A stretch of 62,126 bases of DNA from a virus (taxonomy: Duplodnaviria > Caudoviricetes): the IMG/VR virus record IMGVR_UViG_3300012940_000027, positions 1 through 62,126 of that record; one strand, written 5' to 3'. This document shows, piece by piece, positions 1-62,126 of the stretch (the stretch's first letter is position 1; the number at the start of each line of letters is the position of its first letter). The position numbers and the translations under genes were made by a program. The notes under the pieces were generated by a model. It saw only the letters and a program-made list of their open reading frames with translations. It was not told the DNA's origin and made no database searches.

Positions 1-60
1 ACTCACGCAAGGAGGTACCCGCAAAAAGCATGCCCGATCCCGTCCTGAGCGCGACGCCCG

Positions 61-123
61 CTACGCGATCGCTTCCTCTTCGCTCTCTTCGCGCCATTGC
101 ATGGTGTAGAGCGTGTAGTAGTA
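61..123 (-). pseudogene. Displaced original 3' end of host ABC transporter gene ([20 protein letters not shown])
   Basis: Encodes the same [10 protein letters not shown] peptide as the ABC transporter at the right end, followed by a different tail and TAG at 61-63. Confidence 0.85.
113..123. repeat. Attachment-site core (left junction) GTGTAGTAGTA
   Basis: Identical to 62004-62014. Confidence 0.85.
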
Positions 124-267
124 ACGGAGGGAACAGGCGTCTCGCCCGTTCCCTCCAGTCTCGCAACGACAGCACACTGTCGCCTGGATTATCCCGGTTG
201 TTCCGGCAGTTTTCCGTAAGGTGTGGACATTGGTAGCCACTTGGCTACTTGTGTCCCGAACGGCCGA

Positions 268-301
268 TTTGACCCCGGTTGTCGTCAGCCGTGGGGTCAA
301 A
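268..301. promoter_or_regulatory. Putative integrase arm-type sites (TTTGACCCC / GGGGTCAAA)
   Basis: TTTGACCCC 268-276 and GGGGTCAAA 293-301; same motif recurs near the right junction (61931-61953). Confidence 0.6.
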
Positions 302-342
302 TCGGGAGCCATTGCGGCCGTCGTGGAGTAGCGAAATTGGGG

Positions 343-558
343 TCAGGCGGCACGGTTCGCCCAGCGGGCAAGCGCCTTGTCGCGGGCAATGACGGCCTCG
401 ATCTCGCTGCGGTCGAGGCGGAGGGTGCGCGGGCCGAGGCGGACGACGGCGTCCGCGGGAATGTGCCCCTCGGCGATCCAGCGGTAGATCGATTTCACGG
501 AGCAACGGAAGAGCTCGGCTGCCTCCTTTACGGTCATCAGGTTGTTCACGCTAGCCAT
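343..558 (-). CDS. xis: Excisionase / MerR-like HTH_17 recombination directionality factor
   Basis: LMTVKEAAELFRCSVKSIYRWIAEGHIPA..RLGPRTLRLDRSEIE winged-helix pattern; adjacent to att. Confidence 0.85.
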   Translation of the reverse strand: MASVNNLMTVKEAAELFRCSVKSIYRWIAEGHIPADAVVRLGPRTLRLDRSEIEAVIARDKALARWANRAA

Positions 559-994
559 TGGATTCTCCGGGGCAACGGTGGCGCTGGTAGGTCGCGCCAA
601 GCGGGTGTTCCATCGGGCGGAGCATGCGGGCCTTGCCGGGCCGCGTCAGGACGTAGACGCCGTTGGCGCTCGGCTCGGCGTCGAGCCGCACCTCCTTGTT
701 CGCCACTCCGACGGTGACGACGAAGAGCGGCTGGCCACAGGCGGCGCAGACCTCCGCGCCCTCGGGGGCATCGCCCTCGTCTGACGCTTTGGTCATCAGC
801 CCGGCCAGCGCCTCGGCGAACGCCCGGCCAGGCTTCAGGCGGAGCACCGACGCGGGACTGATGGTGACGAGTAGCTCGTCTCGCCGGCGGTCGTAGGCCA
901 GCGCCCCATGCTCCACCAGTGCTCCCCGCCCGGTGACCACCACGACGCCCTGGGCGACCTCCAGGGTCACCTCGATCTGCTTAGTCGCGTCCAA
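551..994 (-). CDS. Hypothetical phage protein with CxxC...HxC putative zinc motif
   Basis: GAGGAG RBS before TTG at 994; CAACG and HRC motifs. Confidence 0.55.
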   Translation of the reverse strand: MDATKQIEVTLEVAQGVVVVTGRGALVEHGALAYDRRRDELLVTISPASVLRLKPGRAFAEALAGLMTKASDEGDAPEGAEVCAACGQPLFVVTVGVANKEVRLDAEPSANGVYVLTRPGKARMLRPMEHPLGATYQRHRCPGESNG

Positions 995-1808
995 TCTCGA
1001 TCTCCTCGTGATACGCCCGGTCGATCGCCCGCTTCCAGTCGTCGACGGTGCGAACCGACGGCCAGTAGGTGCGGAGGATCGGCCGCAGCTCGGCAACGAC
1101 CATCTCGAAGGGATCGGCGGGCTTCGGCGCCGGTGGCTCGTCCAGGCCGGCAAAGATGTCATCCATCTCGGCGACCGCGGTAGCGACGCCGACGCTGTTG
1201 GCTTCATGCACGTCGTCGCCGGTGACACGGCCGGTCTCGAGGAGCACGCTCTCCAGGGAGCGCTGCACGTCGGCCGGCATCGAGGCGATCCGCTCGGCCA
1301 CGGTGATCGCGACCTTGCCCGCCACCATGCCGGAGAAGAGCGGCTTGCTGAGCCGGGCCAGCTTCAGCCGCTTGCGCACCACGTTGATGTGCAGGCCGGT
1401 GGCCTGAACGATCTCGCGCTCGGTGTAACCAGCTTCGTTGAGGTCCAGGATCGCCTGTACGTCGCTGACCGGATTGGCGCTCCGCACCGCGTTGGCGGTG
1501 ACGGCGAGCGTCGCCTCGACCAGCGGATCGACCTCGATGACGTAGGCGCGGATCGCGGTCCAGCCCAGCTCACGGGCGGCGGCGATGCGACGGCGGCCGT
1601 CAACGATGCCAAATTTGCCGTCCGATCCGGTGCGGGCGTTGAGCAGAACCGGCTGAAGCTGACCGCGGCGGGCCAGACTGTTGCGCAGCTCCGCGCTCGG
1701 TTTCAGCGCTTGCTCCGCGACCAGGTACAGGGCGATGCGCTGCTCGTCGATCTCGTCGAGGTTGAGGTCGGGGAAGAGCGCCGCCAGATCGAGCTGCGTC
1801 TCACTCAT
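981..1808 (-). CDS. ParB/Spo0J-like N-terminal nuclease-fold protein with HTH
   Basis: LRNSLARRGQLQPVLL...IVDGRRRIAAARELGW and EIVQATGLHINVVRKRLKLARL. Confidence 0.85.
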   Translation of the reverse strand: MSETQLDLAALFPDLNLDEIDEQRIALYLVAEQALKPSAELRNSLARRGQLQPVLLNARTGSDGKFGIVDGRRRIAAARELGWTAIRAYVIEVDPLVEATLAVTANAVRSANPVSDVQAILDLNEAGYTEREIVQATGLHINVVRKRLKLARLSKPLFSGMVAGKVAITVAERIASMPADVQRSLESVLLETGRVTGDDVHEANSVGVATAVAEMDDIFAGLDEPPAPKPADPFEMVVAELRPILRTYWPSVRTVDDWKRAIDRAYHEEIEIGRD

Positions 1809-2019
1809 CGGGACCGCCCTCCTCGTCCACCGTCTCCCAGGAGAGCACGCTGTACCAGTCGTTGGGGTCGTTGGCATTGATGACGAGCATTTCCTCGTCG
1901 TCGGCGTTGCGAGCCTTGAACTCGGCGATCTTGCGATCACGCGCCGCGATGCTGGTGACGTGCTCGACTTCATCGGCTCCCATATTGCCGCCGAGATACA
2001 CGAGAATGAACTTGGTCAT
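1801..2019 (-). CDS. Small hypothetical protein
   Basis: GGAGG RBS, ATG at 2019, overlaps next start. Confidence 0.6.
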   Translation of the reverse strand: MTKFILVYLGGNMGADEVEHVTSIAARDRKIAEFKARNADDEEMLVINANDPNDWYSVLSWETVDEEGGPDE

Positions 2020-2087
2020 GATTCCTCCGGCGTGTGGACTCCCATCTATAAGGAAGCCGGGCCAGCGCTGGCCGGCCCGGCTGGGCG

Positions 2088-2804
2088 CTACTCCTCGGAC
2101 TGAGCAGCCCGCGCCTTGGCGATGTGGTGGTCGAGGACGTTGCGGTAGCTCGGGCACTCCGTCGGCCCGTCGAAGAGGTAATCTCCTCGGTCGCCGTGGT
2201 GGACCATCGGCATCACCAACGCCGTGACCTGCTCACCCTCGGCGGAGAGGGTGCGGAACTCGACGGCCTGGTCGCAGCCGAACATGCGCACTTCCACCTT
2301 GCCGTCGGTCCCCTCGGCCGCAGTGGCGAGGAAGGTGGCGATGCGCTTCAGCAGGTTGGCGTTCAGCATCACGACGGAATGCGGCACCTGGTCGCGGACC
2401 AGCGTGTGAACGTCCGGCGGAGTCGCGGCTCCGGGCTGCTGGAAGCTGAGCTTCACGTCCGGCTTGGCGTCGGTGACGATCTCGCCATCGATCTCGCCGC
2501 GCAGTGTGAGATGGGCGCCGGGCTTGGCCTTGGTCGTCTTGGTGATCGCGGCCTGAAGCGTCTTGCGCGGGATGAGCGTCTGTTCAGGGATCGCCGGCCC
2601 CAGCCGATCAACCGGCTTGACCATGCCGGCGATATAGCCGTCGGCGGCCTGGAAGCGCCCCTTCAAGAACCAGGCGTGCGTGAGCACCGGGCGATCCTCC
2701 TCGCCAGCGGTCATGTGGTGCAATGCCAGCGCCGCTCGGGAGATGTGGTGGGTGCCCTCCTCCGTCTCACTGATGACGGCTGTCGGCTCGATGGTTGCGG
2801 TCAT
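2088..2804 (-). CDS. Sliding-clamp (DnaN beta)-like protein, two-domain size
   Basis: RPVLTH...AADGY and LNANLL...ALVMPM resemble beta-clamp RPxLxG..ATDG, FNxxYL and LxMP motifs. Confidence 0.55.
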   Translation of the reverse strand: MTATIEPTAVISETEEGTHHISRAALALHHMTAGEEDRPVLTHAWFLKGRFQAADGYIAGMVKPVDRLGPAIPEQTLIPRKTLQAAITKTTKAKPGAHLTLRGEIDGEIVTDAKPDVKLSFQQPGAATPPDVHTLVRDQVPHSVVMLNANLLKRIATFLATAAEGTDGKVEVRMFGCDQAVEFRTLSAEGEQVTALVMPMVHHGDRGDYLFDGPTECPSYRNVLDHHIAKARAAQSEE

Positions 2805-2871
2805 TTCGGGAATCTCCTTTGGAGGTGAGGCGGACCGGACCGGCCGGTCCGCTCGCTGTTGTCGTGGGCGA

Positions 2872-3570
2872 CTACGCCTCGATCTGTTTGGCGAGATTGA
2901 TGGAGCGGCCTGCGACGACGCCGGCGTTGTAGCCGTTGCGATCGCTGAGGCTGGAGCGGGAGCGGGTCTGGCGGGAGTTGGGGAAGAACTCGCGCATCGC
3001 CCGCGCCAGCGCGTCGTTCTTGACCACCACGAGGGCGTTGACCGACGCCTCCCCTTCGGCCCGCTTCTGCTCCTCGAACTGCGCCTTCAGGCGATCACGG
3101 AGGGTTTGACCGGCTCCGATGCGGAACGAGTTTTTCCATGCCCGGACAGTCGAGAAGCGCTTGTCCATCGGGCTGAGCACGTCCCAGCCGACATCGGCCA
3201 GGCGCATCACCTCGTTGACGAGGTAGTCGTAGAGGCCGGTAACGATGGCGATGTTGTGTTGCTCGCCGATGATGTAGGCGCCACGGCCCTTGGGCGGAAA
3301 GACCACTTTGCAGAAGGAGTAATCGCAGATCGCGTGGAGCAGGTAGCGCCGCCAGTTCATGCCGGCGCCGAGGTCGATGGTGACCTTCTCGTAGCCGTGC
3401 TGGTCGTTGCGCGACGCGCCGTCCACCTGCGCCTGCGTCAAGTTGTAGCGGAGCATGAGGCGCTGAATCGCCGCGACCGCGGCGGCGGCTTCCTCCGGGG
3501 TGCCCGGCCGATCGGCCAGGCCGCGGAGGCGGGCGATCTTGTCGAGGATTGCGGTCAGGTCCGTGTTCAC
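2872..3570 (-). CDS. DUF2786-family protein
   Basis: ILDKIARLRGLA...TPEEAAAA..IQRLMLRYNL N-terminus; SF..G and GY.AG...G C-terminal motifs. Confidence 0.8.
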   Translation of the reverse strand: MNTDLTAILDKIARLRGLADRPGTPEEAAAAVAAIQRLMLRYNLTQAQVDGASRNDQHGYEKVTIDLGAGMNWRRYLLHAICDYSFCKVVFPPKGRGAYIIGEQHNIAIVTGLYDYLVNEVMRLADVGWDVLSPMDKRFSTVRAWKNSFRIGAGQTLRDRLKAQFEEQKRAEGEASVNALVVVKNDALARAMREFFPNSRQTRSRSSLSDRNGYNAGVVAGRSINLAKQIEA

Positions 3571-3647
3571 TGGTCGTCTCCGTACTAACGAATCGTTGCC
3601 CTCTGGCTACCGGGGAATCGGGCCGGGTTGCCCCGACCCGAGGTGGG

Positions 3648-4049
3648 CTACTGGATGGCGTACAGCATCACCCCCTTCAGGTTGATCTCCTCTTCGAGGC
3701 GGATGATCGAGAGGCGGATCGCGTGGCGGTCCCAGTGGTCGCAGCCATTCAGTTGCTTGCGCAGCTTGGCCAGCTTTGCGGCCATCTTGCTGATCTCGCG
3801 GGCCAGCTCATCCTTCATCGTGTTCTGCACGGTTTCGCGGATGTCGCTCCGGGTGGCGATCAGCTCGTTCTGGACGCTCACCTCGTTTTCGGCGTCACAG
3901 CGGCGATCGAAGACGCCGACGAACACGGGAGCGCAATCCTCGCCCGGCACGAACGCCTGGAACTGGCCCTCGAACTCCATCGTCCAACCGACCACCGCGC
4001 CCTTGCCCAGGTAGCTGTCGCGAATCGGGGTCATCGTGCTCGTCAGCAT
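3648..4049 (-). CDS. Hypothetical protein (C-terminal coiled coil)
   Basis: Start-associated sequence (SAS) at 4052-4062 directly before ATG; own promoter at 4107-4135. Confidence 0.7.
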   Translation of the reverse strand: MLTSTMTPIRDSYLGKGAVVGWTMEFEGQFQAFVPGEDCAPVFVGVFDRRCDAENEVSVQNELIATRSDIRETVQNTMKDELAREISKMAAKLAKLRKQLNGCDHWDRHAIRLSIIRLEEEINLKGVMLYAIQ

Positions 4050-4106
4050 CTTGGTCGTCTCCTGTGAGCTTCTCTTTGGTAGCCCCATGGCTACCATTGT
4101 ACCTAC

Positions 4107-4135
4107 ATTATACCCATAGAGTTGCCAGCGTGCAA
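4107..4135 (-). promoter_or_regulatory. sigma70-type promoter TTGCAC-17-TATAAT overlapped by GTTGC-N6-GCAAC operator
   Basis: Read directly; second palindrome at 4079-4094. Confidence 0.85.
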
Positions 4136-4204
4136 CCCTATTGCAGACTTTTTTCTCGCCGGAATTGGGCGCCGGAAGCAGGAATCCCCCCGGCGCGTTG
4201 CGGC

Positions 4205-4972
4205 CTATTCGTTCTCGATCTCGACCGGGAGGCCCGACCGCCTGGCACGCTCCAGCGCGGCGATGTGGCGGCCACCCTCGGGATCGTTGATGACGGTGAG
4301 GTGGTGGATCGGGAGAATGGCGAAGATACCGAGCTGGTAGTCCGGGGTGAACCCATCCGGTCGGCGCCGGGCGCGGTAGGTCGTCGAGCCGACGGTGCGA
4401 TCGACAGAGCGCCAGGGCACCTGCGGATCGAGCACGGTCTCGCCGCCCTCGACATCTTCCCAATAGAGCGCCTGGCACATCTCGTCCGGCTGGGGTCCCT
4501 CGACCGGGATGGCCATGTGCTCCATGCGCCTGGCCGGGCAGCCAGCCAGGGGTGACCAGCCGGTGGCCTCGGGCCGGCGCTCCACCACGTCGTCGCGCAG
4601 GATCGAGCGCAACTGGCCTGCGTTGCGGATCAGCGCCCGTGCGTGAAGCAGGAAGAGCTTGGACGCCTTGGAGAGCCGGCTGAAGTCGGTGTTGGTGGCG
4701 ATGCGGCGGCTGACGCCGTAGCGGCGCATCTCGGCGATCATGTCCGCCACGTTCGGGTAGTGCGTCGAGCCGACCCAATCGAAGACGTGGGTGACGCCGC
4801 CGACATCGATAAGCTGGACGCCGATCGGTTCGATCCGGAGCCGTTCGGCATCCACCGGCCGCGGCGGGCAGGGCAGGAAGTCGTCGAGGGGCACACCCCG
4901 CTCGCCGGTCGGGATGGTGATGTAGGTGCCGCCCTTCTGGCGGCGTCCGCAGCCGCGCACCACCTTATGCAT
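4205..4972 (-). CDS. Hypothetical phage protein
   Basis: GAGG RBS, 255-aa ORF with plausible globular composition. Confidence 0.7.
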   Translation of the reverse strand: MHKVVRGCGRRQKGGTYITIPTGERGVPLDDFLPCPPRPVDAERLRIEPIGVQLIDVGGVTHVFDWVGSTHYPNVADMIAEMRRYGVSRRIATNTDFSRLSKASKLFLLHARALIRNAGQLRSILRDDVVERRPEATGWSPLAGCPARRMEHMAIPVEGPQPDEMCQALYWEDVEGGETVLDPQVPWRSVDRTVGSTTYRARRRPDGFTPDYQLGIFAILPIHHLTVINDPEGGRHIAALERARRSGLPVEIENE

Positions 4973-5034
4973 GCTGCACCTCGCCAGCGTTGGCGGCCGG
5001 CCACCATGCGAGATTGATGCGCGTGAGGTCCAGT

Positions 5035-5367
5035 TCATCCATTTGTTTCCACCCGTTCACTAAACAGATTACGTGCCACCGCTTCCATCAGCGGGTAGAG
5101 CGCCAACAGCGCAGAGCGAAGGGATCGCTCGGCTTCAAGCTCCATGCAGCTCTCTGGTGCTACGGAGAGGAAGGCCAGGAAGATACCGGCAACTCGGCGC
5201 ATGGCGTCCAGGTCGTCGGCATCGAGCACTGCGAACATCGGCTCGCCAACCTGGTCGAGTCGCGCCCCCAGGCGTTCGAGGATGCGGGCCGTCTCGTCGA
5301 GAACGGCGTGCTGGTTCTCGGGAATCAGCGGGTCCATCGTCGCTCCTGCGTGGGTGGCCGGGGCCAT
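5035..5367 (-). CDS. Hypothetical protein downstream of SOS box (start may be 5337)
   Basis: ORF with AGGAG RBS before ATG 5337. Confidence 0.6.
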   Translation of the reverse strand: MAPATHAGATMDPLIPENQHAVLDETARILERLGARLDQVGEPMFAVLDADDLDAMRRVAGIFLAFLSVAPESCMELEAERSLRSALLALYPLMEAVARNLFSERVETNG

Positions 5368-5388
5368 CCCCGGCCACTAGAACGAATT

Positions 5389-5402
5389 AGAACACATGTT
5401 CT
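5389..5402. promoter_or_regulatory. Putative LexA (SOS) box AGAAC-ACAT-GTTCT
   Basis: Perfect GAAC-N4-GTTC palindrome of the Gram-positive/Chloroflexota type, upstream of ORF 5035-5367. Confidence 0.65.
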
Positions 5403-5673
5403 AGATTTTCGGGTACACTCCGCAACCAAGGGTCTCTTCCAGGACCGTCAGGTACGCGACATAGGCGACATGCTTGCAGGGCTTGCCGAAGCGGCCCGCC
5501 TTGCAGGTGCAGGTAGTCGTGGTGGCCTGGTAGACGTTCTTGCCGCTGAACACATCGAGCGTGCCCGGCCGGCTCGTCTTTTCGGCGCGGAGGCCGGAGG
5601 CGATCGCCCGGCTGATCGCCTCATCGAACTTGGCATCGCTGAACTGCTGGCTCGTGATCTCGCTGAGGGTCAT
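5401..5673 (-). CDS. SWIM zinc-finger protein
   Basis: CTCKAGRFGKPCKH = CxC-xn-CxH; SAS before ATG. Confidence 0.8.
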   Translation of the reverse strand: MTLSEITSQQFSDAKFDEAISRAIASGLRAEKTSRPGTLDVFSGKNVYQATTTTCTCKAGRFGKPCKHVAYVAYLTVLEETLGCGVYPKI

Positions 5674-5722
5674 TGGTCGTCTCCTCTGTGCGCACTTTTC
5701 GTAGCCACATGGCTACTCTCTT

Positions 5723-5751
5723 AGTATAGCAATAACGTTGCCAGTGTGCAA
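5723..5751 (-). promoter_or_regulatory. sigma70-type promoter TTGCAC-17-TATACT with operators
   Basis: Operators at 5737-5752 and 5701-5716; SAS 5674-5684. Confidence 0.85.
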
Positions 5752-5765
5752 CCATTGGTTGCCAG

Positions 5766-5936
5766 TCAGCGACGAACAAGATCAGCCAGGCGGGTGTAGG
5801 TCTCGAGGAGCCGGAGCCAGAAGTCGGTCAGTTCCTCGCGGCGCTTGGGATCGGGTTCGGCGTCGATGACCTCCCAGCCGTTGTCGAGCCGCTGGTGCAA
5901 CTCGGCCAGCCGGCGCTCGTCGTTCATGGTTGCCAT
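5766..5936 (-). CDS. Small hypothetical protein
   Basis: GGAGG RBS, helical ORF. Confidence 0.55.
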   Translation of the reverse strand: MATMNDERRLAELHQRLDNGWEVIDAEPDPKRREELTDFWLRLLETYTRLADLVRR

Positions 5937-5949
5937 CGCCTCCCCTCCC

Positions 5950-6309
5950 CTACGCGCAGGCCGGGCACCGGCCGTGCTGGTCGGCCGGCTGCACCTGCGA
6001 CGCCACATCGATCGCGCCCAGGCCGAGGCCGAGGTGGTCGTACTCGCCGCGCACGATGCAGTTGATGTGGGCGAGCATTTGCGGGAACTTCATCCAGCTT
6101 ACCGTGAGCGATTCGAGCTGCTCGCCAGTGTCGGAGCGGACGACGGCGTATTCCTGCGCGGCATCGGCCGAGGTGGAGTCGTTGAGCAGCAGGTAGTTGC
6201 CGAGGCGGAATCCGGTGCAGAGGGTCCAGGTATGGTCCGTGAGCATCGCGGCCAGGGTCGGGTGCTGAGTCGCCTCGACGACGCCCCAGACGCGGTTGCG
6301 GTGCAGCAC
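5950..6309 (-). CDS. Hypothetical protein (C-terminal CxxC)
   Basis: GGAGG RBS, coupled to upstream stop. Confidence 0.65.
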   Translation of the reverse strand: MLHRNRVWGVVEATQHPTLAAMLTDHTWTLCTGFRLGNYLLLNDSTSADAAQEYAVVRSDTGEQLESLTVSWMKFPQMLAHINCIVRGEYDHLGLGLGAIDVASQVQPADQHGRCPACA

Positions 6310-6791
6310 TAGCGCACCTCCCTGGCGAGCATCTGCTCCCGGCGCCGGTGCAGCGCATCGGCCACCTGCGGCCCGCGGACGTGCAGGCGGCGGGCGGTGC
6401 GGATCGCCCTGTCCCAGGCATTCATCGTCGTGCGCAGCAGCGTCGCTTCGGCCGGGTGCAGCGACCGGTTGAGCGCGATTTCCGCGTCCGACTCGGCCTC
6501 GCCGTAGCTGGGCCAGGAACGGTACTGAGCAATGCCCCTCGCCGTGAAGAGACGGTGGGCGATCAGCGCCCCAACGATGCAGCAGCGCGGAGCCGGAAGG
6601 TCGTCGCCGAGGGGCAGGTCGATGTGGCAGGTATTTCCGTCGATCGGGGCGGCCAGAACCTCATCGGCCGCGGCGTCTCCGAAGATGGAGCGGAGGGTCG
6701 GGGTGTTCACGCAGGTCATTCCTTCAGGTGAAGCGGCCACCGCTGCGGCCGCCGGTACATCTCGGTGTTCCAATTCGTAGCTAGGCGGCAA
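6309..6791 (-). CDS. Hypothetical protein (start uncertain, possibly 6719)
   Basis: ORF tiles between neighbours. Confidence 0.55.
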   Translation of the reverse strand: MPPSYELEHRDVPAAAAVAASPEGMTCVNTPTLRSIFGDAAADEVLAAPIDGNTCHIDLPLGDDLPAPRCCIVGALIAHRLFTARGIAQYRSWPSYGEAESDAEIALNRSLHPAEATLLRTTMNAWDRAIRTARRLHVRGPQVADALHRRREQMLAREVR

Positions 6792-6793
6792 CC

Positions 6794-7087
6794 CTAGGCG
6801 CAGAAGAATGTGCCGATGTGCTCCTCCCAGGCAGCCGAGCCGTCGTAGCCGGCCAGGTGCTCCGCGAATCCGGTAAAGAAGCGGTCTGCCTCGGCGGGTT
6901 CCGGAGCGACGCAGACGACGATTTGCTCGTCGTCATCGTTGAAGAGGGAGACCGACCAGGGCAGGCCGGGCAGCGTTGCGCTCTCCTCGCCTGGCTCGTC
7001 GAAAGCCAGAACGACGGTGAAGGGGCCGCAGTAGGCGATGGCGCTCTGGTCGGGGTATCGCTCGATCGCGATGGCGTGGCGGATCAT
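6794..7087 (-). CDS. Hypothetical protein
   Basis: SAS 7088-7098 immediately before ATG. Confidence 0.7.
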   Translation of the reverse strand: MIRHAIAIERYPDQSAIAYCGPFTVVLAFDEPGEESATLPGLPWSVSLFNDDDEQIVVCVAPEPAEADRFFTGFAEHLAGYDGSAAWEEHIGTFFCA

Positions 7088-7142
7088 TGGTCGTCTCCGT
7101 TTGAGGTGCGTGGCGCCGGGCCGGTCCCGGCGCCGGGGGTGC

Positions 7143-7409
7143 TTACGCGGGCGTCTCGGCGAACGCTGCGGCCCAGGCGGCCAGGACCAGCTCGTTCGCC
7201 CGCTCCTTGCCGGCGCGGCGGCTGAGCTCGTCCATCAGCTCGCGCTCCTTGGCGAGGTTGGCCTGGATGCGCGAGGTGATCTCGGTGTGCTCGGGGCCGC
7301 GCTTCAGTTCCCAGCGTTCGCGGACCCATACGGTGTCGTTCTTGGTGCATTCCACGATCTGGGTGAAGAGGCGCTCCTCGATCTTGGTCATCGGCATCGT
7401 CGCGGTCAT
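7143..7409 (-). CDS. Hypothetical protein
   Basis: SAS 7410-7420 before ATG. Confidence 0.7.
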   Translation of the reverse strand: MTATMPMTKIEERLFTQIVECTKNDTVWVRERWELKRGPEHTEITSRIQANLAKERELMDELSRRAGKERANELVLAAWAAAFAETPA

Positions 7410-7461
7410 TGGTCGTCTCCTTTGGGCTGGGTGAGCGCCGGGCGTCCGGCGCTCCGGATTC

Positions 7462-7644
7462 CTAGTGGGAACGGCGCACGGTGATCTGGAACTCCTCGCC
7501 ACCGGCCAGGCGGATCACGATGCCCTCGTTCGTTGTGAGCAGCTCGGCATCCTTGAAGCTGCGGACATCCGCGACGAGATCGGCCAGCTCCTCGTGCTCG
7601 AAGATCGCCTCGGACAGCAGGTCGGCCACTCGCTTCTCGGTCAT
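7462..7644 (-). CDS. Small hypothetical protein
   Basis: SAS 7645-7655; promoter 7701-7729. Confidence 0.7.
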   Translation of the reverse strand: MTEKRVADLLSEAIFEHEELADLVADVRSFKDAELLTTNEGIVIRLAGGEEFQITVRRSH

Positions 7645-7700
7645 TGGTCGTCTCCCTTAGGGTTTCATTCGGTAGCCCCGTGGCTTCCCGTGGTAGCTCT

Positions 7701-7729
7701 ATTATACCCAAATAGTTGCCAACGTGCAA
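7701..7729 (-). promoter_or_regulatory. sigma70-type promoter TTGCAC-17-TATAAT with operator
   Basis: Operator GTTGC-caacgt-GCAAC 7715-7730. Confidence 0.85.
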
Positions 7730-7751
7730 CCCTATAAGGGACAGTTTTCGC

Positions 7752-8069
7752 TCACTGCGCCGGGACAATCCGGGACGTGGCCGGGTGGTAGCGAACTCCC
7801 TCGCGGACCAGGGCCGCGATGTCGAGCGGGCGGTAGCAAATGTCGTTGAGCACCTGGGCGATGCGATCGGGCGAAGGCTCGAAGCGGAGGCCACCGGGCC
7901 ATTCGAGCTGGAGGGTGCGAACGGCGATCGCCCGCAGGATCGGATCGGACGCCGCTGTGCGGTCGAAGCGCTTGCTGATACCGGGGCACTCGGCCTGGCG
8001 GTGGCGCACGTAGCGCTTCACGTCGTTGTCGACCGCGGTGAAGCGGCGCGGATCGAAGCTCGGAATCAT
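7752..8069 (-). CDS. Hypothetical protein
   Basis: SAS-like GGAGACCCA before ATG. Confidence 0.6.
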   Translation of the reverse strand: MIPSFDPRRFTAVDNDVKRYVRHRQAECPGISKRFDRTAASDPILRAIAVRTLQLEWPGGLRFEPSPDRIAQVLNDICYRPLDIAALVREGVRYHPATSRIVPAQ

Positions 8070-8106
8070 CGCTGGGTCTCCCTGGGTGAACACCGGCCAG
8101 GCCGGG

Positions 8107-8472
8107 CTAGAACGAGTAGTCGTGATATTTCTTGCGGACGCCGAAGCGAACGCCGTTGTCGGAGCCGCGGGTGCGCCAGCCGTTCTTGCGCCAACTCACC
8201 TCCCACGTCTGGCCCTGCGGGTCGCGCTCGTACTGGTAGGTCTGGCTTTCGCTCATGCCGTTCGTGTCGGTGCGCGTCGCCTTGTCTTCCTGAATCACGA
8301 TCACCGGGCGCTTACCGCGGCGCACCTCGATCACGGTTGCCGGGTAGCGGTCGGTCCAGGCGAGGACGGTGGCCGGGTCGCCGACGTTGATCGTCTCGGC
8401 AATCTCGGCCGGCTGGCCGCTCATGGCGTAATTGATGAAGCTGCCAGTTTCCGTTCCGGGTTTGAGTGCCAT
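8107..8472 (-). CDS. Hypothetical phage protein
   Basis: VGDPAT...TDRYPAT...YHDYSF; tiles with neighbours. Confidence 0.7.
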   Translation of the reverse strand: MALKPGTETGSFINYAMSGQPAEIAETINVGDPATVLAWTDRYPATVIEVRRGKRPVIVIQEDKATRTDTNGMSESQTYQYERDPQGQTWEVSWRKNGWRTRGSDNGVRFGVRKKYHDYSF

Positions 8473-8476
8473 TGCC

Positions 8477-8677
8477 CTACCCTTCCAGTTCGTGCTTCAC
8501 GAAGTCGGCGGCAAGGATGCGGGCCTCCTCGTCGCACAGCTCGCAGAACGCATTGCCGCGGCTGATGTTCTCGGTGTGCCCGCATCCGGCGCAGTAGCCA
8601 CCCCGGCGTGCTGCCTCCAGCTCGGCGTTGATCTCGGCCAGCACCTCGGCCAGATCCGTGTCGGTTCCTGTGGTCAT
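8477..8677 (-). CDS. Small zinc-finger protein (CxxC...CxxC)
   Basis: SAS 8678-8688; CAGC/CELC. Confidence 0.65.
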   Translation of the reverse strand: MTTGTDTDLAEVLAEINAELEAARRGGYCAGCGHTENISRGNAFCELCDEEARILAADFVKHELEG

Positions 8678-8730
8678 TGGTCGTCTCCTCGTGCCGTGCG
8701 ACCGGGCGATCCCCGAACAGTAGTAGCCTC

Positions 8731-8759
8731 ATTATATACAAAACGTTGCCACTATGCAA
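8731..8759 (-). promoter_or_regulatory. sigma70-type promoter TTGCAT-17-TATAAT with operator
   Basis: Operator 8745-8760. Confidence 0.85.
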
Positions 8760-9186
8760 CCACTGCATCAGCCTGGGGCACCGGCCTGCCGGTGATGCGG
8801 GCGATGGTTCTGCGCAGGGTGGCCGAGGTGCAGTAGAGCCGTTTCTCGCCGCCAACGTGAACGATGACGCGCTCGAAGGCGCTGGGAACGGTGAGGTGCG
8901 CGGCGTTCACCGCCAGCTCGATCGGCTCGAAGTGATCGCGGCGCTTGCGGGCGTAGGCCAGCAAGCCTCGCGTGCCGTGGCGCAGGGCGGCAATCTGGTG
9001 AGACGCCTCGGCGCGGGTCTGTGGCTCGGGCATGGTGAGGGCAATGGCGATGACCTTGGTCCGGAGCAGCCAGCCGGAGGCGGGCATGGTCGGGTGGCGG
9101 TTGAAGATGCTGGCGGTGTGGCGGAGCTGGCGCTCGATCAGCTCCGCACCCGAGCGGAGCTGATTTGTGGTCGGTGTGGTCGGCAT
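8752..9186 (-). CDS. Hypothetical protein
   Basis: AGGAG RBS before ATG 9186. Confidence 0.55.
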   Translation of the reverse strand: MPTTPTTNQLRSGAELIERQLRHTASIFNRHPTMPASGWLLRTKVIAIALTMPEPQTRAEASHQIAALRHGTRGLLAYARKRRDHFEPIELAVNAAHLTVPSAFERVIVHVGGEKRLYCTSATLRRTIARITGRPVPQADAVVA

Positions 9187-9197
9187 GGATCGCTCTC

Positions 9198-9515
9198 CTA
9201 GCAGGCGGTGACGTGCAGCAACATCTGGGCGGCGGTGCGCATCCCCCAGGTGGGGAAGGAAACGCGGGAGACCTCCTGCCACTGCTCGGCGCCGGCGTTC
9301 CAGGCCAGCTCGATCAGCACCGTCAACTCGGAGTCCACGGGGCGGTGCATTACCAGCGCCCGACCGGTTTCCTCCGGCAGTTTCACGGTGATCGCCTTGT
9401 TGAGCAGGGTGAGGAATCCGGCGTCGAGGTACTCGTTGAGCCGGAATGCAATCTCGTCGAGGCGCTCCAGATTGCGGGCGGTTTCCGGCTCGATGGTGAA
9501 CAGGACTGCGGACAT
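9198..9515 (-). CDS. Hypothetical protein
   Basis: SAS variant 9516-9526. Confidence 0.7.
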   Translation of the reverse strand: MSAVLFTIEPETARNLERLDEIAFRLNEYLDAGFLTLLNKAITVKLPEETGRALVMHRPVDSELTVLIELAWNAGAEQWQEVSRVSFPTWGMRTAAQMLLHVTAC

Positions 9516-9533
9516 CGGTCGTCTCCCTGGGGC

Positions 9534-9836
9534 TTAGGCGAACAGCGCCTTCAACTGGTCGGTCTCGGATTCACGGAGGGTGATCTGGGTCCGGGTCAGA
9601 TCGACCTTCCAGCAATGGAAGGTCTGGGAAAAGATCATGCGCTCGATCGTCACCGCCGGTTCGTCCGCGGCGAGGGTGGTCGGGGTCGCCACCGTGGCCA
9701 CGCCACCGCGCTCGGTGTGTCCATCGGCGTACTCCTTGGCCCAGGCGTTCGCGGCGAGGATGACGGCGCCGGGCTCGACCTCGCCCTCCAGGGCGCAAAG
9801 CAGTTCGCCGCGCTTCTCGACATTCAGCTTCCACAT
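9534..9836 (-). CDS. Hypothetical protein
   Basis: SAS 9840-9850; promoter 9889-9917. Confidence 0.7.
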   Translation of the reverse strand: MWKLNVEKRGELLCALEGEVEPGAVILAANAWAKEYADGHTERGGVATVATPTTLAADEPAVTIERMIFSQTFHCWKVDLTRTQITLRESETDQLKALFA

Positions 9837-9888
9837 GGTTGGTCGTCTCCTTTGTGGCTTCTTTTCGTAGCCCTGTGGCTACTTACTC

Positions 9889-9917
9889 AGTATAGCAATA
9901 ACGTTGCCATCGTGCAA
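9889..9917 (-). promoter_or_regulatory. sigma70-type promoter TTGCAC-17-TATACT with operators
   Basis: Operators 9903-9918 and 9867-9882. Confidence 0.85.
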
Positions 9918-9935
9918 CCATACGTAGCGTCACCA

Positions 9936-10727
9936 CTACGAATGATGGAAGCGCACCTGCGGCGGTCCGTCCCCCGCGGGCACCTCGGCCGCATCGGCAA
10001 AGAGCGCCGGCGCGGCCGCAAGCAACGTGGTGAAGATGGCGTAGGCGAACTCGCGGATGCCGAGGTCGGCGTGCTCGTCAGTGCGCAGGGCGATGATGTG
10101 GCGGGCCGCTCGGGCGTTGAGCGTAATCATGCCGTCGCTGGCCCGGCAGCCTGGCAGGACGCCACGGGCGGCCTCCTTCATGCGCTTGCGCTTCAGCGTG
10201 CCCTCATCCCCGGCCGATTCGGCCAGCCGGCGCAGTTCCTCATAGGCGGCAACCTGGCGCCGAATCCCCTCCTCGAAGATCGCCCTGGCCTCGGCCGAGC
10301 CGCGCAGCCGCGGCGGGATGACGAAGCGCAGGTGCTTGTCGGTGAAGCGAGTGGACTCCCAGGAATAGCCGGTGCCGGCGCGGTGGCGGACGAATTCGAG
10401 CTGGATGTCCCGCGCAACATCGGCGACGAGCAGGTTGAAGGTGACGTGCTCGATCACCGATCCGTGCCCGTGGGAGAGCACCGAGTCCTGAAGGTAACGA
10501 ACGCGGTCCCGGCTCCCGGCGTTGCCGAACGACAGGTAGCAGACCCGGCCCGCCCACTCGGCGACCGTGGCGGGATCGCCGGCGTTGACCTCCTCGGGAT
10601 CGATCGACGGCCATTCCTCGCCACGGTAGGCGAGATAGCCGGCGAAGGCGTCAGGGCGGGGCAGCGTCGATCCGACCAGGAAGACGCGGGGCGCGTGGTC
10701 GAGAAAGTCGATTGCGGTGTCCATCAT
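9936..10727 (-). CDS. thyX: FAD-dependent thymidylate synthase
   Basis: AGRVCYLS, GHGSVIEH, RHR...S..STRF, KEAARGVLP, NARA-RH, EIR-like GIREFA motifs. Confidence 0.9.
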   Translation of the reverse strand: MMDTAIDFLDHAPRVFLVGSTLPRPDAFAGYLAYRGEEWPSIDPEEVNAGDPATVAEWAGRVCYLSFGNAGSRDRVRYLQDSVLSHGHGSVIEHVTFNLLVADVARDIQLEFVRHRAGTGYSWESTRFTDKHLRFVIPPRLRGSAEARAIFEEGIRRQVAAYEELRRLAESAGDEGTLKRKRMKEAARGVLPGCRASDGMITLNARAARHIIALRTDEHADLGIREFAYAIFTTLLAAAPALFADAAEVPAGDGPPQVRFHHS

Positions 10728-10806
10728 GGATGCTCCGGGGTATTGGTCTGCGGACGGTTGGATATACTGCGCGGCGAGACGACCACCAGTTCAGAGGAGA
10801 CGACAG

Positions 10807-11355
10807 ATGCGAGGGGTGGTCGCCGTCGTGGCGGCATTGGTGATTGGCGGAAGTGTGCTGGCGGCCGAGCCGGCTCCGACGCCGCTCGGCAACGAGGCGC
10901 AGCTCGCGCCGGCCAACGTCACGGTGAAGGTGGCGGCGGTGCAGTTCGCCGACGATCCGACCGAGGTGATGCAGCTCGAACCAGGCGAGTTCACCGAGGA
11001 TCAGGCCGGGGTGATGGTCACGCTCGACATCACCAGCCACGAGCCGGAGCCGTTTCCGCTCAATGGCGTCTTCGAATTCCGCCTGATCGACGGCAACCTC
11101 CAGGAGCACAAGACCCCGTCGTCCGCTCCGACCTGCGGTAGCCCGGAGACCTTCTGGCTCTTTGCCGGCGAGCTCCGGCCGGAGGCGACCGGATCGATCA
11201 CGGTCTGCTGGCTCGTGCCGGCCGATGCGGTCGAAGGCTCGTTCATCACGTTGCGCTGGGCCGATTACGGCCAGGGCGAGCCGGTGCCGTTCGCGCTCAC
11301 ACCCGCTGCCGGCGCAAGCCCGGTCGCCTCTCCGGCGGCCTCGCCCGCACCCTGA
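10807..11355 (+). CDS. Secreted DUF4352-like Ig-fold protein (moron)
   Basis: Signal peptide, beta-rich body (F-L-D..ELRP..GSI..F/W-VP), Ala/Ser/Pro tail; opposite strand; GGAGACGACAG RBS. Confidence 0.65.
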   Translation: MRGVVAVVAALVIGGSVLAAEPAPTPLGNEAQLAPANVTVKVAAVQFADDPTEVMQLEPGEFTEDQAGVMVTLDITSHEPEPFPLNGVFEFRLIDGNLQEHKTPSSAPTCGSPETFWLFAGELRPEATGSITVCWLVPADAVEGSFITLRWADYGQGEPVPFALTPAAGASPVASPAASPAP

Positions 11356-11391
11356 CGTGAAAGCGGGGCCGGATGCCCGGCCCCGCTCCAC

Positions 11392-11691
11392 TCATTCCTG
11401 CTTGCTGCCGGTTGCTCCCGGAAGGAAGGGGCTGGTCGCCACCTTCACGGCGTCCCAGGCTCCACCAGCGGACAGCCCGGCAAAGAGACCGCCAAGCACC
11501 GTCTCGTAGCCGTTCAGCCCGGCGTCGAACGCGCCATTGATGAGCACCACGACCAGCAGGCCGAAGATCAGGTTCACCACCGGGGCGAAGCGCGTCGGCA
11601 GGCCGACCTGCTTGGCCACTTGCGTCAGGGCCGCCGTGAAGATCGCGCCGCCGCCCAGGCTGCTAAACAGGCTGCTCAGAGTATCATCCAT
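11392..11691 (-). CDS. Holin
   Basis: Small multi-TM protein (LTQVAKQVG..RFAPVV..GLSAGGAWD) after endolysin. Confidence 0.8.
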   Translation of the reverse strand: MDDTLSSLFSSLGGGAIFTAALTQVAKQVGLPTRFAPVVNLIFGLLVVVLINGAFDAGLNGYETVLGGLFAGLSAGGAWDAVKVATSPFLPGATGSKQE

Positions 11692-11744
11692 CGTTTTTCT
11701 CCGTTTCGTGGCTCAGGGGCCAAATCTGCGCTTTCTGCGCCCTC

Positions 11745-13328
11745 TTACTTCGGCTTGCTCCAGTAGGTGGAACCGTCGGACCAGCGGTAGACCTCGCCCT
11801 GGTCGCCCTCGATCCCACGGCGGATCACCTCGACCAGGAACGGCCACTTGCCGTCCTCGAAGGTGCCGCCGGCCGGGATGCTCTTCTTGCCCCGCGCCAG
11901 CCAGACCTGGGACGCTGCGCGGCTGAGATCGAACTCATACGTCTTGCCCCACGGCGCGACGTAGCTCTTGTAGTAGCGGCGGGCGAGCTGCTCGGTCATG
12001 CCGGCCGGAAGGGTGTGCTTCTCTTCCTCGACTGGCGGTTCCTCGGTGGCCGGCGGCGTCTCGGTGGTGATGCCGTAGGCGGCATCGACGGCCTCGCGTC
12101 CCGCCACGGCGGCGCGGCTCGGGAATCCGGCAGCATTGATGATCGCCAGATCATCAGCCATGAGGAGCGAGCCATGTTCGAGCACCAGACGAACCATGCG
12201 GTCGCGGTGCGCCGAGGTGTAGGCAAAAGTGGCCAGGCGGGCGTCGTACTGGATGGCGACCCCGGTCTGCGTCTCGCTCATCAGGCCCGGCTCGACCACA
12301 CCGGAGGAGCGGTACGGCAGCCCGGTGATCGCCCGCATCCGGTCGGCCCACTCACGTCCGACCTTGCGGTCGAGGATGTTGTTGGCCCAGGTGTCGGTCG
12401 AGAGCTGCGGCAAGGTGATCGCGGTGCCGAGGCCGGTAATGTCCGGCACGATGGCGAAGTGACCGCGGGCGTATGCGCCCTCGTAGTGCAGGTCGAGCAG
12501 CACGAGATCGCCGGGGTTGTTGACGCCCCACTGGTACGCCTTCATCGACACGGTGTCGAGACCGCCCACGGTGTCGTCCGGATCGGCGTCTCCGTCCACG
12601 TCGCGCTGGAGCCACCAGACCTCATAGCCAGCCGAGGCGAACTCGGTGTAATAGGCGGCGGCGAGGGCCGGCGTGCGGTCCTTTTCGTTGGGGTTCCCGG
12701 CATCGTTGTAGCTGCGATGCCCGGCGATGAGCAGCACTTTCGGTCGGCTCACGGATTCACTCTCCTTCTGCGGTTGTTCCGATGCCGTGGTGGTGGGTTT
12801 GATCCGCCCGAAGAGGGCGGCATAGCGGGCGACGAGCGCGGTGGCGTGGTCGGGGTTGGTGGCCCAATTGCCGTTGCCGAGATGGCCGACCTCGCTGATC
12901 CGGCCAAACGTCTTCACCCGATCGAGCGCGTCGTCCCAGCGCGGATCGAAGGTCACCCAGCGTGCTCCGAGCGGGAGCGCCCGGCCGTAGACGTAGGCCA
13001 TCGCGTGCGCGGCGAAGGCATGGGCGGCAGCCTCCGGTGAGGTGAAGGTGCCGCCGGCGTAGGTGCCGTCGTCGAACGCGGCGAGGCCGCCGATGTTGCC
13101 GTAGGTGACGAAGAGAGCCGACGTGAAATTGCCGGTCTCGAGCGCAGCGTCAGCAGCCCAGATGTCGCCACGCAGCCCGATCGCCCGGAGGTCGGCCAGC
13201 AGGACTTTGAGCACCTGGCGCGTGAAGGCCGGGCGCTTCGGATTAGTCGCCATGATGGCGTCGATGATCTGATCGTCGGTGAGCGGGGATACCCCGGTCA
13301 GCCGGGTGGTGAGCCGGATCGTCGGCAT
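11745..13328 (-). CDS. Endolysin: glucosaminidase(GH73)-like + N-acetylmuramoyl-L-alanine amidase (Amidase_3)-like
   Basis: ALETGNF..NIGGL..WATNP; LLIAGH..E..LHYE..LEHG zinc-amidase motifs. Confidence 0.75.
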   Translation of the reverse strand: MPTIRLTTRLTGVSPLTDDQIIDAIMATNPKRPAFTRQVLKVLLADLRAIGLRGDIWAADAALETGNFTSALFVTYGNIGGLAAFDDGTYAGGTFTSPEAAAHAFAAHAMAYVYGRALPLGARWVTFDPRWDDALDRVKTFGRISEVGHLGNGNWATNPDHATALVARYAALFGRIKPTTTASEQPQKESESVSRPKVLLIAGHRSYNDAGNPNEKDRTPALAAAYYTEFASAGYEVWWLQRDVDGDADPDDTVGGLDTVSMKAYQWGVNNPGDLVLLDLHYEGAYARGHFAIVPDITGLGTAITLPQLSTDTWANNILDRKVGREWADRMRAITGLPYRSSGVVEPGLMSETQTGVAIQYDARLATFAYTSAHRDRMVRLVLEHGSLLMADDLAIINAAGFPSRAAVAGREAVDAAYGITTETPPATEEPPVEEEKHTLPAGMTEQLARRYYKSYVAPWGKTYEFDLSRAASQVWLARGKKSIPAGGTFEDGKWPFLVEVIRRGIEGDQGEVYRWSDGSTYWSKPK

Positions 13329-13329
13329 C

Positions 13330-13536
13330 TCAGGACTCCTGACCGCGCACCTTTCGGTAGTGCGGGCTGTGGTGGTCGCGAATGATGGTGAGATGCGGGC
13401 GCTGGCTGTTGCGGCGCTCCTCGGCGACGACGGCCTCGACGCGGAGCATCCGGGCGTGTGCCCGGTTGAGCGTCTCCTCGACGTTGTGCCGTTCAGCCTG
13501 GCGCCGGCCGAGCCATTCCATCGCCCGGTTGAACAT
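13330..13536 (-). CDS. Small hypothetical protein (lysis region)
   Basis: Overlapping stop/start with neighbours. Confidence 0.5.
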   Translation of the reverse strand: MFNRAMEWLGRRQAERHNVEETLNRAHARMLRVEAVVAEERRNSQRPHLTIIRDHHSPHYRKVRGQES

Positions 13537-13796
13537 CACGCCGATCCCCCACGGGCGGCGTGCTCCAGCTCCTCGATGCGGTCGAGCAGCCGGCTGCGCT
13601 CCGCGGCCGCCTCGCGCCGCTGTTCGTCCACCAGCGAGTCGGCCCGCTCGGTCGTGCGATCGAGCTGCGCCGCCAGCCGGTCGTACTCCCGGCCGGTCAC
13701 CAGATCGCCACGGATCAGGGACCGGACGACCAGTAAGGCCAGGCCGACCGAGACGCTCCACCCGGTCGTATCGGTGGCAAAAGCTGTCCAGTCCAT
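13536..13796 (-). CDS. Membrane protein with coiled coil (holin-associated)
   Basis: One TM then RGDLV.GREY and coiled coil; GGAG RBS. Confidence 0.65.
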   Translation of the reverse strand: MDWTAFATDTTGWSVSVGLALLVVRSLIRGDLVTGREYDRLAAQLDRTTERADSLVDEQRREAAAERSRLLDRIEELEHAARGGSA

Positions 13797-13902
13797 GCTC
13801 CTCTGCTCGCTGAATCGCCATGCCGCCCCCAATTGCCAACGAGCTTACAATAGGTTGCCATATGGCAACACCTGATTGTAGGACGATCGGCGCCGGATCG
13901 AG

Positions 13903-14277
13903 CTAGGACAGCACGTCGCGCAGGCGCGGATCGTCCCTGAGCAGGGAACATAGGAGGGTGGAGGCGGCGCGGAGGCCGTCGATCACGTTGTCGAGGGACG
14001 GCTCGTCCTGGGCGGCAAAGGCGCGAAGCCGGGCCAGGCCATCACGGAGGGCGGCCAGCTCGGCGCTGACCATCTCCGGCGTGAAGTCGGCCATTGCCGC
14101 CGCCGGATCGGCATCGGCGGTGATGAGCAGCACCTCGGGCCGCCCGGCCTCGTCCATGCAGATCGAGACCGAGGTGACGGTGATGCCGCGGCCGGCCAGG
14201 AATTCGGTGACCGCCGCCGGGGTGTCCTCGCTGACGGCGGCCCGCTGGGTCTCATTCATCGCGATGGCGTAGTCCAC
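13903..14277 (-). CDS. Hypothetical tail-associated protein
   Basis: Follows tail genes. Confidence 0.55.
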   Translation of the reverse strand: MDYAIAMNETQRAAVSEDTPAAVTEFLAGRGITVTSVSICMDEAGRPEVLLITADADPAAAMADFTPEMVSAELAALRDGLARLRAFAAQDEPSLDNVIDGLRAASTLLCSLLRDDPRLRDVLS

Positions 14278-14281
14278 TTCC

Positions 14282-14974
14282 CTATTCCCTTTCCGCAACG
14301 ATGTCGAGCGACGGCGCACGGCAGCCGGTCGTCCCAGCGCTGTTCGAGTGGTAGAGCAGCCGGACGGTGATAGTTCGGCCTCCTTCGACGTGGAGGCGCT
14401 GGGTTGCAATGGGATAGGTCTCACGGGCGGTGGTCAGCGTCGCCGTGCCATTGGCGTACAGCCCGCCGTCGATCTCGATAGCGCGGCGCATCGAGCCGGA
14501 GGCGGAGTGCGAGAAGTTGCCCTGCGCCCGCACCTTCACCGTCCAGGTGCCCTCCGGCAGATCGATCGTGGTGGCCAGCGCCTCTTGCAGGTTGGCGGTG
14601 TCGGTGGTCGAGCTGACCGTTGCCGCCGTGGCCGAGGCCGACTCGTGGACCGAGTGCGGCGGATGATCGTGCTCCGGCACCCAGCCGCTTCCCACGTCGG
14701 TCTGGCCGTCAAGCAGCACCGAGCCGATCGCCACCTCGAACAGCCCCGGAATCCGGATCGTGATAACACCGTCGCCGATGTCGGCCGGCACGCCGCGCAA
14801 CTTGCGCACCTCGCGTTCGCCAGGCTCCCCTGGATCGAACGAGGCGACACGCAGGCGGCCGTTGTCGTTGATGCCGAGCACCTGCCAGTAGCCGACCATG
14901 CGGCGAATCGCCTTGGCCACGTCGTCGGAGAGCCGCACCCAGAGGCCCTGGGCCAGCGTCGAGTTCATCGCCAT
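14282..14974 (-). CDS. Minor tail/tip protein
   Basis: GGAGG RBS; beta-rich C-terminal domain; position. Confidence 0.6.
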   Translation of the reverse strand: MAMNSTLAQGLWVRLSDDVAKAIRRMVGYWQVLGINDNGRLRVASFDPGEPGEREVRKLRGVPADIGDGVITIRIPGLFEVAIGSVLLDGQTDVGSGWVPEHDHPPHSVHESASATAATVSSTTDTANLQEALATTIDLPEGTWTVKVRAQGNFSHSASGSMRRAIEIDGGLYANGTATLTTARETYPIATQRLHVEGGRTITVRLLYHSNSAGTTGCRAPSLDIVAERE

Positions 14975-16098
14975 TCCTCCGTGCGGTTCAGCTCGGACGT
15001 GATGATGCCCTTGGCCCCCTGGAGGGTCAGCACCCACGTTCGCCGCCACCACTTGCCGCCGTAGTGCTCGTTCTCGTGCCGCACATCCAGCTCGACGACC
15101 TGGTTGGCGTCGCAACCGAGGTCCAGAACGCTCTGCACGGTCAGCGTGCGGTAGAAGCTCGCCCCCTCGTCGAGGAGGCGCTCGGCCATCTCGCGGGCCT
15201 GGGCCGCCGTCTCGATCTGCGAGTCATCGACCGGATCACCGGCGAGGACCAGCGGGAAGGTGTCGGGGTCGTTCGGATCGTGATAGAGCGGATGATCCGG
15301 GTTGGTCACCCGTGCCGTGTAGGAGATCACCGGCTTGTCCGGCGAGATGTTGCGGACGGTCTGCTGGTTGCGCAGGCGGCCCCAATCCGGCTCGCTGCGG
15401 ATGGGTGGCACGAGTCGAGCCCGGCCCTCATGCGTTGAGAGCTTCAGCGCCGGCGTCGCTTCGGCCAGCAGGCGATACGGCCGGGTTCGGATGACGCCGT
15501 AGTCATCGCTCCAGACGGCGTAGTAGCTCGCCTTGGTGTAGAGCTCGTTGATGTGGGCCAGCGCCGAATCGCCAGGATTGATCGTGTACGCCTCGGCCAG
15601 CACGTAGGAGGTGTCGGGCAGGTTGAGCTGGCTCGGCATCAGCCCGGCGGCCAGGGCGATGTCGCGGGCCGCCACGCCGCAGTTCGTTCCGGCCGGAATG
15701 ACCACCGTGCCGGAGAACTGCCAGTTCGCCAGGAGAATGCACACATCCTGCGCTTCCAGCGAGCCGGACAGGCGGCCCGGTGTCAGTTCGGTCGTCGGCG
15801 GCGTGACGAGGAAGTGCCCCTTCGGCCGAGACTCGATCCAGCCGGAGCCGTCCGCCATCGTCACGACCGGGATCAGCCAGTCGCGCCACGGGGTCAGCCG
15901 GTCCGGATTGCTGATGTCGAGGCTCAGCTTGCGCTTGATCTGCGTGTCGTTGTTGTGCTCGATCCGGCCCTGAACCGGAACGTCGGTGGCGATGCGCTCG
16001 ATGCGATGCCCGTAGCGGTCCGAGCGCCACAGCTCCAGGCTGACCGCGAAGAGACCACCGGGGAGCGGACCGAGCGTCATGTCGATAAAGCTCATCAC
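14965..16098 (-). CDS. Tail hub/baseplate (Tal-like) protein
   Basis: Position after large tail protein; DDYGVIR..PY and AQAREMAERLL patterns typical of hub proteins. Confidence 0.65.
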   Translation of the reverse strand: MMSFIDMTLGPLPGGLFAVSLELWRSDRYGHRIERIATDVPVQGRIEHNNDTQIKRKLSLDISNPDRLTPWRDWLIPVVTMADGSGWIESRPKGHFLVTPPTTELTPGRLSGSLEAQDVCILLANWQFSGTVVIPAGTNCGVAARDIALAAGLMPSQLNLPDTSYVLAEAYTINPGDSALAHINELYTKASYYAVWSDDYGVIRTRPYRLLAEATPALKLSTHEGRARLVPPIRSEPDWGRLRNQQTVRNISPDKPVISYTARVTNPDHPLYHDPNDPDTFPLVLAGDPVDDSQIETAAQAREMAERLLDEGASFYRTLTVQSVLDLGCDANQVVELDVRHENEHYGGKWWRRTWVLTLQGAKGIITSELNRTEEWR

Positions 16099-18710
16099 AG
16101 CCCCCCGACCCCGGCGGTGCCGTAGACCGCGCCGATCTCGACGGCGACCTGGGTGAAGGTCAGCGACATCTCGCCGATGTGGTTGACGTGGTGATCGGTC
16201 TCACGGCCACGGCTGAACATGACAACGAGGTTGCGTCCCTTGGGATCGCGATAGGAGATCACTCTCGGCCGGAGGCGTCCGTCGGCGTCCTGCTTCGGCC
16301 CGGCCATCGAGCGCACCGCCGCCACGATGTCGCGGGCGGTGTAGCTCCCCCACTCGTCGTCCATCACCATGAAGGTGCCGCTGACGACATTGCTGTTCGT
16401 GCTCCCCTGGAACCCGATCGGGTGCTCCGTCCAGCTCGGCACCACCTCGACATCGGTGATCCAGTCGGCGCCGCGCTCCTCCCAGAAGCGGAGCGGTGCG
16501 CCGATGGCATCCTCGTCGAGGGTGATGATCGTGGTGTCGATCAGGTTGACGCCCAGCTCCGCGGTGGAGCGCTGGCTCTCGACGGTATCGACTTCGTTGA
16601 TCTCCCGCAGGTAGGTCGCGCCGAACTGGTAGACGTGGCCGCTGGTGGGCGTGCGGAACACCCAGCTCGTCTCGCTGCGCGACGTGATGACCGCCGCCAT
16701 CGTCTCCTCTCCCGTGCCGATGTCGGTGAGGTAGAGCACGTAGCCCTTGAACTCCTCATCCGGCGCGGTGGCCTGGGAGACGGGATTCCACGACACCTCG
16801 ATCTGGCTCCAGGTGCTCGGCGGCTGCGACGCCTCGAACGGGCCGGGGATGCGCACCGCCGTCATGCCGCCCGGCCCGACGAATGCCGGGTACTGGATCG
16901 TGAAGAACGTATCCACCCAGCCGGACATCCCATCGACCGCTGTGACCTCGATCTGGGTGCGATAGGTGATCTGGTTGCGCAGGATGCCGCTGGCGACCTG
17001 GTGGCTGGCCGACGATCCGCTCACACTCGAGCTGAACTCGTAGACCAGGGCATTGGTCGCCGCATTCCAGATGCGGATGCTGTAGCTGACGATCGAGCGA
17101 TCGACCGTGAAGCTGATCGTCGGTGTGCCGGTGGCGATCACCGCGTCGGGCGCCGGGCTGGTCACGGTGATCTGTGGCGGCTCGGCGTAGGTGAAGGTCT
17201 GCCACGTCGTCCACTCGCCCGCCAGGCCCCATGGATCGACACCGCGCACCCGCCACTGGTAGTCGCCGTAGTCCGGCATCTCCGTCGCGTTGGGCTGGCC
17301 GTAGTGGCGACCATCGCCGTAGGAGCGGCGGATGAACGGGATCACCACCCCGTTTCCGGCGTCACCGGCCGGGCGCACCGCGAACTCGGCGACCAGTGCG
17401 GCCGAATCATCGTTCGGGTCGGCGATCAGGGCGGAAAGCTCCGGATAGTCGCCGAACGCGCCACTGGTCGGCAGGGCCGAGGTCGGCGTGCCCGGCGCGG
17501 CGTTGACGAGGAACTGTCCGGTCGTCGCCCACACCGACCAGCCGCCGGTGCTGTCCTGAAGCTGCGCCTCGATGCTGTACCGCTGGCCACGAGTGAGCGC
17601 CGCCCAGGCGGCAAAGTTGCCCGATCCGGCAGTAATGGTGAAGGTCGTCCCGCTGCCGCTCGGCACGCTGATGGCAACCTGCGTCTCCGGCCGGACAACC
17701 GAGCCGCCGGCCGCCTTCACGCGCAGATTGGCCGCCACCGCGGCGTATCCGCTGCCGTGGCTCCAGGTGGTCGCGATCACGAGATCGTTGCCGGGTTGCG
17801 CGGTGCGGTTGGTCACCGGCCAGCCATTCTGCTCGCCAGCGATCTGGGCCGGCGTGATGGCGACGCTGACGGCTCCGCCCGAATTGATCGTGAAGGTCCA
17901 CTCCGCCTGCGGGCTGGGCGTATCGAACTGGTCGTAGACGGTGCAGCGGGCAACGTAGGTGCCCGGCGTTAGCGTGGCCGGCATCCACGTCACACGCCGT
18001 GCCGTCTGCTGCGCACCGGTGGCGGCCAGCACGCCGCTGTCACGGAGCCGGCTCGTCTTCTGCTGGTTCCAGACCTCGAAGCGGTAGGACTTCACCTTGT
18101 CGGCCTGGCCGAGAGCGAAGCCGGGCAGCACCTCGTCGTCGTCGCGGAAGTCCGCTCCCAGCGTCGGCGAGGCGGTCACCGTCGCGCCGGCGGCAGGAAA
18201 CAGCCCGGTCGGCGTCTTCGGTGCCCGGTTGTTCTGGATTTCCGCCCACGTCGAGAGCCGCCCTTCCGGCCGCACCGAGGTCGCGCCGAAAGGATCTGGG
18301 AAGGAGCTGATCGCCCGGTCGTGCATCAGGGCGCCGGAGTTGTCCTGGCCGTGGACCAGGGTGCCGGAGATGGTGCGGATCGGCAGGGCGTAGTCGATGC
18401 CGGTGCGCACCTTGATCGGCGCGGTCGGCTTCACCGTCTGGTTGGCTCCCTCACCGCCCCAGGTCATCACCGTCGCGGCGACGGCATTTCCCGATCCACC
18501 GAGCTTGGCGGTAATCGTCGTGCCGGACGCCTCATAGATCGCCTGCGCGTAGGTGGCGTTGCCGTCGCCGTCATTGCCGACGCGGGCGCCGAAGAGATAG
18601 AGCCAGCCGTTGGCCGAGACGCGACCCGCGATGGTGCCACGCACCAGGCCGGCAGCCAGGTAGCCGAAGCCGATGTCGTTGCCGCTGGGCTTTCTGCCGA
18701 GCGTAGGCAC
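16095..18710 (-). CDS. Large minor tail protein with Ig/FN3-like repeats
   Basis: Repeated Y-x-W-R-V-R..D..G..W beta-sandwich motifs; directly after tape measure. Confidence 0.75.
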   Translation of the reverse strand: MPTLGRKPSGNDIGFGYLAAGLVRGTIAGRVSANGWLYLFGARVGNDGDGNATYAQAIYEASGTTITAKLGGSGNAVAATVMTWGGEGANQTVKPTAPIKVRTGIDYALPIRTISGTLVHGQDNSGALMHDRAISSFPDPFGATSVRPEGRLSTWAEIQNNRAPKTPTGLFPAAGATVTASPTLGADFRDDDEVLPGFALGQADKVKSYRFEVWNQQKTSRLRDSGVLAATGAQQTARRVTWMPATLTPGTYVARCTVYDQFDTPSPQAEWTFTINSGGAVSVAITPAQIAGEQNGWPVTNRTAQPGNDLVIATTWSHGSGYAAVAANLRVKAAGGSVVRPETQVAISVPSGSGTTFTITAGSGNFAAWAALTRGQRYSIEAQLQDSTGGWSVWATTGQFLVNAAPGTPTSALPTSGAFGDYPELSALIADPNDDSAALVAEFAVRPAGDAGNGVVIPFIRRSYGDGRHYGQPNATEMPDYGDYQWRVRGVDPWGLAGEWTTWQTFTYAEPPQITVTSPAPDAVIATGTPTISFTVDRSIVSYSIRIWNAATNALVYEFSSSVSGSSASHQVASGILRNQITYRTQIEVTAVDGMSGWVDTFFTIQYPAFVGPGGMTAVRIPGPFEASQPPSTWSQIEVSWNPVSQATAPDEEFKGYVLYLTDIGTGEETMAAVITSRSETSWVFRTPTSGHVYQFGATYLREINEVDTVESQRSTAELGVNLIDTTIITLDEDAIGAPLRFWEERGADWITDVEVVPSWTEHPIGFQGSTNSNVVSGTFMVMDDEWGSYTARDIVAAVRSMAGPKQDADGRLRPRVISYRDPKGRNLVVMFSRGRETDHHVNHIGEMSLTFTQVAVEIGAVYGTAGVGGL

Positions 18711-18711
18711 G

Positions 18712-21700
18712 TTAGACCCCCAATCCATTCACGCCGTCGTAGGCTTCGACGAGCGTGGCGATCACCCGGTTCGCGAAGACTTCACCGTCTTCTCCGGGCT
18801 GCTGTGTCACGTTGAGTTCGATGTTCTGCACGCCGATCATCGGCGCTCCGCCGTAGGGATTGGCAATGCCGGTGTAGGCAAGCTGGCGGGCCATCATGTC
18901 GTCGAGATACGAGCCGATGCCGTAGTCGAGCGCCCGTGGATCGACGGTCGGAATCGCCGCCTGCATCAGTCGCTCAGCGGCCGAGCGCACCTCGCCCAGC
19001 TTGGAGAGCATGCCGACGGCCGGGCCGCGCCCGAGCATCTCGCCGATCCAGGTCGTCAGCTTGGATGGCGAGGCGATCTGCGCTTTCGCTCGCATCGCTC
19101 GATCTACCTCAGCGATGATCGCCGATGCGGCCGCCTGCACCCCGCCCAGTGCTGCGTACATGCCCGCTGCTACGCCGTCGCCCGCTGCCTGGCCGACCGA
19201 AACGCCGGCAGAGTACATGCGACCGGCGGCCGAGCTGACCGCGCTCACGACTTGCCCCATCGCCGAGCTGATTGCGGAGACGGCTCGCGAGCCGCCACTC
19301 GACAGTGAGGTGGCGAGGGAATTTGCCATCCGGCTCGCCTCGGCGGCGATGCGAGAAGCCGCTGTGGTCGCCGCGCTCTGCATCTGCGTGAAGGCGTTCC
19401 GCATGGTGGTCTGTGCGTCCGTGGCGGAGCGACGCAGATTGCTGGACATGGCATTCGCCTGAGCCGTTACCTGCGATGTCAGGCGGCCCATTTCGCTTGC
19501 AACGCTGCCGGCGAAGGTCTGGAAGGCAACAACGATCTCATCGAGCTTCGGCGAAATGCTGGTTTGCAGCTTGGTCGCCATGCCGTCGGCAAGGGTCGTC
19601 ATGTCGAGCGTCGTGCTGGCGAGCGCCTGCGCCCGGCCGATCCAACTGACCAGCCCTGAAGAGAGCGATTCGCCCGACAGACCGGAGAGACCGACGCCTG
19701 CTACGGTATCGATTGCACGCGCGATGGCCATGCCGAGGTCGCCGAGCATCGTCGCGGTCACGGCGATCGCCCGTGCAATCCACGCCTGCATACCGGCCGA
19801 AAGCGATTCACCGGAGAACGCCGCGAAGCCGCCTCCGGCCGCTGTATCGATGCTGATGGCGAACGCCTGGCCGAGCGACGAAATCGAAGTCGCGGTCACG
19901 GCAATTGCCCGCGCGATCCACGCCCGCATCGCCCCGCTCAGGGAGTCGCCCGAGAGCGAGCTGAAGCCCGTGCCCGCTGCCGTATCGATGGAAATAGCGA
20001 AGGCGTTGCCGAGTTGGCCGATCTGCGTGGCGGTGACGGCGATCGCTCGAGCGATCCACCCGCGCATCCCGGCGCTGAGCGACTCGCCGCTCATGGCCCC
20101 GAACGCGGTCCCGACCTGGGTGTCGATCGCCCGCGGCACACCCATCACTGAGTCCGCGGTGAGGTTGTCCCCGATCTTGGCAAGGCCCCGCTCGACCCAC
20201 GACTTCGCTGCCGTGCCGATGCTGTCCCCGCTCATGCCATCGAGGGCAGTCACGAGCTTGGTGTTTAGCTCCTCTACCTTCCCGTCGGCATCGAAGTTGG
20301 AAAAGGCGGTGCCAATGTTGCCGAGAGCGGTCTCGATATTCGTGGCGATTTCGTCGATGCGCTGGTCAAGCGTGACGCCACCGCCAGCCGCCTCCTCGCC
20401 CCCGTTGCCGCCGCCACCGATGCCGAGGGCGGAGAGGCCGCTGCCGATCGCGTCCTTGACGCTGCCAGAGACCTCCACCACGATGTCGACGGCCGAGTTG
20501 ACCGTTTTCGTGACGCCGTTCCAGCCGTCTTCGACCAAATCTTTCGCAGCGGAACCGACCGAGCCGACGAGCTCCTTGACGCTGTCCCACTTGCTGTCGA
20601 GGCTGTCGGTGATGGAGTCCTTGAACTCGGCCCCGAGGGTCAGGACGGCGCTCGCGCTCTTTTCGACCGTGCCGCCGAGGCCGCTCCCGTCGTCGCCAAT
20701 GCCGAAGAACCCGGCAATCCACCCGCCCGCCGTGCTGATGAGCGAGGTCAAGCTACCCCACGCCTCGCCCAGCCCATTGACGATGCTGCCGAGCAGGTTC
20801 AGCAGGAAGGAGATCGTGCCGGTCGCCTCCTTCTTGGTCTCTCCGCTCTGGTTGCCGTCCTCCCCGATACCGAAGAAACCGACGATCCAGCCCCAGATCG
20901 AGGATATCAGCCCGGTGAGCGATGTCCACGCGCTCCCGAGGGACGACACGAGGGAACCGCCGATTTTCATCAGCAGGTCGTAGCCGGCGACCGGCAGAAT
21001 CAGGTCTCGCGCTGCAATGCCGCCGTCCTGGCCGATGCCAAAGAAGTCGGCAATCCACCCTGCAACCGAACCGATCAACCCGCTGACGCTCGACCAGGCC
21101 GCTCCCAGCGTCGAGCTGAAGGTTCCGCCGAGCTTCATCGCGAGATCGAACCCGGCGACGGGCAGGATCAGGTCCCGCGCTTCAACGCCTCCGTCATCGC
21201 CGATGCCGAAGAAGTCCGCGATCCACCCGAAGGCGCTCCCGATCAGGCCGCGCACGCTGCTCCAGGCGGCTCCGAGCGTGGAAAGGAAGGAGCCCCTGAG
21301 GTGCATCGCCAGGTCGTAGCCGGCAATGGGCAAGATCAGGGCGCGGGCCTGCACGCCGCCGTCGTCGCCGATGCCGAAGAAGTCCGCGATCCAGCCGGCG
21401 ATCGACCCGATCAATCCCTTCACGCTCGACCAGGCCGAACCGAGGGTCGAGAGCAGCGTGCCCGAGATGCTGAGGGAGAGATCGAACCCGCCGCTCGCCT
21501 CCTTCGGCGGCTGGGCGGTCGCCGAGCCGTCATCGCCGATGCCGAAGAAGTCGCCCAGCCACCCAAAGACCGAGCTAATCAGCCGCTTCACACTCGACCA
21601 GGCGGATCCGAGCGTCGAAATCAGGCTGCCGGCCAGGTTCATGACGAGGTTGAACGCGCCGGTGAGGGTTTCTCCGGCAGCGTCGAGGGGGCCTTCGAGC

Positions 21701-24057
21701 CACGGCACCTTATCGATCAGCCAGTCCTTGGCCTGACCGAACTTGCTGAGCGCGTTCTCGGCGAGGTTTTCGAGAATGTCGAATCCGATCGACACCGCAG
21801 CCTTGATGCCGGAGAAAGCGGTTTCGAGCGCCGAGAGCAGCGCGTCCTTGATGGCGCCCCAATCGATGTCGCCAACGGAGTCCTTGATCCAGTCCCACAG
21901 CCCGGAAGCGGCGCTGGCGAGCAGGTCGAACGCGGCCTTCGCGCCATCGAGCACGGTGGAGGCGACCGCGGTCCAGTCGATCGCTTTGAAGCCATCGATC
22001 AGGGCACTGACGGCCGCTTTCACGCCGATCCAGGCCAGCTCACCGAGCGACTGGAGGTAATCACCGAAGTGACGGAGCAGCCGCTCGCTAACGTCGAGCG
22101 CCCCCTTGAAATCGCCCTGAAAGATCTCTTGGATCAGGCGGCCAAAGTCCGTCCAGGCCTTGCCGAGGTTGTGGAGCACGTCATCGAGCGGCTTGAAGCC
22201 GGTCGAGATGCCCTTCAGCAGGGAGCCGATGGCTTTAGCCGGCGACGAAAGGAGGTCGCCGAAGCCAGCGACTGTTTTGCGGAGCTTCTGGAAGGCTTTA
22301 TTCCAGTCCCCGGCGAGCAGGGCGCCGAACATGTCGGTGAAGCCGGAGCCGATCTTTCGGACGGCCTGCCATACCCGGTTGACCGACTTGAAGATGGCAT
22401 CGAATTCGCCCTGGACGTTGAAGCCGAGGATGTTGGAGAGCACGACGCCCAGGGCTTTGAATGCCGCCTCCAGCTTGCCGACGCCCTGGAACGATTCATA
22501 GAGCTTGAACTGGAGCTGGAAATCTTTGATGAAATCCCGAATCCAACCCGCGACCGAACGCACGGCGTCCCCAAAGCCGAGGAAGTTGGTCTTGTAGGCA
22601 AGCAGCGCCGCAGCGCCGACGGCCATCGCGCCGAACAGCACCGGATTGGCGGCGATCAGCCCCTTCAGCGAGGTAAGGACCCCCTGTTGCGCAAGCTGGC
22701 TCGCCGCGTATGCAGCACGAAGCGTCCGCAGCGCCTTCACCGTCTCGGCGATGCGCGGCAGGAACAGTAGGAAGGTGCCGGCGCCGAGGGTGAGCGCACC
22801 AGCCAAACCAATCGCCCCGGCGACCACCGTTTGCAGCGGTCCTGGTAGGCCGATCAGCGTGCTGATAAAGGCGTCGAGCAACTGCGCCCCTTCCCGCAGG
22901 AAGGGCAGAAACGCGGAAGTGGCGGTATATGCGAGCGTTTCGAGGCCGCCTTTGAGCTGCTCGACGTCCCCCTTCAGGTTGTCCATCTTGGCCCTGGCGA
23001 CATCAGCCGCCGAGTTGCCCTCATGGACGCCCTTGGCGTAGTCCTCCCAGCTCTTGCCGGCCGCCTTCGCCGCGTCGGTCTCGGTTTGCAGGAGCGCGTT
23101 GATCGCGCGACCGCCCTGCTCGCCGAAAATCATGTTGAGGTAGCGCGTGCGCTCGGTTTCGGTCAGTCCGGAGGTGGCACGATTGACGTTGTCGATGATC
23201 TCCGGCAGCGATTTCATCGTGCCCGTCGATTCATCGATCACCGAGAAGGCGCCGCCCACCTGGAGCCCCAACTCCTTCATCGCCCCGGCGGCTTTCCCGC
23301 TCGGATTGATCAGGCTGGTGAGCATCTGGTTCAGCGTCGTGCCGGCCATCGAACCGCGGATGCCCTGGTCGTTGAGTGCCGCCAGTGCGGTCACGGTGTC
23401 ATCGAGCGGGATGCCGAGTTGATGCGCGGTGGTGCCGACGTAGGTGAGGCCGCTGGCGAGGTCGATCACGTCGGCCGTCGAGGCCGCCGCGCCGCGAGCG
23501 AGTAGATCGGTGACGGCTGTCGCCTGGTCCGCGGAAAGACCGTACTGATTCATCGCGGCGGTCAGCGTGCTGGCCGCGGTCGCGAGGTCCAGCTCTCCGG
23601 CGGTGGCCAGGTTGACCACGGCATCGGCAGCGCCGTTGAGGATGGTCTCGACCGGCATACCGGCCTTACCCAGCTCGGTAATGGCGGCAGCCGCCTCGGT
23701 GGCGGAGAAGCTGGTGTCCTTGCCGAGCTGGAGCGCCTTTTCGCGCAGCGCGTCGAGTTCCGCCCCCTGAGCTCCGGTGCCGGCGGCCATGATGGAGAAC
23801 GCCTGCTCGACGTTGGCGGCGTTCCACACGCCCGCGCCGAAGACGCCGGCGGCAATGGCACCGAGTCCCGTGAGGCCGGTGCCAAGGTCGCGGATGTGCT
23901 GCTCGTGTTGCGTGATGAAGGACGAGGCCCCGGAGAAGCTGGAGCCAGCCGAGCTGGAGAAGCCGCGAAGGTCGCCGGCCAGTGCCCGAATGTTCTGCCG
24001 AGCCTGAGCAACCTCGATGAGAATGCTGCCCGAAGCCGAACCGAGCGAGACGGACAT
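18712..24057 (-). CDS. Tail tape measure protein (TP901-core type)
   Basis: 1781 aa; LREKALQLGKDTSFSATEAA..ELGKAG, GIRGSMAGT, KMDNLKGD motifs. Confidence 0.95.
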   Translation of the reverse strand: MSVSLGSASGSILIEVAQARQNIRALAGDLRGFSSSAGSSFSGASSFITQHEQHIRDLGTGLTGLGAIAAGVFGAGVWNAANVEQAFSIMAAGTGAQGAELDALREKALQLGKDTSFSATEAAAAITELGKAGMPVETILNGAADAVVNLATAGELDLATAASTLTAAMNQYGLSADQATAVTDLLARGAAASTADVIDLASGLTYVGTTAHQLGIPLDDTVTALAALNDQGIRGSMAGTTLNQMLTSLINPSGKAAGAMKELGLQVGGAFSVIDESTGTMKSLPEIIDNVNRATSGLTETERTRYLNMIFGEQGGRAINALLQTETDAAKAAGKSWEDYAKGVHEGNSAADVARAKMDNLKGDVEQLKGGLETLAYTATSAFLPFLREGAQLLDAFISTLIGLPGPLQTVVAGAIGLAGALTLGAGTFLLFLPRIAETVKALRTLRAAYAASQLAQQGVLTSLKGLIAANPVLFGAMAVGAAALLAYKTNFLGFGDAVRSVAGWIRDFIKDFQLQFKLYESFQGVGKLEAAFKALGVVLSNILGFNVQGEFDAIFKSVNRVWQAVRKIGSGFTDMFGALLAGDWNKAFQKLRKTVAGFGDLLSSPAKAIGSLLKGISTGFKPLDDVLHNLGKAWTDFGRLIQEIFQGDFKGALDVSERLLRHFGDYLQSLGELAWIGVKAAVSALIDGFKAIDWTAVASTVLDGAKAAFDLLASAASGLWDWIKDSVGDIDWGAIKDALLSALETAFSGIKAAVSIGFDILENLAENALSKFGQAKDWLIDKVPWLEGPLDAAGETLTGAFNLVMNLAGSLISTLGSAWSSVKRLISSVFGWLGDFFGIGDDGSATAQPPKEASGGFDLSLSISGTLLSTLGSAWSSVKGLIGSIAGWIADFFGIGDDGGVQARALILPIAGYDLAMHLRGSFLSTLGAAWSSVRGLIGSAFGWIADFFGIGDDGGVEARDLILPVAGFDLAMKLGGTFSSTLGAAWSSVSGLIGSVAGWIADFFGIGQDGGIAARDLILPVAGYDLLMKIGGSLVSSLGSAWTSLTGLISSIWGWIVGFFGIGEDGNQSGETKKEATGTISFLLNLLGSIVNGLGEAWGSLTSLISTAGGWIAGFFGIGDDGSGLGGTVEKSASAVLTLGAEFKDSITDSLDSKWDSVKELVGSVGSAAKDLVEDGWNGVTKTVNSAVDIVVEVSGSVKDAIGSGLSALGIGGGGNGGEEAAGGGVTLDQRIDEIATNIETALGNIGTAFSNFDADGKVEELNTKLVTALDGMSGDSIGTAAKSWVERGLAKIGDNLTADSVMGVPRAIDTQVGTAFGAMSGESLSAGMRGWIARAIAVTATQIGQLGNAFAISIDTAAGTGFSSLSGDSLSGAMRAWIARAIAVTATSISSLGQAFAISIDTAAGGGFAAFSGESLSAGMQAWIARAIAVTATMLGDLGMAIARAIDTVAGVGLSGLSGESLSSGLVSWIGRAQALASTTLDMTTLADGMATKLQTSISPKLDEIVVAFQTFAGSVASEMGRLTSQVTAQANAMSSNLRRSATDAQTTMRNAFTQMQSAATTAASRIAAEASRMANSLATSLSSGGSRAVSAISSAMGQVVSAVSSAAGRMYSAGVSVGQAAGDGVAAGMYAALGGVQAAASAIIAEVDRAMRAKAQIASPSKLTTWIGEMLGRGPAVGMLSKLGEVRSAAERLMQAAIPTVDPRALDYGIGSYLDDMMARQLAYTGIANPYGGAPMIGVQNIELNVTQQPGEDGEVFANRVIATLVEAYDGVNGLGV

Positions 24058-24070
24058 GACCGACGACCTC

Positions 24071-24511
24071 CTATGCGTCTCCGTCTAGGCGGAGGAAATC
24101 GAGCAAGGCGGCCGGGTCCTTTCGGAACTGCTCGACCTTCCTGTCGACTTCGCTGGTCGTCTCCGGGGTGGTGCGCTTCGTTCGTTTCCTCGCTGTTGGC
24201 GGTTCCTGGGGGAGACCGAGCGCGGCGGCGAGGGTTGGGTAACGGGGGACGTGTTTGACCTGTTTCTTCCGTTCGGCCTTGGAGACCGGCACCTCGCGGG
24301 TGGCTTTGCGCCGGTCATCGACCCAGCGGCCGAAGTCGGCGACCGCCAGGTCAAAGTCGAGGCAGATGCCAGCGGCCGCTCCTTCAGGCAAGCCCTCCCG
24401 TTGCAGGCGCTGGTTCAGGCGCAGCACCGTGCTCGGGCTGACCAGCCCCGGATACCGCCGGATCAACTGGTCCAGCTCCCACAACAGAAACCGGTTGCCC
24501 GTCAGGAAACG
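24071..24511 (-). CDS. Tail assembly chaperone, frameshift-extended (gpT-like) part
   Basis: Frame opens after TGA at 24515-24517, overlaps gpG-like ORF, ends just before tape measure. Confidence 0.6.
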   Translation of the reverse strand, partial: RFLTGNRFLLWELDQLIRRYPGLVSPSTVLRLNQRLQREGLPEGAAAGICLDFDLAVADFGRWVDDRRKATREVPVSKAERKKQVKHVPRYPTLAAALGLPQEPPTARKRTKRTTPETTSEVDRKVEQFRKDPAALLDFLRLDGDA

Positions 24512-25091
24512 GGGTCACCTTGGCGGCGGCACCCCTTTCCTGCTGCGAGCAGTGATTGAAAAAGGCGAGGCGGTCGGAGAACTCGATGTCGCGGACCCAG
24601 ACGCCGTTCTTGGCGTCGGCCTCATCGACAGTGAAGTAGCAGCGGGGTTCGACGAAGCCCATCACGCAGTAGGCATCGACGACCTTGGTGATCGCGCCGA
24701 ACGTATCGGCCAGCTCGTCGGCCTGCATTGAGGCAACCACGGCCTCCGCCCCGTTCCCGGTGGCGAAGCCCTCCATCTGCTGGACCTCTTCAATCATCTT
24801 GAAGATTTCGCGGCGCATGTCGGCCGAGAGCATCGAGAGGCTATCGGCATCGAGGAGCTGCGGGATGCGGGCGCGGACAATCGAGGGGTTGCCGTCGTCG
24901 TCGAGGGTGCTCTGGAGCACGAAGTCGAAGCCCTGCTCACGGGCCTGGCGGCGCTTGCGGGCCGCGGCCGGATCGAGGCGCTTCGGTCCCTTCACCGTGG
25001 GAATGGGCGCTTTCGGGGTGGGCGGTTGCACGCCCACGGCATACGAAATAGCGGATCGCTCGATCTTCTGGAATTCCGGAAACTCGCTCAT
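24384..25091 (-). CDS. Tail assembly chaperone (gpG-like)
   Basis: Between major tail and tape measure; GGAGG RBS. Confidence 0.7.
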   Translation of the reverse strand: MSEFPEFQKIERSAISYAVGVQPPTPKAPIPTVKGPKRLDPAAARKRRQAREQGFDFVLQSTLDDDGNPSIVRARIPQLLDADSLSMLSADMRREIFKMIEEVQQMEGFATGNGAEAVVASMQADELADTFGAITKVVDAYCVMGFVEPRCYFTVDEADAKNGVWVRDIEFSDRLAFFNHCSQQERGAAAKVTPFPDGQPVSVVGAGPVDPAVSGAGQPEHGAAPEPAPATGGLA

Positions 25092-25200
25092 CTGATTCCT
25101 CCGCACTTGCTCCGCGCTGACCGCGCTTTCCCGTGCCTGACTGCTGATTCGGCTGCTCAGGGGGTTACACAACGTAGCCCCCTGGCAACCTAGTGGAGAC

Positions 25201-25743
25201 TTATGCTGCCGGCGGCAGCGCCACTTCCGTTTCGAACTGCTCGCGCACGAGGAGCACGCCGTTGTGGGCGAGACCCTCGAAGTCGAGCGACGGGGTGTTC
25301 CAGGCGTTGACTTCCATCGTCTCGTCGAGACCAGACGTGGTGATCGCCCGGAGGATGGTTGCGCGGTAGGCCGAGCCTTCGGCATCGACGCCCGGAGCCT
25401 GGCCGCAGATGCGGTAGTAGGCATTGGTCACGCCGTCGGCCTCTTCCAGCTTGGTGACCGCGGCGGGTGCCGTGCCGGTGGTTTCGGCCTCACCGCCGAG
25501 CATGACGGCGAGCGCGGCGAGGTTGATCTGGCCGATCTCGATGGAGCCGGTCAGCGACTTCGGGTTCCGCGCCTTGGCGATGATCTTGTTGTCGCCTTCC
25601 AGCTCGTCGGAGTCGGACGAGATGGCGAATGCCAGCGAGCGGGCGCCGGGGACATCCACCCATGCGCCGAGCGTGAAGGCCGAGCCGGTCAGCGGGGCCA
25701 CCTGAAGGTCGGCGAGACCACGAGGAATTTCTGCAACTCCCAC
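25201..25743 (-). CDS. Major tail (tube) protein
   Basis: GLADLQVAPL..VPGARSL..ELEGDN pattern; size and position. Confidence 0.8.
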   Translation of the reverse strand: MGVAEIPRGLADLQVAPLTGSAFTLGAWVDVPGARSLAFAISSDSDELEGDNKIIAKARNPKSLTGSIEIGQINLAALAVMLGGEAETTGTAPAAVTKLEEADGVTNAYYRICGQAPGVDAEGSAYRATILRAITTSGLDETMEVNAWNTPSLDFEGLAHNGVLLVREQFETEVALPPAA

Positions 25744-25745
25744 GA

Positions 25746-25973
25746 TTAGCTCCTTTCGGGCGGATCACACGCCCCATTGGTCGGTTCGTACTCCGTCCTG
25801 ACCAGACGCCCGGTCAGCGAGTCCGCGATATGGAAGGTTTTGAATCCCTGGCGCTTGCAGCGTTTCTGCGTGCAGCGCCAGCGCACGTATCGCTTGTTGA
25901 CAACCACCAGTGCGTGGCGGTTACCGGCACAGCCGAGGTGAATTTCCCGGCGTGGTGGCGGCAGGTCGTTCAT
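25746..25973 (-). CDS. Small Cys/His-rich protein
   Basis: C..H / C...C motifs. Confidence 0.5.
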   Translation of the reverse strand: MNDLPPPRREIHLGCAGNRHALVVVNKRYVRWRCTQKRCKRQGFKTFHIADSLTGRLVRTEYEPTNGACDPPERS

Positions 25974-25979
25974 GGACCG

Positions 25980-26510
25980 CTACCACCCCATCGCCCGACG
26001 GAACCCGCCGAAGTCCTTGAAGGCTTCCTGCGAGACGATCTTCAGCGTGCCGTCCTGCACCTGGATGTGGTTCGTCTGCTCACCGTCGCGCTCGTTCCAG
26101 ATGCGGAACTCGTGGCCGGACTCGCTGGCCTTGATCGCATCAGCGGCCCGGAACGGCACCGCCTGGATGAAGCTGCCCGGCTCCCCCGGCCGCTTGCGCT
26201 GGTCCGGACCGAAGCGGACGAACTCGACGCCCAAGGTGGGAATCTGGCCGTAGCCGTTGCCGCGGCGGATGGTGCGGGTGTGGCGATGAACGCGGGCGAT
26301 GCGCACCTCCATCAACCGGCGGATGACCGCTTCCTGCTCCGCGGTGTAGCGCCCCATCGCGAGGTTGAAGCGGACCACCGGCGAGTCGAGCGGGCTGGCT
26401 TCACCGACCCATTCGACCCAGACGCACCCCTGCGGCGCGGGCGGAAGCTGGTGCTCCTCGATGAGGCTGGCGTTGCTCTTGCGATCCTGCCAGCCGGTCA
26501 GCTCGGTCAT
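25980..26510 (-). CDS. Hypothetical structural-region protein
   Basis: GGAGG RBS, ATGA coupling. Confidence 0.6.
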   Translation of the reverse strand: MTELTGWQDRKSNASLIEEHQLPPAPQGCVWVEWVGEASPLDSPVVRFNLAMGRYTAEQEAVIRRLMEVRIARVHRHTRTIRRGNGYGQIPTLGVEFVRFGPDQRKRPGEPGSFIQAVPFRAADAIKASESGHEFRIWNERDGEQTNHIQVQDGTLKIVSQEAFKDFGGFRRAMGW

Positions 26511-26713
26511 GCGTCGCCGCCCTCCCCGTCGCCCTGAGTCTCCTCAGTGATAACGAGTGGTTGCTCATTGGCTACCGTAGAAGCCGTTTTGAAGAGCGGC
26601 GGGTCCATGCGCGGGTTGAAGGTGTAGCCCGGCGGCACCGCAGCGCCGTGCTGGGTGATCTGCTCGATCTTCTCGTTGAGGGCCTTGCTGGTGCGGCTCA
26701 TCACATCCTCCAC
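26507..26713 (-). CDS. Small hypothetical protein
   Basis: Tiles in operon. Confidence 0.5.
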   Translation of the reverse strand: MEDVMSRTSKALNEKIEQITQHGAAVPPGYTFNPRMDPPLFKTASTVANEQPLVITEETQGDGEGGDA

Positions 26714-27186
26714 ACGCCGTCCGCCTGGACACGAATCATGTCTACCACGGCCGGCGGCAGGTCGGGGTCGTCATCTGGCATCATCCGTCCCGCGCAGCGC
26801 AGCACTGCCACGCCACTGCCCGGCACGGGGACTCTTGCCCCCTGAATCAGCTCGATCACGCGGTTGGCGATCCACTCCAGCTTGTCCTTCTCGGACTGGT
26901 GGGGCAGGCAGCGCATCCAGATTTCGGGGAAGGCCCAATAGGCTCCGGCCGGGCCGATCGGGTTTTCGCTGGCGACGCCGTTGAGCACCGAGATGCAGCG
27001 CTTGATCCGGCCGGCTTCATCGAACGCGCCCGGAGTGCTCCCCTTGCTCGGCTCCTCCGGGGTGCCGTCGTTCTTGCGGATACGCCGGGTCCAGACGCCG
27101 CCCGGCAGCATCTCCATGAGCTCGGGGTCGGCGCGGAGCAGGTCGGCGATGCCATTCTGGATCGTCGGCGGGGGAACAAAAGACAC
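26701..27186 (-). CDS. Tail completion/terminator protein
   Basis: IADLLRADPELMEML.GG N-terminus; position. Confidence 0.65.
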   Translation of the reverse strand: MSFVPPPTIQNGIADLLRADPELMEMLPGGVWTRRIRKNDGTPEEPSKGSTPGAFDEAGRIKRCISVLNGVASENPIGPAGAYWAFPEIWMRCLPHQSEKDKLEWIANRVIELIQGARVPVPGSGVAVLRCAGRMMPDDDPDLPPAVVDMIRVQADGVWRM

Positions 27187-27188
27187 GG

Positions 27189-27554
27189 TTATCCTCCTTG
27201 CATCGCATTCTGGGCGGCCCGCATCGCCAGCGGATAGGCGAACGCCGTGGCCTTGGGAATCACCCCCCAGCGCCCGGCCCAGCGCCGCTCCAGGTAAATG
27301 CCGTAGTCAACGCCATGGGAGAGCACGAGCGAGAAGGTCGCGCCGCTGACGGTCAGCTCGTAGGAGAGGTTGCGCTCGGCGTCGCCGGTGCGGTTCTTCC
27401 ACGGGTGAACCTCCTGCGCGTACAGGACCATGAGCTGGCCGACGATCTTCAGCTCCGATTCGAGGCGGCGCTCGACCATCTGCCAGTAGTCTTCGAGCCG
27501 GATCGCAAGCTGGTCAGGGCCGGCCTTCCAGACCATATCGATCCGGGTATCCAT
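27189..27554 (-). CDS. Neck protein (HK97 gp10-like)
   Basis: HPWKNRTGDA..L..LSHGVDYGIYLE motif. Confidence 0.8.
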   Translation of the reverse strand: MDTRIDMVWKAGPDQLAIRLEDYWQMVERRLESELKIVGQLMVLYAQEVHPWKNRTGDAERNLSYELTVSGATFSLVLSHGVDYGIYLERRWAGRWGVIPKATAFAYPLAMRAAQNAMQGG

Positions 27555-28234
27555 CAGGTCACATCTCCCAGGGTGTAGGTGAAGTTGGCTTCCAGCCGGT
27601 TGCCGACGACCGGATTGATGCGGGTGATGAACGCGCCGGTCGCCCACGGAATGCCGACCACCGAATCCTCCGGAACAAGCGTCTCGTCCGGCACCGGCTC
27701 GAAGACGATGGAGCCGAGCACGGTCACGCCCGCTGCGCCACGCTGGTCGGCCCGGACCGTGGTGCGCCCGCTCATTACGTAGGCCGGCGCGGAGAAGACC
27801 GGCAGGTAGGCGCCGTCGGCATCGCTCCACCGTTCGATGGTGACGACGTACTGCTCGACCGCGTTCTCCTCGATGGCCGCCACCGCTCGGAGGGCCGGAG
27901 CCATGCTGTTGCCATCGACCGTGCCGATGGTGAACACCTGGCCGGGCAGGATGCCGGTGCCCCGAGGCGCGGTGATGGTGAGCCGGTCGCCGTTGCGCAG
28001 GTCGGTGCCGTGCGGCAGGGTCAGCGTGCGGGTGTTGTCGTCGTTCGCGGTGGCCAGCGCAGGATCGATGCGGCCCGAGCTGGCGCGGTTGCTCTCGACG
28101 ATCAGGGGCACTTCGCTGGCGATCGTCGTCCAGCCAGCGGCCCCCTTGCGCTCGATCGCGCAGAGGGCACCGGCCTCGACCATGTAGGCGACCAGGCGAG
28201 CACGGGCGGCGTCGAGACCGACGATGATGCTCAT
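27554..28234 (-). CDS. Head closure protein
   Basis: LP.GTDLR.GDRL motif; position. Confidence 0.6.
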   Translation of the reverse strand: MSIIVGLDAARARLVAYMVEAGALCAIERKGAAGWTTIASEVPLIVESNRASSGRIDPALATANDDNTRTLTLPHGTDLRNGDRLTITAPRGTGILPGQVFTIGTVDGNSMAPALRAVAAIEENAVEQYVVTIERWSDADGAYLPVFSAPAYVMSGRTTVRADQRGAAGVTVLGSIVFEPVPDETLVPEDSVVGIPWATGAFITRINPVVGNRLEANFTYTLGDVT

Positions 28235-28647
28235 GCTCCCCTCCGTCCACAGGCCAGGGTGAAGTGGGCCTTGACCGAGCGCACGAGCAGCGGCGCGAGG
28301 GCCTCGTCGGCCTGGAGCCGGAGCTGGCTGGCCCAGGCCGAGATGTCGGTGGCATTGCGCCGCACCGCGTACTGGTCGGAGAACTGTTCGCTGGTGGTTT
28401 CCAGCGACCGGCGCACAGGGCCGGTTTCGAGAGCGAGCGCGGCCGTGCGGTAGGCGACCGCCGTGCGGATGATTGCCTGCTGGTCGAGCGGGCGCTCGGC
28501 GTAGGGCGGCGGGCCGATCTGGGCGAGCACCGTCGCCTCGGCCGCGCCGCCAAGGAGCGGGTCGGCGAGCACGCTGTCGGGGAGCACCTCGGCGCTGACA
28601 CCGAGCAGCGTTCGGATGGACTTCATCAGGTCAGCGTCGAGGATCAT
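28231..28647 (-). CDS. Head-tail connector/adaptor
   Basis: IRTLLGV....LPD; position after capsid. Confidence 0.65.
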   Translation of the reverse strand: MILDADLMKSIRTLLGVSAEVLPDSVLADPLLGGAAEATVLAQIGPPPYAERPLDQQAIIRTAVAYRTAALALETGPVRRSLETTSEQFSDQYAVRRNATDISAWASQLRLQADEALAPLLVRSVKAHFTLACGRRGA

Positions 28648-28655
28648 GGTGTCTC

Positions 28656-29126
28656 CTAGGAGCGATCGACGTACTCGAGCGAGCGGCCGATGGAGCGCAG
28701 CAACGCCGGCGTGCGGAAAGCAATCGCCGTCTGGCCGCCCGCGATGAAGACCTCGCCGTTCGGGTGCAGAACGCTCTTCTCGAAGTAGGCGCAGCGATCA
28801 GCCGGACCGATGCCGCGGACCAGCACGCACCCCTCGGGAATCACCGGCTCCGGTTCGGCCTCATCCTCCGGCTCGTCGTCCGCGTCGTCGTCGCCGGTGT
28901 CATCGTCGTCCTGGGCCTCAGATTTGGCCTCTGGCGCGTCTTCGTCGCCCTCCCCTTCATCCACATCGGAATTGTCCGAATCGGCACTCTGGGACGCATT
29001 CTGCGCGTAGGCAACGACCAGTTCGCGCAGCTCCTTGGCGGTGGGGACCTTCTCAGGCTCCTCAATGCCGAGCCGGGCGGCTTCGGCTTCAAGCTCTTCG
29101 CGGGTCATCTTGGAAATCGCGGTCAT
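28656..29126 (-). CDS. Acidic head-associated protein (Rho-N/HeH-like N-terminus)
   Basis: SKMTREELEAEAARLGI + acidic linker. Confidence 0.55.
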   Translation of the reverse strand: MTAISKMTREELEAEAARLGIEEPEKVPTAKELRELVVAYAQNASQSADSDNSDVDEGEGDEDAPEAKSEAQDDDDTGDDDADDEPEDEAEPEPVIPEGCVLVRGIGPADRCAYFEKSVLHPNGEVFIAGGQTAIAFRTPALLRSIGRSLEYVDRS

Positions 29127-29128
29127 CG

Positions 29129-29617
29129 TTATGCTCCCAGCGCGTCAATCTGCGCCTGAAGGTCGGCGACAAGTGCATCGACCTCGGTCTTGGTGTAGGT
29201 GTCGGCCGCGTTGGCCTTGGCGGCGAGGGCGGTATCGACCTCGGTCTTGGTGTAGGTGGTGGACTGGTTCGCCTTTGCATTGAGGGCGGTCTGGGTTGCC
29301 GTCGAGATCGGCTTGTTCAGATCGCTGGTGTTGTCGACGTTGCCGAGACCGACCTGGGCCTTGGTAACGCTGTGCGGGTTGTTGGTGGCGCTGACGTGGC
29401 TGGCCGGGGCGTACTGTCCGGCATTGACGGCGGCGGTGAGCACGCCGTCGGTCACGGTCAGTGTGATCGTGGCCGTGTTGGCGACCGCGGTGATGAAGTC
29501 CACGTCCTCTCCTCCCCCGGCACCGGACACCGCGAGGGAATAGGTGCCATCGCCGTTGTCGACGGCCTTGAACTTGATCGGCGGATCGCCCGCCATGCGG
29601 AACACCATGTCTGGCAT
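29129..29617 (-). CDS. Head fibre/decoration protein
   Basis: NPHSVTKAQVGLGNVDNTSD and YTKTEVD repeats typical of phage fibres. Confidence 0.65.
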   Translation of the reverse strand: MPDMVFRMAGDPPIKFKAVDNGDGTYSLAVSGAGGGEDVDFITAVANTATITLTVTDGVLTAAVNAGQYAPASHVSATNNPHSVTKAQVGLGNVDNTSDLNKPISTATQTALNAKANQSTTYTKTEVDTALAAKANAADTYTKTEVDALVADLQAQIDALGA

Positions 29618-29713
29618 TGGTGCGTCTCCATGAATGCGGGAGCGCCACTCGTGCGAATACCGAGCGACGCTCCCGTCACATTGGTCTTCCGGGCTGCGTC
29701 CGCCCTCGTTGGG

Positions 29714-30916
29714 TTAGGCGTTGATGTCGAGAATCTTGGTGGCCTTCGGATCGATGACCGCGTAGCCCTCGACCTCGGTGAACACCAGGTCCTGCGTCTG
29801 GTTGGTGATCCAGCGCTGGGATTCCTGGAGGGTGCCGCCGATCTCGCTCACCTGCTCGATGGCGTAGCGGCGGTCGAGCGCGACGATCTTCAGGGCCGGC
29901 GCATCCTCGGTCTCGCCATAGCGCACGTTGTCGGCAAGCAGCGGGTTGATCGGGGTCAGGCTGCCGAAGCCGGCCTGGCCGGTGATCGTGAAGAGCGGGA
30001 TGTTGGAGCTGCCGGTGTCGAGGAGGAGCTGCTGGAGAATCACGTCCTCGTTCGCCAGCTCATGCGTGAGCGCGTACGGGTTCTTGAACTGCATCTTGAA
30101 GGCGAGCCACGCCTTCAGGGTCAGCGTGCCCGGCGTCGCGTTCGGATCGAGCGTGGTCATGTTGATGACCTGGGCGGCGGTGCCGGCGTTGCCGTCGCCG
30201 CTGGCGATCACGCTGATCACCGTGCTGACCCTGTCGACCTCCGCCTGGATCGCCATGCGGGCGATATAGAAGGCCACGGTGTCGATCGGCACGCGGCGCA
30301 GCGCCTCGTAGCTGATCTTCAGCTTGCGGCCGTACTTGTAGAGATCGATCGGTCGTTCGCCCTGGGTGAGGGTCGCGCCCGGAATCTCCGCGGTCTCGCC
30401 GACGCGGACCATGCGGTACTGCGTCTCGTCGTCGTTGAGATAGAGCGCCCGGTAGACGTTGTTGTCGATCTGCGTGTGCAGGGCGATCAGCTCGGCCAGC
30501 GGGATGGCCGGGGCCATCTGGGAGGCGCGGGCCTGGGCAGCATCGACATACGGGCGCATCGCGCTGCCGACGGTCGAGCTGTCGGAGCTGAGCACCGAGC
30601 GGGTCTGGTGGGCGATCTTGCGGTACTGGCGAGCCATCCACTCGATCTGGAGGGCGCGGCCGGCTTCACCGGCGTCCTCGAAGGCGCTGAACTGGTCAGC
30701 GTAGAAGCCGCGCTCCGGGTTGGACGCCGTGGTAATGCCGGCGATGGCGAGCTGGCGCTCGAAGGCGTCGAGGCCGTCGTTATAGCCCTCGCTCGGGTCC
30801 TGCTTTTCAAGCCAGCGGGAGAAGTTCATGCCTTCGCGGTAGGCCCGCTCCATGCTCTCCAGCGTGATGCGGCCGTGCAGCTCCTTGGCGCGGTCGCGGG
30901 TGATGATCTGGGTCAT
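29714..30916 (-). CDS. Major capsid protein (HK97 fold)
   Basis: RVGETAEIP..L.KYGR.L.ISYEALRR motif; 400 aa. Confidence 0.9.
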   Translation of the reverse strand: MTQIITRDRAKELHGRITLESMERAYREGMNFSRWLEKQDPSEGYNDGLDAFERQLAIAGITTASNPERGFYADQFSAFEDAGEAGRALQIEWMARQYRKIAHQTRSVLSSDSSTVGSAMRPYVDAAQARASQMAPAIPLAELIALHTQIDNNVYRALYLNDDETQYRMVRVGETAEIPGATLTQGERPIDLYKYGRKLKISYEALRRVPIDTVAFYIARMAIQAEVDRVSTVISVIASGDGNAGTAAQVINMTTLDPNATPGTLTLKAWLAFKMQFKNPYALTHELANEDVILQQLLLDTGSSNIPLFTITGQAGFGSLTPINPLLADNVRYGETEDAPALKIVALDRRYAIEQVSEIGGTLQESQRWITNQTQDLVFTEVEGYAVIDPKATKILDINA

Positions 30917-30978
30917 TGCGTGTTGCTCCCCTATCGACAAATGGTGGCCGTGTGGCAACCCGTAAAACCGACGGACGA

Positions 30979-31362
30979 TTACTGGAAGACGACCACGCGG
31001 CCGTTCTCGGAGGTGCCGGCGACGCCCTTGCCCTCATCGGTGCCGGCGACGGCGGCGCGGACCCCGCCCGATCCATTGGCGACGACCGGATCACCGGCGG
31101 TGGCGGAGCCGGCGTAGGTGACCGATCCCATCCAGGCGACGACGGCGGAGCCATCAGCCTCAATGCGCTCCAGGGCGCCGAACGGCACATCGCCGTCAGC
31201 GCAGAGGCCGACCGTCTTGTTGCCAGTGATCTTCACCGGGGCGAAGCGGCTCGTCGTGCCATACGGCGCCGTCCGGCTGAACGGAAGCGAGCTGTCAGCG
31301 GCCATCGTGACGCGCTTGACGAACAGCTCATCGAGTTCGTAGGTGTGACGCGGATTCGCCAT
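30979..31362 (-). CDS. Capsid decoration/cement protein
   Basis: Gly-rich beta protein immediately upstream of capsid gene. Confidence 0.7.
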   Translation of the reverse strand: MANPRHTYELDELFVKRVTMAADSSLPFSRTAPYGTTSRFAPVKITGNKTVGLCADGDVPFGALERIEADGSAVVAWMGSVTYAGSATAGDPVVANGSGGVRAAVAGTDEGKGVAGTSENGRVVVFQ

Positions 31363-31420
31363 TTCGTGAACCTCCAGCCTCCCGCGAGGCGTGTACTACC
31401 CTGCTCTGCCGAGTTCCTGC

Positions 31421-32707
31421 TTACGCCTTGTGGCGGGCCGGATCGATGGACGTGCTCGCCGGCCCCGCGTCCTCGTCCGCTTCGCGGGTGACGCGGTTGC
31501 TGGCGAAGAGGGCATCACCCTGGCGGGTGAAGTCCTCCTTCATGGTGCGGATGCCGGCGATGTCGAGCTTTTCGAGGATGCCGCGGTAGACCTCTTCGCG
31601 GAAGTCCTTGCCGAGGGCGCGGGCGCCGGCCGCCACGGTGTCGTCGATGAGGTGGGTGCGGTACGCCTTGCCGTCGTCGGCCAGCGGGCGGAGGCGCTCG
31701 ATCTCGGCGGTGGCGCGGTCGAGCGCGGCGGTGCCCTCGCTGATCGTGTCGAGCGCCGCCAGGTGATCGGCCTGCGCCCGTTCCAGCGCATCGACCAGCT
31801 TGGTGACGCGCTCGCCGATCGGCGTGTCGTCGGCAACGTCGAGGCCAAGGGTGACGGCGCGGGCGAGCGCCTTCTCGATGACCTGCTTGGCGGTCTCGTT
31901 GATGTCGGTCAGCATGTTCTGCTCCTTGCTCGTCTGCCGGGCCTGTCCCGGCGTCCAGATGCGGCCCGGCTCCGCCAGCCGGACCCCGTAGCGGCGCTCG
32001 ATGAAGGCGCGTTCACCCTCGGTGAGCCGGCCGTCCTGGCTCATCTGCCCGGCCTTGGTCACCGCGGCGGACGGCGACGCCCCCTTGTAGACCTGGCTCA
32101 GCTCGACCAGGTTGCCGTCATTGATCCAGGCGAAGGCTTTGATCTCCTTGCCCTCGAACGTGTAGGTGTAGCCGGGGATGTGCTGGCAGCCGTCGTCCTT
32201 CCACCACTCGAAGCTCTGCTTGCCGCAGATCGAGCACTCGATGTCGGAGGCGTAGAAGCCGACCGACACATCGCGCCAGATGCCGGCGCGGACGGCCTCG
32301 ATGAAGGAGTCGGTGGACTGGTCGCCGAGGGTCAGGCCCGGCAGGGTGAACAGCTCGCCCCAGACCTCGGTGATGCGCTCGCCGATCTCTTCATCCGTCT
32401 CGTCGGTCTCGACCACCCAGCCGGTGAGGGACTGGCCCCAGCCGTTCTTGCGGGTGTTGTGCGAGTCCTGGTAGGAAACGCCATCGGCCAGGCCGCGAGC
32501 GAAGTTGTCGAGGGTGGTGCGGCGCATCCGGGTGTCATAGAAGTCGAGCCGGTTGCTCGATGCCCGGACCTGCCAGAAGAAAGGCTGCTTGCCATCGAAG
32601 ACCGAGGGGTCGGGCGCTCGCTCCTTGGCAATCGCCAGCAGCGCATCGACCTTGATCTCCGGCGTGGTGGTAACGCGGGCCATCGTGCCCAGCTTGATCG
32701 GTTCCAT
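31421..32707 (-). CDS. Prohead protease-scaffold fusion
   Basis: SH..G, DVSVGF, C-S-I-C-G, ELS.V..GA.P.A motifs, coiled-coil C-terminus. Confidence 0.85.
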   Translation of the reverse strand: MEPIKLGTMARVTTTPEIKVDALLAIAKERAPDPSVFDGKQPFFWQVRASSNRLDFYDTRMRRTTLDNFARGLADGVSYQDSHNTRKNGWGQSLTGWVVETDETDEEIGERITEVWGELFTLPGLTLGDQSTDSFIEAVRAGIWRDVSVGFYASDIECSICGKQSFEWWKDDGCQHIPGYTYTFEGKEIKAFAWINDGNLVELSQVYKGASPSAAVTKAGQMSQDGRLTEGERAFIERRYGVRLAEPGRIWTPGQARQTSKEQNMLTDINETAKQVIEKALARAVTLGLDVADDTPIGERVTKLVDALERAQADHLAALDTISEGTAALDRATAEIERLRPLADDGKAYRTHLIDDTVAAGARALGKDFREEVYRGILEKLDIAGIRTMKEDFTRQGDALFASNRVTREADEDAGPASTSIDPARHKA

Positions 32708-32805
32708 GCGGTCCTCTCCCGTGAGCCGTTCCGTAGCTATCTGTATCGCACTACGTAGCCATTTGGCTACCTGTACGGCCCGGATCGTCCCTTGGGAGAG
32801 AACAT

Positions 32806-32841
32806 GAGAACGGACCGGCAGTTGCCCGCCGGTCCGTTCTC
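32806..32841. terminator. Hairpin downstream of hicB
   Basis: GAGAACGGACCGGC...GCCGGTCCGTTCTC inverted repeat. Confidence 0.55.
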
Positions 32842-32861
32842 TCGTGTGTCGCCCTTTGACA

Positions 32862-33317
32862 TTACGCCATGCGGTCGGCCGAAACCGGGCGGCCGGGTAT
32901 GCGATGGCGCATCGCATCAATGTCGGCGGAGGTGAAGATGAGATCACGTCCGCGCTTCGTTCCGACGCCGCGCTGGTGCGCGAGGGCGAGAACCCGACGG
33001 CGACTGATGCCCAATTGGACTGCTACGTCCGCCGTCGTGAACGTCGATCGCTTGATGAAGTGATCAACGTCCCAGGGCAATACATCGTCAGCATCGTCGG
33101 TCATGGTCGGGGCGGGAATCTCGGCGCCTTCATCGACCATGATGGCGATCCAGCTTTTCAAAACCTCCTGTGCGTTCCGAGCAACGTCATCCCACGTTGC
33201 GGCGAATGTCTGTGCTCCGGGTAAATCGGGAAAGTGGATGTACCATCCATCTTCCCCTGCCTGCGCCACGAACGGATAGTGGCGCTTGGCGATCTCCTCT
33301 ACTGTTGTGTTCTGCAT
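32862..33317 (-). CDS. hicB: HicB-family antitoxin with C-terminal HTH
   Basis: EDGWYIHFPDLPGAQTFA.T..A.EVL..WI...G.EIP.P. Confidence 0.9.
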   Translation of the reverse strand: MQNTTVEEIAKRHYPFVAQAGEDGWYIHFPDLPGAQTFAATWDDVARNAQEVLKSWIAIMVDEGAEIPAPTMTDDADDVLPWDVDHFIKRSTFTTADVAVQLGISRRRVLALAHQRGVGTKRGRDLIFTSADIDAMRHRIPGRPVSADRMA

Positions 33318-33378
33318 GTCTCATCTGGCGCTGGCGAGGTGGGGGACAGTGGGCTGGCCCGGACCAGCCCACCCGGTC

Positions 33379-33618
33379 TCATGCTCCCCGGTCCGTGATC
33401 TTCACGACCTGCGCGATATACCGGCGCTTCACATGCTGACCGTGTTCTAGTGGTATGCTCAAGGCTGCCACACCTTTGAACCTCCAGAAGCGATGGTTGT
33501 CTTCGGCCTCTCGGACGAAGGTCCAACCATTGTCTTCCAGCCACTCGGCCAGCTCGGAATACCGGATGCTCGCGGGGAGGGCTCGAACTTTCTCATCGAG
33601 CTTGCCTCGCTTCGCCAT
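33379..33618 (-). CDS. hicA: HicA-family mRNA interferase toxin
   Basis: EL..WLE.NGW..VR..NH..F...SIP..H..VK..YI upstream of hicB. Confidence 0.8.
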   Translation of the reverse strand: MAKRGKLDEKVRALPASIRYSELAEWLEDNGWTFVREAEDNHRFWRFKGVAALSIPLEHGQHVKRRYIAQVVKITDRGA

Positions 33619-33722
33619 CCTGCTCCTTGCCTACCCCAAGGGCCAATTCCCTTGTGAAGTAACTATACCACATGCGGAATAGATTGTGCAGCATGGATGC
33701 CATATCGTAGCCACTTGGCAAC

Positions 33723-34208
33723 CTAACGATCGGGCCGTCCGATCAGCGCGGCTGCTGTCCGAGGCCGCGGGCTGGCCGGGTGATTCGGGGATCGGCGGCT
33801 GGGCGGCACCGCTCGCAGTCCTGGCTGGCGCTGGTGATCTGGCGACCGCACCGGACGCAGCTCACGATGATCCGGTTCGGACGCCGGTCCGGCGGCGGCG
33901 TGGTCGGGGTGGTCATGGCATACCTCCGTGGTTGACCGGCCGAAGACTTCGCCCCAGAAGACGTAGCCCTCGCCGTGCTCGTTGCGGAATTCGTCGAGGC
34001 TCTTGTTGTGCTTGCGGTTGTTGCACGGGTCGCAGGCGATGACCAGGTTTCCCAGCTCGGAGCCTCCGCCCTTCGAGCGGGGGACCACATGGTCTCGGGT
34101 CATCGCTTTGCGATCGAGCTTGATGCCGCAGTAGAAGCAGTGGCCGCCGGTCTTGGCGACGATGAGGTCGAACTTGGTCGGCCGGTCGTGGTGCTTCTTT
34201 CGCCCCAT
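33723..34208 (-). CDS. HNH endonuclease
   Basis: CFYCG..TRDHVVPRSKGG..NLVIACDPCNNRK. Confidence 0.9.
   Translation of the reverse strand: MGRKKHHDRPTKFDLIVAKTGGHCFYCGIKLDRKAMTRDHVVPRSKGGGSELGNLVIACDPCNNRKHNKSLDEFRNEHGEGYVFWGEVFGRSTTEVCHDHPDHAAAGPASEPDHRELRPVRSPDHQRQPGLRAVPPSRRSPNHPASPRPRTAAALIGRPDR
33743..33916 (-). CDS. Small CxxC-CxxC protein (overlaps HNH C-terminal extension)
   Basis: GGAGG RBS before ATG; CVRC..CERC. Confidence 0.45.
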   Translation of the reverse strand: MTTPTTPPPDRRPNRIIVSCVRCGRQITSASQDCERCRPAADPRITRPARGLGQQPR

Positions 34209-34879
34209 CAGGCCGCCGCCTCCGCGACCTCGATGACGTAGGGCTTGTACTGCGCGGCGTTGCGCGAACAGCCGGCGCAGGAGCGGCTGGAGCTACCGAG
34301 CCGCCACGTCGCTTCTACCCGCCCCTTGCGCTGGGTGATCGCCCAGGAGCAGCGGCAGCCCGGCCCGCACTCCTGCTCACCGGGATAGGTCGGCAACGTG
34401 ATGCCCCAGCTCGACGCCTGCGCCCTGGCGTGCATGCCGCGGCCGGCCTGGTGGTAGAGGCTCATGCGGTGAGCAATCCCCTCCTGCGTGGCGATCCGCC
34501 CGGCTCGCATGTCGGAGACGAAGTTCTGCCAGTAGCCGTGCTGCGTGCCGATCAGCGAGCGCAGCTCGGCAAGGTCGGCCGAGGTCATCGCCTTGATGCC
34601 GCCCCGCCCCTGCACGTATTCGGCGATCATGGTCGATTCGACCTGCCGCCAGCCGATGCGGTCCAGCTCGTTGACCAGCGTCATCCACGGCCCGCTGCCG
34701 GGCTGGATGCTGCCGGCCGCCTTGAAGAGATCGCCGACGAAGGTGGTCGTCTCGGTGGTTCGTGCCTCGATGAACTGGTCGCGCAGCGAGGCGACCTGCG
34801 TCTGGTTGAGAAATCGGCCGGTTTCCGGGTTGCGATACCGGCGCGTCTTCTCGTCCCACTGCCACGTCACGTCAGCCAT
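34208..34879 (-). CDS. Minor head morphogenesis (MuF-like) protein
   Basis: After portal; YPG..C..GCRC motif. Confidence 0.55.
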   Translation of the reverse strand: MADVTWQWDEKTRRYRNPETGRFLNQTQVASLRDQFIEARTTETTTFVGDLFKAAGSIQPGSGPWMTLVNELDRIGWRQVESTMIAEYVQGRGGIKAMTSADLAELRSLIGTQHGYWQNFVSDMRAGRIATQEGIAHRMSLYHQAGRGMHARAQASSWGITLPTYPGEQECGPGCRCSWAITQRKGRVEATWRLGSSSRSCAGCSRNAAQYKPYVIEVAEAAA

Positions 34880-36578
34880 TGCTGCCCTCCCCTGCCGCGT
34901 CGGCGACCGGCTCGGCGTCGAGCAGCGTGGCCACGTCCTTACCCTCGAAGGCGCGACGCCAGGCGACGGCGGCCTCCTCGATCCGGGCCGAGGTCAGCTC
35001 GGACTGCACCGCCCGCACGATGGCGCGGCGCTCGTTGCCGCCCGCTCCGGCGGTGGCTCCGGCCCCGGCCGATGCGCCGGTGGTCGATCCCTTGTTGAGC
35101 AGCGGTTCGCGGTCGCCGGCCAGGCTTTCGGGGATCCCGTGCCCGGTGGAGAATTCGGCGGCCTCGTCCGGGGTGAAGTAGCCGAGCCGCTCGGCCAGCT
35201 CCGCGCCCTTCAGCTTCAGCATGAAGGTCTGGGCATCGCGCAGCTCCTCGGCGGCGCGAATCTCGGCGAAGCGCACCTTCACGTCGGAGACGATGCCCTG
35301 CGCCTGGAGGGCCAGCGAGAGCAGGCGACCGAGCAGGGTCTCGGCGAAGTGCTGCACCGTCTTGACGCCGGCGGCGTGAATCTCCCACTGCCGGTTGGCG
35401 TTGGCCTCGGACACGCCGTCGGTGATGCCCATGAGCAGCGGCATCGACTTCAGAGAGCGGGTCGCCATCCGTTCCAGGGCCTCGATCATGCCGACCGCAC
35501 CGCCCATCACCGAGGAGTCCACGGCGCCAGGTGCGCGGTTCACGGAGACCGGATCGGTGTGGACAAAGGCGTCGTCCGGTTCGAGCCGGGCGTAGTTGGC
35601 TGCGATGTTGGCGATCATCTCCTCGACCTTTGCCTCGAACTCGGAATCCTCGAGCGACTGGTAGGCGCTGCGCAGGGCCTCCAGGTGGATCGTGATGTCG
35701 GTGCGCGGGTAGCCCTGCTGGGCGATGACGCGGCGCAAGTCATGGAGCACGCCGAGCAGGAAGACCGAGGTGAAGACCGCGGGGGCGAGCATCGGCCGGC
35801 CGTAGGGGTTGCCCGGCTCCGGGTCGAGCGGGATGTAGACCACGGTCGGTGTCTCGAAGCGGACAAACGTTCCGTCCTGCCACTGGCCGGGAATCCAGGC
35901 CGGGCCACGATCCTTCACCTCGACGAGCTGGAAGCGCACCGTGGCCGGGTCAGGCGTAGCAATGTCGAGCGGGATACGGCCGGTGGTGTCGAGCACCAGC
36001 TCCGCGAAGAACGCGCCACGGGTGATCGCCCCCATGAAGAGCCGGCCGGTGATGACCTTGAAGCTGCCGTGCATCGCTTCGAGGCGGGCAATGAAGGCGT
36101 CGAGGGCGGCCTGGGCGCGTTCGTCCTGATCCTCGGTGCCGGGCTTGGTGGCGATGATCTCGTGCCCTGCGTTGAGCAGGCGCAGCCAGTCCCAGACGGC
36201 GCGGCTCGCGTCCGGGCTAATGTTCATGAGAATCGAGAGGAGCTGGTTCGGCGTCGCCTTGCTGAAGGTGTCGCGGCCGAGGTCGAGCCGTCGCCACGAG
36301 CTGTGGTAATCGGGCGGCGGCAGGATCGTGGCGTAGCCACCTGCCCAGCTCGGGATGTTCTCGGTGCGCGTGCGGACGACCGCGGTCGGGGTGATGGCGC
36401 GGATCGCCGGTGCGTCCGGGCTGGCAGCGGCCTCGGTCGCGGCCCGAAGCTCCTTCTGGATCAGGGCACGGGAGACGTTGAGGGCCTCGGCGATGGAGCG
36501 CTGGCTCTCGCCGGCTCGGGTGCGGCGCAGAATCTCCAGGCGGCGAGCCGTGCGCTCGGCCTTGGACAGTCGGGTCAT
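34872..36578 (-). CDS. Portal protein with N-terminal HTH
   Basis: G.FF.E.V..DPATV, NPYGRP.L.PA, G..E..AN portal motifs; follows terminase. Confidence 0.85.
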   Translation of the reverse strand: MTRLSKAERTARRLEILRRTRAGESQRSIAEALNVSRALIQKELRAATEAAASPDAPAIRAITPTAVVRTRTENIPSWAGGYATILPPPDYHSSWRRLDLGRDTFSKATPNQLLSILMNISPDASRAVWDWLRLLNAGHEIIATKPGTEDQDERAQAALDAFIARLEAMHGSFKVITGRLFMGAITRGAFFAELVLDTTGRIPLDIATPDPATVRFQLVEVKDRGPAWIPGQWQDGTFVRFETPTVVYIPLDPEPGNPYGRPMLAPAVFTSVFLLGVLHDLRRVIAQQGYPRTDITIHLEALRSAYQSLEDSEFEAKVEEMIANIAANYARLEPDDAFVHTDPVSVNRAPGAVDSSVMGGAVGMIEALERMATRSLKSMPLLMGITDGVSEANANRQWEIHAAGVKTVQHFAETLLGRLLSLALQAQGIVSDVKVRFAEIRAAEELRDAQTFMLKLKGAELAERLGYFTPDEAAEFSTGHGIPESLAGDREPLLNKGSTTGASAGAGATAGAGGNERRAIVRAVQSELTSARIEEAAVAWRRAFEGKDVATLLDAEPVADAAGEGSNG

Positions 36579-36940
36579 TCGTAGCTCCCTTCGGCCGCAA
36601 CGTCGGCCAGGTTCGAGGTGTGGATCGACTGGTCGCCGATCCCGCGCAGCCAGTCGGCGCGGAGCTTCAGCACCTCCATGTGGTCGGGGATTTCGGCCGG
36701 GTCCACACCGGCGTCGAGGAGGCCGAGCGCGTAGATGAGGCGATAGCCCTTGGCCGGCTCATCGCCGTCGGTCAGGCCGGGAATGAGCGTCTTGTTGATC
36801 GCCACCAGGTCCTTGCGCACGATGTTCTCGGTGACGCCCAGGTGCTCGGCGATCTGTTCGTAGGACCAGCCGGCGGCCCGCAGGTAGAGCACGCAGCGGC
36901 GCCGGTTGGTCAGGCGGGTGACCGGGGTATCGAGTGGCAT
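36575..36940 (-). CDS. HTH DNA-binding protein
   Basis: LRAAGWSYEQIAEHLGVTENIVRKDL. Confidence 0.7.
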   Translation of the reverse strand: MPLDTPVTRLTNRRRCVLYLRAAGWSYEQIAEHLGVTENIVRKDLVAINKTLIPGLTDGDEPAKGYRLIYALGLLDAGVDPAEIPDHMEVLKLRADWLRGIGDQSIHTSNLADVAAEGSYE

Positions 36941-36958
36941 GGGTGCCTCCTTTGCCGC

Positions 36959-38488
36959 TTACCAGCGGCCCTTAGCCGAACCAGTGGCGACGATGCCGGT
37001 GCCGCCGCCGGTGTTCTCCTCATCGGTGAACCAGAGAATCGCCATGACCGTGGTGTCCACGCGGTCGTCGTGCTTGGCATTCGGGAAGAGGGCGTGCTCG
37101 GCGATGAAGCCGCCCATATCGATCTCGCCCAACGCATCGATGTCCCGCTCCGGCAGGAAGAGCCGGCCGTTGGCCTGGTAGCCGGAGATGGCATTGGCGC
37201 GGGCCACCTTGTCGCGGGTGCCGGGGTTGAACGCCTCGATCGGGATGCGGGTCTCCTTGCGCAGGTTCTGGCGCAGGGCGACACCTGAGCTCTTGTTCTC
37301 GATGACCAGCCGGTGCGGTCGCCATCCCTTCGGCAGCCGTCGCCACTTGGTCCACAGCTCCTTGGCGATCGCCTCCAGCTCGGGGTATTCCATCTGCTTG
37401 TGGAACAGATCGAGCAAGTACCAGCCGCGCTGCCCCTCGCCCCAGAGGGCGAAGACGGAGAAGTCGTTTTCCTCGCCGGCCTCGTGAGCGGTGTCGGCCA
37501 CGGCGATGACGCGGTGGAATGTTTCGGGCAGGTTCTCGCGCCGGTATCGCTGCCAGCGGGAGGCGGTGAAGATCGAGCCGCCGAGCGGCACCGGGCGTTG
37601 CTGGTACTGCGAGGCAAAGCCGTAGGCGCCGTGGCTCACCTTGAAGCCGTCGAGCACCTCCTGGGGAAATCGCTGCGGCCAGAGCAGGTCGCCCTGCTCG
37701 CGCTCCATCGTGCGACCGGAGATCGGGAAGTGATAGGTGGTCTTCTCCTCGGCAATCGCCGGGATGGAGACCTTGGTGAAGCCGTGCTCCTCGACGTGGC
37801 CGGTGAGGTCGTCCTCGTGAAGCCGCTGCATCACGATCACGATGGCGTCCTCGGCCGGGTTGTTGAGACGGTTGGACAGGGTGAGATCGTAGAAACGGTT
37901 GGCCGCCCGACGAGCGACTTCGGAGAGTGCGTCCTCGGGGTTCACCGGGTCGTCGATCACCAGCCGGTTGCCGCCCTTGCCGGTCTTCGAGCGGGTGGCG
38001 TCCATCACGCCGCGCTCGGTGTTCATAAAGAGCTGCTTGCGGTTCTCGTCGGATGCGAGCCGCACGCGGTCGCCCCAGTGCTGCTGATACCAGTCGCTTT
38101 CGACGATGGTCCGCCGGTCGAGCGAGTGCTTGGTCATCAGGTCGGAGCTGTAGGACCAGAACTGCCAGCTCGATTCCGGCCGGTGAATCCAGGACCAGAC
38201 CGGCCACATGACGGTGATCTCGACCGACTTCATGTGGCGCGGCGGGATGTTGAAGATGACGCGCTTCAGCTCGCCGGCATCGACCGCCATCAGGTATTCG
38301 GCGATCAGGTCGATGTGCCAGTTGTGCAGGTAGGGCTGGCCGGGGTGCAGGATCGGCCAGGCCACGCGGATGAAGCTGCGAAGATCGGCCTCGCACTCCT
38401 GCTTCTCGACAAAGGCGCGGATGAGCCGGCGGCCCTCCCGCGTCGAGAGCGCCTGTTCCAGGACAGCAGGCAGCGCGGCCGACGACAT
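36959..38488 (-). CDS. terL: Terminase large subunit
   Basis: NIPPRHMKS, LVIDDP, IVMQRLHEDDL, YQQRP, DTA..NDFS, IENKSSG, FPN..HDDRVD. Confidence 0.95.
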   Translation of the reverse strand: MSSAALPAVLEQALSTREGRRLIRAFVEKQECEADLRSFIRVAWPILHPGQPYLHNWHIDLIAEYLMAVDAGELKRVIFNIPPRHMKSVEITVMWPVWSWIHRPESSWQFWSYSSDLMTKHSLDRRTIVESDWYQQHWGDRVRLASDENRKQLFMNTERGVMDATRSKTGKGGNRLVIDDPVNPEDALSEVARRAANRFYDLTLSNRLNNPAEDAIVIVMQRLHEDDLTGHVEEHGFTKVSIPAIAEEKTTYHFPISGRTMEREQGDLLWPQRFPQEVLDGFKVSHGAYGFASQYQQRPVPLGGSIFTASRWQRYRRENLPETFHRVIAVADTAHEAGEENDFSVFALWGEGQRGWYLLDLFHKQMEYPELEAIAKELWTKWRRLPKGWRPHRLVIENKSSGVALRQNLRKETRIPIEAFNPGTRDKVARANAISGYQANGRLFLPERDIDALGEIDMGGFIAEHALFPNAKHDDRVDTTVMAILWFTDEENTGGGTGIVATGSAKGRW

Positions 38489-38946
38489 TACGCGGCCTCC
38501 TCCGGCTCCTCACCGTCGGCCTCGTCGATCGCCGTGGCGAGCGCGGAGAGCACATCGGGCGAGAGCTTGCTGAGCACGTCGTTCAGCTCGACCGCGCCGG
38601 AGTGTTCGAGCTGGACCGGACCCTCGTCCTTGCCGGTGACCTCGGTGCGCGTCTTCCGGCCATACTCGTCCGGCATGGTGCGTTCGAGCTTCCACGCCGC
38701 GGCCTGCCAGGAACCGTCCTGCGCCGCTCGCTCGATGACGGAGAGCCAACGCACGGCCCGCTTGCCTTCCGAAGCCTTTAGCCGCTCCGCAAAATCCGGG
38801 AACTCGTTGAGCATTTCGTAGAGCGTGGACTCGCCGATACCGGCATAGAGCACCGCGACCTTACGGGTAGCGCCCATCTCGATGGCCTGAATCACGCGGT
38901 CCATCGTCTCGTTCGTCTTCTTGGTGTGACGCCCGCGCTTGGCCAT
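38488..38946 (-). CDS. terS: Terminase small subunit
   Basis: HTH, WQAAAWKLER, EVTGKDEGPV; abuts terL. Confidence 0.85.
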   Translation of the reverse strand: MAKRGRHTKKTNETMDRVIQAIEMGATRKVAVLYAGIGESTLYEMLNEFPDFAERLKASEGKRAVRWLSVIERAAQDGSWQAAAWKLERTMPDEYGRKTRTEVTGKDEGPVQLEHSGAVELNDVLSKLSPDVLSALATAIDEADGEEPEEAA

Positions 38947-38947
38947 C

Positions 38948-39682
38948 TCAGCCCTCCCGGATCGCGACCCACGCGGAGAAGTTGAGGTGCGTCCAGATGC
39001 GATCGACCATCGCGAATCCGGCATTGCGCAGCGCGTCTTCGTTCCAGCGAGCGGTCACCGGGACCTGCACGCCCTCCATGCTTTTCGCCTTCGCGTTGAT
39101 CTCTTCCCAGGAGTAGCCCTGCTCGTGCTTGTATGCGTGGTAGTGCTCGACGAGGAGCCGGTCGGTGATGCCGTTGTCGCCGATGGTCTTCTCGACCAGG
39201 ATCAGTGCCCCACCGGGCCGCGTGCTCTCGTAGATCGAGCGGAGGATGCGCTGCCGGTAGTTGATCGGGATGAAGATTAGCGTCAGCACGCACAGGGTCA
39301 GCGAGGCATCGACGTGGGGATATGTCTCCCGGAGGTCGGTATCGAGGATGCGCATGATCGACTCGTAGCCGTGCAGCCGGGCCTGGAGCTGTTCGCGCAT
39401 CGGAGCCGACGGCTCGACCAGGACGTAGCGGTTGTGAGCGCCGAAGGTGCGGATAAAGGGTTCCGTGGCCTGGCCGTGGGAGGCACCGAGATCCACGATG
39501 TCGGTGTTGCGCTGCACGAACTCCTTGCCGATTTCGGTGGTGATCTTGCGCATCGTGTCGTAGCCGGGGATGGAGCGGCGCAGCATGTCGGCAAAGACGC
39601 GGCTGACCGATTCGTCAAACGCCCAGGCGCCGTCCGGCATGTGGCCGAGAGAGCTGGGGGATTCCGTGGTGGCGGTGCTCAT
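38948..39682 (-). CDS. CmoA-like carboxy-S-adenosylmethionine synthase / class I SAM enzyme
   Basis: WAFDESVSRVFADMLRRSIPGY, DLGASHG, EPS..M, L.FI, PGG.LILVEK, GYS..EI..K, AGF, NF motifs all match CmoA family. Confidence 0.8.
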   Translation of the reverse strand: MSTATTESPSSLGHMPDGAWAFDESVSRVFADMLRRSIPGYDTMRKITTEIGKEFVQRNTDIVDLGASHGQATEPFIRTFGAHNRYVLVEPSAPMREQLQARLHGYESIMRILDTDLRETYPHVDASLTLCVLTLIFIPINYRQRILRSIYESTRPGGALILVEKTIGDNGITDRLLVEHYHAYKHEQGYSWEEINAKAKSMEGVQVPVTARWNEDALRNAGFAMVDRIWTHLNFSAWVAIREG

Positions 39683-40290
39683 GGCAGTTCCTTTCCGTCG
39701 AGCAGCGAGGCGATGAAGCCGTTGCTGCTTCCGTGCTCGGCCTCGTAGGCGTCGAGCCAGGCGAAGATGGCGTCCTGCTCGTCGCGGGACATCAGCGTGG
39801 AGTGGCCGCCCCAGACCATCTTTCCGAGGGCGCGGGGTGGCGTGAGGTCGTCTCCAGCGGTGTGGTCGTCCGGCACGGAGCCGCCGGCGTCATAGAGGGT
39901 GGCGAGGAAGGCTTGCAGGGTGGCGTCGCCGGTGTCGATCGAGCGGAGCAGTTCGTCGAACGCCTCCTCGCTCGTCTCGGCCAGTTCGGTGATGGCGTCG
40001 AGGGTGGCAACGGCAACGCGCTCCTCCTCGTCGGTCAGGTGGACGTACTTCACCGGGATCGATTCGATGCCGGCGCGGAGGGCGAGCGTGACGCGCAGGT
40101 GACCGTCGACCAGGTTGCCGGTCCGCTCGTTCACGATCACGTCCTGAATCCAGCCGACGTTTTCGAGCAGCGCCTTCAGGATGTCCTGCTGGTGCCGGTC
40201 GTGGCGACGCGGGTTGTGCGGGTTGGCGAGAAGCTGCTCGGGATGCTCCTCGCCGTAGCCGGTGATCTTCAGGTCCCAGCGCTTGCTCAC
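39679..40290 (-). CDS. ParB-like N-terminal domain protein
   Basis: LLANPHNPRRH..VGWIQDVIVN.RTG..VDGHLR. Confidence 0.85.
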   Translation of the reverse strand: MSKRWDLKITGYGEEHPEQLLANPHNPRRHDRHQQDILKALLENVGWIQDVIVNERTGNLVDGHLRVTLALRAGIESIPVKYVHLTDEEERVAVATLDAITELAETSEEAFDELLRSIDTGDATLQAFLATLYDAGGSVPDDHTAGDDLTPPRALGKMVWGGHSTLMSRDEQDAIFAWLDAYEAEHGSSNGFIASLLDGKELP

Positions 40291-41786
40291 TTGATGAAGC
40301 CTCCCTGGCGGAGCGCGTCGAGCACGTCGGCGGATCGGCCGACGGTGCGCCCGCTGCGATACGGCAGCTCGAACTCGTACTGAACGGCGGCGATCAGCGC
40401 CTCCTCGGAGACGGTGCGCTCCTTGAAGCCGGCGCACTGCCACATCTCGTTGGAGCGGAACGACTCGTGGGTGCCGTGGAAGGGGGCGAACGCGGGGTCG
40501 CGCTTGCGGCCGGCGTTGAGGAGGGTGTAGTGCGGGCCGATGTAGGTCTCGGCCAGCGCCTGCACTTCGGCCAGGGTGTGATACTTCTGGAAGTACCAGG
40601 CTCCCTTGTTGTAGATCGCCGTCACGCCCGACTTGTCGAAGAAGCGGATGCGGTTCACGTCGTCGGTGGTGAAGGCCGACTCGCTGCGGCCATCGCGGGT
40701 CGCGTGGTCGTAGGCGTCCTTGCTCTTGCCGGTGAAGCCGATCAGGCCGCCCGGCTTGCAGAGCGCGTTGACCAGCGTGAGGCAGTGGGTTTGCGCCTCC
40801 GGCCGGCCGACCGAGTTGAGCACCGAGTCGAGCACCACCACGTCGAAGCGGCGGCCGGCGGCCAGGAATGCGCAGAACTGATCGACCGCCTTCTGCACCG
40901 CCACATGGTCGATGTCGAACGAGCCGCGTTTGCGCCGGTAGAACTCGACATCGATCACCTCGTGCCCGCGCTCGCGGAGGGCCTGGGCGTAGGCCCCGCG
41001 ACCACTGCCGAAGTCGAGAATCGCCTCGTGGCCGGCCAGGCGGGGAATGATGTCGAGCACGTAGAGGCTGGACTGGAGGTGGGTGTCAGCTTTGGGCTTT
41101 CCGCCGTTCGCCCCCAGCTCCTTGCCGGGGTGGCGGCTCGGCTGGTTGCTCGCCTGATTCCACTGGTCGAGCTTGATGTGGTCGTAGCTGAACTCGCCGT
41201 ACTCGCGGCCAAACGATTTGAGAACCGCGTCGGCGGTCTCGTCCGGGACGTAGCGCACGAGCAGCGGGTAACCGATGGTCGTGGCGACCGCGGCGTAGAG
41301 GCTGCCGACCAGGACGCGGCCCGACTCGGTGGCAATCGCGTTCGACCAGCTTCCGTGGGCGAGCAGCAGCTTGGCCATGGTCGTCTTGTGCTGGTTGCGC
41401 CGTACCAGGCCGGTTCCGGTCACCTCGGCCGGATCGACCACTTCCCAGCCGGTGCCGGGCGGCACGGAGACCGGGGCGCGGTGGTCTTCCACGTCGATCG
41501 CGTTGTGGAACTGGTTGAAGCGCAGCTCCTCGATCGTCGAGACCTCCCCCTCAGCCATGAAGACCGGGGTGTGGGTGACGCCGGCGGCGAGCATCGCCTT
41601 TGTGCGCTGGTGGCCGGCCAGAATGGTCAGCTTGTCGGTGGCGATCACCGGGCGGATGACGCCGTGGGTGCGGATCGATTCGACGAGGGCGGCGAACGCC
41701 TCCTCGTCGATCTTGCGCGGGTTGTAGGGCGCCGGGGTCAGGTTGGCGATGGGAAAGTCGGGAATGAACTTCACGCGAGCAGCCAC
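40287..41786 (-). CDS. ParB-like domain fused to class I SAM-dependent methyltransferase
   Basis: APYNPR..ILAGHQR ParB; ILDFGSGRG motif I and FDVVVLDSVLNSV strand-4 motif. Confidence 0.85.
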   Translation of the reverse strand: MAARVKFIPDFPIANLTPAPYNPRKIDEEAFAALVESIRTHGVIRPVIATDKLTILAGHQRTKAMLAAGVTHTPVFMAEGEVSTIEELRFNQFHNAIDVEDHRAPVSVPPGTGWEVVDPAEVTGTGLVRRNQHKTTMAKLLLAHGSWSNAIATESGRVLVGSLYAAVATTIGYPLLVRYVPDETADAVLKSFGREYGEFSYDHIKLDQWNQASNQPSRHPGKELGANGGKPKADTHLQSSLYVLDIIPRLAGHEAILDFGSGRGAYAQALRERGHEVIDVEFYRRKRGSFDIDHVAVQKAVDQFCAFLAAGRRFDVVVLDSVLNSVGRPEAQTHCLTLVNALCKPGGLIGFTGKSKDAYDHATRDGRSESAFTTDDVNRIRFFDKSGVTAIYNKGAWYFQKYHTLAEVQALAETYIGPHYTLLNAGRKRDPAFAPFHGTHESFRSNEMWQCAGFKERTVSEEALIAAVQYEFELPYRSGRTVGRSADVLDALRQGGFIK

Positions 41787-42418
41787 CTTACGAAACCGAA
41801 AGACATGCCGGTCGCCTCCAGGTGGGCGAAGAAGGCGTTGGTGAGATCGCGGAACTCGGCTGGGGTGAGCGGGATCGACCGGCTCGGCAGGGTCAGCGTG
41901 AACCCGAGCGCGGTGTTGTCCTCCGGCTCGGGTCCATCGTTGGAGTAGCCCTCGTCGTCGGCATCCTCGTCGTCGAGGGGTTGGCGGTCATCGCCCGAGG
42001 GCTTGGTGCGGGCCGGCGCCGGGGCAAGCTCGGCGATGAGGTCGGCCAGCGGTTTATCGAGGGACGGCGCCAGCTCCTCGCGAAGCGTCGCCATTTCCTC
42101 CATGTCCAGGTGCGCCAGCGCCCCGATCGGGTCGAAGGTCGCCAGCACGAGGGCTTCCTCCGCCTCGTCGAGATCGACGTACTTGACCGGGAGCTGGGTC
42201 TGCTTTTCCGCGACGGCGAGGTCCACGCGCAGGTGGCCGTCGAGAATGAGGCCGGTGCGGCGGTTGACGATCACGTCTTGGATGACGCCGACGGTATCAA
42301 TCGCCGATGCCAACGCCCGCCGTTGCCTCGAAGGGTGACGGCGGGCGTTCTTGGGATGAGCGCGAAGCGTGCTCGGATCGACGACGGCGGTCGCGACGAT
42401 GCGGTTCCTGATGTTCAC
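41771..42418 (-). CDS. ParB-like N-terminal domain protein
   Basis: HPKNARRH..VGVIQDVIVNRRTG.ILDGHLR; paralog of 39679-40290. Confidence 0.85.
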   Translation of the reverse strand: MNIRNRIVATAVVDPSTLRAHPKNARRHPSRQRRALASAIDTVGVIQDVIVNRRTGLILDGHLRVDLAVAEKQTQLPVKYVDLDEAEEALVLATFDPIGALAHLDMEEMATLREELAPSLDKPLADLIAELAPAPARTKPSGDDRQPLDDEDADDEGYSNDGPEPEDNTALGFTLTLPSRSIPLTPAEFRDLTNAFFAHLEATGMSFGFVRWLLA

Positions 42419-42444
42419 CTTACCCTCGTGCCGCCCTCCGGCGG

Positions 42445-42936
42445 CTAGAACATCCGGGGCGTTTCGATGGCCGGTCCGCGGGTGACCAGCACCCTCGGCA
42501 TGTTCTGGACATCCTTCGCCCGGTAGCGATCAATGCCGTAACCCGCGTACATGGCGGCGGTCTCGTCGTTCGACTCGATCGCCAGATACCAGGTGGACTC
42601 GGGCTGGCCGTGCTTGGGGAAGACGTAGCGGTGCAGCACCGTCTCCTTGCACTTGGCCGCCCGGAAGTTCCACTGGTTGAAATAGGCTTCGTTTGGCTGC
42701 CAGTGGAGCTGGTTCCAGATGCGCTCCAGCGTTTCCTTGCGATAGCTGTCGGGGCGAACGGTGATGAGGATGACGTAGTGGTTGGCGATCAGATCGCGCA
42801 GCCAGGGGCGATACCGCTCGACCGCAACGTTGTAGTGCGTCCCCTTGCGAATCACCTCGCTGCTGTTCTCGGCGAGGGTGTAGTTCAGGTCGAGGAGCAG
42901 AATCGGCTGCTCCGCCTGGGCCGTGCGCTGTGTCAT
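42445..42936 (-). CDS. HAD-superfamily (PNK phosphatase-like) protein with atypical motifs
   Basis: LLLDLNYTL, LITVRP...R.ET, K..VL, LAIESN...MY...GI. Confidence 0.65.
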   Translation of the reverse strand: MTQRTAQAEQPILLLDLNYTLAENSSEVIRKGTHYNVAVERYRPWLRDLIANHYVILITVRPDSYRKETLERIWNQLHWQPNEAYFNQWNFRAAKCKETVLHRYVFPKHGQPESTWYLAIESNDETAAMYAGYGIDRYRAKDVQNMPRVLVTRGPAIETPRMF

Positions 42937-42982
42937 GTGGTCGTCTCCTTCGGGTCTCGTGGCTACTGCCATTCGTAGCCAT

Positions 42983-43011
42983 AGTATACACAATGTGTTG
43001 CCTGTTGGCTA
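42983..43011 (-). promoter_or_regulatory. Promoter TAGCCA-17-TATACT with operator, heads modification/packaging operon
   Basis: Operator 42997-43012; SAS 42938-42948. Confidence 0.65.
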
Positions 43012-43379
43012 CTCTCGCGTCTCAGTGTCACTCGCACGATGGACAGCGAAGCACCCAGGTAACCACTTGCAAATTACGGTTCGGATTTCGATTAGCCCGT
43101 CCGTGCTGAGGCGCTTCTATAAGCGAGCAACGACCTTACCCCTTACGGCCTCGATCTATTCGGGGCGCATCGTTCACGATCACTGATGAACTGAATGTGT
43201 GGATTAGAGCGGGGTGCGGCGGCGAACATGCCGCCAGCGCTTCAGCACTCAGCGCCCCTCATTTCCAGATTAGCACCACGGTTCTAAGCAGAAGGTCACT
43301 CCAGTCTGTGACAGAAATGTCACTGATATACTGGCCCAAACGCCGTTCTCGCCCCGCGTGTGGGAAGGTTTTGCGAAAT

Positions 43380-44249
43380 ATGTCCGCACAAATTGCTCTA
43401 CTTCCTGAGTTCAGTGGCGCTCGGGCGCACCTCAAATGCGAGGACAATCTCGCGTTTCTACGGGAACTACCCGACGAGAGCATGAAACTCATTGTCACGT
43501 CGCCGCCGTATAACATCGGTAAGGCTTACGAGCGGCGGAAAGCGCTCGACACTTATCTCTCTTCCCAAGCGCAAGTTATCGCCGAGAGTGTTCGGCTACT
43601 GCACCCGCAAGGGTCAATCTGCTGGCAAGTCGGAAATCACATCGCCCCAGATGGCGAAGTGGTGCCACTAGACATCGTCCTCTACCAGCACTTCAAGGAT
43701 CACGGCCTAAAGCTCCGAAACCGAATCATCTGGCACTTCGAGCACGGCCTCCATGCCTCCAAGCGCTTCTCTGGCCGCTACGAGACGATCCTCTGGTTTA
43801 CCAAGGGTGACGACTACACGTTCAACCTTGATCCCGTGCGGGTTCCCTCCAAGTACCCAAACAAGAAGCACTTCAAAGGTCCGCGGATTGGCCAACTCTC
43901 CGGCAATCCCCTGGGCAAGAATCCCTCTGATGTTTGGGTGATCCCCAACGTCAAGAACAACCATGTCGAGAAAACGATTCACCCCTGTCAATTCCCCGTG
44001 GAGCTGGTCGAACGTCTCGTCCTCTCAATGACCAACGAGGGTGATAATGTGCTCGATCCCTATGTGGGGGTAGGTTCTTCGATCATTGCCGCGCTCAAAC
44101 ACGACCGTCATGGTTACGGCTGCGACATTGCTCAGGAATATGTCGATATTGCCTGGGAGCGGATTCGTGCCTTGCGAGACGGCACCCTACGCACCCGCCC
44201 AATGGGCAAGCCTGTCTACGACCCGAGCCTTCCCAATGGCGGCCACTAG
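43380..44249 (+). CDS. Type II DNA methyltransferase (N4-C/N6-A, beta class)
   Basis: VTSPPYN before HP.QFP..L and VLDPYVGVGS. Confidence 0.9.
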   Translation: MSAQIALLPEFSGARAHLKCEDNLAFLRELPDESMKLIVTSPPYNIGKAYERRKALDTYLSSQAQVIAESVRLLHPQGSICWQVGNHIAPDGEVVPLDIVLYQHFKDHGLKLRNRIIWHFEHGLHASKRFSGRYETILWFTKGDDYTFNLDPVRVPSKYPNKKHFKGPRIGQLSGNPLGKNPSDVWVIPNVKNNHVEKTIHPCQFPVELVERLVLSMTNEGDNVLDPYVGVGSSIIAALKHDRHGYGCDIAQEYVDIAWERIRALRDGTLRTRPMGKPVYDPSLPNGGH

Positions 44250-44861
44250 ATGCAGATTGTTGAGCGCTACTCCCACCTCAACGGCTGGGAGCACATCATG
44301 GTGCATAAGCCGCAAGTGTGGCATGACATTGTCGAAGTTATCGGGCTGATTGATGCCGAATCTATCCGGACGAAAGTGTCCAAAGAGAGTAGGATGATCG
44401 GCCGCTTGCTCTTTTCACCAGAGGACCTCAATCGCCGCTTCAAAGAAGAGTTTTACGAGCGGGAGTGGCATGAGTCGGTGACCCGCTACTGGGTCACTAC
44501 GGACGTTGAGCTTATACGCGAAACGGTGTCCCTGCCGGCCGAAGAACAGCGAAGGCGCATCGAAGCGGCGGGCAAAATCCCAATCGGTTCGTTCAACCAA
44601 ACCGACTTTGTCAAAGAGCGGATTGCAGTTGAGGTGCAGTTCGGGAAGTACAGCTTTGTCGCCTTTGACCTCTTCGTCAAACACATGGCGTTTTACGTTG
44701 GCGATGTGATTGACGTTGGAGTTGAGATTCTCCCCATGAAGGCGATGTCGTCAGAAATGTCGTCGGGAATTTCGTATTACGAGCGTGAACTCTACAACGT
44801 GATCCGGCAAGGCAGGGGCGTCCCTGCCGTCCCCTTGGTTCTCGTCGGTATAGCGCCTTAA
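44250..44861 (+). CDS. BglII/BstYI-family type II restriction endonuclease
   Basis: YSHLNG, NQTDFVKERIAVEVQFGKY (D..EVQ active site); adjacent to MTase. Confidence 0.85.
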   Translation: MQIVERYSHLNGWEHIMVHKPQVWHDIVEVIGLIDAESIRTKVSKESRMIGRLLFSPEDLNRRFKEEFYEREWHESVTRYWVTTDVELIRETVSLPAEEQRRRIEAAGKIPIGSFNQTDFVKERIAVEVQFGKYSFVAFDLFVKHMAFYVGDVIDVGVEILPMKAMSSEMSSGISYYERELYNVIRQGRGVPAVPLVLVGIAP

Positions 44862-44877
44862 TTGGCGCTATCTGCGG

Positions 44878-44960
44878 TCATGGGCTTCCGCAGCCAACAC
44901 CATCGCCATTACCGTCGAAATCGTTCGGATCGGGCGGAGGCGCAGCTTCGTAGCCGCCGC
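44878..44960 (-). pseudogene. Relic C-terminus of an Excalibur-like Ca-binding domain
   Basis: PPDPNDFDGNGDGVGC..stop with no plausible start. Confidence 0.5.
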
Positions 44961-44983
44961 TTACACGCTTTGTTTCCCGTTGG

Positions 44984-45607
44984 CTACTCTGAGGTCGCCT
45001 CCTGATTGGCCTCGATCCAGTGAGCGACCGAGCGCAGGGCGATCGAGCGGGCCGCCTCGTCGGTCGGTGCGTAGATGCCGGCCACCCACCAGCCGCCGGT
45101 CGGTGAGGGATTGACGCTGAACCAGAGATTGTCCTTGCTGATGTGGCGCTGCTCGTTGCAGACGACGACGGCAAGCTCACCGTCGTCGTCCCGATTGACG
45201 AAGGCGGAGTAGATGCGCTCGGTGCGCGGCAGCGCCGGGATGGCCGGATCGTGGCGCAGCTCAACGATATCCATGTCCGATTCATAGACGATGGTGCCGA
45301 GGAAGGCGACCCACTGCTGGGCCAGCTCCTGCGTCGAGCAGGTCAGCGCCGGAAAGTCGTGGATGAGGACGACCCAGGAACTCCCTTCACGCGGGGCGTC
45401 CAGGCTGCGCATCGCGTACTCGAGCGCGGAGGCGACGCCGGTGTGGAAGAGCGGATCGGCCGATATTTGCGCCTCGCGAATCGCCTTCTCGATGGTGACG
45501 CCGAAGTGGACACGCAGCAGGTTGCGGGCGTGCTCCCATCCCTTCTCGAACTGGTCATCCTTCGGCCGGCGGTCGGCGACCACCGGGGCCGGTGCGGTTG
45601 CGGTCAT
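44984..45607 (-). CDS. Hypothetical protein
   Basis: GAGGAG RBS, ATGA coupling. Confidence 0.65.
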   Translation of the reverse strand: MTATAPAPVVADRRPKDDQFEKGWEHARNLLRVHFGVTIEKAIREAQISADPLFHTGVASALEYAMRSLDAPREGSSWVVLIHDFPALTCSTQELAQQWVAFLGTIVYESDMDIVELRHDPAIPALPRTERIYSAFVNRDDDGELAVVVCNEQRHISKDNLWFSVNPSPTGGWWVAGIYAPTDEAARSIALRSVAHWIEANQEATSE

Positions 45608-46065
45608 TGGCTCTCCTCGTCACGGTTGCGGCGAATGGACGCGCTGAGACCGAAGTTGATGGCGTCCGCCTTCAGGCGCTGTGCCTGGCGATCGGCGTGC
45701 TCGCTCATTGCTTTCAGGTCGTCGGCGGTCAGGTCCTCCCAGGCTTTGGCGTCGAAGCCGCGCCCGTCCTTGCGCGGCACGGAATAGACGGCGCGACGCC
45801 GGTCGCCGATGTGGTTGCCCTTGTAGTAGCCATCGGGCTTGGTGTTGCGGATCGTCCACTTCACGTACTCGTGGACAGTGAAATCGAGCGCCATGCTGCG
45901 CAGCTCCATCCGTTCGAGCGGGGTGAGCTGGCCGAGCAGGTGATCGCGAACCTCGGTCTCGATCGCCGGCTTGTCGAGGGAGCCGTCGTCGCGCCGGTGG
46001 TCACCCATGATTGCCCGCGTGCGCTCGACGATGATCTTGCGGTAAGCCGGGTTGAAGACGGTCAC
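45604..46065 (-). CDS. Hypothetical protein
   Basis: AGGAGG RBS, GTGA coupling. Confidence 0.6.
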   Translation of the reverse strand: MTVFNPAYRKIIVERTRAIMGDHRRDDGSLDKPAIETEVRDHLLGQLTPLERMELRSMALDFTVHEYVKWTIRNTKPDGYYKGNHIGDRRRAVYSVPRKDGRGFDAKAWEDLTADDLKAMSEHADRQAQRLKADAINFGLSASIRRNRDEESQ

Positions 46066-46346
46066 CGGGCCACCTCCTTTGCCTGCTTGATCGTGGCGAC
46101 GAGACGGCCGGCCAGCAGTTCCGCCGCCTCGGTGGTCAGCGGGAACGTGAACAGCTCGCAATTGTCGGGGACCACGCAGAGCTGTACGTAGCCGTTTTCG
46201 AGGGCCAGGCCCACCTGGGTCACCTCGAAGTCGCCGGGATCGACCACCCAGGTCATCTCGGGAAACGGATCGAAGGGTTGCGGCCCCTTGACGGTGGCGC
46301 CGCTTACCGGCGGCCGGCGGCCGCGCTCGATCTGATGAACGTTCAT
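46062..46346 (-). CDS. Hypothetical protein
   Basis: Tiles in operon. Confidence 0.55.
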   Translation of the reverse strand: MNVHQIERGRRPPVSGATVKGPQPFDPFPEMTWVVDPGDFEVTQVGLALENGYVQLCVVPDNCELFTFPLTTEAAELLAGRLVATIKQAKEVAR

Positions 46347-46357
46347 CGTGATTGCTC

Positions 46358-46891
46358 TTACCTCATGCGCGGGTCCGGCACCGCGGCGATCCGCCGGGCC
46401 GGCTCCTGCTCTACCCAGCCCGGTTCGGGCTGCTGCGACGGACTGCCGGTGCTGCTTGGCCCGCCGATGCGGTTGCGTCCGAACGCCGCCCACCGCTCGC
46501 GCTCCGCCAGCTCGATCGAGCGCATCGGCTCCGGCATAGCCGGGTCCATCGGCAGAGCGCCGTAGTGATCCATCCGGTACAACGTGTCGGTCGGCCAGTG
46601 GAGCATGATGGCGACGGCGGCGTAAGCGATCGTGGCGCTCCACTCGTAGGAGACCAGCCCCAGGTACACGGCATCGAAGTCGGTCCACCCGGCGCGGTGC
46701 TGGAGCAGCGATACAGGGGTGGCGATCACCGGCTCCGGGCGGACGTGATAGCCGGCCGCGACGAGCTGGCGCGACACGTCCTCGATCATGCGCACCACAG
46801 CCGGGCGATGGACGAGGCAGAGCTCGGTAGCCTGTTCGGGGGTCAACAGCTCGCCGCGATTCGGGAGATAGGTGGCTCGGATGTCGGTCAT
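46358..46891 (-). CDS. Hypothetical protein downstream of SOS box
   Basis: GAGG RBS; TATACT -10 at 46939-46944. Confidence 0.6.
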   Translation of the reverse strand: MTDIRATYLPNRGELLTPEQATELCLVHRPAVVRMIEDVSRQLVAAGYHVRPEPVIATPVSLLQHRAGWTDFDAVYLGLVSYEWSATIAYAAVAIMLHWPTDTLYRMDHYGALPMDPAMPEPMRSIELAERERWAAFGRNRIGGPSSTGSPSQQPEPGWVEQEPARRIAAVPDPRMR

Positions 46892-46943
46892 TGCTGGGCC
46901 TCGCAGAGATGTTTCGGTGCCGTTCTTCAACCAGCGCCAGTAT

Positions 46944-46957
46944 AGAACTGATGTTCT
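46944..46957. promoter_or_regulatory. Putative LexA (SOS) box AGAAC-TGAT-GTTCT
   Basis: GAAC-N4-GTTC abutting a minus-strand TATACT. Confidence 0.65.
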
Positions 46958-47235
46958 TATCCATCGCCCGGCGCGTCCAGGGTGGCCGTCACCGCGGCCA
47001 GGCGCTTCAGGTCGTCGAGGGTGATGCGGGCACTGAGGTACGAGCCGTCGAATTCCTCCATGTCGGTCCAGCTCAGATAGAGGTTGCCGTTCTTGGTGCG
47101 GGCGAGGTGGCAGAAGTCGCCGGTATCGCCATTGACATCCGACTCCCAGAGGCGTTCGGCCTCCTCGGAGCCGACGCCGATTTCGTCGAGGAAGTGCTTG
47201 ACGTAGACGGGTTTCAACCCAGGTTCAGCGCACAC
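46957..47235 (-). CDS. Hypothetical protein
   Basis: Acidic ORF tiling in operon. Confidence 0.5.
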   Translation of the reverse strand: MCAEPGLKPVYVKHFLDEIGVGSEEAERLWESDVNGDTGDFCHLARTKNGNLYLSWTDMEEFDGSYLSARITLDDLKRLAAVTATLDAPGDG

Positions 47236-47567
47236 AGGTCCACTCCGGTTCCATTGCAAAAGAGACATTCCTCGCTGGCGCTGGCGATGACGGTGCCCTC
47301 CTCGCTGATCAGCTCGTGGGTCTGCCGCCCGGAACCTCCGCAGAAGGAGCAGGCGGACTGGCGCAGAATCGCGGCGATGCCGGCTTCGAGCGCGGCCCGA
47401 ATTGATTTCATCGCCCGCTCGCACTTGCCGTCGTATTCCGGCCGCTCGTCCCACATCCACGAGATCGGGAAGTAGTAGGACGAGGCCGCGTCGGAGCCGG
47501 CGCGGGCCGCCAGTTCCACGATCTCGTCAGTCACCAGGTCGCGTGCGACCAGCTCGGGAATCGTCAT
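47214..47567 (-). CDS. Protein with DnaJ-type CxxCxGxG zinc repeats
   Basis: CSFCGGSG and CLFCNGTG. Confidence 0.6.
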   Translation of the reverse strand: MTIPELVARDLVTDEIVELAARAGSDAASSYYFPISWMWDERPEYDGKCERAMKSIRAALEAGIAAILRQSACSFCGGSGRQTHELISEEGTVIASASEECLFCNGTGVDLCALNLG

Positions 47568-47750
47568 CGTCCACCCTGATGTCGGGAAACAGGCCGAGCA
47601 GCTCGTGAAGCCGCTCGCTGTTCCAGGCTTGGTGCCAGTGCCCGCAGGCCGGGCACTCGTAGGCGAGGTAGCCGGGCCGCCGTTCGGCCCGGTCGTGATA
47701 GCGGGGCAATCCGCAGAGCGCCCACCGGGCGGTGGCGCGGTCGGGTGTGG

Positions 47751-48077
47751 TCAGTCTCCCTCCTCCTGCCAGCGTTCCTTCATGCGGTGAAGGGCGGCGA
47801 CGACCATTGCCTCGGCCTGCGAATCGCCGATCGGACTCCAGCGCTGGCGGGTGGCCTGGGCCAGGGCCGACTGTGCGGCGCCGACGGCGTGGGCGTCGGG
47901 CACCAGAGCTTCGAAGACGGTGGCGAGCGCGGCGTCGGCGTCCAGCTCGATCTCCTCGATCAGCCCGGACCAACTGCGGTGCCGGCGGGCTTGGTCGAGG
48001 GGCATGTTTCCGATAGAGCCGTTCTTCTGGCGCTCCTCCCAGATGCGGCGGATCACGGCGTCGCGGATGTTCTTCAT
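47751..48077 (-). CDS. Hypothetical protein
   Basis: SAS-like GGAGGGCGACC before ATG. Confidence 0.6.
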   Translation of the reverse strand: MKNIRDAVIRRIWEERQKNGSIGNMPLDQARRHRSWSGLIEEIELDADAALATVFEALVPDAHAVGAAQSALAQATRQRWSPIGDSQAEAMVVAALHRMKERWQEEGD

Positions 48078-48089
48078 GGTCGCCCTCCC

Positions 48090-48464
48090 CTACTGCTCGT
48101 TCATTTGCTGAAAGGCGATGGACTCGGCCTCCGCTTCAGCTTCGTCCTGCGCGGCCCACTCGGCCTCGTGGCGGGCGCGGGTCTCGTAGTGCGCCTCGCC
48201 GACGATCGGGGCGCGGCGGGCGCGGGCCGGTTCCTCGCCGGCCCCAATGGCGCTGCGGATGCTCCACGCCTCATCGAGGCCGAGCTTCCACCGGGTCGGA
48301 GCCTCACCCTCGTCGCCGGGTTCGAACACGTACTCGACGATGATGTCGGCGTCCTGCTCGACGGCGAGGCGGGCGGCGACTTCCTCCTCGCTGCTGCCGC
48401 CATAGGCTGCGCCCTCGCTCTCCAGAATCTGGCCGGTGTACTCGTTGCGGTAATGGCGGATCAT
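48090..48464 (-). CDS. Hypothetical acidic protein
   Basis: SAS 48467-48477; promoter 48519-48547. Confidence 0.7.
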   Translation of the reverse strand: MIRHYRNEYTGQILESEGAAYGGSSEEEVAARLAVEQDADIIVEYVFEPGDEGEAPTRWKLGLDEAWSIRSAIGAGEEPARARRAPIVGEAHYETRARHEAEWAAQDEAEAEAESIAFQQMNEQ

Positions 48465-48518
48465 GGTGGTCGTCTCCTCGTCGCGCCGGCCGGTTTCCTG
48501 TCCGGCCATCGTAGCCAT

Positions 48519-48547
48519 ATTATATCCAAAAAGTTGCCAATGTGCAA
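48519..48547 (-). promoter_or_regulatory. sigma70-type promoter TTGCAC-17-TATAAT with operator
   Basis: Operator 48533-48548. Confidence 0.85.
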
Positions 48548-48549
48548 CT

Positions 48550-49050
48550 CTATTGTGGGCCGATCGGCACGGTCGGGAAGTGGCGGTTGAGGAGGTCGAG
48601 GACCGGGTGAAGCTCGATGTGCGGACGCTGCACGTCGAGGGTGAACGAGTGGGTGTCAACGTACAGGTGGCAGGCCGGCTTCTCTCCGCGGCCGGGGATG
48701 ACAGCGGCGAGGCTGATCGGGGTTTCGAGCGTGATCCGCCAGCGATCGAGGCGGGCGCCGTCGGCCCGCTGGGTGATGAGCGTGCGCAGCTCGTTGCGCA
48801 GCTCCAGGCAGGTGTCCTTGCCGCGCATCGGCCGGCCCTGGCCGGTGGCGATCTCGGTCACCTCGTCGACGGCATCGATCGCCGCGTCGGCCAGGGCAAG
48901 GAATTCCGCCTGCTCCTCATCCCAGAGGGAGTCCCACGATTTCAGCTCGCCGTTGCCGTCCTGATCCAGCTCGACGTACTCGGCTGGGCGCATGTGCTCA
49001 TACAGCCGCTGGGCCACGCCGTACACCTGACGCTCATAGGTGAGATTCAT
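48550..49050 (-). CDS. Hypothetical protein
   Basis: Coupled to upstream stop. Confidence 0.6.
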   Translation of the reverse strand: MNLTYERQVYGVAQRLYEHMRPAEYVELDQDGNGELKSWDSLWDEEQAEFLALADAAIDAVDEVTEIATGQGRPMRGKDTCLELRNELRTLITQRADGARLDRWRITLETPISLAAVIPGRGEKPACHLYVDTHSFTLDVQRPHIELHPVLDLLNRHFPTVPIGPQ

Positions 49051-49454
49051 TCAGCCAGCTCCGTGAGGGCGAGCACGGCGTAGCCGGCCAGGTCGAGCCA
49101 GGTATCGTCGATCGCCTCGTGCTTCGGCTGCTGCTGGTTGAGCATCAGGTTGCGGAGCCGGTGGTACTTGTCGCCAGCGCGGACCAGGATGCCGGTCAGC
49201 CCGAAGTCGCGGATCGGGTCGGTGCCGTAGTCGGCCCGCTTGGAGAGCAGCGTCTCGCGCAGCCGGCCGAGCGCGGCGTCGAGCTTTGCCTCGAACTCCG
49301 GATCGGCGACGATGCGTACCTCCACGCCCTGGGCCTTCAGCGCCTCGATGGCGGCGCGGCTGAGCGGGCGGGACGGATCGAAATGGGCGGCGCCGATGCC
49401 CGCGACGCCGGTGTCGTACAGCTCGTGCTGAATCACTCCCCTACTCCTCTTCAC
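49047..49454 (-). CDS. DUF1599 / nucleotide-modification-associated domain 1 (MazG-like) protein
   Basis: SKRADYG..GILVR..DK..RL..E.I.DT..DLAGYA. Confidence 0.8.
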   Translation of the reverse strand: MKRSRGVIQHELYDTGVAGIGAAHFDPSRPLSRAAIEALKAQGVEVRIVADPEFEAKLDAALGRLRETLLSKRADYGTDPIRDFGLTGILVRAGDKYHRLRNLMLNQQQPKHEAIDDTWLDLAGYAVLALTELAE

Positions 49455-49638
49455 GGCGGACGAACAGCCATTGCGGACTGTCGTAATCCATCACGACGGC
49501 GACGACCGCCGCCTCATTGCTCTCCAGCATCAGCTTGCCGGCTGCCCGACGCAGTGCCTCCGATCGGTTGTCGCCGGTTCCCTCGTGGGCGGCGATCTCG
49601 TTGTTGTCCTTGTCGAGCAGGAAGATGGCGTAGCTCAT
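49441..49638 (-). CDS. Small hypothetical protein
   Basis: GGAGG RBS. Confidence 0.55.
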   Translation of the reverse strand: MSYAIFLLDKDNNEIAAHEGTGDNRSEALRRAAGKLMLESNEAAVVAVVMDYDSPQWLFVRREEE

Positions 49639-50030
49639 CGCGCCGCCTCCGCCACCGGGATGTAGCGCTTGGCGTCGCAGCGCGGACAGACCTTCACCGC
49701 GACCTGGATGCGGGTGCCGTTACTCCGCGGTTCGTTGGCGTAGATCGGCCCGAGGTGCCCCTCGCCGTTGCACTCCGGGCAGGCGACGTGCGTTCCGGCC
49801 GATCGGGCGGAGATCAGGGCGAGCAGCTTGGTCCGATCCTCGCGGCCTTTCGTCACCCGCATAAACATCGCTGCTCCGAAGTCATCCACCGCCGTAGCTA
49901 TTTCCGCGTCCGTGCAGGCGGCAAGCTCGGCGATGGCGGCGCTGGCGAACACCTCGAAGGGCGTGTGCTCGCCGTGCTCGACGTGCGTCTCACTGAGCCG
50001 CTGCGCCAGGCGCTCGATCAGGTCATTCAC
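49635..50030 (-). CDS. Protein with CxxCxGxG zinc motifs
   Basis: CPECNGEG, CPRC. Confidence 0.55.
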   Translation of the reverse strand: MNDLIERLAQRLSETHVEHGEHTPFEVFASAAIAELAACTDAEIATAVDDFGAAMFMRVTKGREDRTKLLALISARSAGTHVACPECNGEGHLGPIYANEPRSNGTRIQVAVKVCPRCDAKRYIPVAEAAR

Positions 50031-50335
50031 TCGCTCACCTCGGCCGGTTGGGAGGAGGCTAACCGGGCCTGCTCGCACAGCTCTGGATAGGAGGCGATGA
50101 ACGCCTGGGCGATCGCCTCGCCGGCGTTGATCGTTGCCACGAATCCGTGGTTCGGGTCGTCCGTGCCGGCGAAGGCGTAGAAGATGCCCGGCGCGGCGAC
50201 ATTGCTGTTAATACGGGTGATCGAGGTGCGCTCGTCGTTGATCTCGGCCCACTCCTGGTGAAAGCCGGGGACGGTCCATTTCCCGTCGTAGCCGTGCATG
50301 TCCACATCGACTTCGACGGTCAGTTTCAGTTTCAT
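50027..50335 (-). CDS. Hypothetical protein
   Basis: SAS variant GGAGCGACCA. Confidence 0.6.
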   Translation of the reverse strand: MKLKLTVEVDVDMHGYDGKWTVPGFHQEWAEINDERTSITRINSNVAAPGIFYAFAGTDDPNHGFVATINAGEAIAQAFIASYPELCEQARLASSQPAEVSE

Positions 50336-50345
50336 TGGTCGCTCC

Positions 50346-50573
50346 TTACGTGGCTGGGGTCAGGGTGGCGTACTCGTCGCAAATGAATTCGTCGCGGTAG
50401 TAGCCAATCTGCGGAATGACCGACGTGACTTTGCCGGTCGAGACGATCAGCGGCGGCGGTTGATACCAGCGCGGCTCCGTGTGGCCGGAAACGCAGACGA
50501 GATTGCTCTCCCCGTCATTGCAGCCGGCAAGCAGCGGAGCCAGAATCAGCGAGACGATTAGGATGCGCTTCAT
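50346..50573 (-). CDS. Small lipoprotein
   Basis: MKRILIVSLILAPLLAGC lipobox. Confidence 0.7.
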   Translation of the reverse strand: MKRILIVSLILAPLLAGCNDGESNLVCVSGHTEPRWYQPPPLIVSTGKVTSVIPQIGYYRDEFICDEYATLTPAT

Positions 50574-50956
50574 ACCGGAGCGAGCTGTTCAGTCATGATC
50601 TTGGACAGCTCGTTGACGATCTCGACGGCGGGCGTGCCGCGGTAGCGGGCCGCATCCCAGGACGTGATGACCTCGCGGATCGCCAGCTTCTCCAGCTCGG
50701 TCAGGTTGCGATCGAGCACGCCCGCAGCGTCCTTGCAGGCGATCTCCCAGCCCGGCATGTAGGCGGCGTAGGCGGTCGGGTTGTTCCGCTGACGGGCGGC
50801 GATGTTGCAGGCGCCGACGATGCAGGCGGCGACGCCGAACTCGACGCGGATATATCCGGTGATCGCCACGCCGAGAGCGAGCACGTCGCCGGCCACCTCC
50901 GGGCCGTAGATGTCGCGCAGTCGCGGGAGCGGTTCAATGGGAATCGGCGAGGTCAT
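50570..50956 (-). CDS. Hypothetical protein
   Basis: SAS variant at ~50960-50970. Confidence 0.6.
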   Translation of the reverse strand: MTSPIPIEPLPRLRDIYGPEVAGDVLALGVAITGYIRVEFGVAACIVGACNIAARQRNNPTAYAAYMPGWEIACKDAAGVLDRNLTELEKLAIREVITSWDAARYRGTPAVEIVNELSKIMTEQLAPV

Positions 50957-51043
50957 CGGTCATCGTCTCCTCGTGGGCTACCGGCCGGGTTAGGTGCTGT
51001 CCGGTAGCCGCGTCATGTCCATATCGTTGCCTTCTGGCAACCG

Positions 51044-51592
51044 CTAGAGATCGTCGGGCCAGGCCGACGGTTCGATGCCGGGGCAGAGCCGCTGGAGCCG
51101 ATCGGTCTCGTCGTTCAGCTCGGCGTTGATCTCTTCCAGCGCGTCGAGGTACATGAGGCCAGCGGCGAACTTGCCGGCCACCGCCCACTCCCCGAAGAAG
51201 GCGGCGCGAACCTTCATCGATTCGATCCAGGACGTATGCAGCGATTCAGCAACAGCCGGCGGGTCGATCTCTTCCAGCGCCTCGGCAGCGGATTCAAAGG
51301 CAGCGGCGTACTCCTCGGCATCGCGGCGGGTGAGCAGATTCAGCGTGCGATCGCTCATTGCGTCGGGATCGGCGAAGAGAAACTTTGCCTCGCTGTCGTT
51401 GATCGCGGTGACGAACTCGTAGGCGTAGTCGGCGAAGTCGGCGCAGGCCGCGCTCCAGGTGGCGGTTGGGGTCGGGGTGCTCCGCGGCGTCGGGGTCGGC
51501 GTCCGGGCAATGGCCGGGATCGCCAGCGTGGCAATGAGGCAGAGCACGCCCAGGACGGTGAGCACGCGGCGAATGTGACGGGTAGCGGACAT
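51044..51592 (-). CDS. Secreted/membrane-anchored helical protein with PT-rich linker
   Basis: Signal peptide, TPTPTP linker; SAS variant. Confidence 0.65.
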   Translation of the reverse strand: MSATRHIRRVLTVLGVLCLIATLAIPAIARTPTPTPRSTPTPTATWSAACADFADYAYEFVTAINDSEAKFLFADPDAMSDRTLNLLTRRDAEEYAAAFESAAEALEEIDPPAVAESLHTSWIESMKVRAAFFGEWAVAGKFAAGLMYLDALEEINAELNDETDRLQRLCPGIEPSAWPDDL

Positions 51593-51639
51593 TGGGGTCG
51601 TCTCCTTGGGTGGTCGGGCGGGACAGTCCCGCCCGGCGG

Positions 51640-52125
51640 TTACTCGTAGCTCGGCCGGGATTCTGCCATGAGGGTGACCGTTCTCGGCACCTGCGTCTTC
51701 GTGGTGAAGCCGAGACCCAGGCGGCGCAACGAGGCGTGCTCCTTGTGGCCGATGACCACATGGTCGAGCACCGATATGTCGAGGATGTCGCCGGCCTTCA
51801 CCAGTTCCTCGGTGACCGACACGTCACCGCTGGACGGCGTGGCATCACCGGAGGGGTGATTGTGGGCGACGATAATCGCCGTCGCGTTGAGCGCCATCGC
51901 CTCGCGGAACACCTCGGCGACGCGGATCGGAATCTGGCTAGCCGTTCCCTGATAGAGCATGCGGGTGCTCAACAGGCGGTTCTTGCCGTCGAGGGTGGCG
52001 ACGTGCAGCTCCTCGTGGTCGAGGCCGTCGAGGTGGGCGAACAGCGCCGCGATGTCCTGGGGGCTGTTGATCTTTGCCCGGCTGCGCGGTGCGATCTGGC
52101 GCGGATTCAGGGTGGTCGTCTCCAT
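51640..52125 (-). CDS. RadC-like JAB domain protein
   Basis: E..LD.KNRL, HNHPSGD..PS..D, LDH.VIG. Confidence 0.9.
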   Translation of the reverse strand: METTTLNPRQIAPRSRAKINSPQDIAALFAHLDGLDHEELHVATLDGKNRLLSTRMLYQGTASQIPIRVAEVFREAMALNATAIIVAHNHPSGDATPSSGDVSVTEELVKAGDILDISVLDHVVIGHKEHASLRRLGLGFTTKTQVPRTVTLMAESRPSYE

Positions 52126-52131
52126 ATCCGG

Positions 52132-52623
52132 TTAGCTCCTTGGCCCGGCGGCCAGCGTCGCCTTGATGGCGTGCAGGCGGGCGATCATCGCGTCGATGAA
52201 CGCGGCGTCGATGACGAGGGTGTCGTAATCGAGCTCGTCCCGCTCCTCGTCGGTCATGTCGTCGTGGACGTGTTCGGACGCCTGCTCGAAGAAGAGCTGC
52301 TGGCGGCCGTTCTCGTGCAGCCGGGTGAAGACCTCGATCGGTCCGTAGGAGGTCGCCGTCGTGATGGTGTGCTCGGGAAATGCGGCGTCGCCGAATCGCG
52401 CAGTGATCGACAGGTCGGCATTGCGGGTGGCAACGTCAGCCAGGATCGCCTCGGCCAGGTCGATGGCGAACTCTTCGTTCACCGTGACGAAGTGAACCTC
52501 CAACGAGTCACGGCGCTTGGCCTGGGAGAGCGAGATCGATTTGGTGGTGGGATCGCGGTGCATCGCCACCGGCGGAAGGCCCTGCCCGGCGTCGATGAGC
52601 CGGACATGCTGGGGTTCGGTCAC
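52132..52623 (-). CDS. Hypothetical protein
   Basis: SAS 52624-52634 before GTG. Confidence 0.65.
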   Translation of the reverse strand: MTEPQHVRLIDAGQGLPPVAMHRDPTTKSISLSQAKRRDSLEVHFVTVNEEFAIDLAEAILADVATRNADLSITARFGDAAFPEHTITTATSYGPIEVFTRLHENGRQQLFFEQASEHVHDDMTDEERDELDYDTLVIDAAFIDAMIARLHAIKATLAAGPRS

Positions 52624-52865
52624 TGGTCGTCTCCTTGCTGGGCGTCTGCTTCGAGGGCCAGCTCCTCGACGTAATGCTTGTAGGCCGCATCGACGGCGCT
52701 GCCGAAATTGAGTTGGTGGTGCGTGCAGTAGTGCAGAAGGTCGGAAAGCAAATCGATCAGGATGGTCTCGTTGTCTTCGTCGGGGGCGCCGACCGCCTCG
52801 CGGTAAGTGGTCATCGCCCGCTCGGCGAACGAGGCGCGAAGCGAATTGGTGAGGTTGGTCGGCAT
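52620..52865 (-). CDS. Small MazG-like helical protein
   Basis: IDLLSDLLH.....NF...DAA..HY.EE; SAS variant. Confidence 0.6.
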   Translation of the reverse strand: MPTNLTNSLRASFAERAMTTYREAVGAPDEDNETILIDLLSDLLHYCTHHQLNFGSAVDAAYKHYVEELALEADAQQGDDQ

Positions 52866-52925
52866 CCGGTCGTCTCCTTTTCGGCACCGGAGATGCCTCC
52901 CCGGTGCCGAATCGTAGCTCTCTGG

Positions 52926-53165
52926 CTACTCCATGTAGAGCGAATCGAGGCGGACGAGCAGGGTCTCGATGTCCTGCATCACGCCTTGGGCGAGCGAGGG
53001 GGCGCTGTACTCCTCCTCTGCGTACAGCTCCATCAGGGAGGCGACTTCCACCTGGATGTCGCCGGCCTCCTCGGCGTCTGCGAACCGGTGCGGGTCCACG
53101 CCCAGGAGGGTGACCAAGCGGTCGAATTCTGCCTGATGCATCGGAACAAAATTCTTCTGGGTCAT
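52926..53165 (-). CDS. Small acidic hypothetical protein
   Basis: SAS variant 53168-53178; promoter 53222-53250. Confidence 0.65.
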   Translation of the reverse strand: MTQKNFVPMHQAEFDRLVTLLGVDPHRFADAEEAGDIQVEVASLMELYAEEEYSAPSLAQGVMQDIETLLVRLDSLYME

Positions 53166-53221
53166 TGTGGTCGCCTCCGGTTCGCGCTCGGGCCGGGCCA
53201 GTTCCCGTCCATTGTAGCCCT

Positions 53222-53250
53222 ATTATACACAAATCGTTGCCATCATGCAA
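53222..53250 (-). promoter_or_regulatory. sigma70-type promoter TTGCAT-17-TATAAT with operator
   Basis: Operator 53236-53251. Confidence 0.85.
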
Positions 53251-53254
53251 CTCT

Positions 53255-53872
53255 TTAGGCGATCAATCGCTCGATCGTCTCGATGGCGCGGATCGCGTCA
53301 TCCAGCTCCGATTCACGCACGGCCAGCAGCTCGATCTCCTCATTGAGCCGGGCCAGCTCGGCGTCGAGGCGCTCGCGCTCCTGGGCGACTTCGGCCCGTT
53401 CGGCGTCCACTTTTTCACGGGCCAGGGCGAGCCGGTCGTGCTCATCCGTTATGCGTGCGAGCTTGACCTCACGGACGCCGGGCTGCCCTGTCAGCTCAGT
53501 GCTGGCGGCCGGATCATCAGCCGCCCACGGGTATTCGACGATTCCCGGAACATCTGCCACCGTAACGTCCTCCTCATCGTGGGCAGGGATCACCACCGGA
53601 TCGTCCGGCGGATCAGCCACCGGCGTCGGGTGAATCGCGGCCGAGACCGGAAAGCGGGCGTGCTTCTGGGCGGCCATGCGGTTCACATCCTCCATGCAGA
53701 CGAGGGTGCGGCCGCCGCGATTCTTGTGGCGAACTTCGTTGCGCTTCACGTAGTTGTAGACCGTTTGCGGGCTGACCAGCGCAAAGTGGGCGGCATTCGC
53801 CACCGGGAGCCAGTCGGCGCTCGGGTCCGCCTCGCCATTCCGCTTGCGCGTGTTGCCAACGGCGCTCGGCAT
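53255..53872 (-). CDS. HTH_17-like DNA-binding protein with C-terminal coiled coil
   Basis: WLPVANAAHFALVSPQTVYNYV; heptad tail; SAS. Confidence 0.7.
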   Translation of the reverse strand: MPSAVGNTRKRNGEADPSADWLPVANAAHFALVSPQTVYNYVKRNEVRHKNRGGRTLVCMEDVNRMAAQKHARFPVSAAIHPTPVADPPDDPVVIPAHDEEDVTVADVPGIVEYPWAADDPAASTELTGQPGVREVKLARITDEHDRLALAREKVDAERAEVAQERERLDAELARLNEEIELLAVRESELDDAIRAIETIERLIA

Positions 53873-53930
53873 CTGGTCGTCTCCTTGGCGTGGGCGCCGG
53901 GGATCAGCCCGGCGCCGGCGGATCAGCGGG

Positions 53931-54134
53931 CTACTCGCCGTCTTCGAGGTAGGTGTAGCGGCGGGCCTGGCCGAGCAACTGGTCGAAGTCGATGTCGTAG
54001 CCGTCGGCCAGGCGGATCAGATCGGCCAGGATGTCGGTCATCGGCTTCTTCACGCCCTCGCCATCGATCTGGTCAATCAGGTCGGCGGTCAGCGGGCTGG
54101 CCCATCCCATCTTGATCGTCGTGGCATCGGTCAT
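53931..54134 (-). CDS. Small protein, paralog of 52620-52865
   Basis: TDILADLIRLADGYDIDFDQLL.QARR..YLED; SAS 54137-54147. Confidence 0.6.
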   Translation of the reverse strand: MTDATTIKMGWASPLTADLIDQIDGEGVKKPMTDILADLIRLADGYDIDFDQLLGQARRYTYLEDGE

Positions 54135-54190
54135 TGTGGTCGTCTCCTCTGCGCTTCGGACCGGAGCAGCTCTCCGATCACTGTAGCCTC

Positions 54191-54219
54191 AGTATACACA
54201 AATAGTTGCCTATGTGCAA
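54191..54219 (-). promoter_or_regulatory. sigma70-type promoter TTGCAC-17-TATACT with operator
   Basis: Operator 54205-54220. Confidence 0.85.
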
Positions 54220-54221
54220 CC

Positions 54222-54710
54222 CTACGACGCAGCGACGAGATGGGTGTGCGGCGTGTGCCCCTTGCTCCAGGCCACCTTCAGGCGACCGCGGGCGATCTCT
54301 TCCAGCAGGGCGTTGATGCTGCCCCGGCCGGCAGCCTGGCCGGACGGAATGCGGATGCCGAGGTTCTCGGCCAGCCCGACGAGCGTCTCGTGGTCCCGCG
54401 ATTCAAGGCGAACCTGGATGCGGTCTCGCGGGTCGGCGCGGCGACCACGGCGCACGCTCGGGCCGAGCACCTTGCTCACGTACTGGTGCGAGGTGCCGAA
54501 GTGCTCCGCGATCTCGATGTTGGTCATCCCCTGCTCGCGCATGGCGACCATCTTGGCGAAGCGACCATCCTTGTCGTCGGTTTCTGGCAGCCACGAGTAC
54601 ACGGTCACTCGCGGGATGCCGAGTTCATTGGCAATCTGCGGGATGCTGAGTCCTTTCTTGCGCAAGGCCAGCGCCTTGGTGCGCAGTTCTTTGAGGTCAG
54701 GGTTCGTCAA
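54222..54710 (-). CDS. Tandem-HTH + ribbon-helix-helix-like DNA-binding protein
   Basis: GLSIPQIANELGIPRVTVYSWL; GMTNIEIAEHFGTSHQYVSKVL; RIQVRL...SINALLEEIA; AAGGAG RBS, TTG. Confidence 0.7.
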   Translation of the reverse strand: MTNPDLKELRTKALALRKKGLSIPQIANELGIPRVTVYSWLPETDDKDGRFAKMVAMREQGMTNIEIAEHFGTSHQYVSKVLGPSVRRGRRADPRDRIQVRLESRDHETLVGLAENLGIRIPSGQAAGRGSINALLEEIARGRLKVAWSKGHTPHTHLVAAS

Positions 54711-54723
54711 CGTTCGTGCTCCT

Positions 54724-54990
54724 TTACGTGGTCGTCTCGGCGGACCGCTCGGCCCGCCACGGTTCCGGTTGATGCGCCAGGGTCTCGTCGGTGTCGAGGC
54801 GGGCGAGCAGCTCGTCGATCCAGGCTCGCATGCGTCCGAGGTTGTGCCGCCGGGCATCGATCGGGAGGGCGACATCGGTCGCCTCCCCCAGCGCGGCATC
54901 CTGCGCCGCCCGCAGCCGCTTGACTGTTTGCGGGCGTTCGGCGGCGAAGGCATCGACATCGAAGAGGGGCGCCGGGTTGTAGCGCGGCAT
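54724..54990 (-). CDS. Hypothetical protein
   Basis: SAS 54992-55002. Confidence 0.6.
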   Translation of the reverse strand: MPRYNPAPLFDVDAFAAERPQTVKRLRAAQDAALGEATDVALPIDARRHNLGRMRAWIDELLARLDTDETLAHQPEPWRAERSAETTT

Positions 54991-55005
54991 CTGGTCGTCT
55001 CCTCA

Positions 55006-55464
55006 CTACACCCGATTAGTAGCCTTCTGGCTACTTTTAGTATACCGATTTCGTCGCTTTTCCGCTACCAGCTCATAGCCCGGCACGATCTCGCCGTCGA
55101 GCACGGCGATGATGTTCTTGTAGTCCTCGGGCCGCCAGAGGTAGACGCGGTTGCCGGCGTGGAGGAGCGTGGTCAGCCAGACGCGCTGCGCGGGCTTCGG
55201 ATATTCACCGGGCATTTTCAGCTCGGCGTAGATGGTGCCCTTCTCTGGGTGCGCCAGCACCAGGTCGGGAAAGCCGGCCGGGGAGCGACGGCTGTCGTGC
55301 GTGTGATAGGCCAGCCACTCACGCGCCTGCGCCTCACGCATGACGATGCCGGTGAAATCGGCTTCGTTGCGCGGGTAGATCGCCCAGCGCAGTTCCTCGG
55401 CGCTCATCTCGTACTGGTCAGCCGGAATGCCGGCCAATGCCCGCCGGCGAGGATACCGTGCCAT
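55006..55464 (-). CDS. VRR-NUC domain nuclease (Holliday junction resolvase-like)
   Basis: E..F, HTHDSRRS..GFPDLVL..ELK..Q..W..WRP.D. Confidence 0.85.
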   Translation of the reverse strand: MARYPRRRALAGIPADQYEMSAEELRWAIYPRNEADFTGIVMREAQAREWLAYHTHDSRRSPAGFPDLVLAHPEKGTIYAELKMPGEYPKPAQRVWLTTLLHAGNRVYLWRPEDYKNIIAVLDGEIVPGYELVAEKRRNRYTKSSQKATNRV

Positions 55465-55466
55465 CG

Positions 55467-57272
55467 TTACAGCTCCGCCTCGTAGTCGTCCGGATCGTAG
55501 AGGGCGGTGACATCGGCGTAGCGATGGGTCACCGCGTCGTACTTGAACAGGGCCACGCCCAGCTCGCCGTGGTCGGGGAAGCGCATCTTCTGGATGTGGA
55601 CCTGCACCGGCTCGTCCTTGTTCTTCTTGTCGCGCCAGATCGAGAGGATGATGTCGGCCTTCTCGTACCAGTGGCGGCTGTCGGAAATGTCGTAGGGGGT
55701 CACCACCGGCATGCGGCGGGTGCCCTCGCGATCGACCTCCATCGCCATCTTCTTGGGGTGGGCGGCGATGACCACCAGGACACCGAACTCGCGTCCGAAG
55801 CGACGGAAGCGGGAGAGGCAGAGATCGATCCAGTCGGTCAGGCTGAGGTTGCCCCGCTCGGCCTGGGAGACCTCCGTCCACGGGTCGATGATGAGCAGCT
55901 TGATGCCGTTGCGGTAGACCAGCGTTTGCGCTCGCTCGAGGATGGCGTCGATGGTCGGCTCCGGCGGCATGATGAAGCTGATCTTCTTGCTGATCGTGGC
56001 GACGGCCTGGCGCACCTCGTCGCGGGTCGCCGGGGTGTAGCCGGTCGAGCCGGTGAACTTCTGATTCATCGGCTTGCCGAGCAGGGTCTCCACCAGGTCG
56101 CGAACGTGGCGCTCAGGCGGGTGGTACTCCGGCGAGAAGACGCCGCAGTTCCAGTCGTGATTGACGGCCAGGTCGAGCATGACGCTGTTCATGAAGACCG
56201 ATTTACCGGAGCTGGGGACGCCGGTGAGGATGAGGAGCTGGCTCGGCGAGAACCGGCATTTCTCGGCGAACGCCGGCCAGGTCGTGATGCGAGCGCCTTC
56301 CTCGGTGTCGTGCTCGTACTTCCAGAGGTATTCGAGGTAGTCGGCCGGCTCGTTGATGCCATCGACCGGATACGGCTCGGCCATGTCGATCGCGGCCAGG
56401 ATGCCGGCGGCGCCGCCCTGCCAGCCGTCGGAGCAAAGCGTGTCGTTGGCGTCCTTGCAGCCCTCGGGCCAGAAAACGCGCCAGCACTTCCCGCGGCCGA
56501 TGCGTCGGGCGAGCTCGTCCATCAGGCGGCGGCCCGGTTCGTCCATGTCGCCGCAGAGCACCACCCTGCGGGCGTTGTTGAGCGCCCTCTCACCGCTTGG
56601 CAGGTACGAGAAGTCGGCCTTCTCGATGTCGGTGTTCAGGGAGGGAGCGCCATTCGGCGGGGAGATGACGTTGGTGATCCCAGCTTCGGCCAGGGCCAGC
56701 ACGTCCATCTCGCCCTCGACGATGTAGATCGTCTCGGCTCCCTGCACGCGGTCGAGGTTCCAGAAGATCAGCTCCGCGCCGCTCTCCAGCCAGAACTTCT
56801 TTTGCGGACCACGGTGCTTGACGTTAACCAGCTCGCCGTCGCGGAGGTACGGGAAACAGATGCTTCGCTCGTCCTCGACCACGCCGAACGCCTGGTAGAC
56901 CTCCGGGCTGATGCCGCGATCCTGCATGAACTTCTGGAGCCGGGTCTGGGTCGGTTTCGGCTCGATAGGCTTGGGCTTGTCGTAGACCTTTTTCTTTTCG
57001 CGCTCCAGCGGCGGGTTGTAGAGCGCCCGGTTGAAGCCGCCACGCGGTTCGAGGCCGCGCTCCTTGGCGAAACCAGGCTCAGGTCCGGTCCAGCCGCAGT
57101 GAAAGCAGTTCCAGGTGTTCTTGTCGAGATTGACGCTGAGACAGCGTTCCCGGCTGTTGCGCCGGGTGTGGCTGCACTTGGGGCAGAGCGTCTTCACGTC
57201 GCCGGTGGTGCGCCCGTGGGGAATCTCGATCCCCAGCTCGATCCAGTTGATGGGTGGGAAGTCTCCCGTCAT
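55467..57272 (-). CDS. Bifunctional primase-helicase (T7 gp4/Twinkle-like)
   Basis: CPKC..CFHCG zinc finger; IVEGEMD and DMD TOPRIM; GVPSSGKS Walker A; IIDPW; AHP. Confidence 0.9.
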   Translation of the reverse strand: MTGDFPPINWIELGIEIPHGRTTGDVKTLCPKCSHTRRNSRERCLSVNLDKNTWNCFHCGWTGPEPGFAKERGLEPRGGFNRALYNPPLEREKKKVYDKPKPIEPKPTQTRLQKFMQDRGISPEVYQAFGVVEDERSICFPYLRDGELVNVKHRGPQKKFWLESGAELIFWNLDRVQGAETIYIVEGEMDVLALAEAGITNVISPPNGAPSLNTDIEKADFSYLPSGERALNNARRVVLCGDMDEPGRRLMDELARRIGRGKCWRVFWPEGCKDANDTLCSDGWQGGAAGILAAIDMAEPYPVDGINEPADYLEYLWKYEHDTEEGARITTWPAFAEKCRFSPSQLLILTGVPSSGKSVFMNSVMLDLAVNHDWNCGVFSPEYHPPERHVRDLVETLLGKPMNQKFTGSTGYTPATRDEVRQAVATISKKISFIMPPEPTIDAILERAQTLVYRNGIKLLIIDPWTEVSQAERGNLSLTDWIDLCLSRFRRFGREFGVLVVIAAHPKKMAMEVDREGTRRMPVVTPYDISDSRHWYEKADIILSIWRDKKNKDEPVQVHIQKMRFPDHGELGVALFKYDAVTHRYADVTALYDPDDYEAEL

Positions 57273-57311
57273 AAGCTCCTCCTCTGCTATCGTCTCGTAG
57301 CTACTTGGCAA

Positions 57312-58376
57312 CTACGCGAACGAATCGGGGTGTTCCCACATTCGACAGTGATTGGCGTAGGCCCGCTTGAAGCCAGCGAGCTGCTCCGGTGTCATCACGT
57401 CTTTGAGCTTGGCGCCGGCCTCGATCGCCGCCACCTGCTCGACGGAGAGGTGCCACGAGGTGCCGACGTGGTAGGTCAGCGGGTTGAAGCCGTACTTCAG
57501 GCCGCGCCAGAGCGGCTTGCCGTTCCAGGTCTCCGGCTCCGGCTCCTGCGTCGGCAGATCGATGTCGAGCTGATCCTCCCAGCCGCCGGCGTTGAGCCAG
57601 CTCGCCGGGTACGGGATGAACTGGCCGCCCTGCTTCAGCCATTCGGGCGACTGCTTCTGGCGCTCGACCGCGGCGATCATGCGCTCGGTCATCGCGTCGT
57701 CCGGCTTGATCCTGTCCCAGGCCCGCCGCGCCGCTGCCGGATGGCGCTTCTTGGGGTAGTGCGCGTACCAGCGGGCAAAGCGTTCTTCGAGGGTGCTGCG
57801 CTTGCCCGGAGCGGTTGACGCCACACCGTCGTCACTGGCGCTCTCGCTCCCCCTTTGGGGGGTATGGGGGGTGTCTTGGTCTATATCCGTCTTGGAGAGA
57901 GACGTATTGTTATTGCATGGTCTCTCTGACCAATCGGTCTGGTCTGTGTGACCACTCGGATTGGTCTCTGTGACCACTCCAGAGGTCTGTGTGACCACTT
58001 CCCCACCCTCGGCCGGATCGCTTTTCGTCACGTCGAGGACGGTGTAAACGCTGCTGACCTTCAGGCCGTCGGCGTCGGTGCGGCTGGTGACAGAGAGCAG
58101 CGGAGCGAGGTCGTGGCGGTCGAGCACGCCATCCTCGCCGGTCAGCGTGCGCAGGGACCGCTGGACGGTGCTCACGCTGGTCCCGGTTTTCTCGGCGATC
58201 GTCTTCAGGCGGATCGTGCATTCCCGTGTCTCGAACGAGACCCGAGAGAGGATGCACATGTAGACGGCAATCGGATTCGGACCGATGACCGGCGCGTAGT
58301 GAAACATCACCTCGTTGTCGACGATGAAGAATCCACGACGCCGCCGGCCGTCCTGGAATCCGGTGCTCATCGCCAC
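57312..58376 (-). CDS. Replication initiator with HTH and DnaD-like C-domain
   Basis: FFIVDN..TIAEKTGTSVSTVQRSL; F..W..YPKK..A..AW; FIPYPASWLN..WED. Confidence 0.85.
   Translation of the reverse strand: MAMSTGFQDGRRRRGFFIVDNEVMFHYAPVIGPNPIAVYMCILSRVSFETRECTIRLKTIAEKTGTSVSTVQRSLRTLTGEDGVLDRHDLAPLLSVTSRTDADGLKVSSVYTVLDVTKSDPAEGGEVVTQTSGVVTETNPSGHTDQTDWSERPCNNNTSLSKTDIDQDTPHTPQRGSESASDDGVASTAPGKRSTLEERFARWYAHYPKKRHPAAARRAWDRIKPDDAMTERMIAAVERQKQSPEWLKQGGQFIPYPASWLNAGGWEDQLDIDLPTQEPEPETWNGKPLWRGLKYGFNPLTYHVGTSWHLSVEQVAAIEAGAKLKDVMTPEQLAGFKRAYANHCRMWEHPDSFA
57919..57999. repeat. Four iterons (GGTCTSTSTGACCA), putative replication origin
   Basis: Starts 57919, 57941, 57963, 57984 (22/22/21-bp spacing) inside initiator gene beside AT-rich patch. 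Confidence 0.8.
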
Positions 58377-58416
58377 GCCCCGAGGGTCATTTTCTGCGGA
58401 GATGCTGAGGAAAGTG

Positions 58417-58495
58417 TGGTATAATCCACCCTAGAAACTCCTTTCAGTTCACGAACGCCGCCCCAGGTCCGACACCCGGCGGCGTTCGTGTTTCT
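58417..58495 (+). ncRNA. Putative ~65-nt antisense RNA to replication-initiator leader (with promoter)
   Basis: Extended -10 TG-G-TATAAT 58417-58425; 13-bp hairpin 58450-58490 + TTTCT. Confidence 0.5.
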
Positions 58496-58575
58496 GGCCG
58501 TCCAAGTATAACCTACCGCGCTACGAATAGTTGCTAGTTGGCAACCATTCGGGAAACGTAGAGTAGCCATATGGG

Positions 58576-58604
58576 TTGCATAGGGTATCCCCATGTGCTA
58601 CCTT
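58576..58604 (+). promoter_or_regulatory. Antisense promoter TTGCAT-17-TACCTT
   Basis: Consensus-like hexamers, 17-bp spacer, extended TG. Confidence 0.55.
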
Positions 58605-58779
58605 GGCTGAGGCAGAGAGACTCGATACCTGCCTCCCATCTACGCACTCCGGGCACCCAGCCCGGCGACTCATGCCGAGGCCCCTCCTGACGGCTGTTGA
58701 GTCGAAACCACTGGTTCGGGGCGGCATGCAGACCCCGCCCCGAACCGCCGTCACCCGCCACTGCGCAATCGGCGGACGC

Positions 58780-58808
58780 TTGACGGAGAATTGCCTTAGT
58801 GCTACCCT
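58780..58808 (+). promoter_or_regulatory. Antisense promoter TTGACG-17-TACCCT
   Basis: Consensus-like hexamers, 17-bp spacer, extended TG; one-mismatch operators at 58790-58805 and 58813-58828. Confidence 0.6.
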
Positions 58809-58813
58809 AATGG

Positions 58814-58890
58814 TGGCCCTAGGGCTACCACCGGATTCTTGGTCGTCTCCGACGTGGGCGAAGCGCCACTGCACCCGCAGTGGCGTTTTT
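58814..58890 (+). ncRNA. Putative anti-SAS small RNA (~75 nt)
   Basis: Promoter upstream, UUCUUGGUCGUCUCC seed (58836-58850), intrinsic terminator. Confidence 0.55.
58861..58890 (+). terminator. Intrinsic terminator (+ strand)
   Basis: AAGCGCCACTGC-ACCC-GCAGTGGCGTTTTT. Confidence 0.8.
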
Positions 58891-58901
58891 GCATGCCCGC
58901 G

Positions 58902-59723
58902 CTAGCTCCGGGCCGGAGCCTGGCCCATGATCTGCTGCTTCTGCTTCGTGACCGCGGCGTCGATCTCGGGGTGGAGGCGCAGTCCGTTTTCTTGCAGCGC
59001 CGTGATGACGTTTTCCAGCGCCGCTGCCGTCCGGGCGTTGCTGATGTTGCGCAGCCAGGCGAAGAGAGTCTGGTCCTGGCCGGACGATGGCGGTGGCGGT
59101 GCCGAGGGCGCCGGCGCGGCGTTGGACGTGTCGCCGCCGAGGCGCTTGATGAGGTCGGACGCCTGCGCCTTGCTGAGCTGGGCGAGCACCGCGCCGTAGA
59201 TCGACTTCGCGTGGGCGTTGGCCTCATCCGGGTCCACACCCTGCTCCTCGTACATCTTGCCGAGCTTGAAGAGCTGCTTGTCGGTCGCCGGCTCCGCGGA
59301 GTAGCGTCCATTAGCCGTATTCGTAGCTCTCTGGCTACCATAGGAACCGGAGGCCCGGCCGGGCGTGGCGACCGGCGCATCGACCACGCGGTCGGTGCCC
59401 TCGTCGAAGTCGGTGGCGAACTGCGTGCCGAAGCCCAGCGCGGCCAGTGCCCGGCCCAGCGCCTTGGTCTCGGCCTTTTCCACGAAATCGCGGAAGTCGC
59501 TGTACTGCTCCTGTCCCCAGCCGGTGGCCGAGCCGCCGCCGGGGATGGTCACCTTCGCCCGGAACACCGCCGCGTCGCCGGTGAAGCTGGTCATCTCCGT
59601 GGCGATCTCGGCGTCAGGGTGCTCGGTGCGCAGCCAGAGCAGCCGCCATTTCACTTCGAGGTATTCGGCTCCTGAGACACGAGTCAGGAACCGGGATGGT
59701 TCAAATACGCTTGCGTTCTCCAC
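58902..59723 (-). CDS. Rad52/Sak-like single-strand annealing protein
   Basis: YLEVKWRL.W.R, ATGWG, EKAETKALGRALAALGFG; AT.KQ..L C-terminal motif; SAS 59724-59734. Confidence 0.8.
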   Translation of the reverse strand: MENASVFEPSRFLTRVSGAEYLEVKWRLLWLRTEHPDAEIATEMTSFTGDAAVFRAKVTIPGGGSATGWGQEQYSDFRDFVEKAETKALGRALAALGFGTQFATDFDEGTDRVVDAPVATPGRASGSYGSQRATNTANGRYSAEPATDKQLFKLGKMYEEQGVDPDEANAHAKSIYGAVLAQLSKAQASDLIKRLGGDTSNAAPAPSAPPPPSSGQDQTLFAWLRNISNARTAAALENVITALQENGLRLHPEIDAAVTKQKQQIMGQAPARS

Positions 59724-59883
59724 TGGTCGTCTCCCGGTAAAGTATCCAGCCCCAGGCAGGGGGGGCCTCGGCTGGATCGATCACGAGGTGCTTGTCAACG
59801 ATGCGAAAGCCCTCCTTGGTGATGCGCTGAACCTCGGCGTCGAATGCCGATTCCTCATCGCCGGAAAGCTCGTGGAAGCTCAT
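59701..59883 (-). CDS. Small hypothetical protein, first gene of leftward operon
   Basis: GGAGACC before ATG; promoter 59975-60003. Confidence 0.45.
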   Translation of the reverse strand: MSFHELSGDEESAFDAEVQRITKEGFRIVDKHLVIDPAEAPPAWGWILYRETTSGERKRI

Positions 59884-59974
59884 GGTCTCCAGCCACCCTG
59901 CCGGATGTGCCGTGATCGAACTTTCCGACTTTCCACCCAAAACTCCCGCACTCACGCGACTTTCCCCCTGGACA

Positions 59975-60003
59975 ATCCTACCAAAATCGTTGCCAATGTG
60001 CAA
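59975..60003 (-). promoter_or_regulatory. Lytic-side promoter TTGCAC-17-TAGGAT with operator
   Basis: Operator 59989-60004 and near-match 60011-60026, divergent from repressor. Confidence 0.7.
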
Positions 60004-60237
60004 CAATGAGGTAGTCCGTGCGCAACCGTTCCGCCACCTTCGTATATGCTGAAGGCAACGAACGGTCCTACTGTTAGTGTGTTGTGGTGGTATATGTACG
60101 CCCCGCCCTGGCCGTGTTAGGATAGTGGTGTGGCTACTACCAAAAAGTATCCACCTGGCTATCATTAGCGCCAGTTTCTCACACCCAGTAAGCGGTCTGC
60201 AATCAGCTTTCGGGTGGGGACTTCAGGAGGATTCTAC

Positions 60238-60687
60238 ATGCGACGAACCATGGCCCGAACGGGTGATCCGTTTCAGGACTGGCTGATCTCCGAGCTGGAA
60301 GCTCGGGACTGGACGATGGCCAAGCTCGCCCGTGAGCTGGATGTCTTCAAAGGCACAGTGGGCCGGTGGCTCTCTCCGATTGACGGCGAAGATTTCCGGC
60401 GTCCATCGATCGAGTCGTTTCGCCGTCTCGGTGAAATCTTCGGCGTCGATCCCCTCTCCATCATGGAACTCGCCGGCATTGAGGGACTGGATGTTACCAA
60501 GGACCTCTCGCCGATCAAGCGCGACATCATGTCGGCGGTGATCGCGATTCCGGACGACCTGCTGGTGTCGGTCTACCCGCAGCTCCGGGCGCTCATGGAC
60601 ACCCACGTTCAGGAGACCATTCGCAAGAAGACGGCGAAGCCAGCAGCCGGCCGGACGAAGAAGACGGCCGCTGACGCCGATGCGTAA
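60238..60687 (+). CDS. XRE-family HTH immunity repressor
   Basis: WTMAKLARELDV.KGTVGRWL..RPSIES..RLG..FGV; AGGAGG RBS; upstream of integrase. Confidence 0.85.
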   Translation: MRRTMARTGDPFQDWLISELEARDWTMAKLARELDVFKGTVGRWLSPIDGEDFRRPSIESFRRLGEIFGVDPLSIMELAGIEGLDVTKDLSPIKRDIMSAVIAIPDDLLVSVYPQLRALMDTHVQETIRKKTAKPAAGRTKKTAADADA

Positions 60688-61849
60688 GACCTCCGCTGCC
60701 GCGGCGAAGAAGCGCCCGGACAACACCGGGTCGGTGTCGATGCGGCAGCGGGCAGACGGTCGCTGGGAAGCCCGGCTCACTATTCCAGGGGGCAAGCGCC
60801 GGTCGTTCTACGGCGCGACCTGGGAGGAGGCAGAGGCGAAGATGATCGCGGCCCGCTCCGAGCTGGAGAAGGGCCGCCTGGCCGAGCCAGGGCGAGCCAC
60901 GGTGCGTACCCTGGGCGAGGAGTTCTTTCGCCTGAATCCGCTCAGCCTGCGTGAAACGACGGTCCGCTCGCGCAAGTCCTACTTCAAGTGCTGGATCGAA
61001 CCGCTGATCGGCGACGTTCCGCTGCGCAAGCTCACGGCGCAGCACGTTCACACCGTCCGCACCGCCCAGCGCGACGCCGGCAAGAAGGCCGGGACGATCA
61101 ACGGCACGCTCGCCACGATGTCAAACATCTTTGCCTACGGCGTCTCGGCCAACCTGCTCCAGCAGAATCCGGCTGCCGGTCTGGATTGGGACCCAGCGCC
61201 CGATCCTCGCGACCTGCCGATTGAGAATGCCGAACAGATCGAGCTGCTGCTCACCGCCTGCCGGGCGTCGAATTACCGCACCGCGCTCATGCTCGGCATC
61301 GGGCTGGGGCTGCGCTCGGGCGAGGCCCGTGGCCTGCGCTGGCGCGACGTGGACTTCGACAACCGTATCGTTCGCATTCGCAACGGCGTGGCCTTCCGTG
61401 ACGGCGAATCATACTTCCAGCCGCTCAAAACACGTTCGTCGCGCCGTGACCTTCCCATGCCTGACTTCATCTTCGACGAGCTGAAGCTCGCCCGAAAGGT
61501 GCAGGCGGAGAAGCGGCTCCGCCTCGGCCCGCTGTGGAAGGACCACGATCTCGTCTGCTCGAACTTCGGCACGATCCTCTCCCACGCCACCCTGGCGAAG
61601 GAGATGTTGCGCATCCGGAACAAGACCGGCATCGACGAGCTGGTCTTCCATCACCTCCGGCACCTGTGCGCCACGATGCTGATGATCAACAACGTGCCAC
61701 CGCGCATCGCCCAGGCGATCCTCGGGCACGCCACATCCCAGACCACCCTGCGCATCTACCAGCACGTCAACAGCGCCTCGCTGCGTGAAGCGGCCGAGGT
61801 CCTGAACGCCGTCTTTGCCCGCCCCGACTTCGAGGCGACCAGCGGCTGA
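60680..61849 (+). CDS. int: Tyrosine integrase
   Basis: N-terminal arm-binding domain; GLRSGE (R), LKT (K), HHLRH, LGH, IYQH (Y). Confidence 0.95.
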   Translation: MRKTSAAAAKKRPDNTGSVSMRQRADGRWEARLTIPGGKRRSFYGATWEEAEAKMIAARSELEKGRLAEPGRATVRTLGEEFFRLNPLSLRETTVRSRKSYFKCWIEPLIGDVPLRKLTAQHVHTVRTAQRDAGKKAGTINGTLATMSNIFAYGVSANLLQQNPAAGLDWDPAPDPRDLPIENAEQIELLLTACRASNYRTALMLGIGLGLRSGEARGLRWRDVDFDNRIVRIRNGVAFRDGESYFQPLKTRSSRRDLPMPDFIFDELKLARKVQAEKRLRLGPLWKDHDLVCSNFGTILSHATLAKEMLRIRNKTGIDELVFHHLRHLCATMLMINNVPPRIAQAILGHATSQTTLRIYQHVNSASLREAAEVLNAVFARPDFEATSG

Positions 61850-61948
61850 AACGACAGTGCCCGGCGGCAACGAATCGTAGCCACCCTGCTGTCATTTACT
61901 GGCGTTTCGGGCGCGGTTGTCGTCAAATGTGGGGTCAAACGTCCGGGG

Positions 61949-62126
61949 TCAGACCGAAATTTCGCGGATTTCCTCGGAAGAATCCCATTGCATCGTATAC
62001 AGGGTGTAGTAGTAGCCGCCTTTTGCCATCAGCTCGTCGTGCGTGCCCTGCTCGACCACATTGCCGAGGCTCATCACCACGACGATATCGGCCTCGCGGA
62101 TCGTGGAAAGCCGGTGCGCGATGACG
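61949..62126 (-). CDS. Host ABC transporter ATP-binding protein, 3' part (partial), ending in phage-supplied tail
   Basis: [58 protein letters not shown]. Confidence 0.9.
62004..62014. repeat. Attachment-site core (right junction) GTGTAGTAGTA
   Basis: Identical to 113-123. Confidence 0.85.

Follow-up and report, generated by a model that had tools for sequence, protein, structure and literature searches.

The 11-mer GGAGACGACCA is a motif of the start-associated sequence (SAS) type that holds a ribosome-binding GGAG and marks about twenty small non-structural genes in the window, i.e., the whole 62,126-nt stretch of viral DNA analysed here. Eighteen exact copies were found, all on the minus strand (shuffles expect 0.06, and 0/100 reached 18), and the original prediction had placed every one of them correctly. 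We consider it quite probable that SAS acts at the level of mRNA and translation initiation; the fuller reading that we prefer, a cis-acting mRNA tag on early and accessory genes that is read by a dedicated trans-acting factor, is proposed tentatively.

An ATG or GTG follows 15 of the 18 exact copies after 0–3 nt (0 nt in eight, 1 nt in three, 2 nt in three and 3 nt in one), and seven further start-adjacent variants keep this distance. The motif is oriented with its gene at all start-adjacent sites, and its GGAG (usually AGGAG) falls 7–10 nt ahead of the start codon, at the distance at which the anti-Shine-Dalgarno (anti-SD) tail pairs. Gene calls and starts are our own, made with a codon-bias caller (93 genes in the window). 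All six predicted variants (9516, 50336, 50960, 51595, 52867 and 53168) were present, and the three exceptional exact copies were as described: one overlapping the RadC-like ATG (52113), one internal (24154) and one without a start codon (58840). Additional sites were found at 10796 (plus strand), in tandem at 10775 and, as a weak form, at 32709 (Table 1). The internal copy is probably a chance occurrence; its codon-shuffle expectation is 0.09, and it is not kept in the four relatives examined.

Table 1. SAS sites, promoter-like cassettes and palindromes in the window.
Feature	Position	Strand	Context
SAS exact	59724..59734	-	GTG at 59723, 273-aa gene, first after cro-like gene; orthologous site in C4 at 12779
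SAS exact, orphan	58840..58850	-	motif 12 nt after a hairpin, followed by AAG instead of a start codon; orphan at the syntenic place in C4 (13532)
SAS exact	54992..55002	-	ATG at 54990
SAS exact	54137..54147	-	ATG at 54134
SAS exact	53874..53884	-	ATG at 53872
SAS exact	52624..52634	-	GTG at 52623; within last codons of upstream gene
Exact copy on start	52113..52123	-	overlaps ATG (52125-52123) of RadC-like gene; own AAGGAG farther upstream
SAS exact	48467..48477	-	ATG at 48464
SAS exact	42938..42948	-	ATG at 42936; first gene of block leading into ParB/MTase and packaging genes
Exact copy, internal	24154..24164	-	inside tail-chaperone ORF, codes PETTS
SAS exact	9840..9850	-	ATG at 9836
SAS exact	8678..8688	-	ATG at 8677
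SAS exact	7645..7655	-	ATG at 7644
SAS exact	7410..7420	-	ATG at 7409
SAS exact	7088..7098	-	ATG at 7087
SAS exact	5674..5684	-	ATG at 5673
SAS exact	4052..4062	-	ATG at 4049
SAS exact	3571..3581	-	GTG at 3570
SAS variant GGAGGCGACCA	53168..53178	-	ATG at 53165
SAS variant GGAGACGACCG	52867..52877	-	ATG at 52865
SAS variant GGAGACGACCC	51595..51605	-	ATG at 51592
SAS variant GGAGACGATGA	50960..50970	-	ATG at 50956
One-base-shorter SAS form GGAGCGACCA	50336..50345	-	ATG at 50335
SAS variant GGAGACGACCG	9516..9526	-	ATG at 9515
Two tandem SAS-like copies CGAGACGACCA, GGAGACGACAG	10775..10806	+	ATG at 10807, plus-strand gene with signal-peptide-like N-terminus
Weak variant GGAGAGGACCG	32709..32719	-	ATG at 32707; sole late-region case
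Promoter-like cassette	59975..60003	-	before cro-like gene; no SAS
Promoter-like cassette	54191..54219	-	then SAS 54137
Promoter-like cassette	53222..53250	-	then SAS variant 53168
Promoter-like cassette	48519..48547	-	then SAS 48467
Promoter-like cassette	13842..13868	-	late region, before gene 13796-13536; no SAS
Promoter-like cassette	9889..9917	-	then SAS 9840
Promoter-like cassette	8731..8759	-	then SAS 8678
Promoter-like cassette	7701..7729	-	then SAS 7645
Promoter-like cassette	5723..5751	-	then SAS 5674
Promoter-like cassette	4107..4135	-	then SAS 4052
TAGCC-N4-GGCTA palindrome/hairpin	55020..55033	.	17 nt before SAS 54992
TAGCC-N4-(A)GCTA palindrome	52915..52928	.	upstream of SAS variant 52867
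TAGCC-N4-GGCTA palindrome/hairpin	9868..9881	.	between promoter 9917 and SAS 9840
TAGCC-N4-GGCTA palindrome/hairpin	5702..5715	.	between promoter 5751 and SAS 5674
TAGCC-N4-GGCTA palindrome/hairpin	4080..4093	.	between promoter 4135 and SAS 4052
TAGCC-N4-GGCTA palindrome	32756..32769	.	late intergenic region, before gene 32707-31421
TAGCC-N4-GGCTA palindrome, one arm imperfect	59324..59337	.	inside gene 59723-58902
TAGCC-N4-GGCTA palindrome	234..247	.	near left prophage end

When one mismatch is allowed, SAS is found ahead of 19 of the 63 non-late genes and of none of the 30 genes for packaging, virion and lysis, which run from terS to holin (Fisher p = 0.00025). If only genes preceded by a gap of 25 nt or more are considered, 15/33 non-late and 0/9 late genes carry it (p = 0.016). 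The anticipated bias towards non-structural genes is borne out, but only about one-third of such genes are tagged, and the 38.9–42.4 kb part of the interval assigned to head, tail and lysis genes (11.4–42.4 kb) is occupied by ParB/methyltransferase genes instead of head genes. Most carriers come first after a promoter or an intergenic hairpin. The window represents an integrated temperate siphovirus from soil.

The window contains ten promoter-like cassettes that are nearly identical and include an operator-like inverted repeat, the palindromic element GTTGC-N6-GCAAC. The cassette at the cro promoter reads TTGCAC-N4-GGCAAC followed by a -10-like element. About half of the SAS copies are cassette-linked. 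The separation of early from late genes was originally ascribed to a translational regulon; the ten cassettes, which head many of the tagged genes, make the split at least partly transcriptional, and repeated promoters alone could produce it.

Conservation was assessed at 29 start-adjacent sites, 20 from the window and 9 from the relative C4. Position 11 is kept in 26 of the 29 sites and each of the other ten in 28 or 29, and the flanks carry about 0–0.7 bit, giving the motif sharp 11-nt edges. The spacers of the 47 non-SAS genes that have an SD core all differ (20/20 late, 27/27 other). In the presumed host class, 27 of 28 16S tails read GGATCACCTCCTTTCT, so that pairing is limited to GGAG and three of the next seven bases, and none of seven full 16S sequences contained a better complement to SAS. 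Position 5 is A in 28/29 sites, though G would lengthen the pairing. The conservation of the mostly non-complementary ACGACCA exceeds what the 16S tail explains; anti-SD complementarity, the explanation against which the prediction was to be checked, covers GGAG but not the whole motif.

We regard the main rival to a dedicated reader, an intrinsically optimal and insulated ribosome-binding site, as possible but rather unlikely. It would combine GGAG at the right distance, a G/U-poor, unfoldable spacer and linker, and an upstream hairpin that shields the 5′ end and insulates the site, with phages of one host group having converged on or exchanged the best sequence for fast-translated genes. The predicted RNA structure is consistent with this: the median opening energy of the −14..+3 region is 4.4 kcal/mol for 19 SAS genes, far lower than for 41 other non-late genes (7.4) and 30 late genes (7.0). 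A hairpin and then an A/C-rich linker lie ahead of SAS, the 70 nt upstream folding more strongly than shuffled sequence at 18 of 20 sites (mean z ~ −1.6) and the 9 nt next to the motif being A/C-rich and unconserved in sequence; ACGACCA itself is unpaired in the predicted folds. Given this high predicted accessibility and the correct SD spacing, a strong ribosome-binding site is possible without an extra factor. However, openness requires no particular heptamer, whereas positions 5–11 are kept in 26–29 of 29 sites and the linker is free to vary; the A at position 5 and a start-less orphan retained in two diverged phages also argue against this explanation.

Host genomes speak against it as well. 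The relative C4, whose MCP shares 76% amino-acid identity with that of the window, carries the same tag, and its contig was binned with a Chloroflexia MAG. The host is assigned from this metagenomic binning of a free phage contig, so the host-genome controls are no better than that assignment. This MAG has eight SAS copies on the phage contig and one elsewhere, inside an ORF. A count of GGAGACGACCAATG across 401 genomes of this class gave 39 occurrences, 5 of them on the phage contig, and the remaining 34 amount to ~1.4% of roughly 2,426 host 11-mers (chance, 1/64). In a sample of 20 host copies, ATG came next in two, and all lay within long open frames. On these counts, genomes of the presumed host class show no use of the motif at gene starts above chance.

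C4 keeps SAS at syntenic slots ahead of non-homologous genes: at 54992 (C4 18437) and 54137 (C4 22873), homology is seen between the upstream genes but not between the SAS-led ones. The start-less orphan also occupies the same map position in both phages. Such slots suit a recombination linker, or a part of a mobile regulatory cassette, whose conservation would stem from the swapping of small accessory genes and not from expression control, an explanation that we find improbable. It agrees with the presence of ten near-identical cassettes between small ORFs, with RusA-like and primase families that are tagged in one phage and untagged in the other, and with the mostly lineage-specific SAS-led genes (2/22 with a C4 homologue vs 29/71 other genes, p = 0.008), although against other non-late genes the deficit is not significant (2/22 vs 12/42, p = 0.11). 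Eleven bases are short for homologous exchange, and neither the 0–3 nt start anchoring nor GGAG is needed in a linker. A comparable known system is the promoter-early stem-loops (PeSL) of T4-type phages, for which, in the parts of the reports available, recombination at the cassettes was shown (PMC2839356; PMC4122927). As far as that account goes, both systems are repeated small cassettes with a sigma-70-like promoter and a stem-loop, lie between small non-essential ORFs in variable regions, and are tied to gene gain, loss and replacement, but the defining parts of PeSL are promoter and terminator, and a conserved ribosome-binding tag is not among them (PMC2839356).

The motif had been treated as private to the prophage, which did not hold, as several unrelated viral contigs have genes led by the identical 11-mer. 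SAS lies directly before start codons at 8/8 copies in G414, 5/5 in locus L351 of G412 and 4/4 (≤1 mismatch) in G415. The upstream promoter-like cassettes of these three differ from those of the window and from each other; the unrelated phages share the 11-mer with the window and not the cassettes, a further point against the linker. At least three SAS-bearing viral contigs share no detectable protein with the window or C4 except one distant terminase match, and G412 (CheckV 100%) has no ORF in common with either at E ≤ 1e-5; because three of the four extra SAS-bearing contigs are incomplete, a small gene in common may have escaped detection. The 50 SAS-led ORFs of six genomes include one homologous pair only.

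An optimal ribosome-binding site would predict such sharing if the host ribosome were the sole reader. Under the reading that we prefer, SAS on the mRNA would mark early and accessory genes at the site where their translation initiates: GGAG would pair with the anti-SD, a sequence-specific trans-acting factor would read ACGACCA, and the tagged class would be translated on its own terms, being either initiated preferentially early on or shut off at a set time. Since the tag sits on unrelated ORFs in phages without a detectable common protein, a host-encoded reader appears more likely than a phage protein; its occurrence in unrelated viral contigs points away from a phage-private regulator. Start anchoring, the SD core, conservation beyond 16S and absence at host starts fit a translation-level signal specific to non-structural genes, in partial support of the translational regulon originally proposed, but the RNA or protein said to target it was not found: no complement of SAS lies on a co-transcribed strand of the window, Pfam and PHROGs returned no RNA-binding family among its proteins, and Rfam and tRNA scans gave no match, which is also compatible with an optimal ribosome-binding site. 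The T4 RegB endoribonuclease cuts within GGAG of the ribosome-binding sites of early messages and shuts off early translation. RegB offers a parallel to SAS as a class-specific reader of an SD-containing tag, though its target spans 4 nt and SAS 11 nt; no RegB-like gene was detected among the window's proteins (Pfam, PHROGs).

That SAS works on the DNA, as a binding site for a phage protein at which a repressor would block elongation in the lysogen, seems very improbable. Such a site would suit an asymmetric motif present in many copies at gene boundaries and always pointing with transcription, in a temperate phage with a repressor-like gene (60250-60687). Stoperators of Cluster A mycobacteriophages, described in the sections available as repressor-binding DNA sites related to the early-promoter operator and not tied to start codons, are likewise many asymmetric sites across the genome oriented with transcription (PMC9283540). 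Unlike them, as far as these sections show, SAS is missing from the cro promoter and the late operon (0/30 genes) and has a fixed start distance, which a transcription block would not require (PMC9283540). The repressor/cro intergenic region (59884-60249), the expected operator place, holds no copy with ≤2 mismatches; the cro promoter and nine others carry the different palindrome GTTGC-N6-GCAAC; and the same motif occurs in phages without shared proteins.

The closest likeness is to Cluster K mycobacteriophages, whose SAS (GGGATAGGAGCCC) is, in the portions of the literature available, reported as confined to that cluster, its function still being stated as unknown in 2024–2025. On these accounts, both systems are short asymmetric motifs that occur 11–19 times per genome, always in one orientation, lie a few nt before the starts of non-structural genes only, and are enriched for ATG. 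Both have an internal SD core and conservation beyond 16S complementarity and are rare in the host genome; in each, a cassette with an imperfect inverted repeat and a sigma-70/SigA-like promoter is linked upstream to about half of the copies, and one gene family may be tagged or untagged. By the same accounts, the sequences are unrelated except for GGAG, and the window's SD core lies at the 5′ end of the motif, which is 0–3 nt from the start compared with 3–9 nt in Cluster K. The window also has the second palindrome TAGCC-N4-GGCTA and the conserved start-less orphan, its host is probably not an actinobacterium, and its tag occurs in phages without shared proteins. Cluster EF Microbacterium phages, again from a partial source, carry the SAS/ESAS-like motif GGGAAAGGACCCC, whose role is stated as unknown; as in the window, about ten well-conserved copies sit at the ribosome-binding position, each with a weakly conserved upstream sequence, but the motif is unrelated and the host is an actinobacterium (PMC7302621). 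Judged from sequence, the SAS and cassettes of the window follow the SAS/ESAS layout of Clusters K and EF with an unrelated sequence.

Annotation against PHROGs and Pfam identified the window, a complete virus record, as the genome of a temperate siphovirus, for which a codon-bias caller delivered 93 genes; gene starts are our own calls throughout. Both ends of the record (positions 1–300 and 61900–62126) carry partly duplicated pieces of an ABC-transporter-like gene and an imperfect direct repeat, which identifies the sequence as an integrated form, apparently inserted in that gene. The 142-nt transporter-like fragment at the right end matched genomes of the presumed host class at no more than 82% identity and does not discriminate between hosts.

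Positions of the features discussed in the text (window coordinates unless a contig is named)
Feature	Position	Strand	Remark
Integrase	60680–61849	+	right end of window (PHROGs, Pfam)
Repressor-like gene	60250–60687	+	right end of window (PHROGs, Pfam)
cro-like, replication initiator, primase/helicase, VRR-NUC nuclease, HTH, RadC-like genes, many small ORFs	59.9–44.9 kb	-	
N6/N4 DNA methylase and BglII-like restriction endonuclease	43197–44861	+	restriction-modification pair, opposite strand
ParB/methyltransferase genes	42.4–38.9 kb	-	
terS, terL, portal, MCP, tail, tape measure, lysin, holin	38.9–11.4 kb	-	
HicA-like (79 aa) and HicB-like (151 aa) pair	32862–33618	-	inside late region
Gene with signal-peptide-like N-terminus	10764–11355	+	between lysis genes and thyX
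ThyX, ~20 small ORFs, RusA-like, ParB-like, excisionase-like HTH gene	10.7–0.3 kb	-	
Imperfect direct repeat CGGTTGTCGTCA-N3-GTGGGGTCAAA	276; 61914		both window ends
Promoter-like cassettes	60003, 54219, 53250, 48547, 13868, 9917, 8759, 7729, 5751, 4135	-	TTGCAC-N4-GGCAAC, N7–8, TAnAnT
Palindrome TAGCC-N4-GGCTA	234–247, 4080–4093, 5702–5715, 9868–9881, 32756–32769, 52915–52928, 55020–55033, 59324–59337		
Exact tag copy, overlapping	52113	-	overlaps ATG of RadC-like gene
Exact tag copy, internal	24154	-	in tail-chaperone ORF; codes PETTS in poorly conserved linker
Exact tag copy, orphan	58840–58850	-	between first gene after cro and replication-initiator gene; without start codon
Orphan tag copy on C4	13532–13542	+	syntenic with window orphan
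Tag form shorter by one base	50336–50345	-	before ATG at 50335
Variant GGAGACTACCA on L351 (G412)	5351; 7414		before starts
Variant GGAGACTACCA on L374 (G415)	914		before start

The 11-nt start-associated sequence GGAGACGACCA, hereafter the tag, begins with the Shine–Dalgarno (SD) core GGAG and ends with ACGACCA. The minus strand carries all of its 18 exact copies, where 0.06 would be expected, and none of 100 shuffles reached 18; it is the commonest 11-mer on the coding strand, and 80 matches were found at up to two mismatches where 29.8 were expected. Fifteen of the exact copies sit 0–3 nt before the ATG or GTG of called genes, as do seven variants (four with one mismatch and three with two), and a form shorter by one base also precedes an ATG. 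The original prediction that copies abut start codons is thereby borne out, together with its three named exceptions: the copy overlapping the start of the RadC-like gene, the internal copy in the tail-chaperone ORF and the orphan that lacks a start codon. The internal copy is missing in four relatives; codon shuffling gives an expectation of 0.09 for copies of this kind, and we take this one as a chance occurrence.

The tag is also selective for gene class. At up to one mismatch it heads 19 of the 63 non-late genes and none of the 30 genes of the block from terS to the holin gene, which covers packaging, virion and lysis functions (p = 0.00025). The bias persists when only genes preceded by a gap of 25 nt or more are counted (15/33 non-late versus 0/9 late, p = 0.016), so that the tight packing of late genes alone fails to explain it. 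The claim that the tag marks non-structural genes only therefore stands, with one weak two-mismatch start-adjacent variant in the late region. Tagged genes mostly start with ATG (19/22, as against 46 of the remaining 71).

A single close relative having early genes was found: C4, a 47.7 kb contig with an MCP of 76% amino acid identity, binned with a metagenome-assembled genome (MAG) titled Chloroflexia bacterium. Its excisionase-like and integrase genes are adjacent, as in an excised genome, so the link to a host rests on binning. C4 carries eight exact tag copies on one strand, seven at start codons and one orphan, as well as start-adjacent one-mismatch tags, one of them ahead of the primase gene. 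At the nucleotide level the two phages resemble each other only in their most conserved genes, at ~67–77%; the tag is identical nonetheless. Syntenic tag slots lie after cro, after the VRR-NUC gene and after the HTH gene, and at the latter two the tagged genes are non-homologous. Tag presence does not track gene family, since the RusA-like gene and the primase are tagged on C4 and untagged in the window. A C4 homologue exists for 2 of 22 tagged window genes versus 29 of the 71 others (p = 0.008), a difference that is not significant when the comparison is made with other non-late genes (2/22 versus 12/42, p = 0.11). The orphan is syntenic as well, and in both genomes it consists of a hairpin, 9–12 nt, the tag and AAG, placed after the first gene past cro and without a start codon.

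Alignment of 29 start-adjacent sites (20 from the window and 9 from C4) revealed sharp borders: each of the 11 positions is conserved in 26–29 of the sites (26 at position 11 and 28–29 at the other ten), and the flanks carry 0–0.7 bit. The nine bases upstream are A/C-rich and free in sequence. At 18 of 20 sites the 70 nt upstream of the tag fold more stably than shuffled sequence (mean z about -1.6), and a predicted hairpin finishes a few bases short of the tag. For the tag together with the start codon the prediction is an unusually open structure, with a median opening energy of 4.4 kcal/mol for tagged genes versus 7.4 for other non-late and 7.0 for late genes. GGAG lies 7–10 nt from the start codon, which fits an ordinary SD site, but the spacer of the tag is invariant whereas those of the 47 other SD-bearing window genes are all distinct (47/47), and the tag is unused at host starts; we reject this explanation.

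Pairing with 16S rRNA likewise fails to account for the full tag, in agreement with what had been predicted. In the putative host class, the 16S 3′ tail is GGATCACCTCCTTTCT for 27 of the 28 genomes compared, two loci from unpublished genomes having been set aside, and only GGAG plus three of the next seven tag bases are complementary to this canonical tail. At position 5, 28 of the 29 sites have A, though G would lengthen the pairing. No other 11-nt complement of the tag occurs in seven full 16S sequences, the best match being 9/11 counting G-U pairs; the 16S gene of the MAG itself lacks its 3′ half. The tag is a start-anchored, strand-specific element that includes an SD core and is constrained base by base beyond the reach of the 16S tail.

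The presumed host genomes, whose class is assigned by binning only, use the tag before genes at chance level, again as expected from the original prediction. Across 401 class genomes we counted 2,435 copies, ~6 per genome. We considered prophage tag clusters in the class, but the ten genomes inspected, chosen because their counts were high or skewed to one strand, all had scattered copies. Twenty sampled copies all fell within long open frames, two of them followed by ATG. The site GGAGACGACCAATG had 39 matches in the 401 genomes, five on C4 and 34 others in 32 genomes; these 34 correspond to ~1.4% of host 11-mers, as chance would give. The class-wide counts include unpublished genomes, 11 for the 11-mer and 3 for GGAGACGACCAATG (4 of the 34 matches). 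Within the MAG, the eight copies on C4 are accompanied by one elsewhere, inside an ORF. The tag is specific to non-structural phage genes and missing from host-like gene starts, the host being assigned by binning.

Upstream of many tags lies a second layer of organization. Ten near-identical promoter-like cassettes run along the minus strand, one of them the cro promoter beside the repressor gene and one in the late region, and in eight of the ten a tag follows ~45 nt downstream. GTTGC and GGCAAC are invariant in all ten, and an inverted repeat GTTGC-N6-GCAAC spans the -35 region. The TAnAnT hexamer is recognisable in nine (TATAAT or TATACT in eight, TAGGAT at 60003); the late-region cassette at 13868 has merely a poor TAAGCT. 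By their sequence, the cassettes probably act as promoters. A generic promoter scan caught just four of the ten, and generic promoter and terminator scans of the window did not rise above shuffles (one and three sites, including 43011–42983 outside the ten). The inverted repeat may be an immunity or repressor operator, because it also occurs at the cro promoter, in which case about ten promoters would be under one repressor. The original prediction of a translational regulon separating early from late genes is partly supported, in that the tag is specific to non-structural genes; the separation is probably also made transcriptionally, by the repeated cassettes.

A second palindrome, TAGCC-N4-GGCTA, occurs eight times in the window and ~13 times on C4, often between promoter and tag in early 5′ leaders and also in late intergenic regions. 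Its arms are conserved, while the loop is free in the window and mostly A-rich on C4. Changes in the arms are one-sided, so a site bound by a protein may be a better description of the palindrome than a simple RNA hairpin.

We further assessed the spread of the tag among viral contigs. An IMG/VR scan keyed to one 17-mer (the tag plus ATGAC) recovered 36 stretches, three of which had tag clusters (at most one mismatch) in which every clustered copy abuts a start codon. Tags at starts numbered 8/8 in G414 (9.7 kb), 5/5 in locus L351 of G412 and 4/4 in G415 (7 kb), and G413 carries two start-abutting tags. Three of these four additional carriers are fragments; the G412 record (47.6 kb) is 100% complete by CheckV, with six tags over both strands, each co-oriented with an ORF. 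All-against-all BLASTP (ORFs of at least 40 aa, E ≤ 1e-5) found no protein in common between G412 or G415 and the window or C4, and a distant large terminase was the sole match of G413 and G414 with the window. Among 50 tag-led ORFs across six genomes there was one homologous pair, and the five from G412 that were scanned belonged to no PHROG family. The promoter-like cassettes upstream of the tags in these contigs are unlike those of the window and unlike one another. The tag is embedded in promoter-like and hairpin cassettes and is common to unrelated phages. Starts in G412 and G415 are preceded by GGAGACTACCA, a variant that has T as its seventh base; its recurrence in two unrelated contigs suggests that this form is tolerated or serves as an alternative tag.

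Among the matches listed by other searches there were no further carriers. Two IMG/VR pattern scans gave single chance matches, the 233 loci listed including no relative and none with at least three start-adjacent tags; two contigs from the first scan, G001 and G002, proved unrelated to the window. The best relatives in a primase/helicase search of IMG/VR and metagenome contigs reached at most 38% identity, and MCP relatives at 78–79% comprised the structural module only, with no tag copy. A 32-nt tag site matched four records among the INPHARED cultured phages, with no clusters and no carrier, and megablast of 8 kb gave no match. The distant relatives G006–G008 had no start-associated repeat; G006 (IMG/VR, locus L012, 56.9 kb, MCP 46% aa) is instead rich in a different palindrome, AACGGCCGTT, present over 60 times and often as GAAACGGCCGTTTC.

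The closest published parallel is the start-associated sequence (SAS) known in actinobacteriophages since 2011, whose role is given as unknown in the 2024–2025 papers drawn on here. As those accounts describe it, the SAS of Cluster K phages is a short asymmetric motif of 11–19 copies per genome in essentially one orientation, a few nucleotides upstream of predicted starts in the non-structural genome part, with a preference for ATG; it holds an SD core, is conserved beyond 16S pairing and is either missing from the host genome or no commoner there than by chance. The window tag shares the multiple copies, single strand, start adjacency, non-structural location, ATG preference and conservation beyond 16S pairing, and its chance-level occurrence in the presumed host class, assigned by binning. 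In sequence it is unrelated to the Cluster K motif GGGATAGGAGCCC, having only GGAG in common, and is thus analogous to it without being homologous. Some SAS sites are described as extended (ESAS), having upstream a conserved element of ~45–50 bp that includes -35/-10 hexamers 17–18 bp apart and an imperfect inverted repeat; that of Adephagia contains a SigA-like promoter with an inverted repeat. The window cassettes similarly carry -35/-10-like hexamers and an inverted repeat upstream of the tag, with putative promoter activity, and the layout is also that described for Cluster EF Microbacterium phages (PMC7302621). Compared with the Cluster K SAS as described, the window tag differs in abutting the start codon, in having a conserved orphan and in occurring in mutually unrelated phages.

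For the cassettes themselves, the nearest model in the sources considered is the PeSL of T4-type phages, where recombination between cassettes leads to insertions, deletions and replacements (PMC2839356); the window likewise has repeated units of a promoter-like sequence and stem-loop between small ORFs in variable regions. Cluster A stoperators, by contrast, are described as sites bound by the immunity repressor, related to the operator of the early lytic promoter and spread across both arms, including late genes (PMC9283540). We found no tag at up to two mismatches in 59884–60249 and none at the 30 late genes; on both counts a stoperator system seems unlikely. Literature searches on start-associated sequences, PeSLs and stoperators turned up no paper describing GGAGACGACCA.

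The tag probably acts on mRNA at translation initiation, and its seven extra bases may be read by something sequence-specific. Several candidates were considered. The window contains no tRNA by tRNA scan, no known RNA family and no exact plus-strand tag copy that could provide an antisense partner; three one-mismatch plus-strand copies do not lie within plausible RNAs. Mimicry of a tRNA was rejected, the single non-phage copy in the MAG not being a tRNA, as was pairing with initiator tRNA, which offers merely 5–6 contiguous complementary bases in five class genomes and five in the MAG. No RNA-binding family was found among window proteins with Pfam and PHROGs, and PDB sequence searches with two conserved uncharacterised proteins gave nothing useful. 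Because the tag is common to two complete genomes whose proteins are otherwise unrelated, a phage-encoded protein seems unlikely as the recognising factor, and a host component is the better guess. More generally, the presence of the tag in phages without common proteins, a spread not reported for the mycobacteriophage tag in the accounts considered, narrows the search to the host or the ribosome. The main rival is an intrinsic effect of the tag on the ribosome that would require no extra factor.

Recognition by a host component could be part of a broader scheme, which we put forward tentatively and regard as rather doubtful: the tag would be the address label of a translational pathway common to a guild of unrelated soil phages. 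A host component, perhaps altered by infection, would recognise ACGACCA beside the SD core, tagged messages would be initiated preferentially or at set times, with host genes left out of the system, and the start-less orphans would act as decoys or titrators. If so, mycobacteriophages and Microbacterium phages would, with their SAS, have arrived independently at this undiscovered control layer.

The window phage, by its binning-based host, probably infects a different phylum from actinobacteriophage hosts, and has the layout of their SAS, though its sequence is unrelated: a start-codon tag with a promoter and inverted-repeat cassette upstream, at non-structural genes. The phages collected here form a comparative set of one tag in several promoter contexts ahead of 50 unrelated genes, and the tag offers a practical start-codon marker for annotating small ORFan genes of tag-bearing phages.

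Three loci deserve brief mention. Ahead of the gene with a signal-peptide-like N-terminus lie a TATACT hexamer and a tandem pair of tag-like sequences, the sole plus-strand use of the tag. The methylase/BglII-like pair, between the early and late blocks, lies in the lowest-GC part of the genome (0.60) and looks like a moron. The HicA-like (under the Pfam cut-off) and HicB-like (over it) pair sits in a lower-GC stretch; the Cluster K phage Adephagia likewise has a HicAB pair, there with SAS/ESAS.

Follow-up and report, generated by a model that had tools for sequence, protein, structure and literature searches.

A candidate small-RNA gene with a seed complementary to the extended ribosome-binding sites of about 20 genes in a temperate phage

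Genome, host and relatives of the phage

The window, i.e., the whole stretch of DNA analysed here, is an IMG/VR record of 62,126 bp with a completeness rating of 91% and a GC content of about 65%. The minus strand carries nearly all genes of the phage. Terminase, portal, major head, and tail proteins are identified by PHROG matches, as are the products of the following genes.

60542-61846, plus strand: integrase
60214-60687, plus strand: repressor-like HTH protein
57312-58376, minus strand: replication initiator (phrog_270)
55470-57311, minus strand: primase/helicase

The phage is temperate and siphovirus-like. The best protein matches, which are 25-40% identical, belong to phages of Pseudomonas, Thermus, Roseobacter, Paracoccus, Caulobacter, and Achromobacter. 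Because these are phages of, e.g., Pseudomonas, Roseobacter, and Caulobacter, the host is probably a high-GC proteobacterium and not a mycobacterium. The phage is not a mycobacteriophage, its nearest protein matches being to phages of proteobacteria, and mycobacteriophage cluster K, which an earlier note on this DNA had brought up, serves as an analogy only.

Regarding closer relatives, a nucleotide search with the non-coding gap described below and 20 kb of the window gave no match to GenBank phages. Matches to the primase/helicase in viral contigs have at most 38% identity and come only from low-GC contigs that lack the start-associated motif, and the 273-aa protein encoded next to the gap is without relatives in viral contigs. 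The capsid-protein search for prophage relatives found none in sets of 5 and 401 genomes. Among the contigs of four DNA runs, the same phage appears in a second sample (X3) as a 151-nt contig over 58725-58875 with one change, which is evidence of presence only, not of divergence. The tRNA and Rfam searches of the window returned nothing significant.

A non-coding gap upstream of the replication initiator gene

A gap of 525 bp (58377-58901), from which the codon-position GC signal is absent, immediately precedes the gene for the replication initiator. The 5 ORFs tested in it have no match among PHROGs and a single Pfam match far under the cut-off (14.3 vs 30.5 bits). The gap is also unusually structured, with z-scores of −8.5 for the plus strand and −5.4 for the minus strand.

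Promoter-like sites were ranked over 372,546 configurations of −35, spacer, and −10 on both strands, using approximate generic sigma-70 frequencies. According to this scoring, the gap holds 3 of the 4 best plus-strand promoter-like sites of the 62-kb window.

58397-58425, plus strand: promoter-like site with TGgTATAAT, rank 13th over both strands
58576-58604, plus strand: promoter-like site, rank 21st over both strands
58780-58808, plus strand: promoter-like site of the cassette described below, rank 9th overall and top plus-strand site of the window

The site 58780-58808 is outranked by minus-strand sites alone, namely promoters of the phage itself and one site in the repressor gene (60518-60491). 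In dinucleotide shuffles of the gap, a score of at least 13.6, which is the level of the cassette promoter, arose in 82 cases out of 2000, and a third-best score of at least 11.1 in 2 out of 2000; sigma-70 scores of minus-strand sites in the gap do not exceed 5.7. Also present are a second plus-strand hairpin terminator and a decayed, plus-oriented copy of the phage's promoter module (58528-58575), which ranks 13th by the phage promoter matrix and has a dead −10 (AAACGT).

The start-associated motif and its gene set

The motif GGAGACGACCA, composed of a Shine-Dalgarno sequence and a 7-nt spacer, has 18 exact copies in the window, all of them on the minus strand. When up to one mismatch is allowed, 31 matches are found vs 2.26 ± 1.46 in shuffles. 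In sixteen of the exact copies, an ORF of 60 aa or more begins 0-3 nt further on, with ATG or GTG in 15 cases and an in-frame CTG in 1. As for the other two, the copy at 24154 lies within the tail-chaperone ORF, and the copy at 58840-58850 is an orphan, with no start codon after the motif, inside the 525-bp gap; it is indeed, as had been claimed before, the sole intergenic exact copy without a gene. Together with one-mismatch minus-strand copies, 4 of 10 of which stand at gene starts, the motif is carried by about 20 genes, in agreement with the earlier count. The gene-linked copies, listed below, are confined to 3571-9850 and 42938-59734, outside the structural block.

59724-59734, minus strand: motif at the start of the 273-aa gene (GTG), a candidate target
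54992-55002, minus strand: motif at the start of an 88-aa gene
54137-54147, minus strand: motif at the start of a 67-aa gene
53874-53884, minus strand: motif at the start of a 205-aa gene with a weak MerR-like match
53168-53178, minus strand: one-mismatch motif at the start of a 79-aa gene
52867-52877, minus strand: one-mismatch motif at the start of an 81-aa gene
52624-52634, minus strand: motif at the start of a 163-aa gene (GTG)
52113-52123, minus strand: motif of a RadC-like 156-aa gene (phrog_10276, E 1.9e-35), in-frame CTG 2 nt on
51595-51605, minus strand: one-mismatch motif at the start of a 182-aa gene
48467-48477, minus strand: motif at the start of a 124-aa gene
42938-42948, minus strand: motif at the start of a 163-aa gene
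9840-9850, minus strand: motif at the start of a 100-aa gene
9516-9526, minus strand: one-mismatch motif at the start of a 105-aa gene
8678-8688, minus strand: motif at the start of a 66-aa gene
7645-7655, minus strand: motif at the start of a 60-aa gene
7410-7420, minus strand: motif at the start of an 88-aa gene
7088-7098, minus strand: motif at the start of a 97-aa gene
5674-5684, minus strand: motif at the start of a 90-aa gene
4052-4062, minus strand: motif at the start of a 133-aa gene, with a 14-nt match to the seed
3571-3581, minus strand: motif at the start of a 232-aa gene (GTG)

On the coding strand, several of these starts show a recurrent junction that consists of a stop codon, a GC-rich hairpin, 3-13 nt, the motif, and a start codon; the order of hairpin and then motif is found at 53884, 52877, 7420, 7098, 48477, and 51605.

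Regarding bacteria, at least one copy of the 11-mer is present in 91 of 151 alphaproteobacterial genomes (a set that includes one unpublished genome, G050), with a maximum of 12 per genome, compared with 18 in the 62 kb of the window. The 17-mer formed by the motif and ATGACC gives at least 120 single matches in bacterial genomes. Among the matches listed in bacterial genomes, the 10-mer core has at most 2 copies per locus, and no phage relative is found among them.

Promoter and operator modules of the phage

Nine strong minus-strand promoters have the form GGTTGCAnnnTGGCAAC-N8-TATAAT/TATACT, one of them being the early promoter that adjoins the repressor gene. The palindrome of the promoter module belongs to a single family, GTWGC-N6-GCWAC, with 28 perfect sites and a 6-nt spacer in every one. 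In several modules, a second palindrome (GTAGCC-N4-GGCTAC) occurs 4-12 nt after the −10, and the motif and start codon come about 16 nt further on. The GTAGC-N6-GCTAC palindrome follows five modules, namely the strong ones at 4136, 5752, and 9918, plus those at 52914 and 55019. The promoter-module pattern has 0 matches in viral contigs; 2 matches in metagenome contigs were rejected as chance (the contigs have 31-44% GC).

The cassette at 58779-58890 and its predicted RNA

The orphan motif is part of a plus-strand unit with the elements given below, in which L144 denotes the second copy described in the next section.

58779-58785, plus strand: −35 element CTTGACG (TTGACG at 58780-58785), in a block, CGCTTGAC, identical in L144
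58801-58808, plus strand: −10 region GCTACCCT, with TACCCT preceded by TGC; GCTAC conserved in L144
58811-58830, plus strand: near-palindrome TGGTGGCCCTAGGGCTACCA of 20 bp, predicted 5' hairpin, one mismatch from GTWGC-N6-GCWAC
58836-58850, plus strand: anti-RBS seed TTCTTGGTCGTCTCC, complement of the start-associated 11-mer plus AAGAA
58861-58890, plus strand: intrinsic terminator with a GC-rich stem of 10-12 bp (arms 58861-58872 and 58877-58888), loop ACCC, and T5

The coordinates and sequences of promoter, seed, hairpin, and terminator given in the earlier note are all confirmed, as are the exact complementarity of the seed to the motif and the 14-nt identity between the seed and 4049-4062. 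The unit contains no ORF and is bracketed by a promoter-like site and a terminator, again as had been proposed; neither of the two has a better-scoring counterpart on the plus strand of the window. A 17-nt spacer separates TTGACG from TACCCT (58803-58808). With a dG of −18.9, the terminator (58863-58886 and its T-run) outranks every other canonical terminator of the window, whichever the strand, and the coding strand has none better than −13.4. Read on the minus strand, the terminator hairpin is without a T-run; among the junction hairpins, a T-run on the opposite strand is unique to that of the orphan. The terminator ends at 58890, which leaves 12 nt before the stop codon of the 273-aa gene (58902-58904). 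A simple rule-based scan, in which 4/6 matches per hexamer were required and the stem was allowed to extend into the T-run, called neither promoter nor terminator; dedicated scans called both.

The promoter-like site has a poor −10, TACCCT (in L144 TACAAG, which lacks the final T), and as a whole it scores below 0 against the matrix built from the phage's own nine promoters. The cassette −10 coincides with the operator-family half-site GCTACC, and both TACCYT "−10" hexamers fall within GTGCTACC repeats. A one-mismatch operator palindrome of 16 bp (GTGGC-N6-GCTAC, 58813-58828) follows 4 nt after the −10 and covers the expected start point; the real promoter modules of the phage are arranged in this way too, with 4-12 nt separating −10 and palindrome. 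Several one-mismatch operator palindromes had been reported over the promoter. There is only this one, just past the −10, and the other nearby match has 3 mismatches.

For the predicted RNA of 77-79 nt, folding (−39.5 kcal/mol, z −3.4) gives a 5' hairpin, a weak hairpin whose loop contains most of the seed, and the terminator. The predicted unpaired probability is 0.42-1.0 across UUCUUGGUC and near zero over the final CC of the seed, which is the part that would pair with the GG of the Shine-Dalgarno sequence. The seed accessibility on which the earlier idea depends thus holds in prediction for the 5' half, which is mostly unpaired, and fails for the final CC, which is predicted to be paired. 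A duplex scan of the whole predicted RNA vs the minus strand is non-discriminating, with long GC-rich duplexes found everywhere.

The reading we favour tentatively, as the likeliest of those considered, is that 58779-58890 is an autonomous small-RNA gene with a seed complementary to the extended RBS of about 20 phage genes, acting by RBS occlusion. Driven by the sigma-70-type promoter (CTTGAC, 17 nt, CTACCC/TACCCT), transcription of an RNA about 77 nt long would begin near 58814 and run on the plus strand, against nearly all phage genes. The RNA would comprise a 5' terminal hairpin (58811-58830), a mostly open UUCUUGGUCGUCUCC, and a Rho-independent terminator (58861-58890), the open part being complementary to GGAGACGACCA ahead of about 20 early/accessory genes. 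If stable, such an RNA would pair in vivo with the motif sites and block 30S binding in the manner of anti-Shine-Dalgarno small RNAs, with an effect on translation. Because the palindrome at the start point belongs to the operator family, synthesis of the RNA may be under the same regulator as the phage promoters.

A second copy in an unrelated phage

Other users of the motif were found by scanning viral contigs for the motif followed by ATGACC. In viral contigs G001-G005, the 11-mer serves as an RBS behind their own promoters: G001 (41 kb, 61% GC) uses it for three small genes, G002 (a fragment) has 3 exact and 5 near copies, and in G003, with a completeness rating of 100%, 3 exact and 3 near copies are present, every one at an ATG. 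The cassette, however, is absent from G003 although the same 11-mer RBS is in use there. The earlier note had suggested that the RNA would explain why the RBS is conserved beyond GGAG. Since the 11-mer RBS is common to unrelated contigs, including the complete G003 without a cassette, the RNA does not explain the conservation of the motif. A phage of this kind, with the motif retained and the cassette missing, is what the earlier note itself had named as a refutation. The occurrence of the same 11-nt RBS in several unrelated soil phages points to a host-side cause of the sequence, separate from the RNA.

A second copy of the cassette, L144, is located in G001, which has no nucleotide similarity to the window and a single weak protein match to it (terminase, 26% identity). 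The two units are built as follows.

Window unit: CGCTTGAC, 16 nt, GCTAC, 15 nt, AGGGCTAC, 9 nt, CTTGGTCGTCTCC, hairpin, TTTTT
L144 unit: CGCTTGAC, 17 nt, GCTAC, 17 nt, AGGGCAAC, 9 nt, CTTGGTCGTCTCC, 10 nt, hairpin, TTTTTGTTTG

The 13-mer CTTGGTCGTCTCC is common to both seeds; leaving aside the promoter elements, no other long block is conserved. Upstream of the 13-mer, 62-65 nt align with a score of 35 vs 16.3 ± 5.5 for random segments, which attained 35 in 35/20,000 and 65/20,000 trials. L144 has the hairpin GCCCT-CCC-AGGGC in place of the 5' hairpin of the window, with AGGGCWAC 9 nt before the seed in both. The terminator stems have the same form and different sequences, and MAFFT left them unaligned. 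The predicted RNA of L144 has the same three-part fold as that of the window (z −3.8), and no ORF is conserved between the units on either strand. According to its rank in G001, the promoter-like site of L144 is 19th; the terminator is second best on its strand (best on other strand). Against the S. meliloti sigma-70 consensus as given in PMC2873474 (CTTGAC-N17-CTATAT), both −35 elements match in full and the −10 elements at 3-4 of 6 positions.

L144 is flanked by an AP2/HNH-like gene and a tail-fibre-like gene in a late-gene region. Both run in the direction of the cassette and differ from the flanking genes of the window, so the unit is independent of its context and travels alone. Beyond L144, pattern scans of the viral collection gave no further cassette copies (the other matches are coding sequence or ordinary gene starts), and there are none in 401 alphaproteobacterial genomes. 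The comparison suggested earlier, i.e., a search elsewhere for an orphan motif between promoter and terminator, has thus yielded one case, with the same seed and geometry. Judged from sequence, this copy in an unrelated phage makes the anti-RBS small RNA reading plausible.

Alternative readings

A different account of the locus, which we regard as somewhat unlikely, is that of a relic: a coding-strand junction, made up of the stop codon that ends the 273-aa gene, a hairpin, a spacer, and the RBS, whose downstream gene was deleted or replaced. No plus-strand RNA would then be made, and the promoter-like site would be a by-product of operator half-sites in a gap rich in decayed promoter modules. 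This account has to be considered because stop, hairpin, and motif form the normal gene junction of the phage. The order of hairpin, spacer, and motif recurs at no fewer than six real gene starts, and the orphan, with its hairpin, 12 nt, and motif, fits this pattern except for the start codon and has the orientation of the other 17 exact copies. The decayed module copy at 58528-58575 lies in the same gap, and both TACCYT hexamers belong to the GTGCTACC repeats. In L144, the orphan adjoins the AP2/HNH-like gene, which is of a typically mobile kind and could have displaced a gene. A relic, however, leaves unexplained the T5 on the opposite strand that only the orphan has among junction hairpins, the loss of the start codon in both copies, and the blockwise, equally spaced conservation downstream of the motif in an unrelated phage, where the conserved blocks coincide with the −35, −10, and hairpin of the opposite strand.

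The unit may also produce a real plus-strand small RNA with another job, i.e., a local, oop-like one, control of replication or its origin jointly with the other plus-strand units of the gap, or action on host mRNAs, the RBS match being secondary; we consider this unlikely. The position of the gap directly upstream of the replication initiator, its two additional plus-strand promoter-like sites and second terminator, and its overall structure (the z-scores given above) are in line with such a role. Host targets are conceivable, since the 11-mer is present in bacterial genomes (91 of the 151 alphaproteobacterial ones), and the L144 cassette lies in a late-gene region, away from replication genes. 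On the other hand, besides the promoter elements the 13-nt RBS complement is the only long block kept in both copies, and both the window phage and G001 use the motif for their own genes. Moreover, 12 nt separate the terminator from the neighbouring gene, which means that the RNA would not overlap coding sequence in cis-antisense.

Finally, the locus could function as DNA or through a peptide, as a cluster of protein-binding sites (operator or origin) or as the RBS of a minus-strand micro-ORF, which seems very unlikely. The palindrome at 58813-58828 is in the family with 28 perfect fixed-spacer sites, which suggests a dimeric DNA-binding protein. L144, however, lacks the GTWGC-N6-GCWAC palindrome on either strand, and therefore the blocks shared by the two copies are not that operator. 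Regarding a peptide, the sense reading from the last base of the motif gives K-x-P-x-V-A-L-G in the same frame in both copies, but in neither are the 7 nt that follow the motif found to contain ATG, GTG, TTG, or CTG. In the window the frame ends after 12 codons, whereas that of L144 continues as the antisense shadow of a real gene, and the share of third-position differences (4/6) is not significant (p ~0.3, binomial). The micro-ORF was rejected: KNPVVALGPPLG-stop in the window and KPPEVALGGRV... in L144 differ in length, and a start codon is found in neither.

If the anti-RBS small RNA is real, it provides a concrete hypothesis for the post-transcriptional co-regulation of about 20 scattered phage genes by one RNA.

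Comparison with known systems

The start-associated sequence (SAS) of cluster K phages is described as an asymmetric motif with a Shine-Dalgarno core near the starts of a subset of non-structural genes, in one orientation, with a conserved promoter and an inverted repeat ahead of roughly half the sites (PMC3203893, PMC11373665). In the Adephagia study, the extended SAS (ESAS) consists of a SigA-like promoter and an inverted repeat (PMC11373665). Compared with these descriptions, the window motif is likewise asymmetric, has a Shine-Dalgarno core, and, in 16 of 18 exact copies, stands 0-3 nt before a start; all exact copies share a single orientation, the gene-linked copies are restricted to non-structural genes, and a subset of copies is preceded by a promoter and an inverted repeat, as in the ESAS. 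In contrast, the motif is GGAGACGACCA in the window and GGGATAGGAGCCC in cluster K, the spacing to the start is 0-3 nt vs 3-9, and the orphan of the window is oriented like the gene-linked copies, whereas cluster K1 has an opposite-orientation SAS. The phage of the window is thus an analogue, not a member, of the cluster K SAS system. As far as can be judged from its DNA, it shows that SAS-like systems, i.e., a promoter-operator module together with an extended RBS, exist beyond actinobacteriophages.

The SAS has been known since 2011, when Pope et al. left its ligand as "RNA or protein" (PMC3203893), and papers of 2024-2025 still call its role unknown (PMC11373665, PMC12699233). The literature searched contains no paper that combines "start-associated sequence" with "small RNA" and describes no antisense RNA for cluster K, and the word "antisense" is absent from PMC12699233. 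In Anaya (cluster K1), a single opposite-orientation SAS lies in a non-coding gap, and the transcribed strand would show the anti-SAS in a hairpin loop. A much broader proposal, which we put forward as a speculation that is quite unlikely to hold, would be that phages with an extended start-associated RBS carry a dedicated anti-site RNA that switches the whole set off or on in translation, with the window and L144 as first examples and the opposite-orientation SAS of cluster K1 as the same device. If such an RNA were general, it would answer what reads the SAS, a question since 2011.

Among bacterial RNAs, the closest in concept are the alpha-r14 or "cuckoo" small RNAs (e.g., NfeR1, RF02344), described as trans-acting, alphaproteobacterial, and anti-Shine-Dalgarno, with two to four hairpins that each carry a CCUCCUCCC loop motif, and a terminator (PMC4615179, PMC10746234). 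L144 matches Rfam RF02344 (ar14) weakly through CCUCCC loops (24.1 bits, E 0.007-0.013), far under the gathering score of 58.8, and the window cassette, which is without CCUCCUCCC, has no Rfam match at E up to 5. Unlike the cuckoo RNAs as described, the window unit is phage-borne, and its seed spans the Shine-Dalgarno sequence and a specific spacer (11-13 nt), putatively for the phage's own genes.

As for phage regulators, the c4 RNA of P1/P7 and the CI RNA of P4 pair with short repeats in the phage's own early transcripts and shut a gene set, the pairing of c4 overlapping a ribosome site. Each of them matures by processing of a longer transcript and has two or three targets, all within a single operon, whereas the window unit has its own promoter-like site, about 20 separate candidate sites, and no sequence relation to them. 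Lambda oop, which is about 77 nt long, has a promoter of its own and a strong terminator and is transcribed against the early operon just upstream of the replication initiator gene; it covers the 3' end of cII and works as a cis-antisense RNA. The predicted RNA of the window resembles it in its length of about 77 nt, in its promoter-like site and terminator, and in its position upstream of a replication initiator gene; unlike oop, the unit leaves 12 nt to the stop codon of its neighbouring gene and has no coding overlap. In concept, the proposed RNA is close both to the anti-Shine-Dalgarno small RNAs, as these are described in PMC4615179 and PMC10746234, and to the phage antisense regulators P1 c4, P4 CI, and lambda oop.

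Candidate countertranscript at the replication initiator leader

Another candidate plus-strand small RNA lies at 58367-58500 and would run antisense to the replication initiator gene's leader. Its predicted fold has an energy of −31.9 kcal/mol (z −5.5). The region contains these elements:

58417-58425, plus strand: extended −10 promoter TGgTATAAT, rank 13 in the window
58429, minus strand: GTG start of a 20-codon leader ORF with ribosome site AAAGGAG
58450-58490, plus strand: 13-bp hairpin followed by UUUCUGG, downstream of CUCCUUUC

The promoter is followed by CUCCUUUC, which is single-stranded in the predicted fold and complementary to AAAGGAG, the ribosome site of the leader ORF that precedes the initiator. 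The TGA stop of this ORF and the initiator ATG (58370) overlap as ATGA. By its layout, the unit resembles plasmid-type control of a leader-coupled rep gene by a countertranscript.

Promoter remnants and palindromes

The 525-bp non-coding gap upstream of the initiator gene has, as a whole, an unusual amount of predicted structure (z −8.5 for the plus strand and −5.4 for the minus strand). Within 58528-58605 it also holds a decayed, plus-oriented copy of the phage promoter module. The palindrome of this copy, GTTGCTAGTTGGCAAC, is perfect and its −10, AAACGT, is dead; AGAGTAGCCATATGG, which comes next, is similar to the module at 5752. Adjoining this copy is a third plus-strand promoter-like site:

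58576-58604, plus strand: TTGCAT-17-TACCTT

The 16-bp palindromes GTWGC-N6-GCWAC form a single family with 28 sites in the window and a spacer of invariably 6 nt. Example sites are:

4079-4094
4121-4136
13854-13869
59989-60004

In nine strong promoters such a palindrome overlaps the −35 element, and members of the family also recur just 3′ of several −10 elements. The family is probably the operator for one dimeric regulator of many scattered promoters.

The ribosome site in other viral contigs

Unrelated viral contigs share the 11-nt ribosome site GGAGACGACCA, either unchanged or with one mismatch, immediately 5′ of ATG, namely L149 (G002), L132/L195-L197 (G003), L145 (G004), and L155 (G005). 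The genes that carry it there are small and promoter-proximal, with every site placed behind the contig's own repeated promoter module. In the 9.7 kb of G002, for example, the site occurs 8 times, always after a near-identical repeat ending in TCAACA or TCAACAGA.

As for the RadC-like gene of the window (phrog_10276), at 52110-52123 an apparent CTG start lies 2 nt past the 11-mer motif, and ATG, GTG, or TTG was not found near this ribosome site in the frame of the gene. Separately, an 8.2-kb IMG/VR contig with a distant primase relative (L008) contains a 9-mer family of 10-14 repeats (e.g., GCGGCGTCC and CCCTAGCGG), perhaps an array of iterons or other repeats.

Comparison with cluster K mycobacteriophages

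Mycobacterium phage Anaya (JF704106, L219; cluster K1) has a single start-associated sequence (SAS) in the opposite orientation, at 34871-34883, where 385 bp of non-coding DNA separate genes 96 and 97. The transcribed strand carries the SAS complement, which is predicted to occupy a hairpin loop of 10 nt, with a fold z of only −1.3. This site may be an analogue of the candidate small-RNA cassette at 58779-58890. The arrangement of GTWGC-N6-GCWAC palindromes and promoters in the window, in turn, is reminiscent of the cluster K extended SAS.
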